A stretch of 64,000 bases of DNA. Source: Haliotis rubra (lineage: Eukaryota). Under the pieces are notes generated by a model. The model was given only the letters and a program-made list of their open reading frames with translations. It made no database searches and was not told the DNA's origin. Shown here piece by piece: positions 1 through 64,000 of the stretch; within the stretch, counting starts at the first letter, position 1, and each line of letters opens with the position of its first letter. The stretch lies in NCBI RefSeq assembly GCF_003918875.1, contig NW_025765669.1, forward strand, positions 3,844,001 to 3,908,000, given 5' to 3'. The position numbers and the translations under genes are program-made.

Positions 1-1223
1 CAGGTGTCCTGGAGGAATGTACAGTTTATCAGCCAGGCTCCACTAGGGCTGCACTGTTAGCCATGTGCTATCTAAATGGTAACTGTGATTATAGTGGTCA
101 GGCTTCACACAACTTGGTCAGTTAGTTAGATAAGCTGACGTCCCTGGTCAGTGGTGTAAGATAGTGTAAATATTTGTTGGCGTATGTAAGTCTTCAGGAT
201 TTGTGGAACAGATTAACGTGGCACTTTAATGAATGTGGACCTCATATGAAACAAACATGCTTGTGCTGTATTGGTAAATATGGATTAAGAGGTTTAATTG
301 TGAATCACAGCCTGTTTAGATCATGTTTGTCAATACAGGTGGTGAAACAAACAATGACAAACCGCATTTTAGTATTATGTTTCTAATTAACACAAATGAA
401 TTAAAATTAAAACACTGTAGCTTTATTACCAAAACTTTAATTTCAAAAATACATTTTGTGTTGTGACTTATGTCCCCTTTATCCAAAGCATCTCAATGCA
501 GAGTTACATCCCTTGGGCGTGCCAGGAACCTGTAATTCTTACAAATCCCCTGTTTCTATTACATCATGGCCATAAGTTCTGCATTTCCACTGTACTCATG
601 CACTTTTAGTCCCTGACAATATATATTTTTGACAGAAATATTCAGAACCTGTGAACAATGTTCACTTACGCATGTAGCATTTCAGTATGGAAAGGAAAAT
701 AGTATGATCAGGTACTGTGAGACAGACTCAGGCACAACTACAAGCCAACATGGCTGATCAGCGAGTTATGTAACTACATCCAGCAGGAGTATTCCATTTC
801 ACATCATTAACTTGTTTGTAGGCCCATACCCTTGTTGTAGAATGCGTTCTTAACCTACATCCTCACGTAGTAAGTCTCAGATTAGTTGCAGATGAAACGC
901 GTCGCACCTACAGCTCTCCATTATAAGTGGAGTGAGTTTAGGTCATGGTGGTTTTGACATGAGATGTGTGAAAATGATCATATCACTTAAAAGACCAGGG
1001 CCCCATTTCACAATAGCAATGTGAGTGATAAGTAAGATAATCTCCAAAATATATCACAAATCAATATGATGATAACTATAAAATATCTGCCCTAACCATC
1101 CATATTGCCCACGAGGGTGTCTCGTTATGCCCTGTATCCCTTATATCAAGTCTTAAAGATATATCATGTTTTACATTTTGAATAATTTTCCTGTACATTT
1201 AGTCACAACAACCAAAACCAACA

Positions 1224-1390
1224 GAGTGAGTGAGTGAGCTGGGTTTTATGCCGCTTTTAGCAATATTCCACCAATATTATGGTGGGGACACCAGAAATGG
1301 GCTTCACACATTTTACCCATGTGGGGAATCAAACCCGGGTTTTCGGCATGATTGGAGGATGCTTTAACCACTAGGCTATCCCACGGCCCC
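1224..1390 (-). mobile_element. tRNA-derived SINE family A, carrying ~200 bp of 3' flank (1021-1223)
   Basis: A/B boxes, tRNA-Asp-like head, (ACTC)n tail; inverted match to 20445-20810. Confidence 0.9.
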
Positions 1391-3007
1391 CACAATAACA
1401 GTCTCGACTATTCTTGTGCAGCTATGACTTTGTGAATGGGGGGCCTGTTTTCTTGTATGGGGACAGTTGGCCCTTTTGTAGGAAATGGCTGTACAGAGTA
1501 AATATGAAAGTCTGATTATTTACAAATTTTCTAATAATAAAATTGTACACAAGCACAATGATTCGTTAAAACACAATCATAAGGGCATTCTTATACGCTC
1601 ACATTTTATGATTGATAGCATACAAATTCACATTTACAACTTATGCTTGTTTAAACTCATTTTCATATTTTCACTTTCACACAAATTCATAGAAGGGAAA
1701 AAGTCTGTAGCAAGTCAGTATTCAACAGGACAAAATGATTAAAAAACACAGTTAATAGTCAAGCCGATGTAATTGCATTTCTGAAGTGTTTTGAAATTCA
1801 TCCAAAATGCAATTATGTCTGACGTTAACACAAATCCTTTCCAACACTAAAGACGGAAGCAGTTGCATCACGATATTTGGCGTCCATTGATGCATCACAC
1901 GATGCACGGTTGATGCAGCCAACATGGAGTTGCTGCGGTGTGCATGGAGTTGATGCGGTCTGCATGCATCACACCATTCCACTCATCTAAACAATGAACC
2001 CAGTGGTAGCTTTATTTATTTGAGTGTCAAAGCAAGCCTTTGAGGTGTGGTATCACGCTCTCATCACTATGTAAACAGTCATGTACAGACACTTATCACT
2101 TCTTGCTGCCGTTTCCACAGAGTTCCTGCAGACTTGGCACCATGTACCATCTGACTTAGTCTTGTATTAGTGGAGCATTACATGCAGGGCAATAGGTGTA
2201 TACTCTTCTTTTTTGAAGAACAGCAGCAGTTCTTTTCACACGTGTTCCAAAACAAAGGAATTCGGTGCCAACATGTGATAAACATGTCTTAAAGAGTCAC
2301 TGTTAACAAAATAATACAAGTAACAAAACCCTTTCCATACTCATAAAAAATCTCTGTTAAACATCATCGTATAACTCAAACTGCATCCTGTGCATGTGTT
2401 TATGAATCACTATAAAATATTAATACCACTTGCTAGCACTTTGCTCCGAGTACGATTTATCACCTATGAAAGAGGGAAGATATGTTTATGAATCACTATC
2501 ACATAGTAATACCATAGGTAAGGATGAGCATGTACTGCTCCACTGGTGCTGCTATGTTACGTCACTACTGAATCAAAATGTTCAGAGTTGTGTCCCTTAC
2601 CCATGCCAGGATCTGCTTGGTACTTAGCTTGGTCTGTCAGCACATTAACCTGCTTGTGCTGTACAGTTGATATCACTTTCGGTTTTCCTCCAAGTCACTC
2701 ACTCACTGACCATATTAAATAATAGTTAATGAGAAATAAATGTAAATGGACAAATTTTGAAATTTGAGTGTTGAAAAAGGTTGTTATACAGAAAAGAATA
2801 TGTTTGTTTCCTTTCTTTAGCAATGTTGTCGCATAATTTTTTTTATATGACTAGAATAAGGATGCTGTTATAAGATTTGATTAAGTATCTATTCCCCAAA
2901 TTGGTAAAACCCTGAAACCTACGCCATTTCAGACTTTCTTCCCAGATTAGGTTAACATTTTTACAAACCCAACTCACTCACTCACCTAATGGTATTTATG
3001 GTTATAA

Positions 3008-3495
3008 TTATCCCCCGCTGCGTGTTTGGCGCGAAGTGGGGGATATAGTAATAGGCTCCGTCCGTCCGTCCGTATGTACGAATTGGAATATCTTAAGAAC
3101 CGTTGACTTGATTCTTTTCATATTTGGTACCTAGGTTCATCACAGTATTAAAAAGGCCCAAGTCAGGTTTGGTGACCTTGACCTTCAATTCAAGGTCACA
3201 AGGGGACTGTAACATTTTACCTGCATGTTATCTATCTCAAGAACTGTTCACTGGATTTTCTTCATATTCAATACAAAGGTTTATCTAGGGAAGGCGCAGG
3301 GCCCAGTTGATTTTGGTGACCTTCACATAATTTCCAAGGTCATGGCGACACTTTGAAGATTTCATCATATTAACCTGCATGTTAAGCTATATCAAGAACC
3401 GTTCACTGGATTTTCTTCATATTTGAAACCAAGCTTTATCTAGGGAAGCAGGGCCCAGTCAATTTTGTGACCTTCAGACACTTTAAAGATTTGAT
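3008..3495 (+). mobile_element. Helentron-associated (HINE/DINE-1-like) element fragment
   Basis: 5' inverted repeat tatccccc...gggggata, (GTCC)n microsatellite, then three ~150-bp core repeats. Confidence 0.65.
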
Positions 3496-3517
3496 AACAC
3501 TAATGGATTTGATAAAA

Positions 3518-3669
3518 TGGTTAAAGTGTTCGCTTGTCACGCCGAAGGCCCGGGTTTGAATCCCCACATGGGTACAATGTGTGATGCCCATTTCTGGTGT
3601 CCCCTGCTGTGATATTGCTGGAATATTGCAAAAAGCAGCGTAAACCCATACTCAGTCAGTCAGTCAGTC
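3518..3669 (+). mobile_element. SINE family A, 5' truncated
   Basis: Matches family consensus; (AGTC)n tail. Confidence 0.85.
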
Positions 3670-5853
3670 ATTTACTTACCAATACTGCAATAGAGTAGAG
3701 TTTCATTCTCATGTACTCTGTCTCTCAGACACAAGAGAATAAATTAAAAAGTAGTCCAAGTCTAGAATGATTAACACGTTCAGATTCAGTTCAAACATCT
3801 GAATTGAAGAATTTTAATGAGCTAATTTTCGATTTTATTTTCGGCATTGGTATATTTTTTAATAAGGTAATTGTTTCTGGGTCTAAAAGTCAGTCTGTTT
3901 GGTAATGGTAGCCAGCTGGGTACCAGACATGCTATTAAACCAATTTTGGCAAGACATTCTCCTTTTTGCACCCTCTGTTATTACATGCACTATAATGTAT
4001 CAGGCAGTAAGTGCACAGATGCATGCAAGAATATAATGCACTGTATCAGGTTAGGATGAGCCAGTTCCTGGATAATCTGGGATTACTTGTGTATGGCGTT
4101 GTTATGGATACCAGAATATCATCCTTCTTTACCCTGCCGAGTCGGCAGTTCTTGGGTGCATTAAAGGCATATAGCACATGCTAGGAGTTATGGCTCTATT
4201 ACATTCTTTTTCCAACTGAATAGATATTTCAAAGGTTTCTCTTTAAATGTGGACCAAGTTGGGATTCCTGGGTAGAATGTGTTTCAAGTTCCCCATGCTG
4301 GTCGTAAGATTTATTAAGAAGCAACAAACAGGATCAGGTGGTTGAAATGTCTGGCCTTGAGGATTGTGTTTCATCACGTTCAGATGGTGTGGATCTTTTC
4401 TTGTGCTGCAAGACTAAGTCAGCTCTAAACCAAGTTAAGTGCCTCTTACAGAGCCCAGAGTGTACAGTTATTAAAACATTCCCCAGTGCTATACTCTTAC
4501 ATTTCTCAGCTCTAGCCATCTATATGTATCTCCTCTTCCACTAATGGTGAAATGAAAGGATTTCTGAGATCCTTATTACTCAAGTGTATATTTAAGCTTT
4601 CCCATAACTTAATTCCAAAAGGGGCAGTGGTTAAAGCATTCACTGCCAATGCATGAAGACCCGGTTCGAGTTCCCCACACAATATTGCTGGAGTATTGCT
4701 AAAAGCGACGTAAAACCCAACATACTCAATGACTAATTCCAAGGACAATATGTTAACCTAGACCCAATCAGTGCCATGCCATTGTGTTATCTGTGATATT
4801 ACTGACTGGGTTGTATACTCAATAACAAACTCATCAAAGACATATTTGAACATTTGATAATCAGCTTTTTTTCATTCTGTGGCTCATAACACTGTTATAA
4901 TATTGAGTATTGAACAAATCAAGTCAATAGGAAGAAAAGACATTTTGAATGAGTTGCTTATTCTGGTTGCCACTTACGTTCCCTGAATGACATGTTCCTT
5001 GAATGACGCTGATGAATGATAGCTACATTGTATAAACCTGTACTTGTTTGCTACAATGTATTCATTTAGATACATTGACGACATTTCTGGTGTATATTAC
5101 TAACATATAATACAACCATAACCCTAGTGTACATTTCTATATGTCTTTGTTGGGACTTTCTGACACTGCACATGTAATTAGGCATAAGTTGGTGTCGTAT
5201 TGAGAGGTAATTTCTGTTTCTTGTGTACTTCATGAAAGGTGGGATCGCACATTGTTGAGGCATGAACGGAATCTAGACAGTGGTACATATTTCTATAGCG
5301 TCTTGGCAAGGAGCACTTGACTTCAAGGATTCTATGACCATGTGACTTGCTATGGTGTATATTGCTCTTAACACACGTGGTTACATGGACTACATCACAG
5401 GCTGTACTAATTTATTTGACAAATCTAATTTATGTATCCTATATTTGTAAATGAAAATAATTCTCTTTGAAAATGAAATGTAAGCAAAAATCAGAAAGAA
5501 TCTCATATGGTGCTGAGTTTAGAAATACTATTTCCCAAACAACTATTTATGTTTTATGTATCCTTATATGTGAACAAATATTATTCTCTTTCAAAATGAA
5601 CTAAAAGAAAAAATCAAATGGCTTGAGTTGCCATGAAGGAATCTCCCATGGTTCGTTCAGAGTTTGAAAACACTATTTCCCAAGCCACTATTTATGATCT
5701 ATGTGCAGTTCCTTTGCTCTGTAATCATTCAAACAAATTCCTCTTGAGTAAACTTCATTAGAATATTAATTGCTAATTAAGTGTTCCGGTGTCAGTTGGT
5801 ATGTGTCTCTTGTAGCTGCCATTTTTGATTATATCATTTCCTAATTTCCCCAC

Positions 5854-6147
5854 ATAGGTAAACAGTTTATCTCTGAGCAGTACATTAAAAGCTTATGTCA
5901 ATAATAAGATCTGTAACAGACACAGAAGTCTTTAAATATCCTCCCTGATGGAGATAGTTGTGTGGGATATAGTATCCTAAACCTCAAGGTGATGATAATA
6001 ATAGGTAGACAGTTTACCCCCAAGCAGTACATTAAACTGGTGTCAATAATAAGATCTCTAACAGCCACACAAGTCTTCAAGTAACGTCCCTGATGAAGAT
6101 AGTTGTGTGGGATACAGTATTCTAAACTTCACGTTGCTGATAAGATT
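5854..6147. repeat. Diverged ~147-bp tandem duplication (older 2-3 unit repeats also at ~5410-5700 and ~6435-6680)
   Basis: ataggta(a/g)acagttta... at 5854 and 6001. Confidence 0.75.
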
Positions 6148-8909
6148 GACGTAACGAGAAGATTTATTTCCGTGCGTTTTGAGTGGCAGCACAGCAATGC
6201 AGTCGTGTTGTTTTGTTTGGGTGCAGCAATAGTCTGCAAATGGAGATTGTCTGTTTTCTGAGTAGAAGCTAGCACACCTTGATTGTCTTCCCACCTGTTC
6301 CCTGTTTCCGTGACGGCCATTACACGCCAGTCCAGAATCATGTACTGTAGACAAGGTCTACTCGACAAACATCATAAGAACTGTGTTGCTTTAAAGTGAA
6401 ACTGCCTTTAGACTAAGAATTGTATGCTTATTCTTGTCAGTTAACTAACAGTAAACATGAATTCTTCAACTCATATATTCCTTAATCCCTTTTCTGTGTC
6501 AGCGAAGGAGGAGAATTTAGCAGGTTAGGTTAACTAACAGTAAACTTGAATTCTTTAACTCTAATATACCTCAACCTTTTTTCTCTGTCAATGAAGGATG
6601 ATGATTGATGAGGTTAGGCTAACAAACAGTGATTCATTCATTAACTTATATTCTTTAATCCTTTATATTTGTCAATAAAACAGGCTGGTAGTGTTTTGCT
6701 GTGCTTGCACAAGGGTTGAGTTTGAATTCGAACATTCATTCCTGTTGTCATGTGATCTGACGGTGGGGTAGCACAGTGGTTAAAGTTTGACCTGCACACT
6801 TGGGTTCATTTCTGAACATGGCTACACTTTCAAGATCCATCCCTAGCAGGGTCTTCACTCCTGAGAGTTTCTAGGGCTTCAGACTTACCCAACACAAAGC
6901 CACATTATCCCCTTAAGCAAGTGACTTTCTTCAAAACATACCTATGTTCAACAGCAGTCAATGGGTACCCAGTAGGAAGGGATAGTAAGGTGACTGTTTT
7001 CTTTCTAATGCCTCACAGGCAGCTTGGGTTGTATACTTCCCAAGAAGTTGAGAAAGAAAATCATGTACACAGTAATCCATTGGCTGTGTAATAAGAGTGC
7101 ATTATGAGCATGATATGAAACATAGATAAAGCACAATACAAATGGCCTATTATATTTTACATTATGTTATATTTTTATTATATAAGAACTCAAAACACCA
7201 TTTGTAATATCCAGAATGTTTTTAAAACAACAAATAAAACAACAATATAATTTCCATAATTATGATAAATGAATACGAAAACCAGAACCTATAGTACACT
7301 GCCAACATAATCACAAGCACGCATTCATGAAGTCTAGTCATTAAATGCTTTAAGTATCACTGTGAAATATTTAATTATCATTCTTGGATATATTATCCTT
7401 ATGTAATTTTGTAATTGCTCATTTGATTCGGAAAGAAGGGGCATCATTCTCCACTAAATTTAATGACACTGTCATTCAGTGCAGTGTTACTCCATGCAAA
7501 GATTGAGGTGGTTTTAAATAATCCAAAACTTCTTCTCAACATCTGTATTGTACATGTGAACTCAACTGCAAATATGGAAAAAGGGATAAAATTAAATCCA
7601 CAAGACATAAATTTGATGACATTGCTCAGTACATGTCATCACAAATTAGTCAAGTTTAGACTCAAGGATTGGGCCATTCAGCCCAGGAGCTATAAATTAA
7701 GAGCTGTTATTGGTGTTAACAAATTCATGGGTTGACCCCTTGGTCTGTATGGAAGCTGTGTGATCCTTGTTGGGTGTTTGTTAATATTTACACATAAATG
7801 ATATACAGATGTGTTAAAACACTTCCATTGAACTTGTATAGGAAACAAAGTGGACCACTTACTGTCTGTGTTCAGACCTTAATGTGGAGATTGAAATCAG
7901 CTGAGGTCTGTTTAGGGTTGGTATTATTTGGAAATATTTGTTTGGAAACCATTACCATGTTTGTACTATTTCCCTGAGAACTTTCTTTGGTGGTTATAGT
8001 CTGATTTGAATATGAGGGAAATTAGTTCCCCTTTACCCATCTCTCTGAGGATGAAAAGATGAAGAAATGATAAAGAGGAAGGGCATATTGCTCGGAAACA
8101 CCCAAAGCATGAACATGACTAGTTATAAAGGAAGCTAAGTGGTATTGTGCTTGGGATATAATCTTTAGATATATACAGTTCTTTAGTGATTCTGTTCAAC
8201 TTCACAAATACATAACTACATTTTTCTGTACATCTTTTGAACTTCATACGTATACAAAATAAGTAAGTATACATATAATTTCAATCATTCCCTTGCACAA
8301 TGTGTATTATGTTGAAGATGTTTAAACTGTTTGTCAAATATTATATCAGTTTATGTTAAGGTATTTCAGTCATGGACAATATGATCAAAGCTGTTTTTCT
8401 TGACATAAAAAACAAAATTCACTTGTTGAAAGGGATGTTTTCTATCATGTCAACGTCACTGGTTAAAAAGCAGTGTATCAGAAAAACACACTTGTCATCA
8501 CTTCTTGAGAAGACAAAAAAAGTTGCCAAATGTTTCAACAAGTTGAGGTTTATCTTCATTTGGAGATGACAGGATTATAATCGTGACATTATACTAACAC
8601 TCATTTGATACTACAATAATAACCTGTTTGTTTTCCATGGTGATGATTGCCCAAGAGAACTGACTGGAGAGATGTGGCCGACCTCACATCAGGATTTCAC
8701 AGTGATTAGCTGTCACTTTCCATACAGTTTCACAAAAACAGACATCAAATTCTACTTCTCAGCTGACAGAACTAACATACCAGGTGATGTTTGAATGCTG
8801 AGTTACAGCAACATTGAAAGAACAATGTTTTCACAAGTGTTTCTACATCCAGCTGGTGTACATCACCCATGAGGTGACACCAAGAACTGATGGCACTTGC
8901 CTGACAGCA

Positions 8910-9350
8910 ACACCTCTGTGGCCTAGTAGATAGAGTGCTTGTCAGGAGAGAGGAAAGGTGGTGGTTCAGTCCCCAGACTTCTTCTGTGGTGTATTGGATA
9001 GAGTGTCTGCTAGGAGAGACGAAGTGTGGTGGTTCAATCCCCATACATCTTCTGTAGTGTATTGGAGAGAGTGTCTGCTAGGAGAGACGAAGTGTGGTGG
9101 TTCAATCCCCATACATGTTCTGTAGTGGAGAGAGTGTTTGCTAGGATGGATGAAGGGTGGTGTTGTGATCCCAGACTTCTTCAGTGGTCTAGTGGAGAGA
9201 GTGTCTGCCTGAAGAGATGAAGGGTAATGGTTTGATCCCCAGACTTCTGTGGTCTAGTGGATAGTGTGTCTGCCTTCACAGCAATAGGGTGGTGGTTCGA
9301 TCCCCTGACCTTTTCTGTGGTCTAGTGGATAGTGTGTCCAACTGGAGAGC
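8910..9350 (+). repeat. Tandem array of about 6.5 tRNA-like SINE heads (~67 bp) with A and B boxes
   Basis: TGTGGTCTAGTGGA...GGTTCGATCCCC-like motifs recur about every 67 bp; similar to the head of the SINE at 46689. Confidence 0.75.
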
Positions 9351-11206
9351 TACAGGATGGTGCTATCTTAACCAAAGTCATCAACATTTATTACTTGTTA
9401 AAAACCCTATCTGGTGTTTGATCTGCATCTTGCAGCTGGTATATTCTGTATCTGAGTGGGTGTCCAGGTTAAACTGCAGCATGTATCTCCGTAGCCTGGC
9501 AGTGTAAAACAGGTATTAGTGTGGATTAACAAGCAGTCACATACATTGCACACACACACAGTCACAGACACACAAAGACACACACACATTGCTGTATAAA
9601 TGCAATAATCTTCTACCTGATATTAACGTCTGCTCACCTCCCCTCAGACTAACAGCATCCCAGACTGAGCACCCTTGATGTGTCAGGACCATACCTGTCT
9701 CCTGGCTTTCAATGAACCAGTCTACATCTTGCCAATTTGTGCTATCCTTTCTAATTCAACTGAAATGCCTTGATTTAATTGAAATTCGGTTCTGGGGAGC
9801 ACTGAAAATGTTTACTTGTCTTCTCTGGTAAACTAAAGTGAATTTATGATGTAAAATGTTTGGTTTCATCTGTCAAGGGATTTCTTCCCATACTAAACAG
9901 ACCAACTTCATTAGCTAGATATGTGCACTATTTGGACCAATCACAGACAAATTATGTTGCTGTTAAGTCTGTGAAAGCAGCTCTGCTTGAACATTCCAGT
10001 TCTTCATTAACAGAGCCTGGCGTGAGTCCATGTCAACGCTTTATGTTAATAGATGTGGTTAAACGCTTTGAGGTTTAGATACTTTTGTTAAAATGTTTGT
10101 ACGCTAATTCACGGAACTCAAAGAACAGTTTGGTTGTTGTTTTAAAGGGAGCATGGTAAGTATTTATTATTGGTTCAAACGTAAATCAACACTAATCACA
10201 AAGCTGTCATCAGCATTTTAAGAGTCGCACCTTCGTTACTCCAGTGCAAGGTCAAGGGAACACAACCTTCAAGGTCATTTAATGTTTATTGTTACGGAAG
10301 AAACGTTATCCTCATCAAAGAACCTCTAAATTCACACCTCCCTCCTTCACTCAGTTTAGGGTGGAGTTATGGTTTGTTGAGAAGTCAGGAGAAAATTGAC
10401 CTGTGTTTAGAATGTAATTGAGAAAACCGCAGAATGTGTGAAAAAGTGCCGCAGGGCGTTAGAGTAGACAAGTGGGAATTGTTGTGGTATTACACCGGGA
10501 ACTACTTCGAGATTGTCTTCTTCTGTAGGGCAAATGTCTCGCAATTGAAACTTAATTGTTGTAGGATGTTCAGTGTTTAGAAGTATAGGGTCAACAATGT
10601 GTGCTGTATGAAAGAGCTACTTATACACTGAAGGTCTAACGAGGTCAGGTGGCGGTTGGTCTCCTGTGTCAGATCACTTGTCCTGTTGGATCTCCATAGT
10701 GAAATTCGCACCATCATGTCAAAATGTCATATCAGAATTGTCCATTACAATGGATCATTACAGCTTTTACGCCTTAAGATTCATTTTTGATTCACATCAC
10801 GGGTGTACAAAGAGTCTAGCTCTTTCTTGATGTCCTCTGCCATAAACTGCTTTTTTGGTACTATCTATATCAAATGCCAGTGTCATTTATTATTCTTCAA
10901 AGTGACATTGAGAAGCATTCAATGTTCAGAGTTGTGTCCCTTATTAATTCCAGGATCCTGTGATTGGGAGTTTGAATCCCAGATTCCACAAGATATGTAT
11001 CTGTATTTCTTGTACCTGCTGTGTTTATATTTGTAGTTTATAGAATATTGCCACTGTTTCTTCATGGAATGCTATGCAATAAATATCTTATCTTATGTTT
11101 CTAGGTTTGTTAACACCGTATTCATACTCATGGATTCCAACAAAGTGTTAAACATCTCAGCCCTTCAAGCTTTCCTCCTTCATTGAGCTGTTATGAAATA
11201 TATTAC

Positions 11207-11438
11207 ACCCATGAATATTTGGGTTAGAATTGGTCTTCAATAACCCATGCTTGTCATAAGAGGTAACTTACAGGTTCGGGTGGTCAGGCTCGCTGACTTG
11301 CTTGAGTACATGTCATTGTATCCCAAATTGCGTGGATCGATGCTCATGCTGTTGATCACTGGATTGTCTAGTCCAGACTCGATTATTTACAGACTGACAC
11401 AATATGGCTGGAATATTGCTGAGTGCGGCGTTAAACAA
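11207..11438 (+). mobile_element. SINE-like family B (GTCGTAAGAGGCGACTAA-type central domain; 3' end similar to family A)
   Basis: Multi-copy in window; ends gctggaatattgctgagtgcggcgttaaac. Confidence 0.82.
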
Positions 11439-12374
11439 GTAAATAGAACATGACATATAACTGTTTAAAGGTTCATGCCATTGAAATTACATTGATCAAC
11501 ATTATATATTCTTAAGTGTGACTTATTCTTCTTGCAGTGTTGAAATTACCCCTTATAACTTTAAAAAACTTGTTGGTGTATAACAAGATAAGGAAACCAC
11601 CCTGCGTTTGGCTTCCTTGCTAATTAAGAGTGACCTAGTGGGCTTGAATAGGCTGAAAGAGGGATGTTTGGCAATGACCCAGTAAGGCCTAACACATACA
11701 CGATGAGGATCTTATATCAAAGCGAAGGTCCTTGATAAGTTTTTGCACAATGAATAATTATTCAGTGATGTGATCGTTACTGTTGTGCTTTGAAAAGATA
11801 TCACTGATATCGGCCCTTGTGGTATAAGTGGCTACAAGACACGGAGGGAACGGGGAACTGTGTGTTTCAGGGTAGGAGATAAGATGTAGCATGGAGGTGG
11901 CAAATCTGAAACTATTGTACAAGTACACCTTCAGATAAAGCCGCTATTCTTTGTTGCAGGCTTTCAGGGATGGAACAGATTATTGATAAATCCTAGACAC
12001 CCTCTTCTGTCATTTTTAGGTTTTGGGGGAGAATATTTGAAAGGGAGATACTGTGCAGGTTATTTGTTTTAGGTCATAAAAGAATGACAAGGCAAAAAGG
12101 TTTAAGTAATATTATGCTGATGCTTCATTATCAATTTACAGAAATGACTGATTCCTTTGATAAGTAATTCTTGCAGAGTTCATTGTCTTTCATTGTCTGA
12201 AATTGTATGTTATATCATTTTCTGTTTAAATGTTTTCATCTGCATCATATGGAGAAGATGTAACATGATGTATATATTTCTATCATCTACAGTGTTGTTA
12301 AATAATACTCTGAAGAATTCCAAAGGGATAAGTTCCTATAATCTTACAAACGTCAATGTCTCCAACAAGTGAAA

Positions 12375-12547
12375 GGGGCAGTGGGTAGCCTAGTGGTTAA
12401 AGTGTTGGCTCATCACGCCAAATACCCAGGTTTGATTCCCCACATGGGTACAATGTCTGAAGCCCATTTCTGGTGTCCCCTGCTGTGATATTGCTGGAAT
12501 ATTGCTAAAAGGGACGTAAAACCATACTCACTCATTCACTCACTCAG
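12375..12547 (+). mobile_element. SINE family A
   Basis: Full length; TSD caagtgaaa. Confidence 0.9.
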
Positions 12548-13862
12548 CAAGTGAAAACTCTATATGACAGTATAACATCTGTTTGTACCTAGCAACATGA
12601 TAGATCACCAGGCTAGACACGGACATTGCAACATAATGGATCCGTACCCCAGACAACCTATATTCTAGGTAGTCAAAGCCAGTTTTTGTACAAAGATCAT
12701 CCAAACCATAAGAAGGCTGTGATTCAAAGAAGATTATGTTTCACTTCAAAAAGAAAATAGTGTCTCTACATCCGTAATGCCTGAAGATCCATGTCTCTTT
12801 AACTTTGTCAATGTGCCCTCCGTAGTTGCGACAAGACTGGACCCGCATTGTCCCAAAGTTCCATTACACCAAAGGGCGGGCTACTGTCTTCGCACATGAT
12901 CAGCCATTATTTACGTTATCAACAACACATAATTTCCTTTAGTGTGACTCGACAGCTACTTATTACAGAATGGCTAGACTTGCCTTTGTCATTGACAGTG
13001 CTTGTAAAGGATGTTCGCTTCTGAAGCTTTGCTTCTAGATTACAAGGTCCTAAGGATTTCCTTTACAAAAAATACTATGTTAAGGACTCGAGGATTCAAA
13101 GCCGTTCACCTCTTCATCAAGATTTTACAATAAAGATAATCTTGTTCTGACGCCTGTGTTTAGTGTCAAAGTAGTAATGAATTGCTTGCTTACGGAAATT
13201 CAAGACTTCAAGAATTATTTTTAAAAAGGCCCTTATGTAATATAATAGGCCAGATGAATAGACCGGTTTATCCTTTTGAGAAAAAATTTGATGGTTTGAA
13301 TAATAGATCAAGTGTGTATTTAGGGTTAAAGCCTTTGTAGTTTGTTCAGAGGATCATCATTCAAGGGGCTGTTTTTTGTCGGTGAATATTTTACGCTTTT
13401 TTATGTCAACATAGGCAATGATAAACATGCAAATATAGAAATTGAAATAGGTTTTGAAATGCATTGTGTGGGGATTTGTCATGCACTCGATCCTGTTTGT
13501 ATATTATGTACTGGGATAACATTACGGGGGTTATCAGCCCAGGGCAGCTTGAAGTAGGCTAGACTTTCTTCAAGTCTCCTCAATATAGTGGGTAGAAAGT
13601 CCTTAAGAAAAAGTGTACTATGGAAAGTCTGCATAGTGCAATAGGAATCCTGTAGTGATACTTTAGATCTGTTGTGTGGTATAATGTATTATTTTCTCAG
13701 ACTAGTTTTTTAAGTAAATATGTGATATAATGCTATTGTATTGTCCTTTGATACAGGTTTGTATGTGACATGAAAGAGTAACATGTTCACAATATGTCTG
13801 GAATACTGAAAACTTGGATATTGGATTATAAGGTACAAGATCTTTGTTTTTTTGTTTTTCAG

Positions 13863-13962
13863 AGATGGAATCGGAGTTCCAGATCTTTTCCCACGAAGAC
13901 ATCACTGGGTATGTCCAGTTGACAGTGGACATTGAACGGGATCAACTGTTAGTTGGAGCAAG
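13863..13962 (+). CDS. Sema5: Sema5 exon (start of Sema domain): MESEFQIFSHEDITGYVQLTVDIERDQLLVGAR
   Basis: ttttcag acceptor, AG|gtaagg donor; LLVGAR semaphorin motif; phase 1 to 2. Confidence 0.9.
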
Positions 13963-16900
13963 GTAAGGAAGCCTAGGAGTGAGTGAGTGAGTGAGTGAGT
14001 TGGGTTTAATGGTGCTTAACAGTATCACGGTTGTATCTTAATGTCAGAAATGCCTAAACTAATGGACCCGTGAAGATCCGGGTTAGAATTGGTCTTCAGT
14101 AACCCATGTTTGTCGTAAGAGGCGGCTAACGGGATCAGGATCACTGATTTGTTTGACACATGCCATTGTATCCTAATACGTAGATTGATGCTCATGCTGT
14201 TGATCACTGGATTGTCTGGTCCAGACTTGATTATTTACAGACCGCCGCCAAATAGCTGGAATAGTGCTGAGTGTGCCATTAAATAACAACCAACCAGGCA
14301 ATCTAAACTCATGACATTTACCACTTTTGTGAAACCAATTAGCATGTGTATGAAAACCTGAAACATGAAAACCTGAAACATGAAAACCTGATCAGAGTAA
14401 ACCAGGATTCAAACCCACAGTCATAAGTATTGGGCATGCAAAGGGAAATAATTCTGTACAACCTTCAAATCCTGCACACTATCCCATGGCCTGTTCAGTT
14501 ATTCCTTCATATAGATCCTGGTGTTCCAGAGAAACAGATGCAGGGGTGGAAATAACTTTAAAATTGCTAGTGTACTCCGGTACAGTGGCACATGTAAAAT
14601 CACTTGCCCTGATAATTTTTCCACTATACCGAGCCGTTTTCTTGTTGATTTTTTAAATAAACAACATAATTAACATTGGAATATCAACTGGACACCGGTA
14701 CAGTGTGATATACAAATTTGCTTGCCCGACAGAAGAAAACACTGGACTCGGGCGTCGGGCAATGGGTTATTTCCACCCCTGAGATGGTCCCTAAGACTTC
14801 CAGAAATGGGGAAATAATGTAAGACTGCAAAGATGCAAAAGAACGCTCAGTGATGGACATGTTCCGGCAAGCATGTGCTTTTGTCAGATATCGGTGTAGC
14901 TGTCCAATTAGGGGCTGGTGTGAAATTGTGAGGTTGTTGGTTCTTATTAACCTAGATTGAGTCAGATTGTTGACCAGGGTGAGCAGAGGGTTGAGTGAGA
15001 GATGACCATGCTGTTTTAGCTCCAGACACAAACAGATGGTGTTAATTACTGCAACAATCTTTTCTTGTTAACAGTTTGAAGTGCCCCTATGTAAAGGAAT
15101 TCAATTTTGCAAGAATAGATATTGTCATATACAAATTGCTTATATACTCACAGAGACTCAAACATGAGAAAATACACTTTCACTTGGGGGTTTGATCATA
15201 TTTTCTTATCACTTATGTTTCGTGGATTATTCTGATATTCCCTCCCTCGTATTCATCCTCCCAGCTTTGTGTTCCAGAGCCTGATTGTTCCAGTTGGCCC
15301 TACAGAACTGCAGATCCCCACCATATCTTATAGATTATTCTTTTATTCCTGTATATGCATTCTTATGTTCCAGGGGCTGTCTGTTCCAGTTGGCCCTACA
15401 GGACCTGGAGATCCACCACCATATCTCACAGCTTATACTGATATTCACCCTCTCTTCCTTGTGTTCCAGGGGCTGTCTGTTCCAGTTGGCCCTACAGGAC
15501 CTGGAGATCCTCCACCATATCTCATAGCTTATACTGATATTCACCCTCTCTTCCTTGTGTTCCAGGGGCTGTCTGTTCCAGTTGGCCCTACAGGACCTGG
15601 AGATCCTCCACCATATCTCATTGCTTATACTGATATTGACCCTCTCTTCCTTGTGTTCCAGGGGTTGTCTGTTCCAGTTGGCTCTACAGGACCTGGAGAT
15701 CCACCACCATATCTCATTGCTTATACTGATATTGACCCTCTCTTCCTTGTGTTCCAGGGGTTGTCTGTCCCAGTTGGCTCTACAGGACCTGGAGATCCAC
15801 CACCATATCTCAAAGCTTATACTGATATTCACCCTCTCTTCCTTGTGTTCCAGGGGTTGTCTGTTCCAGTTGGCCCTACAGGACCTGGAGATCCTCCACC
15901 ATATCTCAAAGCTTATACTGATATTCACCCTCTCTTCCCTGTCTGTTTCAGTTTCTACAGGACCTGGAGATCCTCCACCATATCTCAAAGCTTATACTGA
16001 TATTCACCCTCTCTTCCTTGTGTTCCAGGGTTGTCTGTCTCAGTTGGCCCTACAGGACCTGGAGATCCACCACCATATCTCAAAGCTTATACTGATATTC
16101 ACCCTCTCTTCCTTGTGTTCCAGGGGCTGTCTGTTCCAGTTGGCCCTACAGGACCTGGAGATCCACCACCATATCTCAAAGCTTATACTGATATTCACCC
16201 TCTCTTCCTTGTGTTCCAGGGGCTGTCTGTTCCAGTTGGCTCTACAGGACCTGGAGATCCACCACCATATCTCAAAGCTTATACTGATATTCACCCTCTC
16301 CTCCTTGTGTTCCAGGGGCTGTCTGTTCCAGTTGTCGGCTTTTGGTCTCTACAAGGATGATGGAGATCCACCACCATATCTCACAGCTTATGCTGATATT
16401 CACCCTCTCTTCCTTGTGTTCAGGGGTTGTCTGTCCCAGTTGGCTCTACAGGACCTGGAGATCCACCACCATATCTCAAAGCTTATACTGATATTCACCC
16501 TCCTTCCTTATGTTCCAGGGGTTGTCTGTCCCAGTTGGCTCTACAGGACCTGGAGATCCACCACCATATCTCAAAGCTTATACTGATAGTCACCCTCTCT
16601 TCCTTGTGTTCCAGGGGTTGGCTGTCCCAGTTGGCTCTACAGGACCTGGAGATCCACCACCATATCTCAAAGCTTATACTGATATTCACCCTCTCTTCAT
16701 TGTGTTCCAGGGGCTGTCTGTTCCAGTTGGCCCTACAGGACCTGGAGATCCACCACCATATCTCAAAGCTTATACTGATATTCACCTCTCTTCCTTGTGT
16801 TCCAGGGGCTGTCTGTTCCAGTTGGCCCTACAGGACATGGAGATCCACCACCATATCTCAAAGCTTATACTGATATTCACCCTCTCTTCCTTGTGTTCCA

Positions 16901-19900
16901 GGGGCTGTCTGTTCCAGTTGGCTCTACAGGACCTGGAGATCCTGCACATGGCTGAGTGGAAGTCCTGACAACCTGACACGGGATGTTTGTATTGCCAAGG
17001 GCCAGCCACACCAGTATTGTCACAACTTTGTGAGAGTTCTCCTGCTACACAAGGACAAGGTGTTCACATGTGGGACCAACGCATATAAACCAGAGTGCAC
17101 ATGGAGAAACGTGAGTTCTTCTGGATCCCCATCCATTAAAGACCAGTTATAACATCTCAGTGATGGAAAACAATCATCCATAGAACCATATAACATAGAT
17201 ATCCAGTACATTATACAGGAATACATTCCTTTTAGGCATGTTACAGTAAATTATAGCCTCCATCATAGGACTCCAAATCCAAATTTTGGATTGGTTTTGT
17301 TTCCCTTTCCACTGCCCATTTCTTCTGCCCCCTGCCATGGTATTGCTGGAATATTGCTGAAAGCGGTGTAAAACTAAACTCCCTCACTCCCTCTCCACAC
17401 TCTGAAATCTAGCCCTATGATGGCTGTGTTGACCAGGCAAAACAGGGGTTAATGTCATGAGCAATACTCTGACCTAGGGTGAAATGAGGAGTATATAACA
17501 CAGCAAGGTGAGGTGAGGTGAAATTGGGCGTCGATCTTGAGAATATTTGGCTCATATGACGCGCGCGCATGTGGTGTATGTGTATAATGCGGCTGCTTGT
17601 ACTAGCCCAGACTTAAGCTGGTTTTATAGTGCTAGCCCACTGAGATACCATGCTGCAGTGAAGCATGAATATCCCACTCAGACACATTATACTGACTTCG
17701 AGCCGACCAGTCGTTGTTGTACATATTAATGCCGAGCGCCAGGCAGGGACCAACAAGTACCATATTTTAACGTCTTTTTGGTATGACGCGGCCTGGGATC
17801 GAACCCGCGACCTTCTGCTCTCCGGGCGGACGCTCTAACCACTACACCACTGAGGCGGTCAACACAGCAAGGGGTGGGATATAAGGGTAGTGTAGCAGCA
17901 GAGCATACTCTCGTCCTGCCAACACCCTTGGTTAAATTCCACAATGCGAAAAATGTCTGAACGCCTATTGTCATGAAGCTGTCATGAATTAATCACTAAA
18001 AACTGGATTCAACAATACTCTCTCTTTCTCTCACTTACTCTTTCAGGCCAGCCACTTAACTGAAGTGGAAAAGACAATCAACGGCCAGGCCAAATGTCCA
18101 TACAACCCCTACCAGAATGCAACAGCGTTGATGACGCCGTCAGGAGACCTGTACACCGCCACCGTCATCGACATCACAGCCAGGGACCCAGTCATCAGCA
18201 GAGACCTGGGGCCTTCACAACAACTGCGAACAATGCAGAGAAATTCAAAATGGCTCAATGGTGAGACGTCAGTTCAATATGTTTTATTACAAAGTGACTT
18301 TTATACTGCTCAAAATTGTTAAGGATTACCCAAATTTTTCAAATTACTATGGTCTTGCTATCATGATGGATTATCCACAATAATATGAAAGAGTAAGGCA
18401 GTTGTTAACTTTTGGTGTGTAGTATATATGTGCCTCAGGGGCGGTGAGGTAGCCTAATGGTTAAAGCGTTGGCTCGTCACGCTGACAACCTGGGTTCGAT
18501 TGCCCACATGGGCACAATGTGTGAAGCCCATTTCTGGTGTCCCCCGCCGTGATATTGCTGGAATATTGCTAAAAGCGGTGTAAAACCCAACTCACTCACT
18601 CACTATATGTGCCTCATGACTTTGTGAAAGTTTTATGCTGGAAATAACAATTCTGATTCCTTTTTAGGAATTAGAAATAATTCATTTTAATATTATTTTC
18701 AGTATTTTGTGTAAGTAACACTTAAATGAGACACAAATGATATTTTAAATGATGCAGCTCTAATTTTGGATTGGTAGAGCAAATTATGGCCTACTATGGC
18801 AGTAACTGATCTGATAAATGAACTGTTCAGTTTGGATGAAGTCAGATGCTCATGCTATCATCCACTAGAATGTCTGCATCAAATTGTCTAACACTTATAA
18901 GTCACATGTTATTAACATGGAGTATCAAGCCATGTATTTCCTTTTTACTTTTAACAGTCTCTATTGCAATGAAAGTCTAAGAAAAACATTTGAATTAAAT
19001 ATTTGAAAACAGAGTGACCTTGTTGACGTGCCAAATTACCTGAATTTATAAAAGAACTTTATTAGGCCATGAAAAGGGAAGACCCTTATCATGTTGGGGG
19101 TATTCCAGTTGTGCTGTGTAAACTGACTACTTTTCTTAGGCTATTAATAATTTGTTGTAACAAATATTAATATTGTATAAATATTACCTCTTTGTATGTC
19201 AAGGTCGTTTGGATTTTCTTGAACAATTATATTTCTCCTTGGGTAATGAAATAAGTTTTGCAGTATGCGAGGAAAAAGTAGTTAGTTGACTGCAAATTTT
19301 CAAAATATGCCTAAATCAAGATGGTTTTTGATGGCAAGGGAGAAAGGTAAACTGGTTCTTATAGTTCTCTGACATCGGATGCTGGTCAGTTTGGGTGTTG
19401 GGTTACCGAGTAGTGGCTACAGGAATTGAACCCTTCATGAGAGGTCACTTTCAGGAACTTTATGCTAATGATATCTAATTATTTTCCATATAGAGTTGAT
19501 TGAACTGGTCTTCCTGTTCAAGAGAGGAAGTTCAATTTGGTGATCATTTTGGTGTTGGAAGTTCCGTGAATGTACCGTGTTTTAGACCTCTGTCTATATT
19601 TCAGGATAATAGTGCTCTTTTATGGTGCAAAGTTCTTTGGGTCAAGCTTGTTTTTATTCATATGTATTTAACTTTGAACATTTTGTCATGAGAAATTGTC
19701 AAAATGTATTAAATGCTACACAAACAATTTCTCTCTTCTTCACAGGTTGTTGAAGTGTTAATTTAAAGCGTTAAAGGAAAACCAAATTCAGGTCATTCAG
19801 AAGTTCTAAGAAATGTATGTGTACTACTATAAACACCACCTTCTGTGTCTGCTGGTTTAAATATTGTATATGCACCCAACAGTTATGAATTCGCTAATTA

Positions 19901-22900
19901 CATACAGACACTGTCTCACTTTCACAGATGGTATTAATTACAGCGTCTAGGAACGAGGAAAATGGGAAACTGTGTAGTGCAGCATAGATATACTTTATGA
20001 TTAATAGCGTATAAACAATATCTAAATTATGAATAATGCACAACATGTGACTACATCTTCTCCCCTTTCACCGTTAACCTACCCACCCCACCTGATCTGT
20101 CTCATCATATCGTCCCTTTCTCCCTCCCCCCCTCCACCCTCCTCCTCCTTGCCCTATGAGTTGTCGTGAGAGTCAGGACAAGACAGAGTAGTCATGACCA
20201 GAATGATATACGATATATCTCTAGGTGGAATAAACGATATATGCCATAGTTGACGTGCATATTGTACATTGTATCCATCACAGAATGGTCTACATGGGCC
20301 ATGACACTTGATATATGTCTTTAGAATGCACGTTTTTCACATCATACACAGGGAAGTACACCACCAATAGTGGGCCTATGTATTCTCTGGCATGTTTGGA
20401 TGAATATTACGTATTTCATAACTTTATACTTTTCTTTTGGTTTTGGGGGCTGATGGGGTGGCCTAGTGGTTAAAGCATTTTCTCATCATGCCAAAGACCC
20501 AGGTTTGATTCCCCACATGGGTACAATATGTGAAGCCCATTTCTGGTGTCCCCCGCCATAATATTGGTGGAATATTGCTAAAAGCGGCATAAAACCCAGC
20601 TCACTCACTCACTCTGTTGGTTTTGGTTGTTATGACTAAATGTACAGGAAAATTATTCAAAATGTAAAATATGATATATCTTTAAGACTTGATATAAGGG
20701 ATACAGGGCATAACGAGACACCCTCGTGGGCAATATGGATGGTTAGGGCAGATTTTGTATAGTTATCATCATATTGATTTGTGATATAGTTTGGAGATTA
20801 TGTTACTTATGACAATGTGCCTTTAGAAGAATAGACATTCCAAGTCAGGTACCTTTGGTTTTTGCAAACGAGACAAGTTGTCAGAAAAATAGCATCTTGG
20901 TTTTTTCTTAATCTTTTATCCAGGGATGTACATTTTTAACTTGAAATCAATCATCCACTTGGAAAGACATTAATCTTTCTTTGGACATAACCAAAAGGTC
21001 AAATATGAATCCAATAGTTTTGTTTGGGCTTTTTCCTGATGGATAAGCTTTTAGAGTTGTGTAGACATTTTGACACCGAGGTGTTAATGTGTTGCTAGGA
21101 ATGAACCATCAACCCCTGCATACAAAAGTTTTACCTCTCAAGAATTCTGACATTTGTCTAAGAGCATTCTATACATGCTTACATGGAAGGATCCCTCTCA
21201 GGAGGGTCACAAGGTGGTGTCCATTTAGGACGTCTTCAAGCCTGGACAGTAATGGCCGATATGGGGTCATTTATTTATGTCAAACACATGCAGGACCTCA
21301 AGTTATCTCGCAGGAACACAAGACCAATTGTAGGAAGAATTTGTTTGTTTTTGCCTGCAGTATGTTGTAGATATCGCGTCAATTACAATAATGGTAGCGC
21401 CATTTATTTCAATCATGGTGGGGATCATGTGTTTCCTGCCTTGTGGTGGAATAATGGCTGGAATTGATAGGGGTCAGCGGTTATTTCAATAACTCTTACC
21501 GTGTCATGTCAGATTGTCAGCCTTAATGTCAGCCAGAGAAACTTGTCACGTGACATTTCCGTCAAAACCTATTTCTTCATGTGATAATATTTCAGTTGTA
21601 TTAAGCTTATATTGTCATGAAAATATATGTAAGTGATTCTTTTCTGTTTTGTCTTCAATATTTAAGAAAGCTACCGGTATATGTAATAGGTCAAATATTG
21701 TATCAAGGCTTTGTTAGGAATATTTCATCATAATTTAATGCATTGATTTAATAGGTCAAATATTTTATCAAGGATTTTGTTAGGAATATTTCATCATAAT
21801 TTAATGCATTGATTTAATAGGTCAAATATTGTATCAAGGGTTTGTTAGGAATATTTCATCATAATTTAATGCATTGATTTAATAGGTCAATATTTTATCA
21901 AGGATTTTGTTAGGAATATTTCATCATAATTTAATGCATTGATTTTGCTGGTCCCTTCGTGTCAAGCTTTGTATCCAACAGTAAATTGTTATAAAAAGGG
22001 GTAAAATAAATCATATTCACTGCAATAATAATAGAGTAATTACAAAACGTACAGTGTATTCCTAACAGCATATATACAATAAAAATAGGCTAATTGATTC
22101 TACAATGATTGAGATATTTTATCAGTATCTCCAACTCACAAACCTCATAGACAAGACCTCATAGAAGTTGTGTTAGTTATTGTTTATTGACAATAATATC
22201 TTTGATTTGCCACGATGTATACCTTCAGACACAAAAATAAACTAATTTCCTGAAACTAATTGAAAGGGTTCTTCTAATAACATTTTTCACTTTAACCTAA
22301 ACCTGCCCTAACCATCCAGATTGTCCATTAGACTGTCTCGTTATTTCCTATAATCACAGACACAGTGAGGTGATGGACTGGTCAGGCCATATACTACCTC
22401 AAAGTAAACTAAGTGGTCAGCCAAGATAATAGGAATGGTCTTTATTCAATAAAAACCAGATCATAAATATCCCAGCCTGACATGAAGTGACCGGTAGTCA
22501 CCGAGAGAGGTGTACAACAGGGTTGCATTCTCCTATTAATGGTTTTAAGTACATGTTTTATTTTGTCGGACAAGCCACTTAAATCAGATTGTTTATGTTT
22601 CACCCTCCATCAGGGGTCTATTGTTAGTCAAATTTATTAATGTCAGAAAGAATTTTGATTGCTTAAAGCTGGAGTTTAATTGTGTGAGAAGACGTACACA
22701 CAGTAGGAAATACCTTTGTTTTCATACCAGAGCTTGTATGTGTGGAATTTCTATTTTATAAGGTTGTTTGAGGAAAAGTATTGATTTGTAGTTTAACCAC
22801 TGAGGTGTATTCTAAAGTATTATTGAAATTTAATTTGAAATTTTATTTAAATTTTGTTAATTGTATTTTATTTCAGTTTTGAAGTGAATTTGTTGAAACT

Positions 22901-25900
22901 GTACCTTTAATTTAAGTATCCAATATGTTGCACACCTATTAATGTTCAAATAATCTGTTTCTGATTGCTTGACAAGCCCATTATGTTAGGCTTTAATTCC
23001 AACAAAAATACTTTAAAAGACTAAATAGCACAGAAACATTTGATTTAATCCTCAAGTTTAAAAAAGGCAGTTAGTAAATATCTCTGTATTTTGAATTTAA
23101 GCTTTAAGCTTTCCTAGAAACTATTTAAACATGGCCAAAGACTGTTTAGAAGTTCTCAAGTTCTAAGTCTTTAGTAAACTCATCAGTGATGTATGGGGTA
23201 TACTGATGACAAGGTAATTCCTGGGATTATATTTTCACACGTAAATGTCAAGGGAAGATAACTCATCTTTTCCAGCATCCTAATTGATAATGGTCGGTGA
23301 CACCAGTACATTGTCATCAGAATAAGCATCTCTTAAGACAGGCACTCTTTAAAATTGACGTCTCACAGGGAAGAAATGACACCATAGTAAATAGGTTTCT
23401 AAGAAACATGGGACTTAAGTCAGTATGAAATATTTCCCATCAGCTTTGGATTAATTAGATGACCGATCATTTCACGATGAATGTATATATTTCGTCAATT
23501 TTACCGACAGTCACTTTCAGCTGTCTGTCAACTGGTCCCTTGTCAGCAAGGTTGATGTCTCTTTCATTCCTTGGGGCAAGTTGAGTTGATGACTGGGTGT
23601 GTAATATATGCCCCTGGCATTGGGTAATCGGATTGCTAAACTGTTTACGATTCATTACAGCTGTTTCAAGCAACTGGGTTTTGGTGTCATCTCATTTGTA
23701 TCTTGTAGATCAAAGGGTTTTTTTATCGTTAAATTAACAGCACATCTTGTATAACACGTTTGGTGACAAAAGACACATTGTTCAGTCTTGTTAACAAATT
23801 TGAAAAAATATAATCTCAAATGACTTCATGACTTTGATGTTCAAAGATGTAGTAGTGGCACGTGGTCCTGTGCATAGAGCTCAGGTCACAAATCAGGTGA
23901 AGTTAAGCAATGTTGGGTGCGGAGAATCATTGGATGGGTGACCCGCTTGGCAGCTTGACTCCGGATAGTTTCTAGGACTTCAGTCCTGCCCCACAACGAA
24001 GCATGTGTGATACATGTGGTCTCACCAGAGACATGTGAGCTTGTTCAAATTTGCCCCTGTTCACCCAGCAGAAAATGGGTACCCGGTGGGATAAAGTCAT
24101 GTGACTATAACCCTCTAGCGCCTAACAGGCAGCTTGGGTTATTTGGGGTAATAATAATCAGATTGTTTGGGCGCTTCAAGCATGCATTGTGCATGAGCAG
24201 TGTGCATGATAAATGGACAAACGTCTTTGATGAAATATAAGACTACAGGTATCTAAGAAATTGAAACTGTCAAGGTTAATTATGTATATGATTATTTTGT
24301 TGAATATGTTTAATAATTCTAATTAATATGTAGTTTATAGGGAATAGTTTTCTATGATGGTCACTAAACAGAAGGATTAAATGATTTAGACGTATCGTAT
24401 CACAAGCTCAAAGCACTGTGTTGACATATATTATCACTAAAACAGTGACACCTACCGATGCGTGGAGTTCTGCAGTAAATACATGTATCAGATTCACCAA
24501 ATTATTCGTTGTAACTAAAAACTGAGTTATTTTCTTTGGATTGTCTGGTCTGGTTAAATCCATTGTGGGTGGGTAACATTTTGAAGTTACCAGCCTTGAT
24601 GTCTGGCTAGGTTTTAGCTTATTTCATACACAGTGATAATGTTTAGCTTTTCTACGAAACTTGCAGCATTGCAGCCTCTGAATTGCATCGTTTATATAAA
24701 GGGATGCATAGACACAAGTGCTGTCGTAGATCAAGCACACTCTGAATCTCAGGGCACCTGTTAATGTTTTCTGACTTCAGATAGTCCTACTTAAGCAAGG
24801 ATTTATGATAATTGTGTATACTATAGGTGGTAAGGTGATGCTAACGGTAATTGGCCTTTGTTTCACGTTAGAGGTGACCATTTGCCATCTGTAGAATATT
24901 TCTGTACGCAGGACCTGTGAGGGTTATCTAACAGTGACATCTTTCCAAGTGAATGTGTGAAATATGTAGGTTACACTATAGGAATGCATTCACATAATGG
25001 AATCTGTGGAAATGTAATCGTATGAAAATATTGGTAGAGTTGAATCTGTGGGAAGTCTAGGTAAGTTGAAGGAAACATTCATAGAGTGGAATATGTGGAA
25101 AGCCAAGGTCGTAATGAGGGAAAGCACTGATCTAGTTGAATCCATAGAAAGTCATTGTTATAATGAAGGAAAGCACAGGTTGAGTTGAATCTGTGGAAAC
25201 TCAAGGTCACAATAACGGAAAGCACTTACCGGTATCAATTTGAATCAGTGGAAAGTCAAGGTCATAATGACAGAGAGCACATATCAATTTGAATCAGTGG
25301 AAAGTCAAGGTCACTATGAAGGAAAGCACATATCAATTTGAATCTGTAGAAAGTCAAGGTCACGATGAAGGAAAGCTTTGATAGCTGTTAAATGTTGAAA
25401 GTATAAGATTTACAACAACCATGTCTTTCGTGGGTAAGTGGAGTAGGTGCAAGCCAAAATAATATTGTATAAATTACTTCTGATCTATGGCTATGTGGTA
25501 TTTATAGCATGTCATCATTTCTCTATCATAAAAGATCAGAAAAGTTTTTAAACAGTTAACACATTAACACACACAGGTAGAAGTTCAGTGCATAAAACTT
25601 TAAAAAAAATCATCTGTCTAGTCGTTCTGTCTGCAGTATGTTGTATAAACTGCATCATTTAGATACAAAATATCTAAGTAATATTTCATATGGTGATGGT
25701 AGATATAGTATATTTCAGGTTACCTGTTGGGAATAAATACACTTTTCGCATCCTCTCCTCAAATACAGATATCGTACAGAAGAAAAAGTCAACCCATGCT
25801 AAAACTGTAATTGACAAAATTACCTTTAGAAAAACCTTTGAAAAGGGCTACAAAGTTTTTATTGGTTTTAAAAGGAAGACTGTTAGAAGCTTCTGACAGA

Positions 25901-28900
25901 ACTACAATTAGTGTGCGGATTTATTCTCCAGGGAAAGACACGATGCTCGTAATCTGATTACCCAGTCTTTGCAATTCCACAAAACGGAGTCATTGCCAGG
26001 GGCCCGGAACAGTTAGTTAACTGTTGGAAAAGACAGAAATTCTATAAATGAGGATATTTAGTTTGGGCAAAGATGAGTCAATATTGTAAAGGATTTCTAT
26101 TTTAATGATGAAACATGGTGGGGGATGAGCTGATAATTTAAAATCTTTGTAGTTTGTTCAAGAGTGTGAAGGGAAAGTGATTAAGTAATTAATTAGCTTC
26201 ACCGTTGAACTCCTCAATTCAGTTCAGGCTGTCGATTCTGATAAAAAAACAATTGTCCATCTGATAAATTCTTTTTAGAAAAGAAAGTGTTCCGTAAATT
26301 TATGAAAATTTGATTAATAAAACTGGAATTTTGTTTGTTGTAGCATATTAAGATATAACTGCACTGAATATTTTATTTTTTCAGAGCCCAACTTTATAGC
26401 TTCCTATGAAATAGGAGAATTTGTATATTTTTTCTTCCGAGAAACTGCAGTCGAGTTTATCAACTGCGGCAAAGTAAGTACTCATTCTTTTCCTGTAAGT
26501 GAATAATACAGTCACAGGGTTCATTATACAATGTAATGACAAAAATTGTACATCCGGCTTCATTCAATTCATTATTTGCTCAAATATTGATTGCAAAATT
26601 TCGAAAATGTTTCTCTGATTTTGGTTTTACTGATGTTGGTATTACTGATTAATTTGTTTTTTTCCTTGATATTGAAACCGATACTGATATTTTGTCATTT
26701 GTTGTGTATGTTATCACATTAGTTATTACATACTGCTGAAAAAATGTTGAGGAACACCCACAATTTACATTACCCACTGTGGGAGAACAGCAATAGTCAC
26801 GTAAAAATTGTGTGTTGTTAATTTCTTTTGAGTTATATGTCTACTTGTGGAACTGTTAAATAACAAATTATCTCTTACAAAATATGTATAGATTCAATGT
26901 CTTGTGTTTTGTTTTTCAGAAAACATATTCACGTGTTGCAAGGGTTTGCAAGGTAAATATACTGAAGGGGATAAATAAGGCAACAGGGAACTGTAATGGA
27001 GATTTTTCAGTTTAGGGTAAATGGGAATAGTATGATATATGTCCATGGGAATATTACACGTCTGATATGACAGCAGTTACCTTGTGAGTGTACTGATTCA
27101 TCTCAGTGAAGTCCTGGGTTTGAGGGGCGGTGGGGGTAGCCTAATGGTTAAAGCGTTGGCTCGTCACGCCGAAGACCCGGGTTCGAATCCCCACATGGGC
27201 ACAATGTGTGAAGCCCATTTCTGGTGTCCCCCGCCGTGATGTTGCTGGAATATTGCTAAAAGCGGCGTAAAACCAAACTCAGTCAGTCAGTCCTGGGTTT
27301 GAGTCTACTAATGTGTGATGCACATGTTTGATGTCCCCATGCTACTAGATGCTCATGACCCTGCTTCATCTAAACCCTGTCAATGGATCACTGGGTCCTG
27401 AAACTTCATTCTCAACTCCCTGAGGAGTATACAACTCAAACTGACTATGAGATGTGAGGAGATTATCAGTCACATTACCATCTCGTCCTATCAGGTACCC
27501 ATTCGCTACTGAGTGAATACAGGCATGTTTTTTAATGAAGCCATTTGCTGACTGAAAGTGGCATAACACTCACTCATTGTCACATAGGAGAACTGACAAG
27601 CAGTCATGTGAGATACATTTAGATCACCTGGCACAAATACAAGAGAGCTTTTGTTTCAGTCAGAATTTAGAATCTATTCTGATTTGCTAAATTTTTTTAC
27701 ACAAATATTTTGAAAATGTTTCATGTTTGAAGAATGTTTTTTGTTGTTGTTTTCAGACTGACGGAGGTGGGAGGGTTCTTTTAGAGGAGAACTGGACAAC
27801 ATTCTCCAAAGCCAGAATGAATTGCTCAGTACCAGGGGATTTTCCATTCTATTTTGATGAAATACAGAGTACATTTTTCTCTGAAAAGGAACAGCTTCTA
27901 TATGCCATCTTCACAACGCCTTCGTAAGTGAAGCACTGTCTTTATCAAAACTAATTTCCTTGCATGTGTGTGATATCTGTATGTGTGTCTATATCTGTAC
28001 ACCTCTGTCTATGTTGGTCGGGAAAATGTACACCCAAGTCACAAAGCGAAAAAATAAGAACAGATTTTAACTCTATCTGAAAAGGGATTAGGAAGACGAT
28101 ATTTTTTGAAATAACTGAAAAATCGTTATTTTTTAACTTCCATTTTGCTGATATCTTTATAGATCATTACCGGTACATCTTTTGCTCTACAATGTATATA
28201 CTACACTATTGACATGCATGGTAGCAAAAATAATGTCTATGGTGGAAGGGAGACAACTCTCATCAGGAAACAAGGATTTTATGTGTCTGTTTGGTTAGAG
28301 ACATGTTCAAGAGCTTTGCTTCTTCCTGGTCATAGGTCATGCTAGAACAAATTATGGTGTCCTTTACAATCTTGTCAGCTTTTGTAGAACTACAGTGTGT
28401 GTAACATGCATTTAGTAAGCTCTCAATTCTCGTTTTTTCCCTATATGTACCAGGAATATGTATCCCAGTGTCATGGGTACAACATTTGATTTTCTGTGGG
28501 CTGGGGGACATGGTTTTAGATTTGCCATAATAACGGTAATCAGTCCTTTGAATGCTCTAAGAATAATTTTTATATCAGTTCTTATCCCAAAGCAATTCTT
28601 TATCTGTATGATATAGCTTCCTATATCGAAACTTATGTATTGCTGAACACCTGAGATGTTGGGATGTTGTCTTATTTTAGAATATTTTATGCAAAATTAT
28701 AATTATTGTGATACAGTTTTTCATTATCGGTGCTCTCATTTGTTTAATTTCAGAAATAGTTTAGCCGGATCAGCTGTGTGTGTGTATAACATGTCCGCGT
28801 TCCAGACAACATTCATTGGGCCGTTCAAGTACCAGGAGAACGCCAAGTCTGCTTGGATGAAGCATGAAAACCCAACTCCATTGGAAAGGGTAAATACCAA

Positions 28901-31900
28901 ACTAGCAGACACACTCAACCCTGCCTATTTAGACAGAATGGTGTGGAGCAAGACAACATACTCGTGCACTCACTCACTCACTCTTTATGTTGTGTAGGGG
29001 CAGGGGGGTAGCCTAGTGGTTAAAGCGTTGGCTCGTCACGCCGAAGACCCGGGTTCGAATCCCCACATGGGTACAATGTGCGAAGCCCATTTCTGGTGTC
29101 CCCCGCCGTGATGTTGCTGGAATATTGCTAAAAGCGGCTTAAAAAACCAAACTCAGTCAGTCAGTTGTGTAGGGGCGGTGGGATAGGCTAATGGTTAAAG
29201 CATCCGCTCGTCACACTGAAGATCTGGGTTTGATTCCCCACATGGGTACAGTGTGTGAAGCCCATTTCTGGTGTCCCCCGCCGTGATGTTGCTGGAATAT
29301 TGCTACAAGCGGCATAACACCATACTCATCCAATCACTCACTCACTTTATCTTGTGTTTTGCCAAGCCAGTGGAAGTAGAGAGTAAACAGCTGTGCAGCC
29401 AATAAGATGTCACACTAGGACATTACCGAAATACTTTTAAAGCAGAATTAAACCTAACTCACTCACTCACTGATACTGTATGTTGTCCATCTCTGTCCAG
29501 TGCCCCAGCCAAGGCAGCGGAAGTAAGCGGTCAACAGACACGTCGGCCAGTAAACTAGAGGCAGCCAACATGTATCAACTGATGGACGCAGCCATACAAC
29601 CCAACACCATCTCCCCGTTGTACCTTGGGGAGAACGAGAGGTAACTGCCCATGTTGGAAGTTTAATCAGACTAACGCTTGGTCTCTGAATATATATGATT
29701 TTGATAGTAACAAATAATCACATTTTAATTAAAAAGGAGCCCCAGTGAGATAGGAGATTCAGATCCTGAGGTAATCTAGACTTGCTTCATTTAGGCCTTT
29801 AGCATTGCAGGGAGGGCTGGCAGTAGGGAAGATGATGTGGTTCAGGGACTGTGAGACAGACTAGAGGTTTAATCACTGATTCATAGCTGACATTAAGGAA
29901 GTCATCATGTCGCAGCCTTGGTTTGGTATTAATCAGCATTTGGAATGAAAATTCTCAATTACTTTCTTTAATTGATGATGAAAGATTTCTTTTGATGTTT
30001 CTTCATCATGAAGTAAGGAAATTACATAAACCGATATACATATGGCAGGCAGAGGAAGTAGTACCTAGCAAGACTACTTGTCCTCATTTGCTTCATTTTC
30101 TGGTCGATTTATCAATTAATTAATCGAGATAATTGAAACGTATGTTTTCCCAATTTTTTCTTTCAGAGTAATAAACAAATATAGTAAATAGAATAAATAT
30201 AAAGAATAAACAAAATATGTATACATCAACTTATTTAATACATAATTATTATTATCTCAAAGACAAACAATGAACTCATCTTTGATCGATGTGAATGCTG
30301 GTGCTGTTTTTTGTTAAAAGTAAATAATTCATTTTCCTTCTTAAAACAGCCATTAACGTCATTCTGCTGGAACAGAACAGTTTTTCAATTCTTAAATCAG
30401 GGCCTTGCACCACAAAGCAATCGTAGTGCTATAATAATTGTAATACCCGGTATTTACAGGTGGACTCATATCGTGGTGGACTTTGTGTACGGCAAGATGG
30501 ACCTGTATGAGGTGGTGTTCCTGGCTACTGCCGATGGAAAGATTCGGAAGATGTTCAAGGTTCCCCGCTCCAACAAAACCTGTCTCATTGAAGAGATAAA
30601 AATTGTGCCCAACGGGGAACCTAAGCCAGTAAAAGCTATGAAAATCTCTCCAGAATCGGTAAAGTATATTTCAAAGAATCCTTTACAATGTGAGAATTCA
30701 TTAGATATTTGGTCATTGTGACCAATTTTGAATAGTTTTATGTGAACATTATGTAATCCCATGATTCAGTGGTGAAAATGTTCCTTCCATCTTGTAATTC
30801 TTGACACAGTCGCTGTGAATAGCTGCAAAATTGCTGATGCTGCGTTAAGCAATATTTACTCACTGACAATAGTATATATATATATATATAATAACAAATG
30901 TTTCAGGCATCTGAGATAAAACTCATCCAATTTACATGACAGCAACATTTAAAGATGTTGTGAGTGGAACATTGCTTTCCTTTCTGTCATGCCTTATTAG
31001 CCGCCATACAGCTGGAATATTGCTGAGTGTGGCATAAAACTAAACTCACTCACTCACTCATGCCTAATTCAACACTACATTCACTCTAGACAATGATTGT
31101 CATTGAAATTTTGATTTTGATAGAAACAAGAAACAGCATTCAAAATGAAAAGGATCCATTGTATGATTTGAGATTTTAATTTTGAATGATATTTGACATT
31201 TTATTTCCAGGTTGAATGTTTTGCTGAAGATATTTTCCATTGAATGTTGTTATTGAAATTTTATTCATGGAATATTGTTTGTCCAGGGTGCAATCTTCAT
31301 TTCCACCCAAGGGAGAGTGATAAAGATCCCTGTTGAAAGATGCAGCCGCTTCACAGACAGCGAGTAAGTCAAGAGACAAGCCACTTTGTATTTTCTTCAA
31401 GCAGCAATCTTTCATTCAAAACACTGTGTATTCATTTACTGTTATGTGGTAGTGCCCAGCTGGAATGAATTTAAAAATGATTTGTGCAGTCATGACTTAT
31501 GGCTCTTTCTCTCTTAAATATATCTCTGGCCAACCAGTTAAACTCTCAGTGTCACACGGGATCGGGTGGTCAGGCTCGCTGACTTGGTTGACACATGTCA
31601 TCGGTTCCCAATTGTGCAGATCAATGCTTATGCTGTTGATCACTGGATTGTCTGGTCCAGACTCGATTATTTACAGACCGCCACCATACAGCTGGAATAT
31701 TGCTGAGTGCGGCGTAAAACAAAACTCACTCACTCAGTGTCACATGTATTGCTTTGGTCCAAATGTTTTGGATTTTGTATGTTTTTAAGTATAAACTACT
31801 TTCAAATTGAAGTAGTGGGTTGATAATTTGGATTTGATGCCACTTTCAGCAATACCCTGGCGGTACTGTATTGGGGGACACCAGACATGGGCTTCACACA

Positions 31901-34900
31901 CTGTACCCATATGGTTATGTGAATCTTGGTCTTTGGTATAATGAGCAAATTCTTCAAACACCACTGACTGACTGACTGAGTTTGGTTTTACGCCGCTTTA
32001 AGCAATATTCCAGCAACATCATGGCGGGGCACACCAGAAATGGGCTTCACACATTGTACCCAAGTGGGGATTCGAACCCGGGTCTTCGGCGTGACGAGAC
32101 AACGCTTTAACCACTAGGCTACCCCACCGCCTCTTTAAACACCAGGCTACCCAAGTGAATTAAAAGAAGGGCAATGGGGTAGGCTAGTGGTCAAAAAACA
32201 TTACCTCTACATGGCTAGGTTTGATTCCCAACATGGGTTCAGTGTATAGGGCATATTTTGGTGTTCTGCACTCTGACAGTGATGGAATATTTCAAAAGTG
32301 GCTTAAAACCATTATGACTTGTACTTTGAAAATATCTTTAACAAATGTCAATAAAAACATTGTTGTGTTTATTTCAGTTTGTGTGTGAATTCCATGGACC
32401 CGTACTGTGGCTGGGATGCAGTTAACAACACCTGCTCACGTGCCCCTAACGGAAACCCTCACGAGGTCATGTGGGACCAACACATTGTCTCCTGTCCCAT
32501 TGTCCAGTACCCAGGTATGAATAAATAGTCATACTTGAAGAACAATCACTTTCCAATTACTTGCCATGATTTAACTGTGTTCATGCTGATTATATCATTT
32601 TACATTAATCCCTGATTTAATGACGCATGAATTCAGACAAAAATATTTTAAAATTTGTATGAGATACATACAAATATAATCATCATGCTTTGCTAGTAAC
32701 GTTGATGATGAATCACCTTATCCTCAGTAAAAAGCACCTGACCAATGAGATATCTAGAAAGATATTGCGAAAAATTGAATCCTTTTCTGTAACGCCACTA
32801 AGAAGAAACCATCCACTCAGATACCTTTAAGGGGTATTGATTAATGTTTATCACCATGTCCCAATTAAGTGCTGACCAATCACAAACCAAAATCTTGTGG
32901 ACAATATTGTTGTTTACATATTGCCCTCTGTTCCCTCAGTAAACAGCATCTGCCCAATCAGAATTAGAAGTCATGGACAGTATTGTTAATATTGCCCTCT
33001 GTTCCCTCAGTAAACAGCATCTGCCCAATCAGAATTAGAAGTCATGGACAGTATTGTTAATATTGCCCTCTGTTCCCTCAGTAAACAGCATCTGCCCAAT
33101 CAGAATTAGAAGTCATGGACAGTATTGTTAATATTGCCCTGCCCTCCTCAGTAAACAGCATCTGCCCAATCAGAATTAGAAGTCATGGACAGTATTGTTA
33201 ATATTGCCCTCTGTTCCCTCAGTAAACAGCATCTGCCCAATCAGAATTAGAAGTCATGGACAGTATTGTTAATATTGCCCTCTGTTCCCTCAGTAAACAG
33301 CATCTGCCCAATCAGAATTAGAAGTCATGGACAGTATTGTTAATATTGCCCTCTGTGTCCTCAGTAAACAGCATCTGCCCAATCAGAATTAGAAGTCATG
33401 GACAGTATTGTTAATATTGCCCTCTGTTCCCTCAGTAAACAGCATCTGCCCAATCAGAATTAGAAGTCATGGACAGTATTGTAAATATTGCCCTCTGTTC
33501 CCTCAGTAAACAGCATCTGACCTATCAGACTTAGAAGTCATGGACAGTATTGTTAATATTGCCCTCTGTTCCCTCAGTAAACAGCATCTGCCCAATCAGA
33601 ATTAGAAGTCATGGACAGTATTGTTAATATTGCCCTCTGTTCCCTCAGTAAACAGCATCTGCCCAATCAGAATTAGAAGTCATGGACAGTATTGTTAATA
33701 TTGCCCTCTGTGTCCCCAGTGAACGGCAACTGGTCTGACTGGTCAGACTGGAGTCCATGTGAGCAGGTTGGGGCTGACCAGGCCGGGGAGGACTGTCTGT
33801 GTCGCCATAGAAACTGTGATAACCCCAAACCCTACTATGGAGGACGGCCATGTTCAGGGGCTTCCATTGAAGTCACCAACTGCTCAGGTGAGATGTTCCA
33901 TCTTATTCTACTTTCCTGATTGAATCCTGAAACTTTTGTATCTGTAAAGTGATATATTAACCTGAACAGTACCTTTCTGAATGAAATTGCTGGACTTACA
34001 AATTTGCAGATTTATTCATTGTTAATTGATACATAAATAATGATTACTTGTGTGGATTCCTTAGCTATTTTTAAGAGGCATCTACATGGGTCAGGTGGTC
34101 TGGCTTAGTTATTTGGTTGATTGCATGTCATGTTTTTGTGGGCTCTCTGCTGAGTGAAGTATTGACTGACTGACTGACTGACTGAGTTTGGTTTTACGCC
34201 GCTTTTAGCAATATTCCAGCAACATCACGGCGGGGGACACCAGAAATGGGCTTCACATTGTACCCATGTGGGGATTCAGAACCTGGGTCTTGGTGATGAG
34301 CCAACGCTGTTAACCACTAGGCTACACTATAAAACCAGCAAGTCAGTGAAGTATTGAACAAGCCAAAACACATAACAATGTATGCATAGGTATACATAGA
34401 TATTCCGAACAGAATCCTTCAGGAAGCTGTCATCTTGACCAGTCCTGTGTGACCTCTAAGTCTCACTGTATTTTTATTTCCCGAATCAGTTCTCTGTCAT
34501 ACACTAAAGACAGAAAGATCACAGTGCTTGATTTAAGTCTTTTCAAGTTGTATCATCTCTGTGTTTTCAGTTCACGGGGCCTGGACCCCATGGACCCCGT
34601 GGTCCAGCTGCTCCAAGACGTGCGGCTACTCCATCAAGAAGCGAGAGAGATACTGCAGCAATCCTACCCCTCGACATGGTGGATTCGGCTGCGAGGGCCG
34701 CCATGTTGACAGCCAGCTGTGTGCCGGTCTACCAGCCTGTAAATGTACGTACTCTGTGTGTTGTGTAGTGGGTGATGGGTCCCTGTAAATTGCTGTAATG
34801 TTTGCCATAAACTTAAGATGAGTAATGTTTTTATTGTAAAAGGTTTGTGTAAATATCCGTAAATAATGCTCAACATAATTTTAACTTTACTGTTTTCGAA

Positions 34901-37900
34901 ATCAGTCTGTGTTGTGCATTTTCAAAACACTAATTACAGTAATGAATAAAAAAAATTGTGCAAATTTAATTTGACTGCTTGTACAATTTACATGTGTTTT
35001 CTTTTATGAGACTACCCACAGTTATTGACATTTTAACTGAGCCGAAAATATACTGTCCCCTAACCAATGGCCCCATTTTGTACTGACTGCTGACTTGTGA
35101 ATGTATACTTGACATGACGTGTTTGTTGGAAAGTGACGTCTGTATCTGCTGTTGTCAGTGCCCCCTATTGATGGGAAATGGTCGAAGTGGTCTGGTTGGA
35201 GTACATGCACGGCCAAATGTCAGGGCGGTATCCAGACCCGGCGGCGGACATGTGACCAGCCCAAGTTGAGTCGTGGCGGAATCCCGTGTATCGGGAACAA
35301 AGAAGAAATGAGGATGTGCAACACCCAGAACTGTGATAGTAAGTTGTCTGCTGTACAGTAGTGGTTGGGGAAATAGCATCAAACAGCAGAAGTCGCGATT
35401 ACAAGTATCACAGAAACAGGAAAGGAAACAAAGATGTAACAAATCAGATGCTAATTCTTTGAAACAACCTTAAAGTGATAATCCAACTCTCAGTCGTGTT
35501 GCTGTCACTACATTTGGTAGCCTGCATAATGACCATAGGTCAATTAACACTGTAAGACAAACCTGTTGACATTACGGTCCATGATAAACAAGTTTCAATC
35601 CAAGGACTTGGTTTTTTTGGTTGTTGTTTAATGCCACACTCAGCAATATTCCAGCTATATGGTGGCGGTCTGTAAATAATCGAGTCTAGAACAGACAATC
35701 CAGTGATCAACAGCATGAGCATCGAAGCTATGCAATTGGGAACTGATGACATGTGTCAACCAAGTCAGCGAGCCTGACCATCCGATCCCGTTAGTCGCCT
35801 CTCATGACAAGCATGGGTTACGGAAGACCAATGCTAACACGGATCGAATCCAAGGAGAAAAACTCCATCCTTAGTTCAATACAATCAAAGTTGGGGTGGT
35901 GCCGCTCTTTAATGTTTTCCTCAAATCTTAAAATATCCCAGTCTTCTTTCTCAAAGGGGGCGGTGGAGTAGCCTAGTGGTTAAAGCGTTGGCTCGTCACG
36001 CCGAAGACCCGGGTTCGATTCCCCACATGGGTACAATATGTGAAACCCATTTCTGGTGTCCCCCGCCGTGATATTGCTGGAATATTGCTAACAGCAGTGT
36101 AAAACCATACTCACTCACTCACTCTTTCTCAAAGAAGACTGAGTCCAAATTCACTGTGTTATTGACTTCTAGACAGTTGAGATCTAAACACAGTTCATTC
36201 CATGTCAGTTGTCGGAGCAGCCTTGGCACAGAATTCAGCTTCCTTTTCTCATGAAAAAATAGACACAGTTTGTTGGAATTGTATTTTGCTGAATTTCCCT
36301 TGATTTGAGTAAATATTCAAAATTACATTAAAACTGATAATGCAAGATTGTTGATTGGAGCCATATTCATTTATAATCAAAGTAATATGTTGTTTTTTTT
36401 AAAGTTTGACAGCATGACAAAAACATGTTGTCATGTTCATCTGTGAAATGGCAAATATTATTTTCATCTTCAGAATTTAATAAAACTTTATCAATATATT
36501 TGCAGAAGTGGTCAAGTTGACGCCGTGGAGCCCCTGGGTGAAGACAAATGAAACGCGAGGAGGATATTTCCAGCAGAGATTTAGATTTACATGCCAGGCC
36601 GAAGTGCCGGATCGCAAGATGATTAAATCCAAGTACTCAAAAAGCCAGGCCCGTTTCTGTTTCAACAACGATCGAGGCTGCTATACTCCAGGTGAGCTGA
36701 AGAACACCATAACATCTGTAGATACGTTTTCCTCCGTAGATAGAGTGCTCAAAAAGTTCTGTAGAATTAGGAGAAAACTGTTCAAAAAGTACTGCAATTG
36801 TCGGACATTGGGTGTGTTCCTGGTGTGTCAGAAGTGCGGCTACGGATGACTAGAGGGGTCCGCTGACGAGATAATGCTCATTCTGCTGTCACTAAGAAGA
36901 TACCGAAGGAGGCCGCCATACTAACACCACAATTCAACTTTGATTGGCTACAAGATTCATCACGGAGATTCATGGCTTGATTTTCTTAGATTTTGATTTA
37001 CCGTTATTTTTATTTTGCTGGACGTTAACATCAGAATGGAATGGAACCCATTTGGGGATCACTGCAAGCTTCGGGGAACACCACTACTATCAAGGGAAAT
37101 GTGTCGCCAAATGCTCAAATCTGAAGAATTCCGAAAAACAGTTTAATCATGTCATGTGATCAACAGATACACCATTGTCCAAATGTCATCAGTGCTATGT
37201 TCCTTCCAACTGATAATGACAAAGGGACATATTGTTAAGCAAAGAAAATTATTCAGCATTTCACTTGTTACTGCATGTTTTTCACAATGCACAATAACTC
37301 ACAATTTTCATGACATAGTGTCAATGTACAAAGTATGTATAAAGTGAAAAAATCCCTTTTAATATATTCCATCTATATTAGTACCAGCATAATCGTTAGA
37401 ATTAAAGAATACAGAAATACAAGAAATCCTCGGGAGAGTGGAATATTATCACGCAAACTGTCCAGCAGACAATTCAAAAATATGTAAAAGTTGTACAAAA
37501 TGTAGAAATAGTAGAAAAGATATAGACCAATCATAAGTACTCAAGAAAATAGTGTCAGTAAAACAACAACGGCGGATATGACAGCAAGTAGTATAAGTCT
37601 CGATCAGCGATATTTTTCAGTCATAACTTAGGCATCATGGGATATCAACCCCTTTGTATCAATTATGTGATCAAACTCAGACAAGGTGAAAACACAATGT
37701 TTGTATGTGTGAAGTGTATAGGAAGTTAACCGTACTGAACGAAAAAAATAAGTAAATAAATATTTCGGGGATATTTTTATGAAATTGTGTGCTTAGTCTG
37801 CACATCAAGAAATATCCTCCGGAATATTCATGTTCGCTAACTTTTTTTGTACAGTATATTATAGTTTTATATCAGTGAACAAGATTATTAAAATTGCAGA

Positions 37901-40900
37901 TAAGTGAAATGAGTTTTTTATAAGAAAGATAAATTATGTATCAAATTCAAATCATATATTTGTGAAAATAGGCTAATTTATACTGTTGGTTTTATTTAAT
38001 CAAAGAACTCAAAATAGGGTTGATGAAATGGTGTCAAGTTGTGACTGCATCGGAACTATGTGCAATATTCAAATTGCATTTGTGTTTGTCTCGATATTGC
38101 CATGCCGCATGCCGAACTAGCGACTTTGTGTGAGGGCATGTAAACATTTGAGTGCATGTCGACATATGCCACGCTTTCCAGGAATTAAGCTCACAGATGA
38201 TCACAGAATCACAGACTTGTGTGTTGCATGTGTAGAGCTGCATAGTTCATACTCAGTGACGATTGGTTGGAGTAGAAAGTCACGTGGTTCATTCATTGTG
38301 TTTGTGACGTTGTGAGGACGTGTGTGACTACTTCACCGTGCAATCGTAAAGCACCAGTTATGTTCTTGTATCATTTCATGTGTTATTTGTGCACCATCAC
38401 CGACATTTTGTTTGTTTGTGATTTTCTTTCTTGATATTTTACAAAATAAGCTACGGAATCTACAGCTGTAAAATGTGTTCAGACATGTTGAAAGAACAAG
38501 ACCTGAGTTGCAGAGATGGACTCTGAAAGTTGTAGATTTTACATGACAGTATTGAAGTGTGTGAACTCCAGTTAATGTCACGCCTATATACCACTATACA
38601 GCCCAGTGATTCTGATCAAACTTGGTATGGAACCAAAATATTCCATTGGAGTTCAGTGTGGATACAACGTTTTCTTCCTTGCATGGAACTGAATACTTTT
38701 CAAGAGGAATGTGTAGATGATTATTCCTGTCGCCATGGCAACATTCAGCATACTGGGAATTTCATTGTAAATATCTTCTTACGTAACGGAAGAAATTCAG
38801 CGAGTATGTATTTATTATTGAAGAACTATGAAACCTACCAACATGTAAATATCACAAGATTCCTCTGGAGTGTAAGGAATGTTCCTATTCTCATGATGTA
38901 AATGGTCGATATTTATTGTAAACATGATAATTGAAATGTCGCTATGGTAGTTTCATGTGCTGTCACCATGGTAACATGGCACCACGGTGCTCTGTCTGTA
39001 TACTGGCATCTGGATCAGCTGATCGTCATCTGTTATAACACAGTTGTAAATAATGTAGCTGCTTTTTGTATAAATGACATCATTTGTGTACATTTACATA
39101 AATCTGACGTCACCACGTTGAAAGGAGAGAGCAGCCAGGGACAAAGTTTCAGTATTTTGTAGACTTGTAACCGAGAAGGTACGATACTGATTTTGGACAT
39201 TTCCGAAACCTCTTCTTTTACATGAATATTTGTATGACACTGAAGGCCATCAATCAGGCTTGTGTGTATGATATTATAGTAGATTATGTAGAGAATTCTT
39301 ACCAAGGACACAACAAATTGATTACTTGTTCTTCACCATTTATGGCATTAATTCTTCTATCATTTTAATTCCTGCTTGTGTACCGTCACAGACATTTGTT
39401 TGTGACTTTAACCTTTTCTCTTGATGTTTTACACTTGTAAAATGGGTTCAGGGATGTTGAAAGGACATAATCTGCATTGTCGATAAAGATTCTTAGAATT
39501 AATTTACAGAATCATGTGCTAATGATGATATAGCCATGGTTGCTCCCTAGTACAAACTCTTCGATAAGATCCTCAATCAAACAAGGTCTGAACTAAGAAT
39601 CTTTGCATGTATTACTTGAAAAGAACAGGACTCTTGAGTCTTAAAATTTGAGGTTCTTGAGAAGCATATAGAAGTTGGTGTTTAAGTATAAGACAAAATA
39701 TTATGGATGTCAACTTCTTCTTTATTTTATACACGTTTCTGGGATTTTCCTTGCCCCTTCGTCAGGTGAATGCTAACTAACAGATATACAGGATATATAT
39801 ACCAGTAATGTACGCATGAAGCCAGAATGAATTTGAATTTGAAGAAGTATAATATCTTATGTCAAATGACCATATCAACAGTCACATTTTGATCATCTAA
39901 CTACTGATCTGAATGGTTTTGCTACTCCCTCATCACTCTGTAGTCTGCCATGTACCATCACTTGGATCTTTGAAAGTTTTGAGGACCAACCTATTTCTTT
40001 CAGACACAAGCGTTAGGGGAACAAACAATTAATTTGTTGTGGCCTTGACATCGATAACCAACAATTGTCAAAATCTATTTTTCAAGGAAGAGAGGGAGAC
40101 TTATCGAAGCATGTTTCCGAAAGTATGTACCACGATAATGGTAGAAAGGAATATGGTGATTTTTGTCAGAAACTATTTTCAGATCTTCTTTAGGCCAGTA
40201 ACTGATGAAAAAATGCAATATTTTCATACTTTGTCTTTAGTCATATATTACAAGTATACACCATTTCAGAATGCTCAAACATTTGTGCACTTTTTTAAAG
40301 ATTTCCTCCTCAAGTCTTCCATGTATTTCTACAAAGCAAATTACAGTTTGAAGTAATGTGAATGTTTCATCCTACTTTGTTTCATGTATACTACTCAAAA
40401 GAAGTGGAGGACACCCTTGTTTTCTTATGACAAGAGTTAATCTGTCATGGCATTGCAACCATACCTGCCAATTCTGGGTGTTCCTTAACTTGTGTTGAGC
40501 AGTATACCTCCATGTTCATCTGAGCCAATCAAAAGCATTAACTGCCGTTTTCAAGTAGTAGCATATTTAAATATCATAATTTGTCTTTTGAATAATTTTG
40601 AAATGTTATTATGGTTATGTTCATGTGAAATCATGTATCAATTTTTGTTTATAAACAAACACTAAATCACTGCTTTTTTATTTATTTTCATTAACTTTTT
40701 TTTTTAAATTATATTTGTTTTAAAAAATCTTGAAAAGGGCTTGATCAATAATCTCTAAACACCAAATATTTCATTGTGATAATCTTTCAAAACTTAGGAT
40801 TATTATCATGTAATAAAACTGATTTGACTTGACCAATACATATCAAATCAATATTTCAAAAAAATTAAAATTGAAAAAATATGTAAATATTGATGTGTAA

Positions 40901-43900
40901 ATTATATCATAAAATGTCAGAACCCATATTTTTTTGTTTACGAATAATTAAGCTTTTTTCGTATTCTTACCTTTCCAGTGTTTTATTGTTGTGTTTATTT
41001 TTGTAAAGTTGTGTTTTTGTTATGTTTTTATGTGTACAAATCGTTAAAAGGTAAAAGAAACAATGAAGATTCTAACTTGAAAAACTGGTTACAGTACTGA
41101 TACTTTGAGAAATAATTACAGTTTATTTTAATGTTTCTCTCTATTGAATCAAGACCGATAGCTTGTATATACTTCTGGTTATTACAGGATTTGACCGTTA
41201 TTCAAACTGTACACATTTACAGATTTATTTTACATTTATCTTTGAATACCTCAACTTGATAGTATTTCAACTTGTCAAGGGTAAGAAAGGTGATGCTGTG
41301 TCATAATAATTGTATGCATAATAGATCCATGTCTTTTCAAGTGTAATGTTTGCAAACTTTGCCCTATGGATGTATAGGATAAATATTGTAAGATGTTACA
41401 AACCACACCTACTTCAGTGTACGAAATTGTCTTCATACGTCGTTTTATGGAGTTTATGTTGTTAAACAACAAGTGAAAATATGCAACAAGCTCAAAATCT
41501 GTGAATGATATAGGGCACAAAACAAAGTCATATTTTCATATTTTGAATTAAAATGCAACACTATTCATTAACAAATTTATCATATATTATCTATATCCCA
41601 AGCTGCAATACCTCTACACCTCTCAGTGTACCTTCAATTTAATGCTACACAAATTATTCTATGAGAAAATATTTCATAATACGATTATATTTTTTTTTTT
41701 ATCATATTTGACATATTTGACACAATTCCTCTCGATCTGCACATTTTCATCAATGAATATACTATTTCTCAGTTATAGCAAACAGTCCTCATCTCTTATA
41801 GAAAACATTTATTTATTGTCTTTATTTATTGTCAATTATGTTTTTTTTGTCACATAATAGTCCCTGTTTGTAAATAACTATTATTGTTACGCCTACAATA
41901 AACATTTTCTGAAAATACTTTGTGTTGTTTTTATTACTGCATGGATCGTGTGATGTCCTGGCTTGTAGATAGTCAATGTGTCTTCAGGAAAATATCATAT
42001 TGTGAACTATCAACCAAAGACTGATATGCCAACCAAACAGGAACTCCACAGTATTAATACAATCTACGATATACCGAATGGGAAGTCTGGACCCTGTCAG
42101 CCATTACTATGAGGATAGAACCCAGTATGAACACACAGGGTTAGTTTCATATCAATGTTAACCTACACATTCACTCTTAAGACGAATGAAATATCCAGGC
42201 ACTGTATTTAAACCATTATATGTTATTGAGAACAGAACACTGTGCTGACAGAAACACAGAACATCCCGCCATAGCCAGGCAGAACCAGGATCCAAGATAT
42301 AGATTGGTGATGATGATAATTTGGAGATTTTTACAACATTGATTCATAGTTCACACACATAAAAATTAGCAACAGAACCAGGCTATTTATAGGGGACATC
42401 CTTTAAAGTATCAGGGGCGGTGGGGTAGCCTAATGGCTAAAAGTGCGGATGGCTCGTCAAGCAGAAGACTTGGGTTCGATTCCCCATATGGGCATAATGT
42501 GTGAAGCCCGTTTATGTTTATGGTATGGTGTATCCCCTACCGTCATAATGCTGGAATATTGCTAAAAGCGGCGTAAAACCATCCTCTCTCACTCACTCAC
42601 TCACTATGAAGTATCAGGATGGTTAACTGGGAGGGTGGGAGGGAGAGAGGTAGGCCACTAGACAATATATATATATACATATATATATATAGAACACAGT
42701 ATTTCCATTTTGAGAGGAGGTTCAGTAATGGGGTATTCACCAGTTTAAGAATTACACGGAACTATAGAAAAATCACCTTGGTTACCATATCGTAATTAAG
42801 AGACATTAAACATTAAAGACACAGACTTTTATTTCCAAATATTCCTATCAAAGAAACGTTATATAATATCAGCAACATGAATACTATATATGTTATTAAC
42901 AGAGACTAACAGCCTTTGTTTTCTGTCTCTATTGAATGTTCACTATTGACATCAATGTATAACATATATGTAGATTAGTTGACTATGTATTTATAATGTG
43001 TGGCACATTATTTACAAATTGTTCTAAATTTGTTTACAAATTCACCATAATGGACTATTTTAGTATATCTCAAAACATGAAAAGGACTTTGAAAACCTCA
43101 ACTGTTGCATTGAGCTCTAAAATCTCAAAGTTTCAAGTTAAACTTTGATTCATGAATTCAAGATGTTTTGAGAAGTTTTTCAGGAAGTGTTAAGGATATG
43201 CATGGACCTGTAAAGTCGTATGTAACACAGGTAAGACCAACAAATAGACCGTTTTGTTTCAATAACATATTAACTCTATTTATCTAACTGACACAGGAAA
43301 ACTCACCAACACCATGATGAGAGACGGTATATATCAACCACTTAATGACCAAACATTATTTCTGGTCATTAAAACACTGTTTAAGGATGTGACACTTTGA
43401 TGATTTGCCTTTGGGAACGTTGAAATTTGTTATTTAGGATCAAAATTTATAAGTTTAGTGACATTCTGATACTATTTTCCTAAAGGTTTTATAAACAGCC
43501 TGAAAAATTTTCAGAAAGAAACAAAATTCTGTGTACAAGAAGGTATGAAATACTTAAAAATTACAACTTTATTGTAAGGATCTTTTAGGTCTTCTTCTTG
43601 CCCATTCATCAGGTGAAAGTTGATTTTATCAGATGGTAACACTGCACATGTATTTAAAGTCTGCAACAGAAACACACCACCCCTAAACTTAAGTAAAATC
43701 TCTAATTTAATTTCACCCATTTGTCTTCTGATATCAATCCATCAATAAGTGTTGAAATATTTGATTTTAAAAGTTACAAGATTGAGATTCTGTTTATCAT
43801 CCCAGATCCTTTTTCCAACCTCAGTTTTGTAAACATTAATTGACCAGTTTCTTGAAAGTATAAAGTACGTCCAACAAACTTCAATGGCAAAGAAATTTGT

Positions 43901-46900
43901 AATGCTGGGATGGCATGGTAATAAATGACATCATAATAGCCTCAAACATTCTGATGAATGTCATTGTAGTAATAGGTCCCAAGCAATATCTCTAGCCTCC
44001 AAGCAATATCTCTTGTGGAAGACATTATTGGATGATATAGGTGTTTATCCCACATCAAACTGTTCAACAGCATCTGTACCATTATGTATGTGCACATTCT
44101 GCATCATGTGTGTGGTGAGTTTTCCTGCAGTTCCTTTTCTAATATCAGGGCCTGTGCATGCTTCCTTGGGTCCATTGATCCCATCAGGGAAAATGGTTAC
44201 AATCTATTTTACAGAGAGTATGGATGGCCAGTTGTCTTAGGCACTTTGGCTTTCCATCAGAAGTTATGTCCCTTGAACATGCAAGGATTCAGTTCTCTTA
44301 GTGTCAAATGTCAGATTTTGCCCTAGCTCTGTTTCTAGGTTTGTCAGCCCTGTTTGTACCATGGCAACAGTTTCCGACATTCAGCCTCCCACATCAAGCT
44401 GACATAACCCAACCCACTCACTACAGTTTGATTGCAAAAAACAAACAAAACAAACTAAAACATTTAGGTGTTAATAGATACTTCAGATTTTTCAGGAAAT
44501 ATATTTCTTCTCTGAGGCAAATTAAAGTATGTAATCTGACTATTACAAAGATCTGACAAGTCTATTCGAATCTTAATTGTATGATCACTAGATATATGAT
44601 GCCCCAAGTTATGTTTCTCAGATGCAGGATCAGTTTCAATTATGGATTACTATAACAAAAGACCTGACACGGTGCTTACATATAAACTTTTGTTTCTACT
44701 AATTGTTGCATCGTTCCTGAATATAATGTATTGACATTGGAATGTTTATGCATGATATTGTTTATTAACAAAATTAATTACAAAGTTACAAATTTTCTTG
44801 TTCCAGCGCAACACCAACCTCGATTATCTGGGCATTGTATCTCCATTGCAATGATAAATGACCTGGACTTATTTACCACCATAGCTTCTTTCGGTGTCAG
44901 ATTTGCATGATGCTATAAATAGACATCCAATCAAAATTTCAAGGGGAGACAGCTCTTGTGTTAAGATGGATAGGTGAAACTATGACATCACTTCCAACTT
45001 GAAGCTTTGTTGGTGAATGTGTCCAGGTTATGTATCTTATGGAATTGAGATAAAATACCCTTGATGATTGAGGATGGCTTGCCACTTAGTAAAACACTTC
45101 AGAATGAAGTTGCAGATATATATGTACACAGCTCAAGTGTACACTCTCCCTTGCCAACCTAACTGCTTCAGATCGTGCCCCTCCCGTCTCCCAGCTTATA
45201 ATGTTTAATATTGACCACTAATTATTGTTGTGACTAGTACTGAACTGTTTGTTTCTGGGGAAGGTATACATAATATATAGCGTTACCATCAAACATATAT
45301 TACATCACAATTCAAGCACTTTTATATAGAAATAAAACAACTTTTTAATTGTTTGTGTAATAAAGATCTTTTCTTAATATCAAAAAATGTTGTCAGGTTA
45401 AATCAAGCACTTTTTATATAGAAATAAAACAATGATTTATCATTAATAATATTTCAAACTGACATGTTTAGGTGTATGTAAAAGGATGCAATTTTACAAA
45501 ACTGATGCATCAATTGATTTTGTTGGTATGTATTTTAATATACGGAACAAAATGGTTTTGGGTCTTGAATATTTTGGGGGATACATTTTATTAGATAATG
45601 TGCTCAGTCTTAAGTACAAAAATGCATCTCCCAAAATATATTGATGACCCCTAATAATTTTTGACAGTATATATTGTGAATTCTTGACAATATTTCATTG
45701 ATAACTGTATCAGTTTTGAACAAAATTACCCAAAAGGTTCACTCTACAAGTTGGTTTTGAAAGATGTATGTACAAATATGTCTATGAAACATAAATAATC
45801 ACTTCAGATTTGATGAAGCAGTTGATGAAGTTTTAGGTTTCAGGAACAGAATATAGTGAAATAAAAGATCTGATTAAAGTAAAAAGTGTAGCAATATCTC
45901 CTCCTAGTGTGATCCTCATCAGTGATAAATATTTCTGTCATGATGAAATCACATTGTTTTGTTCTGCGCTGGTTTCAGACTCGCCACTCTTGGTACATCA
46001 GGATGGTGGGTGGTCCGAGTGGACGGAGTGGTCACCATGTGACCAGGACTGTGAGGGAGGTATGCAGTGGCGACGTAGGTCATGTGACAGCCCTCCACCA
46101 ATCGGGCGAGGGAAGGACTGTGATGGGCACGGGAAGGAGGGAAGACAATGCAACACGCATTCTTGTTATGGTGAGGATGTTGACGTAGTTGGAGCAGGGC
46201 ATGGCGTCATCCCACAAATGGCATCATTATCTAAAGTACCATGACATGAGACTTAACACCCTGTCCTTCAGTTAAAAAATAGTAGGTTACAATAAGATTC
46301 ATGTAAAAAGATGTGTTACAATTCAAATGTACAACCTCCAAGCAGGTGTTACTATTCAACTGTAAAACCACCAAGCAGGTGTTACAATTCAAATGTACAA
46401 CCTCCAAGCAGGTGTTACTATTCAACTGTAAAACCACCAAGCAGGTGTTACAATTCAAATGTACAACCTCAAAGCAGGTGTTACTATTCAAATGTACAAC
46501 CTCCAAGCAGATTTTACACAAACAAGATTCATGTGTAAAATATACAGTTTAAATGTCAACCTTGAAGCAATCAGGTTAAACCAGCTTCTGCTTACCAGGC
46601 AAAACACTGTATCCACTAGGCCACAGAGGCAAAGTGGGCTTTGCACTTCAGGCCTTAACTCATGCCAATATCTATCTGAAATACTGTGACCGCCTCTGTA
46701 GTGTAGTGGTTAGAGTGTCCGCCCGGAGAGCGGAAGGTTGCTGGTTCGATCCCTGACTGCGTCATACCAAAAGACGTTAAAATATGGTACTTGTTGGTCC
46801 CTGCCTGGCGCTCGGCATTAATGGGTACAACAAGGACTGGTCGGCTCGGAGTCAGTATAATGTGTCTGAGTGGGGTATTCATGCTTCACTGCGGCATGGT

Positions 46901-49900
46901 ATCTCAGTGGGCTAGCACTATAAAACCAGCTTAAGTCTGGGCTAGTACAAGCAGCCGCACATACACATACACATGCATGCAGGTCGTCATATGAGCGAAA
47001 TAATCTCAAGCACGACGTAAAACCCAATTTCACCTCACCTCACCTGAAATACTGTGACATTTAACTCAACCCACTCACTCATGCAATGTGTGATTGTTCA
47101 CCAGGTGAGTGGTCCTGCTGGTCAAGCTTCGGCCCGTGTTCAGTGACCTGTGGTACTGGGATCAAGGCCCGCAGTAGGACCTGCTTGACCCCAGGCCTGG
47201 ACAGGAAGACCCCGCTCGGATGTGTTGGCAGTACCAGGGATATGCAGACCTGTGAGATGGAGCCTTGTGAAGGTGAGGGAACTCTGGGTAATAACTGCAG
47301 ACGTGTGAGATGGAGACGTGTGAAGGTGAGGGATCTCTGGGTAATAACTGCAGACCTGTGAGATGGAGACGTGTGAAGGTGAGGGATCTCTGGGTAATAA
47401 CTGCAGACCTGTGAGATGGAGCCTTGTGAAGGTGAGGGAACTCTGGGTAATAACTGGAGACCTGTGAGATGGAGCCTTGTGAAGGTGAGGGATCTCTGGG
47501 TAATAACTGCTGACCTGTGAGATGGAGCCTTGTGAAGGTGAGGGATCTCTGGGTAATAACTGCAGACCTGTGAGATAGAGCCTTGTGAAGGTGAGGGAAC
47601 TCTGGGTAATAACTGGAGACCTGTGAGATGGAGCCTTGTGAAGGTGAGGGGATCTCTTGTAATAACTGCTGACCTGTGAGATGGAGCCTTGTGAAGGTGA
47701 GGGATCTCTGGGTCATAACTGGAGACCTGTGAGATAGAGCCTTGTGAAGGTGAGGGAACTCTGGGTAATAACTGGAGACCTGTGAGATGGAGCCTTGTGA
47801 AGGTGAGGGATCTCTGTGTAATAACTGGAGACCTGTGAGATGGAGCCTTGTGAAGGTGAGGGAACTCTGGGTAATAACTGGAGACCTGTGAGATGGAGCC
47901 TTGTGAAGGTGAGGGAACTCTGGGTGGAGACCTTACTGGAGCCTTGTGAACATGATCTCTGGGTAATTACTGGAGCCATGTGAGGGAACTCTGGGTACTT
48001 ACTGGACACATGTTCGAGCGAGGGTATTTGATATGGATGATAATGAGATGGGACTGTGTGACAGTGTGGCGACTCTGGGTAATTATTGGAGATGTGTAAT
48101 GGTGCGGTCCCAGTGCAGACCTTACGCTACTTGACCTTCTCAACCTGAAGGTCAAGTTGGGGGTTCGAGCTGGTCGAGTTTCAGAACGAGTTAGGTCGAG
48201 TCAGATCGAATCAGGTCTACCAAGTTTTTGATAAAATTTTGACAATGTCAAAAAATTTCCCCCAACTTCCTCTTCGACCTTTGGTCCGAGATTGGGTTGA
48301 GAATAGGTCGAGGTAGGTCGAAAAAGGTCCAGCTTAGGTCGACATTAGGTTGAGTTGGTCGAGTTGAAGGTCGAGCTGGCCTGTCATGCCGATCTGTGTT
48401 CGTCTTAGAGCCGATCTGTATACGGCCTCGACTCGACCTTGAGTCAACCAACTGGAACTGGCCTCAACTTGGACTCAACCTGGAGTCGACCGACTCGACC
48501 TGAAATCAACCTTTCTCGACCTCAACTCAACCTAATCGAGTCCGTGCCGACCGCATAAATGGTCGCCATCTTCCCAATTGCTTAATAAAAGCCAAACGTC
48601 AGCCAGTGGTAGCACATCATCTCTACACCAACCTGCTGCCACCCAGAGATCCACCCTGAGCACACCACCCTCTTCAACACGCCGCAAAGCAGCGGAACAG
48701 GCTGGTATCTTCCCCAGCTTTGACTTCAGTGCTGCAGCAGGTATATCTCTGAACCTGCCAAGATTTAAAAGCGTCTCTTGGACCCTACACACACCTCAGA
48801 GGATCAGTCACATGTTCAGGACTCTCAGCAAGGACAGTGAAACTGAGAAGTAGAACTTGATACTCATATATTGTCATGAGCACTTTATACTGATGTGAAA
48901 TGTTACCTTCAGATTATTTAAATGAGTTTCCAATAAAAGATTTAAAAGCTTTTTTTCATCTGATATTTTTTTGAATTTTCCATCCATCGCTAAGTTTAAA
49001 AGTAAATACATCTTGTACAATTGTAATAGAGTTTGTTTTGTTTACCATGTATATAGTTTTCATTTTTTTTTTCCCCCGGATTTACCAATTGTAAATAGTG
49101 TAAATAAAAAACAAACAAGAGTTCCTTTGTAAATGAAGTAGTCCTAAATAATAGAGTACACTTTAAAGTCATTTGGATATCATCTCCTCTTGCCAATGAA
49201 CAGCTCCTGGGCCCATAAAATGGTTTCTTTGGTTGGCGCCATCTAGAGGGGTAACGTTCCTCGCACCCCGGTTATCCCCATCAAGCAGCTGTGTGCAGGA
49301 GCGCCACTCGCCTGGGGTGAGTGAACAGTCCTCATTCTCCTGGTCTTTGAGGTTCATCTGACTGTTCCGGTTCCTCGTTCTCAGCATGTTGTGTAAAGTG
49401 ACGCAGGCCAGGGTTATCTGTTCAGCTCTGTCTGGAGTGCTATTTAGGGAGCCGAGGAGGATCTAGAACCTCATAGCCACAATCCCGAAGGTATTCTCGA
49501 CCACTCATCTGGCCCGAGACAGTCTGCAAAAGTCACAAATTAAACATTTTTAAGTCAAATGCATTAAAAATTCAAAACCTTTGATATTATATTGTATACA
49601 CTGAAAGATACTAAGTTATAATTTGATTTAGGTATTTATGGAAAAGAATAATTACCTGCAGTTGAAGATCTTCTGATGGGGTCTATCTGACGCATGGAAA
49701 AGGACTTCATTCAGGGGCGGAGTGGAAAGGCATCGTCGCCGATGAAGTATGGCACACCATATGGGGAATACAAGATTATTGCCCTTCATCCGATCTTGTG
49801 AATGGTTGAAGACCATCAGCGTCTGATGCTGATCCCTTGGCCCCGACGTTCACCCACGGGAACTTGTAGTCGGCATCCGCGAGTGCCAGCAAGACAATAG

Positions 49901-52614
49901 AGAAGAAGTTCTTTTAGTAGTAGAAGAGGGACCCGCTTTTGGGAGGCTTCTTGATGCGTATGTGCTTACCTTACCGTCAAACGCACCGGTGCAATATGGA
50001 ATTTGCCACCTATCCTTGAAAGCACGGGCTACAGTATTCCATCTGCTCTGATCCCACTCATCTGACCGATACTCAGCTTTGAAGGCGTCAAGGATGGGAT
50101 TGGTTTGCTTACGACTGAGGCTTTGGCTTTGGAGGAGAGTTGGCATTATCCAGGTCTTCCACTAGTTCAAGCAGGTGCCAGGCTATCTGCACCCAAATGG
50201 TAAGCAGTTTTCGCTTCTCGGGGCTCACCAGGTTTACGTCAAGGTTCCTGATGGTGATGTTACTACTTTGCAGACCTCTAATTGAATGGGTACCTGGTGA
50301 ACATGCACCCTGTAACATATACAATTTGGAAACCAAGGATCTACTCGGCAGAAAAATGGAATTTCCGTCAAGAACCAGTCTCTCCAGTTGAACACAGGTC
50401 GCGTAGAGGTCGGGCCGGTCGACTTAGTACGAATTAATTCGAAATTAGGTTGATATACAGGTCTAGCTGGTCAAGTATAGGTCTTCTCAACTTGGCCGAC
50501 CTGAGTCGAGATAGGTCGACTGAAGTCGAACTAAGGTCGTAAAGGTCCTTACGAGGTCGTTATGAGGTCGTTGTGAGGTCGAGATATCCCCCAGGTCGAG
50601 ACAGGTCGAGTAGTTTGCGAGGTTGAGTCGGTCGAGCTCCTGAGGTCGCCACTGGGACCACACCATTAGACTGAACCATATGAAAATGAGCATGATTGTA
50701 ACTTGTGGCTGTGTGGGAGATGTTGAAAAAGAATGTTTCAATTGGAACTGTGTGTAGGTAGTGAGGGATTTGGGTTTGAGCCAATCGTGATGTGAAGCTA
50801 CCACCTACAATCTAACTCACCCAGTATATCCTTGCGTCATGGCCTGAATGATTTTGCAGATACACAACCCATGGTAGGAGACTGGTCAGCCTGGACTGAG
50901 TGTTCTCCCAACAGCGTCCAGTACCGGCACCGCATCTGTGATCAGGACCAGCTGGGTCTAGACTGCAGCCAAGATGTCATACAGCTCCAGCACTGTACAT
51001 ACAAGATACATGGTTAGTGGTCAGCATATATCATGATGAGATGATTACCAAACTGAATGGCACTGGGGTAGCCTAGTGGCTAAAGCGGTCACTCGTTACA
51101 CCAAAAACCCAGGTTCAATCCCCCACATGGGTACAATGTGTGAAGCCAACTTATGGTGTCCTCTGCAGTGGTATTCCTGAAACATTGCTTAAAACAACTT
51201 AAAACTATACTCACTCACTCACTCATCCTGAAATGAAGAGACTAAACCAGAAATCAGTTCACACAGAGCTAATTGTGAAAAAAATACACGACCATAGAAT
51301 ATCAGTGGATTTACATTCAAATAGGCAATACAATAGGTCAAATATGTGGTAAGTCTTCAGTCCAGTATAGGGGCGGTGGGGTAGCCTAGTGGTTAAAGCG
51401 TTTGCTTGTCACGCCGAAAACCTGGGTTCGAATCCCCACATGGGTACAATGTGTGAAGCCCATTTCTGGTGTCCCTGCCGTGATATTGCTGGAATATTGC
51501 TAAAAGCGGCTTACTCACTCACTCACTCACTCACTCACAGTCCAGTATAGTGTGGGAAGCCTGCAAGACTTCAGTGTTTCTAAATAGGTTTTCAAACCTG
51601 ACTTTCCAAATAGATTATTTAACCAGGCACAAAAAGGCCTTGAATTGCTATCTTGTCCCTGTTACATACACTTTGTCTCTGAACATACATAATTTTTATA
51701 ATAGAAAAAATTCCATCTAAATTATAATGGAACCACATTGAGACGGGAGATTCAGAGGAAATCTGGACTTGGTTCTAATGTGGTTCAGTGACTGTGAGAC
51801 AGACTAACAGCTACCCTTCTAGGAAGCATAACGTCTTAAACAATCAAGCCTGTTCTGGTCATGTAACAAGGGCAGATAACTCTAATCATCTAAACTTAGC
51901 AAAAGAACCTTGTATAAATCTCCACTCCACCTGTTTACTTCAGTTCAAATCCTGCCATAAAAGCAATTGATAATTTTTACTATTTCAATCATTTGCTGCC
52001 ACAGACAATTAATGCAAGTATATTAGAGTAAACTACTTACATATATAACAACATTGATTATAGGAAACATACATTGTATATATTCTATTGGAATCCAGAA
52101 ACTGTACTTATATTTTGTACCTTAAAGACAGTATTCCCCATATGAGAAGATCAATTTTAATTTTTAAAGATGCCTCCTGATTAAATTTATAACATTTTTT
52201 TATGTTCCAGTGATGGAGGCAAGTGTCGGTGCTAGTGTTGCCGCCAACAAAAACTACTCTCGACGAGTGGGTGGGGTATACCTTGTTATTGTTGCAATCA
52301 TTGCATTTGTCATCGGCGGCCTGGCATCAGTGGGACTCTTCATGTACATCCAGAGGTACCGGGACCAGAAACATAAGGATGAGGCGGAAGTATGCTGGGT
52401 CTCCAAGAACGAGATAAACATGAAACCAGTAAACACTGCAGAATCCTCACAAATTAGTCTGGATTTCCAGAACTTGGCGCCATTGATGTCACCTAATAAT
52501 CGGTTAAGTCTGAATACTTTTGGGTCCTTGAAAAAGGAGAAGATGACTGTAAATGAGGCAAGCACACTGAAACGGAATTCCATGTGGACCAACTTGTCTG
52601 TGAATGAATTATAG
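13863..52614 (+). CDS. Sema5: Semaphorin-5 (SEMA5A/5B, Sema-5c class) multi-exon gene; 19 exons visible, 5' signal-peptide exon(s) not identified
   Basis: Hand-spliced exons give QLLVGAR...CHNFVRVLL...CGTNAYKPEC...CPYNP...SKWLNEPNFI...FFFRETAVE...SRVARVCK...[15 protein letters not shown] (Sema), DPYCGW (PSI), 7 TSP1 repeats, TM and tail. All junctions are GT-AG with matching phases, except one +1 frameshift at 16960-16961. Confidence 0.95.
14065..14295 (+). mobile_element. SINE-like family B
   Basis: gacccgtgaagatccgggttagaattgg...(CAAC)n. Confidence 0.85.
14541..14781. mobile_element. MITE with CAG...CTG termini and 5-bp TSD AGATG (hAT5-like)
   Basis: TIR CAGGGGTGGAAATAAC / GTTATTTCCACCCCTG; agatg on both sides. 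Confidence 0.8.
15230..16942 (+). repeat. 96-bp minisatellite, about 18 units; unit = last ~55 nt of intron + first ~41 nt of exon 16902
   Basis: ttccag ends at 15277, 15373, 15469, 15565, 15661, 15757, 15853, (deleted unit), 16028, 16123, 16219, 16315, 16423, 16518, 16614, 16710, 16805, 16901. Confidence 0.97.
16902..17110 (+). CDS. Sema5: Sema5 exon: GCLFQLALQDLEILHMAEW(S)PDNLTRDVCIAKGQPHQYCHNFVRVLLLHKDKVFTCGTNAYKPECTWRN, with one extra base near 16960
   Basis: Final ttccag of the 96-bp array; donor aac|gtgagt; conserved CxNxxRVL and CGTNA motifs; 209 nt where 208 keeps frame. Confidence 0.88.
17507..17860 (-). mobile_element. tRNA-headed SINE family C (V-domain-like)
   Basis: A/B boxes; gtcataccaaa...ccctgcctggcgctcggcatta core; (CACCT)n tail; TSD aacacagcaagg. 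Confidence 0.88.
18047..18260 (+). CDS. Sema5: Sema5 exon: ASHLTEVEKTINGQAKCPYNP...RDPVISR...NSKWLN
   Basis: tttcag / G|gtgaga; ORF 18065-18322 overlaps; Sema motifs. Confidence 0.93.
18438..18603 (+). mobile_element. SINE family A
   Basis: Full length; 13-bp TSD tatatgtgcctca. Confidence 0.93.
20445..20614 (+). mobile_element. SINE family A
   Basis: Full length; TSD ttggttttgg. Confidence 0.9.
21684..21945. repeat. 65-66 bp minisatellite x4 (ABAB)
   Basis: taataggtcaaatatt(g/t)tatcaagg... at 21684, 21749, 21815, 21880. Confidence 0.95.
23860..24215 (+). mobile_element. SINE family D with 5S-rRNA-like internal promoter (related body at ~6850-7145)
   Basis: gaagttaagca...ttggatgggtgacc resembles 5S box A / box C; downstream cacccagcagaaaatgggtacc CORE-like segment. 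Confidence 0.55.
24995..25380. repeat. Degenerate ~47-50 bp minisatellite, about 8 units
   Basis: Recurrent gaatctgtggaaagtcaaggtca...gaaggaaagca. Confidence 0.8.
26385..26473 (+). CDS. Sema5: Sema5 exon: EPNFIASYEIGEFVYFFFRETAVEFINCGK
   Basis: ttttcag / AAA|gtaagt; YFFFRE motif. Confidence 0.93.
26920..26952 (+). CDS. Sema5: Sema5 33-nt micro-exon: KTYSRVARVCK
   Basis: ttttcag / AAG|gtaaat; SRVARVCK motif; phase 0-0. Confidence 0.9.
27125..27288 (+). mobile_element. SINE family A (young)
   Basis: 15-bp TSD agtcctgggtttgag. Confidence 0.93.
27757..27923 (+). CDS. Sema5: Sema5 exon: [40 protein letters not shown]...IFTTPS
   Basis: tttcag / TC|gtaagt; KARxNCS motif. Confidence 0.95.
28754..28889 (+). 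CDS. Sema5: Sema5 exon: NSLAGSAVCVYNMSAFQTTFIGPFKYQENAKSAWMKHENPTPLER
   Basis: tttcag / AGG|gtaaat; SAVC and GPFKYQEN motifs. Confidence 0.93.
28997..29345 (+). mobile_element. Two head-to-tail SINE family A copies (28997-29163, 29172-29345)
   Basis: gttgtgta duplicated before each head. Confidence 0.9.
29501..29640 (+). CDS. Sema5: Sema5 exon: CPSQGSGSKRSTDTSASKLEAANMYQLMDAAIQPNTISPLYLGENER
   Basis: gtccag / AG|gtaact; LMxxxxQP motif; phases fit neighbours. Confidence 0.88.
30460..30658 (+). CDS. Sema5: Sema5 exon: WTHIVVDFVYGKMDLYEVVFLATADGKIRK...CLIEEIKIVP...ISPES
   Basis: ttacag / TCG|gtaaag; ORF 30311-30721 overlaps. Confidence 0.92.
31287..31363 (+). CDS. Sema5: Sema5 exon: GAIFISTQGRVIKIPVERCSRFTDS (Sema/PSI boundary)
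   Basis: gtccag / GA|gtaagt; KIPxxRC motif. Confidence 0.9.
31556..31735 (+). mobile_element. SINE-like family B, 5' truncated
   Basis: Matches 14065 copy. Confidence 0.82.
31830..32315. mobile_element. SINE A cluster: young minus copy 31964-32131 nested in an older minus copy, then an old plus copy ~32168-32315
   Basis: TSD tctt(c/t)aaacacca around the young copy. Confidence 0.85.
32378..32514 (+). CDS. Sema5: Sema5 PSI exon: LCVNSMDPYCGWDAVNNTCSRAPNGNPHEVMWDQHIVSCPIVQYP
   Basis: tttcag / G|gtatga; DPYCGWD motif. Confidence 0.93.
32917..33732 (+). repeat. 71-bp minisatellite with 12 acceptor-like sites, ending in the real acceptor of exon 33720
   Basis: cag ends at 32939, 33010, 33081, 33151, 33222, 33293, 33364, 33435, 33506, 33577, 33648, 33719. 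Confidence 0.97.
33720..33887 (+). CDS. Sema5: Sema5 TSP1 repeat 1 exon: VNGNWSDWSDWSPC...CLCRHRNCDNPKP...VTNCS
   Basis: ccccag (end of 71-bp array) / G|gtgaga; WSxW motifs. Confidence 0.93.
34166..34344 (-). mobile_element. SINE family A, 5' truncated, joined to a 24-nt piece of family C
   Basis: 13-bp TSD agtgaagtattga encloses both parts. Confidence 0.85.
34571..34744 (+). CDS. Sema5: Sema5 TSP1 repeat 2 exon: VHGAWTPWTPWSSCSKTCG...CSNPTPRHGG...PACK
   Basis: ttttcag / T|gtacgt. Confidence 0.92.
35159..35338 (+). CDS. Sema5: Sema5 TSP1 repeat 3 exon: PPIDGKWSKWSGWSTCTAKCQGGIQTRRRTC...CNTQNCD
   Basis: tgtcag / A|gtaagt. Confidence 0.92.
35612..35845 (-). mobile_element. SINE-like family B
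   Basis: Reverse-complement match to 14065 copy. Confidence 0.85.
35957..36123 (+). mobile_element. SINE family A
   Basis: TSD tctttctcaaag. Confidence 0.92.
36506..36691 (+). CDS. Sema5: Sema5 TSP1 repeat 4 (atypical) exon: KVVKLTPWSPW...QQRFRFTCQA...GCYTP
   Basis: ttgcag / G|gtgagc; resembles the TPWxPW...QRFRxTCxA segment typical of class-5 semaphorins. Confidence 0.92.
37733..37856. mobile_element. Small Tc1/mariner-like MITE (related decayed copy at ~45540-45670)
   Basis: Imperfect TIR tactgaacgaaaaaaa / tttttttgtacagta. Confidence 0.45.
42414..42604 (+). mobile_element. SINE family A
   Basis: TSD aagtatcagg. Confidence 0.85.
45979..46170 (+). CDS. Sema5: Sema5 TSP1 repeat 5 exon: DSPLLVHQDGGWSEWTEWSPC...CNTHSCY
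   Basis: tttcag / G|gtgagg. Confidence 0.92.
46312..46510. repeat. 33-bp minisatellite x6 with alternating variants
   Basis: gtgttacaattcaaatgtacaacctccaagcag / gtgttactattcaactgtaaaaccaccaagcag. Confidence 0.93.
46689..47045 (+). mobile_element. tRNA-headed SINE family C (V-domain-like)
   Basis: Same family as 17507; TSD ctgaaatactgt. Confidence 0.9.
47105..47272 (+). CDS. Sema5: Sema5 TSP1 repeat 6 exon: GEWSCWSSFGPCSVTCGTG...TCEMEPCE
   Basis: caccag / G|gtgagg (first donor of the 53-bp array); CSVTCG motif. Confidence 0.92.
47245..48010 (+). repeat. 53-bp minisatellite, 13 clear units plus a decayed tail; unit = last 28 nt of exon + first 25 nt of intron
   Basis: GAAG|GTGAGG with GT at 47273 and every 53 nt to 47909. 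Confidence 0.97.
48101..50664 (-). mobile_element. Decayed PIF/Harbinger-superfamily DNA transposon
   Basis: TIRs GGTGCGGTCCCAGTG...CACTGGGACCACACC; dense GGTCGA/TCGACC subterminal repeats; minus-strand HARBI1-type DDE transposase remnants. Confidence 0.88.
49200..50330 (-). pseudogene. Harbinger (DDE_Tnp_4 / HARBI1-like) transposase pseudogene with a GT-AG intron at 49524-49655
   Basis: GAFDGKHIRIKKPPKSGSLF, FSIVLLALADADYKF, GDDAFP, FNCRLSRAR*VVENTFG, ACVTLHNML; stops and frameshifts present. Confidence 0.85.
50860..51012 (+). CDS. Sema5: Sema5 TSP1 repeat 7 exon: DTQPMVGDWSAWTEC...QHCTYKIH
   Basis: ttgcag / G|gttagt. Confidence 0.88.
51059..51537 (+). mobile_element. Two SINE A copies (51059-51225, 51371-51537), duplicated at 59700-59866 and 60012-60170
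   Basis: Consensus match; TSD cagtccagtatag around the second. Confidence 0.88.
52211..52614 (+). CDS. Sema5: Sema5 terminal exon: TM helix (VYLVIVAIIAFVIGGLASVGLFMYI) plus cytoplasmic tail ending SVNEL*
   Basis: ttccag acceptor in phase 1; hydrophobic helix followed by QRYR; TAG at 52612-52614. Confidence 0.9.
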
Positions 52615-53367
52615 ACATATATATATATGTGATGTCAGCAAGTAGACCATGTGTATTCCTGAAATGTGATTGGTGCTGATGGTTCGGTATACACTATGTT
52701 CCTCTATTGTACATTGGACCTTTCGTGTAGAATGAGGCGAAGTGAGCATACCATTACACACACTGTAAACACAGATGTTATTGAATGAGGGGCGGTGGGG
52801 TAGCCTAGTGGTTAAAGCGTTCACTCGTCACGCCGAAGGCCCGGGTTCGATTCCCCACATGGGTACAATGTGTGAAGCCCATTTTCTGGTGTCCCCTACC
52901 GTGATGTTGCTGGAATATTGCTAAAAATTCTAATGTGGTTCAGTGACTGGAGAGACAGACCAACACTACCCTTCTAGGAAGCATAACGTCTTCAACAATG
53001 AAGCCTGTTCTGGTCTGCAGTGTAACAAGGGCAGATAACTCTAATCATCTTAAACTTAGCAAAGAACCTTGTATAAATCTCCACTCCACCTGTTTGCTTT
53101 AGTTCAAATCCTGCCATAAAGCAATTGATAATTTTTACTATTTCAATCATTTGCTGCCACAGACAATTAATGCAAGTATATTAGAGTAAACTACTTACAT
53201 ATATAACAACATTGATTATAGGAAACATACATTGTATATATTCTATTGGAATCAGAAACTGTACTTATATTTTTTGTACCTTAAAGACAGTATTCCCCAT
53301 ATGAGAAGATCAGTTTTAATTTTTAAAGATGCTTCCTGATTAAATTTATAACATTTTTATGTTCCAG

Positions 53368-53776
53368 TGATGGAGGCAAGTGTAGCCGATTCTTCACTAG
53401 TGTGCCGCTAACAAAAACTACTCGGCAGTGGGTGGGAGTATACCTTGTTATTGTTGAAATCATTGCATTTGTCATCAGCGGCCTCGCATCAGTGGGACTC
53501 TTCATGTACATCCAGAGGTACGGGACCAGAAACATAAGGATGAGGCGGATATGTGCTGGGTCTCCAAGAACGAGATAAACATGAAACCAGTAAACACTGC
53601 AGAATCCTCACAAATTAGTCTGGATTTCCAGAACTTTACGCCATTGATGTCACCTAATAATCGGTTAAGTCTGAATACTTTTGGGTCCTTGAAAAGGAAG
53701 ATGACTGTAAATGAGAGGCAAGCACACTGAAACGACGAATTCCATGTGGACCAACTTGTCTGTGAATGAATTATAG
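53368..53776 (+). pseudogene. Frameshifted second copy of the Sema5 terminal exon within tandem duplicate 52928-54092 (of 51773-52926); possibly an assembly artefact
   Basis: Aligns by eye to 52211-52614 with many 1-3 nt indels; stop after about 14 codons. Confidence 0.8.
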
Positions 53777-53949
53777 ACATATATATATATGTGATGTCAG
53801 CAAGTAGACCATGTGTATTCCTGAAATGTGATTGGTGCTGATGGTTCGGTATACACTATGTTCCTCTATTGTACATTGGACCTTTCGTGTAGAATGAGGC
53901 GAAGTGAGCATACCATTACACACACTGTAAACACAGATGTTATTGAATG

Positions 53950-54123
53950 AGGGGCGGTGGGGTAGCCTAGTGGTTAAAGCGTTCACTCGTCGCGTCACGA
54001 CGAAGGCCCGGGTTCGATTCCCCACATGGGTACAATGTGTGAAGCCCATTTTCTGGTGTCCCCCGCCGTGATGTTGCTGGAATATTGCTAAAAGCAGCGT
54101 AAAACATAACTCAGTCAGTCAGT
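53950..54123 (+). mobile_element. SINE family A in the 3' UTR (truncated twin at 52789-52926)
   Basis: Consensus match; (AGTC)n tail. Confidence 0.88.
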
Positions 54124-55405
54124 AATACAGAAGTTGTTCATCGTTGTCCTTCTTTGTGTAAAATTTGTAATCTGAGAGCTCATTGGGTTGTACACACTGC
54201 TTTCCTGTTGGCTTAAATCAGAACTTCATTTGTCGGTTTAAACTATAGACTATGTGCATATTGACCTAATGCATTCATGGGTGATGGAGGCAGATAGTGC
54301 ATACAATCCTGTAAGTATTGACAATGGCGAATACCAAACAATAATATATGCTGACGGTTTAAGCAAACAGCTACAATCGTTTGTTCCTGTGACAGTGACT
54401 ATTAGATGAAGCGTATGATCGGTGTTTTGTATTAAGAAGGATATTGTTTTTTATTCTTCTCACTAAATAAACTGTTTACTAATTTGTATGTTTACAGTGA
54501 AGGTGCACTCCTCACTCCAGTTGGGTACTAGTTGCTTATAGTTTCCAAAACTAATATTAATATATTTATTAATATCATTCACCACAGACATAAACATTTT
54601 ATGTTATCTTAAATGTTTAGATTTGTAATCAAAGCAAATTAATATTGTTTGCATCTTTCAAAGTGGGTAGTTGGAAGGGGAAGTATTTTAACACATTGAC
54701 AATGGGATGCTGAAATGTTATTGATTACCCATAGGGTTATAAATAATCTCAAAAAGTTCATAAAACTCGAATTTGCACTAGTGCACACATCCTTGGTAAT
54801 CTCCAGGGTATACGTTCCGGAGATTTATCAGAACGTGTAACCTGGAGATTATCAAGTATGTAGTGCACATCACTTCACAAACACCAGTGTAATATATATG
54901 TCATCTGGATGGAAATGTTGACGTCATTCAAGTCTTACTGTGACATAAGGTCAGAATGATGTCACAATGAAAACAATGTTGTACCTCTGGCAATTGTGGT
55001 TTTCTGACAAGGTGGTTGTGATCAGTACTTTCTTCCAAAGGGGAGCTCAAAAGGGTTACTGATAGATATAATTGGTTATATACAATTATTACACTTACAT
55101 GTGTCATTCAGATTTTACAAAACTTGCGTAATAATTATTCATTATTACGTTTGCCGATTGGGAAATACAAGAAGTAAATGTTATCAGCATGACACACAGT
55201 CAAATAATAATCTTGATGTATGATGCGAAATATTTATGCTTTAAATATTCACATGTAATATTTTGTTGTTATCAGATTACTTTGTTTTCTGATTTTCTTA
55301 CAGGACTAATGTCCAAATGTGCAATAGTAACTCCAGCTAAATTATGAAATATAATTTATATGTTTAAAGCTTGCTTACCCCTATGAAGCAGATGAGTAAT
55401 ACAAT

Positions 55406-55949
55406 GGGACTAGATTTTCAAAGTTCTCTTAGCGTTAAGATAGTCTGAGTTAATGTTAATGTATGGCACTTACAACCATCTTACCACTAGTGGTGTTCCG
55501 ATTAATTGAAATAATCGAAGATTGGTTGCAGTGACCAAACGACTAAGCAATCGATCACATTTTCTCATAATCGAACATAAACGATTTTTGAACTACTTTT
55601 GTAGTCTTTGAAATACTTGACAATGGAACATATTGTTGAAGTTGTCAGGGCCTGAAAACGTGTTTAATTCTTAGAAAACTCACTTCACTAACTGAAAAGC
55701 CATGACTGAATATTTCTTGAAGACTGCAGGAAGTTTATGTTCATGATATATAAGTCATCACTTTAAAGTAGCAAGTTGCATCTTGTTATACTTATCTGCA
55801 ATAACAACCTGGATAGGAAAATCTGAAAAATGACACTAACCAATTTTTTTCGATGATTGTTCGTTGGTAATGAAGCAATCATCAATTGTGAGATTTCAAC
55901 CAATTCCCAACACTACTTACCACTAAGAGACCTTTGAAAATCTAGACCC
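55406..55949. mobile_element. Palindromic MITE split by a nested hAT-like MITE (55488-55915, 8-bp TSD CTTACCAC)
   Basis: Outer ends match the intact copy at 55963; cttaccac at 55480-55487 and 55916-55923. Confidence 0.75.
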
Positions 55950-55962
55950 AGAACAATACCTG

Positions 55963-56068
55963 GGCCTAGATTTTCGAAGCTCTCTTAGCACTAAGATAGT
56001 CGTAAGTGCCATACATCAATATAAATTTAGGACTATCTTAGCGCTAAGAGAGTTTGAAAATCTAGGCC
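55963..56068. mobile_element. 106-bp palindromic MITE (Harbinger/Tourist-like), TSD CTG
   Basis: ggcctagattttcgaa...ttgaaaatctaggcc flanked by ctg. Confidence 0.8.
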
Positions 56069-58604
56069 CTGGTTTCCAAGTGTATCTTAAGTATTTACTG
56101 TATGCTGTATTTATTGAATTTCTATTTATATCTTTCATGTTTTGTAAATCGATTGTTCATAGACATGTATGGTCAGACTGGTTGCTCCTCAGCTATGTAT
56201 ACTACCCAAAACAAGTAAAGAGCACCCTATTATTTCATGGTATGTGGGTATGGGTGGTTGGTTTTGCAACAGGTTTTCACTTGTGAATACTTATTTTGAG
56301 TAGTATATATGCTTCATACATCATGTGTCAAATGATCTCCTCATTAATATCACTTATATATTCATGTCTTCTATGGGGCCCTCCTTGTAATATTCTATTA
56401 TTGTTTTCTGCTTCAATGTGTTTCTTGGATTATTTTTTTTCACAACACATTTTGTTCAGGACATGTCCTGCTTTCAAATAGTATTATTACACCTGAAGCA
56501 AGTTATGTTTTTCAGTATTTGTTGAACTAAATTTTTGTACAGAACACTCTCTGGTCTACTCCCTGAGAATATTAACTAGTTTTCCCCTAAATGTGTAAAA
56601 CAAGTCATTCAGACATACGCCTATGCCATTTCATGACTAAACAATATTCCAAGATAAGGTTTTAGATTCTGAGGCAAGCTCTTGATATCTTGTACCATTA
56701 TACAGATATAGGAATACTGTATGTGCAAGTCATGAAGTAGATACGATGAAATTTGAGATTGTGATAACTTTTTATCTGCTATGTGACTGCATGTCTTTCA
56801 CCAAAGTCTTAGAGTTGGTCTCTCCTCCCCACTATCTTACTATTCAAAGCCATGTCCAGCTCATCTCACAAACGGCATTGATTTGCAAGACATTACCAGA
56901 AGTCCTGAGATCTAAAGACATCAGCATCAGTTTGTCATCACATGGGATAGCCCAGGAGTTGGAGAGTTATGTCCCTTAGCCATGCTAGGATCTGCTGAAC
57001 ATGGGTTTGAATCCCAGGTTCACATGATGCAATCCTTGATTTCTTTGCACCATACCCATGGTAGTATCTTTCACTGAAGTAACAAATGTTGATTACCTTT
57101 GTGCCTTCCGACTTCCCATACGACTGAAATACTGTTAATATCGCAGTGTTTAACACACCCAAACCAATTGGTGTCCATGTCAAACGACAAAAAGATAACC
57201 CTTTGCAAAGGATGTTAAGTGTGACCATTTCACGAGTTTATTTTTGTGTACAATGTGCCGTCTTCTCAAAGACATTTTGTGGCAAGTGAAAAGCTTTCTG
57301 AATCTTTATGATGCATGTTAAAATGATAACTTGTTACATGTCAGATATAAGTAGAAGAAAATCAAAACCAATGTTTTTGAAATTGTCGAAATTTTCTGTT
57401 TGATCTCGTCAAACTTTTCGCTACTGTACAGGGCAACCATAACAAGTTTCCAGGCATCGTAGTGTGACTTAAATTTTCTAAAACTGTCAGATTGCGGCAA
57501 AGTGTATTGTTGCAGAACCCAGCCTGTTGGATTTATCTGATAGAAGTGTGCACTTATGTTGGATGTACATGAATACTACAATGTATTTTGTTCAACAAAT
57601 GATTAAGATCTATTTTTCCACAGTTGACACTCAGGACATTTATCATACTCATTCATTGGTCGATCTTCAAAATGTGTTCAATACTAGATAAGCGGATCGT
57701 GAATATTGATTAGTCAGCAATATTCAACAGTATAAGTAATCAGGGCTCTCCCAGGGAAACCTGTCTAAATACTTCAATGTTTTCTTTTTACAGTTTTACA
57801 AAAGCGATTGTAGTGCTACACAACTAAGGTGGTAACTACTATAATATACATATCACGACAGTTGTAGTGCTACAATTGGATTTGCTTAGCGAAAAACTTG
57901 TGCCGAAGAATTTTCAACCCTTTGTTAGCTTTTTACATTTTCAACTCCTCTGCAACCAGAAGGTTTAATCTAAAGCGGACAAGTAACTGATAAGCACAGA
58001 AAACTGGAAGATATTCACATAATTACTATGTCAAGTATTACAGTGATGTTGATTGAGACTTCTATGAATATTTTGTTCTACTCTGATAATCAAATGTTTT
58101 ATAATCAGTTTTACTTTGAAGTTGTAGTGCTACAAACGTAATTGCTTTGTGAAACAATCCTAAACGTAAATGTTATCAATTCATCTAAGCTCTTACATTT
58201 TCAACTCCTCAGAAAGGCTTCATCTGAAACTGAATGGAAATGACGATGTCGATCATTGCAGCAATGTTGCATGCGACTTTTGTAAATATTTTGCTCTACT
58301 CAGAAGGTAATGGTTGTATCAGTTAATAAATGGCAGTTATACTTTGAAGCAGTTTGGCTGACAGTTTGCCATTACCAATGACGGTGTCGGCAAGTCATGA
58401 CTGCAAGTGTTTGTTCATGAAACCCCTGCAGTCTATCTCTGAAGACATGTTGAGGATCATCTTCAGAACAGTGGCAGCTGGTATTTATGTTATTACTGAT
58501 CATTTGTAGTGTCTGTATAATTAACTATTAGCTACTGTCTACCATATGATGTACATCTAATACTTTGTAATTATTGAATGTGATACAAGTCGTGTATTTT
58601 CTAC

Positions 58605-58610
58605 AATAAA
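58605..58610 (+). promoter_or_regulatory. Candidate poly(A) signal of a long Sema5 3' UTR (alternatives at 54466 and 58325)
   Basis: AATAAA with upstream TGTA motifs and downstream GT-rich sequence; no transcript evidence. Confidence 0.3.
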
Positions 58611-58664
58611 TCTATGTGAACATGTTTGTTACTGTAACTTGTACATGACATACAGATGTATGAA

Positions 58665-58841
58665 GACTCATGAAGATCTGGCTTAGAATTGATCTTCAGC
58701 AACCCACGCTTGTCGTAAGAGGCGACTAATGACATCAGATGCTCTGGCTTGCCGGTAGACACATGTCATGTATTATCCCAATTGCATAGATTGATGCTCA
58801 TGCTTCTGATGGCTGAATTGTCTGCCCAGACTCGATTATTG
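58665..58841 (+). mobile_element. SINE-like family B, 3' truncated
   Basis: Matches 14065 copy. Confidence 0.75.
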
Positions 58842-59500
58842 GCCTAGCGAGCCTTGAAATTGCTGCAGCTAAGCAAAATGTAATTTTAGAGCAAAAATTG
58901 ATATTTTATACTCATCCTGACTCATGCTCTCTTTTGCTTGTCTTCTTCTTCTTGCGAACATAGTGGAACACTTTGTATCTCCTTGTTGAAGCTCCCTTCA
59001 AAATAAAATCACTAATTGGTACTCACCGCCAGTTTATGTCCCCTTTGTCTCCCCTGGGCGGAAAAAGGTAACCATACCCTCTGGCCATGTGCTCCACTCT
59101 CTCCTGATTTAGCGAGCCCAACACTTGAATTTACAGGAAATCCAAAGTGTTATGTGGGGGAGGATGGGAGGGCTAACCTCATGAGGTCAGGATAAGTATA
59201 AATATCAATTTTACTCTAAAAATTACATATTTTCCTTATCCTGACTCATGCTCTTCTGTTTGTAGCATCCCAATGAGCGAGGAGGTGGGTAACATGAATA
59301 CTTTGGATTTATAATTAGTGATTTTGTATAGATATACTGTAACTTGTGGCTGTGTGGGAGATGTTGAAACAAGAGCGTTTCAATTGGAACTGTGTGTAGG
59401 TAGTGAGGGATTTGGGTTTGAGCCAATCGTGATGTGAAGCTACCACCACAATCTAACTCACCCAGTATATCCTTGCGTCATGGCCTGAATGATTTTGCAG

Positions 59501-59653
59501 ATACACAACCCATGGTAGGAGACTGGTCAGCCTGGACTGAGTGTTCCCCCAACAGCGTCCAGTACCGGCACCGCATCTGTGATCAGGTCCAGCTGGGTCT
59601 AGACTGCAGCAAAGATGTCATACAGCTCCAGCACTGTACATACAAGATACATG
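59501..59653 (+). other. Duplicated, open copy of TSP1-7 exon (segmental duplicate 59338 onward of 50697 onward)
   Basis: 3 substitutions versus 50860-51012 (TCT>TCC, D>V, Q>K); splice sites intact. Confidence 0.85.
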
Positions 59654-60318
59654 GTTAGTGGTCAGCATATATCATGATGAGATGATTACCAAACTGAATG
59701 GCACTGGGGTGGCCTAGTGGCTAAAGCGGTCACTCGTTACACCGAAAACCCAGGTTCAATTCCCCACATTGGTACAATGTGTGAAGCCCACTTCTGGTGT
59801 CCTCTGCAGTGGTATTCCTGAAATATTGCTAAAAGTAACTTAAAACTATACTCACTCACTCACTCATCCTGAAATGTAGAGACTAAACCATAAATCAGTT
59901 CACACAGAGCTAATTGTAAAAAAAATACACAACCATAGAATATCAGTGGATTTACGTTCAAAAAGGCAATACAATAGGTCAAATATGTGGTAAGTCTTCA
60001 GTCCAGTATAGTGGCAGTTGGGTAGCCTAGTGGTTAAAACGTTCTCTCGTCACGCCGAAGACCCGGGTTCGAATCCCCACATGGGTACAATGTGTGAAGC
60101 CCATTTCTGGTGTCCCTGCCGTGATATTGCTGGAATATTGCTAAAAGCGGCTTACTCACTCACTCACTCACAGTCCAGTATAGTGTGGGAAGCCTGCAAG
60201 ACTTCAGTGTTTCTAAATATAGGTTCTCAAACCTGACTTTCCAAACAGATTATTTAGCCAGGCACAAAAAGGCCTTGAATCGCTATCTTGTCCCTGTTAC
60301 ATACAGCCACCTAGACAA

Positions 60319-63145
60319 TAGCTAAGATACATAGCGTTCACTGACATGAACGCTATGCAGCACCTCCATAGGCCGCAATGGTGGAAATCCTTTGTCGCTC
60401 TTTCGCGCACTCGTTACGATTTTTTCGCATACGAAAAACTTATATGAATTGCCGTTGTACTTATACCTACGTCGCCCTATTTTCGTTATTAAAATATCCA
60501 AAAATATATATTTACAAGCCATCAAACATCTCAGTTGATCGCTCACATATGGCGGGGACATTTTGAATCCGTGACCTGTGGCGATGGAATTATCACTCCC
60601 AAAAATAGTAACACCGTGTTCCATACCTCGTTGCTTGTTTACAACACATTTTTCATACATTTTAGGCAATTAAAGCGATTGTATGGAGATTTTCGTTTCC
60701 AATCTAGACTGACTGACCACCCCTGCTCTTTCAACAGCTGTTTTCAAAGGAATTGCTGGTGAGTTTTCAATGCTTCATATAATATAAGATAATTGCTGTC
60801 ACCTTCACAGTTTCATGGATGTCTCTGTACTACTCATGAATATTTGCCTACAAAACACAGTTTACTAATAAGACTTATTAGAATTTAGGAATTAAATAAT
60901 TAACGAGTTCACGAATCAATTATCTATAAATTTCATTTGTACCATATAACCTTAAATATTTCTCATTTCACATTTCTCCTATCTTCATCATCATATTTAT
61001 TTCCTCCTTGGATAGGAGATTAGATGTTGATTTCATCAAGGGATAGTGTTTTTCATCATGAATTATTAACAAATACTAAAACAAGGGATACATCTAGAAA
61101 GCAATTGTTAAAGGGAAGGATCATTCAAATTACAGCACAAAGCCAAATGCAAATTATTAAAAATCGCTCCAGCCGATCCGTCCATGCACATTCGTCTTTT
61201 CGAGACAGATCTTCAGAACCGTTCACTATTTCTTCACCAAACTTGGCATAGATAGATCTGGTGGTGTACTGGTGTCTTTTGGTAGTTTGGGATTTCTGTA
61301 TAAACTATTTTTTGTGTGTTTCCATGGCAACAATTTAGACTTTGACTGAAATTGGTGGTAGTGTTCTTTTCAGGAGCAGAACTGTAAAAACCGTTCAATA
61401 TTTTTCACCACAAATTGGTATATATATCAATCAGAACCTTAAGTGGTGCCATGGCTATTTGCAGATTTTTTGACATTTTGTATTTTTCTCGGTTCCATGG
61501 AAACGATTTGGACTTAGTCTCAAAAAGTATGGGTGGGCTTCTTTTCCGGAGCAAAAATCGAAAACCTTTCATTTTCTTTCAACAAAACGTAGCAGATATA
61601 TGAGACAGATCTTGAAGTGGTGCCTTATGTTATTTCAAAGTTTTAGTATTTATATTTTTCATGATTTCCATGGAAACATTTTGGACTAAGTAAAACAAAA
61701 TCAAGTTGGACTATCAGTAACTGTCAGATGATTTGTTCTTTCAAATTTCCAGAGCCTGGGGGGATTTGTCATCTTTTGATGACTCTTGTTTTGATAAGTT
61801 ATAGCAGTTAGTTTCACACAAAAATAGACATGTCGTCAAACGCTAAGCTGTAACTATATCTCTTCCATCACTTTGTTTTTGTCTTGAACTTGCCCTTTCA
61901 ATGGGCACAGACAGTGTCATCCATGGTTTCTTCTCTCAACTTTCAACCTTTAATACCAGTAAATAAAGTACATATCAATGTTAATTATTAATTATCACTT
62001 TAATTTAACATGAGTTTAAACTTATACCTTCAAAAGAATAAACTTCATGCACAATTTCATATCATTGTTAATGTTCTCAATAAACATAATTGCACCTTGA
62101 AAAGCAGACTTTCTAAACTAACACTTCATTGATAATTTGAAAAACCTGCTATTTTTGCTGTCAAAGATAAGAGGTACTGTAATGTTTGCAAATGAATTTT
62201 CTTCAGTTGACCCTACTTGAATAAAAGCCTTCTGTCAGTGGTGTATGCACAAGAGTTTAAGTATGATATTTGGCATTGTGCTGTAATTTGAATGATCCCC
62301 TCATTCAACAATTGATTTATTGGTGTATCCCCTTATTTTAGTATTTGTTTATAATTCATGATGACTAATAACACTTTTTGGCCACTTGGTTGCTAATATG
62401 GGAATGAAAAGATGATTTTGGCAAGGTTTGTAGCTGGTGCTTGAGACCTAATACAACATGGAAATATTTAAAATATTATTCAAGGTAGGAGAGTGTTGAA
62501 CTGAGAAATATTTAAGGTTTTTGGGTATACATGAAATTGATAGATAATTATTTCGTGAACTCATTGATTTATTAAGTCCTAAATTCAATGAGTAAACTGT
62601 GTTTTGTAGGCAAATATTCATGAATAGTACAGAGACATCCATGAAACTGTGAAGGTGACAGCAATAATCTTATATTATATGAAGCATTGAAAACTCACCA
62701 GCAATTCCTTTGAAAACAGCTGTTGAAAGAGCAGGGGTGGTCAGTCAGTCTAGATTGGAAACGAAAATCTCCATACAATCGTTTTAATTGCCTAAAATGA
62801 ATGAAAATGTGTTGTAAACAAGCAACGAGGTATGGAACACGTGTGTTACTATTTTTGGGAGTGATACCCCCATCGCGTCACAGGTCACGTGATTCAAAAT
62901 GTCCCCGCTCATATGTGAGCGATCAACTGAGATGTTTGATGGCTTGTAAATATATATTTTTGGATATTTTGATAACGAAAATAGGGCGCACGTGTAGGTA
63001 TAAGTACAACGAAGTAATTCATATAAGTTTTTCGTGCGCAAAAATCGTAACGAGTGCGCGAAAGTGCGACAAAGGATTTCCACCATTGCGGCCTATGGAG
63101 GTGCTGCATAGCGTTCATGTCAGTGAACGCTATGTATCTTAGCTA
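60319..63145. mobile_element. Non-autonomous long-TIR (Mutator/Foldback-like) element, 2827 bp, 9-bp TSD CCTAGACAA
   Basis: Termini TAGCTAAGATACATAGCG...CGCTATGTATCTTAGCTA; arms ~60319-61148 and ~62268-63145; TSD 60310-60318 and 63146-63154; absent from the paralogous site at 51670. Confidence 0.9.
61170..61790 (+). mobile_element. Helentron/HINE-like non-autonomous element nested in the long-TIR element
   Basis: Three ~172-bp core repeats (aaccgttca...tt...caaa) and a 3' hairpin gtcatc-tttt-gatgac. Confidence 0.5.
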
Positions 63146-63682
63146 CCTAGACAAACACTTTGTCTCTGAACATATAAATTTTGATAGAAAAAATTCCTTC
63201 TAAATTAAATTAGACGGGAGATTCAGAGGAAATCTGGACTTGGTTCTAATGTGGTTCAGAGACTGTGAGACAGACTAACAGCTTCCCTTCTAGGAAGCAT
63301 AACGTCTTAAACAATCAAGCCTGCTCTGGTCATGTAACAAGGGCAGATAACTCTAATCATCTAAACATAGCAAAAGAACCTTGTATAAATCTCCACTCCA
63401 CCTGTTTACTTCAGTTCAAATCCTGCCATAAAAGCAATTGATAATTTTTACTATTTCAATCATTTGCTACCACAGACAATTAATGCAAGTATATTAGAGT
63501 AAACTACTTACATATATAACAACATTGATTATAGGAAACATACATTGTATATATTCTATTGGAATCCAGAAACTGTACTTATATTTTGTACCTTAAAGAC
63601 ATGTATTCCCCATATGAGAAGATCAATTTTAATTTTTAAAGATGCCTCCTGATTAAATTTATAACATTTTTTTATGTTCCAG

Positions 63683-64000
63683 TGATGGAGGCAAGTGTCG
63701 GTGCTAGTGTTGCCGCCAACAAAAACTACTCTCGACGAGTGGGTGGGGTATACCTTGTTATTGTTGCAATCATTGCATTTGTCATCGGCGGCCTGGCATC
63801 AGTGGGACTCTTCATGTACATCCAGAGGTACCGGGACCAGAAACATAAGGATGAGGCGGAAGTATGCTGGGTCTCCAAGAGCGAGATAAACATGAAACCA
63901 GTAAACACTGCAGAATCCTCACAAATTAGTCTGGATTTCCAGAACTTGACGCCATTGATGTCACCTAATAATCGGTTAAGTCTGAATACTTTTGGGTCCT
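63683..64000 (+). other. Duplicated, open copy of TM/cytoplasmic exon, running off the window end
   Basis: 2 substitutions versus 52211 onward (N>S, A>T); acceptor intact. Confidence 0.85.

Follow-up and report, generated by a model that had tools for sequence, protein, structure and literature searches.

Three tandem arrays (A1, A2 and A3) in a 64,000-nucleotide stretch of Haliotis rubra DNA, hereafter the window, each span an exon/intron junction of one gene. We consider that they are probably mirage-type junction minisatellites, that is, by-products of tandem duplication that splicing tolerates. They belong to a known class, that of the amphioxus mirages and of the human F7 VNTR. What is new is that their junctions and register are shared with H. 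asinina, that variants are common to exon edges and decoy sites, and that junction arrays arose independently in the Saccostrea echinata copy of the gene.

Three arrays straddle working junctions of a Sema5A-like gene

The host gene is Sema5A-like and lies on the + strand, with Pfam TSP_1 on six exons. By mapping the H. asinina Sema5A-like protein P0162 onto the window with tblastn, we set the true splice sites (Table 1); the exons share ~94% nucleotide identity with this ortholog, and the first TSP1 exon is 100% identical to P0162 residues 551-607. In P0162, the junctions fall at GAR|GCLFQ (A1), YP|VNGNW (A2) and EPCE|D (A3), so that two of the arrays lie on acceptors and one on a donor. A1, A2 and A3 also have the three top TRF scores of the window, the next best being at most 532. 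Both the ranking and the mapping confirm what the initial annotation had proposed, namely that three arrays straddle working junctions of one gene.

Table 1. Exons, arrays and related features of the Sema5A-like locus, in window coordinates.
Feature	Coordinates	Strand	Sites and basis
Sema-domain exon, ends ...DQLLVGAR	13847..13962	+	donor GT 13963-64, which starts the A1-bearing intron; tblastn of P0162; sequence
Array A1, 96-bp units x17.5	15267..16942	+	TRF; unit-by-unit alignment; sequence
Sema-domain exon GCLFQLALQDLEILHMAEWKSDNLTRDVC...CGTNAYKPECTWRN	16902..17110	+	acceptor AG 16900-01, donor GT 17111-12; P0162 mapping, contig X11
Surplus assembly base in TCCTGAC, breaks reading frame	16964..16966	+	contigs; H. 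asinina sequence
Degenerate distal remains of A2-type units	32722..32917	+	local alignment; sequence
Array A2, 71-bp units x11.5, 96% matches	32918..33732	+	TRF
First TSP1 exon VNGNWSDWSDWSPCEQ...	33720..33887	+	acceptor AG 33718-19; Pfam TSP_1; P0162
Ordinary intronic 33-bp array (contrast)	46313..46518	+	TRF; comparison with H. asinina
Sixth TSP1 exon GEWSCWSSFGPCSV...MQTCEMEPCE	47105..47272	+	donor GT 47273-74; Pfam TSP_1, P0162 mapping
Array A3, 53-bp units x12.9, 94% matches	47243..47925	+	TRF
Degenerate tail, older 32-38-bp-type units	47926..48100	+	TRF 47909-48013, period 32; compare H. asinina L001 97086-97840

The A1 unit consists of 55 nt of intron and 41 nt of exon, and carries a branch-point-like TACTGAT, a pyrimidine tract and AG ahead of its exonic part. 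Seventeen such decoy acceptor cassettes precede the true junction, which is the last unit; the main AG is kept in 16/17 of them and one is identical to the true junction at 62/62 positions. In A2, 21 nt of intron are joined to 13-14 clear nucleotides of exon, with a weaker trace ~40 nt beyond (z 2-3). All of its 11 decoy acceptors keep the AG and its context and 7 units are mutually identical, the true junction matching the decoy consensus at only 31/35 positions. The A3 unit is made of 30 nt of exon end and 23 nt of intron, and the true donor lies in the first unit; AAG|GTGAGG is preserved in each of the 12 decoys behind it. The unit alignment thus counts 39-40 decoy sites over the three arrays, in agreement with an earlier estimate of ~39. 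The three units had also been described as unrelated, and indeed we found no sequence common to them beyond the level of shuffled controls.

The arrays were further said to extend only into the intron and to decay distally. All three do grow into the intron only, and their most degenerate copies are distal (15267 and 15362 for A1; 32722 for A2, where 32722-32759 matches 32/36 of the unit positions covered by local alignment; 47937-48083 for A3), but unit identity does not drop smoothly along A1. In A1, TRF also detected higher-order periods of 192/288 bp, which support unequal exchange. By contrast, the ordinary 33-bp array of Table 1 begins 142 nt past the donor of the fifth TSP1 exon and spans no junction, nor is there an equivalent array in H. 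asinina.

Since words of the arrays were found in short-read contigs from two individuals, and orthologous arrays exist in the independent H. asinina assembly, A1-A3 are not inventions of the assembly. Their copy numbers are given as assembled, short-read contigs breaking inside the arrays. A search with ARAGORN found no tRNA in the SINE-like repeats.

The gene is intact and seems to use its true splice sites

A pseudogene was suspected because the exon following A1 shows a frameshift in the window. However, the extra base responsible is an assembly artefact: position 16966 is absent from contig X1, position 16964 is absent from contigs X11 and X13, and H. asinina reads TCTGAC where the H. rubra assembly has TCCTGAC. 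With the base absent from short-read and RNA-like contigs and all other exons intact, a decaying pseudogene was rejected. An acceptor at 16917|16918, which would keep the assembled frame open, was rejected too, as the first frame follows the ortholog residue by residue and the contigs begin at 16900-02.

In the RNA-like contigs X11 and X13, position 13962 is spliced to 16902 and position 17110 to 18047, with no 96-nt unit retained; in X11 record 15, 16900-17110 is directly followed by 18047-18260. We take X11 and X13 for RNA from their spliced contigs, which are assembled, come from a related sample, drop rare isoforms and cover A1, so that site use at A2 and A3 is read from gene models. The models of four Haliotis species have the same true sites, with YP|VNGNW at A2 and EPCE|D at A3. 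No decoy-site use was seen either in the RNA-like contigs (A1) or in the models of these four species. For nearly every decoy, the predicted product contains a premature stop. Most transcripts spliced at a decoy would be targeted by NMD, and therefore hard to see.

Two other ways of using the units were considered and rejected. A stop-free 96-nt unit read in frame could give longer isoforms, but only the nearest A1 decoy keeps the frame; those beyond it run into stops, given the indels in some units and the 95-nt length of others. As for recursive splicing, the arrays have no AG|GT cassettes: the AG of A1 and A2 is followed by GG or TA instead of GT, and the AG before GT in A3 lies behind purine-rich exon sequence, unlike a recursive splice site.

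Position, but not content, is conserved between two abalones

In H. asinina, Sema5 has arrays at all three same junctions and in the same register. The counterpart of A1 shows a 96-bp spacing at 67844/67924/68020, that of A2 has 71-bp units at 84649-84896, and in that of A3, at 97086-97840 (L001), the intron border of the donor unit is the same as in H. rubra. A1-A3 predate the H. rubra / H. asinina split. Their position is conserved between the two abalones, whereas copy number, unit length, unit sequence and decoy integrity are not. H. rubra has 17 decoys in A1, 11 in A2 and 12 of 53 bp in A3, against 2, 3 and 19 of 38 bp, respectively, in H. asinina. Moreover, 2/3 of the H. asinina A2 decoys have lost their AG and several of its A3 units read GTGCGG, GGGAGG or AAA|GT. 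The 32-38 bp unit type of the H. rubra A3 tail is still present in H. asinina.

Units are 94-100% alike within a species while introns are 70-91% identical between the two species, which indicates concerted evolution. Edge units escape this homogenisation: divergence is greatest in the distal ones, and the true unit of A2 has diverged from its decoys. We also observed species-specific synonymous variants common to the true exon edge and the decoys. At A3, CCT is found in the exon and every decoy of H. rubra, and CCA in the exon and decoys of H. asinina, CCA also being present in the old A3 tail of H. rubra. At A1, the H. asinina exon shares CAACTAGCC with its nearest decoy, whereas the older decoy of this species has CAGTTGGCC, as does H. 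rubra. Turnover of the arrays continues, and the functional exon edge either trades sequence with them or seeds them anew. Faster divergence of exon edges beside the arrays was not significant overall, and differences clustered only at A1 (5 differences in 8 nt).

Among arrays of at least 3 copies, 3/3 junction arrays are shared with H. asinina versus 1/5 non-junction arrays (Fisher P ~0.07 on a small sample). The non-junction arrays of the window are smaller and mostly not shared, and the junction arrays are the largest of the H. asinina locus too. Variability in the decoy-core columns was not significantly below that of the other unit columns, in a test whose oyster part is circular because the oyster units were chosen by the core motif itself.

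Outside abalones, we picked the oyster locus by orthology alone. There, in the S. echinata ortholog, the two largest arrays span two other donor junctions of the gene. We found no junction arrays in the Lottia and Patella orthologs. The comparison covered these loci and H. asinina, the gene being longer than 100 kb in H. rufescens, H. cracherodii and Gigantopelta.

Duplication, hot spots, chance or selection

The window holds 3 junction arrays against 0.25-0.58 expected when each array is counted as one seeding event (P 0.001-0.02), a statistic biased by the choice of this window for its junction-array pattern; with every small TRF array included, P is only ~0.02. At the oyster locus, 2 junction arrays face 0.25-0.47 expected (P 0.02-0.08), and for three outgroup loci pooled ~2 face 0.6-0.8, which is not significant. 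When points were drawn at random in introns, 24/283 (8.5%) fell inside some local repeat, as did 3/35 junctions (8.6%), although dispersed repeats and uncollapsed arrays raise the count in this control. The junction excess is suggestive, but it varies with the null model. It would be quite improbable, in our view, that three arrays in repeat-rich introns coincide just by accident with some of the ~39 junctions of the gene: the random points, the higher P value and the selection of the window all agree with chance, but the control counts every array copy along with dispersed repeats, and by size the junction arrays take the top three ranks in the window, lead in H. asinina as well and hold the top two ranks at the oyster locus. 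The single-seed excess in the window and that at the orthology-chosen oyster locus could also mean that junctions are mutational hot spots, where transcription or splicing (through polymerase pausing, R-loops or transcription-replication conflicts) triggers duplication or drives the expansion of units with splice signals. We hold this to be unlikely. Besides the biased window and the pooled loci, the register common to two abalones points to single old origins instead of recurrent births, the junction sits at no fixed position of the unit (exon share 13-58 nt), as random breakpoints predict, and the Lottia and Patella orthologs are free of junction arrays. On the RNA-like strand, GC skew fits R-loops only at A3 (+0.19), since A1 (-0.12) and A2 (-0.09) are C-rich and thus of the wrong sign. 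In addition, no unit border coincides with a splice site, which excludes spliced intermediates as the template. The R-loop and RNA-templated origins that had been put forward for the arrays therefore fit poorly.

The initial annotation offered the alternative that the arrays are kept as splicing tuners. In such a reading, selection would retain decoys that soak up U1/U2AF, divert some transcripts to NMD for Sema5 dosage or act as backup sites. All three arrays persist in two species, hardly any H. rubra unit has a damaged decoy core (12/12 are intact in A3, for example), and most decoy products would contain the premature stops that an NMD-coupled device would require. Yet we found no support for such a role, which we regard as highly improbable: copy number and unit length vary freely between the abalones and unit sequence differs as well, decoys have decayed in H. 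asinina, whose arrays are older, the core columns show no significant drop in variability relative to the other columns, only the true sites are seen in RNA-like contigs and gene models, and Lottia and Patella manage without such arrays. For a regulatory decoy or NMD element, sequence, number and position should be conserved, and here position alone is.

We therefore favour tandem duplication tolerated by splicing. A short segment that held an exon/intron junction by chance would first have undergone tandem duplication; unequal exchange or replication slippage would then have expanded the array and made its units alike. The arrays would remain silent because the exon body always retains one adjoining copy, the rest falling into the intron. 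In exon definition, the innermost acceptor and donor are paired across the exon. From these splicing rules, acceptor decoys would be passed over in favour of the innermost acceptor-donor pair, and donor decoys would be silenced by 5'-to-3' scanning that picks the first of several identical donors, as in human F7. The prominence of junction arrays among those of the gene seems due to larger size and longer persistence, not to regulatory use.

Neutral duplication alone leaves unexplained why, in abalone and oyster alike, the gene has its largest arrays at junctions. Persistence across species could also mean retention by selection. We tentatively raise the possibility that, in molluscs, units bearing splice junctions are preferentially amplified and retained, given that they form the largest and most homogeneous arrays of this gene, that 3/3 versus 1/5 are shared, and that the two largest oyster arrays lie on other junctions. 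If so, a mechanism of instability or persistence would be coupled to splice signals or transcription, and decoys exchanging with the functional exon edge would feed clustered synonymous changes into coding sequence.

Relation to known junction minisatellites

Mirages are described in amphioxus, as the initial annotation stated, in Adh3, the globins BflGb6/BflGb9, troponin C (TnC) and PGBD5; their units span an exon/intron boundary on the donor or acceptor side with AG/GT signals, their copy number is unstable, and concerted evolution within the arrays leaves the edge units diverged (PMC3087553, PMC3902484). They are reported to be spliced normally (PMC3087553). Like them, the Sema5 arrays consist of tandem units over an exon/intron boundary that carry splice signals. 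The unit sizes of 96, 71 and 53 bp fall within the mirage range (tens of bp to ~160 bp), the real junction is the terminal unit (with an exon share clear for 13-14 nt only in A2), AG/GT recurs in many units, evolution is concerted, and splicing is undisturbed at A1, where X11 and X13 use 16901|16902. Unlike amphioxus mirages, they occur in another phylum, three in one gene, with 11-17 decoys each, and have orthologous arrays in a second species besides the independent ones of the oyster ortholog. Length differences of the Sema5 arrays were seen between species. We found no description of such arrays in molluscs in the searchable literature.

In the 37-bp VNTR of human F7 intron 7, the first unit spans the junction, and experiments demonstrated the choice of the most upstream among 5-9 identical donors, the pseudo-donors remaining silent (PMC1557585). 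The layout of A3 is exactly of this type, the true donor being the most upstream of an identical row, though with 13 sites whose use is deduced from gene models only. F7 offers no test for acceptor-side arrays such as A1 and A2. In the Rogers model, which has been discussed for mirages, introns are gained by tandem duplication across AG|GT (PMC3087553). Here too, a duplicated segment with splice signals makes extra usable sites, but every duplicate lies within pre-existing introns and no new intron or exon results. Ordinary intronic minisatellites of abalones share the size class and presumed slippage or unequal-exchange dynamics of A1-A3; one example is the length-polymorphic 27-bp array in intron 3 of H. 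discus hannai TSSK1-like, described as lying inside the intron with no report of junction inclusion (PMC6905558).

Until now, mirages have passed for a peculiarity of amphioxus, with a single human gene alongside. Their occurrence in abalone and oyster suggests that this class of intron repeats is wider and has yet to be counted. Each array also offers a natural test of how splice sites are chosen, as up to 17 sites match the real one fully or nearly so. If the exchange between decoys and exon edge is real, such arrays would bear on how the ends of exons and their splice sites evolve, and new introns or exons could arise from them. They also put genome assembly and gene prediction at risk: the Sema5A-like gene of H. 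rubra has a RefSeq model flagged LOW QUALITY PROTEIN.

Three Sema5 junctions carry mirage-type minisatellites

We found TSP1 domains in + strand open frames (Pfam) and a Sema-domain motif in the window; matches to the exon at 16.9 kb, used as query, were semaphorins, and a word search with best full-length match gave mollusc Sema5 proteins. By far the best fit was P0162, a Haliotis asinina semaphorin-5A-like protein, whose cluster includes H. rufescens, H. cracherodii and the H. rubra RefSeq model P0267; the last, flagged LOW QUALITY PROTEIN, shares the residues peculiar to the window. With junction positions set by P0162, the gene has 20 coding exons across 13847-52611. The assembled exon after the A1 array, which encodes conserved Sema-domain, shifts frame at 16960-66 (TCCTGAC, one surplus base). 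Base 16966 is absent from same-organism short-read contigs and base 16964 from related-sample RNA-like contigs; the contig readings differ there (TCCGAC vs TCTGAC), and H. asinina has TCTGAC. The surplus base looks like a C/T difference merged in the assembly consensus, and the frameshift is not real: the gene is intact.

Among the 36 rows returned by TRF for the window, the three top scores belong to the junction-spanning arrays A1, A2 and A3, all others scoring at most 532, and the three consensus units have no mutual similarity above shuffled controls. A1 places 17 copies upstream of the true junction, each with a branch-point-like TACTGAT, a pyrimidine tract, an AG and 41 nt of exon. The main AG is intact in 16 of these copies, one in the middle of the array matches the true junction at 62 of 62 nt, and degeneration is strongest in the two most distal ones. 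A2 consists of the true junction and 11 copies, seven of them mutually identical, with only 31/35 matches between the true unit and the copies; the exon share is clear over 13-14 nt with a weak trace beyond, and further upstream the copies are degenerate (32722). A3 begins 30 nt ahead of the donor and runs from the true donor through 12 decoys, all keeping AAG|GTGAGG, to a degenerate tail of shorter units. Together the arrays hold 39-40 decoy sites, in agreement with the approximately 39 of the initial annotation.

A1-A3 have the testable defining features of mirage minisatellites (undisturbed splicing being probable at A2 and A3), with length differences seen between species, and the layout of A3 is the same as that of the human F7 intron-7 VNTR. 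They therefore belong to a known kind. Within the searchable library we found no paper describing junction-spanning arrays in molluscs, and the initial annotation knew of no systematic description; an intronic minisatellite is reported in a single abalone study, the junction aspect being absent. The points added here are that the arrays are orthologous across two abalone species, that they exchange sequence with the exon edge, and that an oyster ortholog acquired its own arrays independently.

Junctions, arrays and related features of Sema5 (window positions unless marked L001, H. asinina locus, or L004, Saccostrea echinata locus)
Feature	Position	Strand	Description
A1	15267-16942		96-bp unit x17.5 (TRF); 192/288-bp higher-order periods describe it better
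A1 acceptor	AG 16900-01	+	GAR|GCLFQ in ortholog protein
A2	32918-33732		71 bp x11.5, 96% matches (TRF)
A2 acceptor	AG 33718-19	+	YP|VNGNW in ortholog protein
A3	47243-47925		53 bp x12.9, 94% matches (TRF)
A3 donor	exon end 47272, GT 47273-74	+	EPCE|D in ortholog protein
Micro-exon KTYSRVARVCK	26920-26952	+	33 nt, clean AG and GT borders; nucleotides 100% identical to H. asinina
H. asinina A1 counterpart	upstream of true acceptor		two decoys, ~96 bp spacing
H. asinina A2 counterpart			3.5 degenerate 71-bp units; AG kept in only one decoy
H. asinina A3 counterpart	donor side		20 units of 38 bp (15 nt exon + same 23 nt intron)
Oyster array 1	L004 14074-14631		68 bp x8.2; 58 nt of exon ending ...DQLLVGAR + 10 nt intron
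Oyster array 2	L004 21607-22238		68 bp x9.1; 41 nt exon + 27 nt intron

The arrays are shared by two abalones and exchange sequence with, or are re-seeded from, the exon edge

The H. asinina locus can be aligned to the window through most introns (70-91% identity) and has arrays at the same three junctions. Since the registers agree between both species, the arrays are orthologous and predate the species split. All three junction arrays are shared by the two abalones, compared with 1/5 non-junction arrays of at least 3 copies (Fisher P ~0.07). Within one species, units are 94-100% identical, a likeness that is concerted evolution. The 53-bp A3 unit of H. rubra equals the 38-bp type plus 15 extra exon bases, and 32-38-bp units are still present in its distal tail, indicating that A3 was re-seeded from the exon edge. 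Moreover, synonymous species-specific variants are common to the true exon and its own decoys: CCT occurs in the H. rubra exon and decoys, CCA in H. asinina and in one old-tail H. rubra unit, while CAACTAGCC is found in the H. asinina exon and nearest decoy and CAGTTGGCC in an older H. asinina decoy and H. rubra. The data show tandem structure, higher-order periods, shared ancestry and turnover, and also that the true exon edge takes part in exchange or re-seeding.

Within the repeated exon part, 16917-16924 and L001 68056-68063 have five differences in 8 nt, all residue-neutral (CAG TTG GCT CTA vs CAA CTA GCC TTA). This cluster, not significant alone, may be a tract converted from decoy sequence.

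Location and origin of the arrays

We picked three outgroup Sema5 loci by orthology only. The Lottia and Patella loci are compact (about 17-18 kb), with few arrays and none at junctions. In Saccostrea echinata, two arrays score far above the rest, both at donor junctions that differ from the three abalone ones, and thus arose independently. Most decoy units at L004 14133-14631 have GTGTGAGCAAG vs GTGGGAGCAAG in the true exon, which creates an in-frame TGA within their exon-derived part.

The initial annotation had considered the junction location non-random. When every array is counted as a single seeding event, 0.25-0.41 junction arrays are expected among the seven window arrays of at least 3 copies, or 0.58 when every TRF array is included, against three observed (P 0.001-0.02, in a window itself chosen for the pattern); the oyster locus has two against 0.25-0.47 (P 0.02-0.08). 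The excess is not significant when the three outgroup loci are pooled, and a cruder control, which also counts each array copy and dispersed repeats, gives no excess (24/283 random intron points in a local repeat vs 3/35 junctions). The excess at junctions is suggestive and varies with the null model. A consistent trait is that the largest and most homogeneous arrays in each lineage are junction arrays.

As for their origin, the arrays would have arisen by tandem duplication and grown by unequal exchange or slippage. The two targeted processes proposed previously fare poorly: R-loops are disfavored because GC skew is positive at A3 only, and templating by RNA from splicing intermediates because unit borders coincide with splice sites in no case. 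The suggestion that the arrays are splicing tuners is likewise disfavored, as decoys lack conservation of number, length and integrity and their cores show no measurable constraint.

The true A1 acceptor is used, and probably also the true A2 and A3 sites

All four Haliotis gene models have the same three junctions and retain no repeat unit. The stretch occurs in none of the runs recorded as RNA; spliced contigs came instead from X11 and X13, a pair of small runs presumed to be RNA. X11 record 15 joins 16900-17110 unbroken to 18047-18260, and in X13 record 22, 16900-17085 is preceded by 48 nt from the 13.9-kb exon. Thus, splicing goes to the true A1 acceptor, with no 96-nt unit retained, although contigs drop rare forms and low-level decoy use is possible. 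Splicing at A1 is read from RNA-like contigs and gene models, and at A2 and A3 from gene models. If decoys were used, the frame would survive only with the nearest one of A1 (+32 residues); the remaining A1 decoys, like every decoy of A2 and A3, would lead to stops. Decoys might be silent because pairing by the spliceosome across the exon involves its innermost sites. Among identical donors, the first would be taken, as demonstrated experimentally in human F7 (PMC1557585), and splicing is reported normal at amphioxus mirages (PMC3087553).

Other features of the window

Translation past the donor of the fourth TSP1 exon (36506-36846) yields a conserved cysteine-rich tail, ...CNCRTLGVFLVCQKCGYG, which terminates many mollusc Sema5 proteins of 830-845 residues. 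The tail probably represents an alternative last exon of a short secreted isoform, wrongly fused into the long form in the RefSeq H. rubra model (99 extra residues). A region with the last two coding exons and flanking sequence is present in two copies (50697-52528 and 59338-64000, 95-96.5% identity, ~8.6 kb apart), the second carrying a 2.8-kb insertion, and directly downstream of the first copy comes a third, partial one of the last-exon region (52928-53689, 93%). These copies reflect a genuine tandem segmental duplication or else haplotypes left uncollapsed. Word depths reach millions at 13951-14856 and 17273-17876 in every run examined, and both are very abundant dispersed repeats. Finally, 8915-9338 and 28989-29317 are tandem or dimeric SINE-like repeats, in which ARAGORN called no tRNA; their units have a tRNA T-arm-like GGTTCAATCC / GGTTCGAATCC box, and 8915-9338 has an H. 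asinina counterpart at L001 62089-62313.
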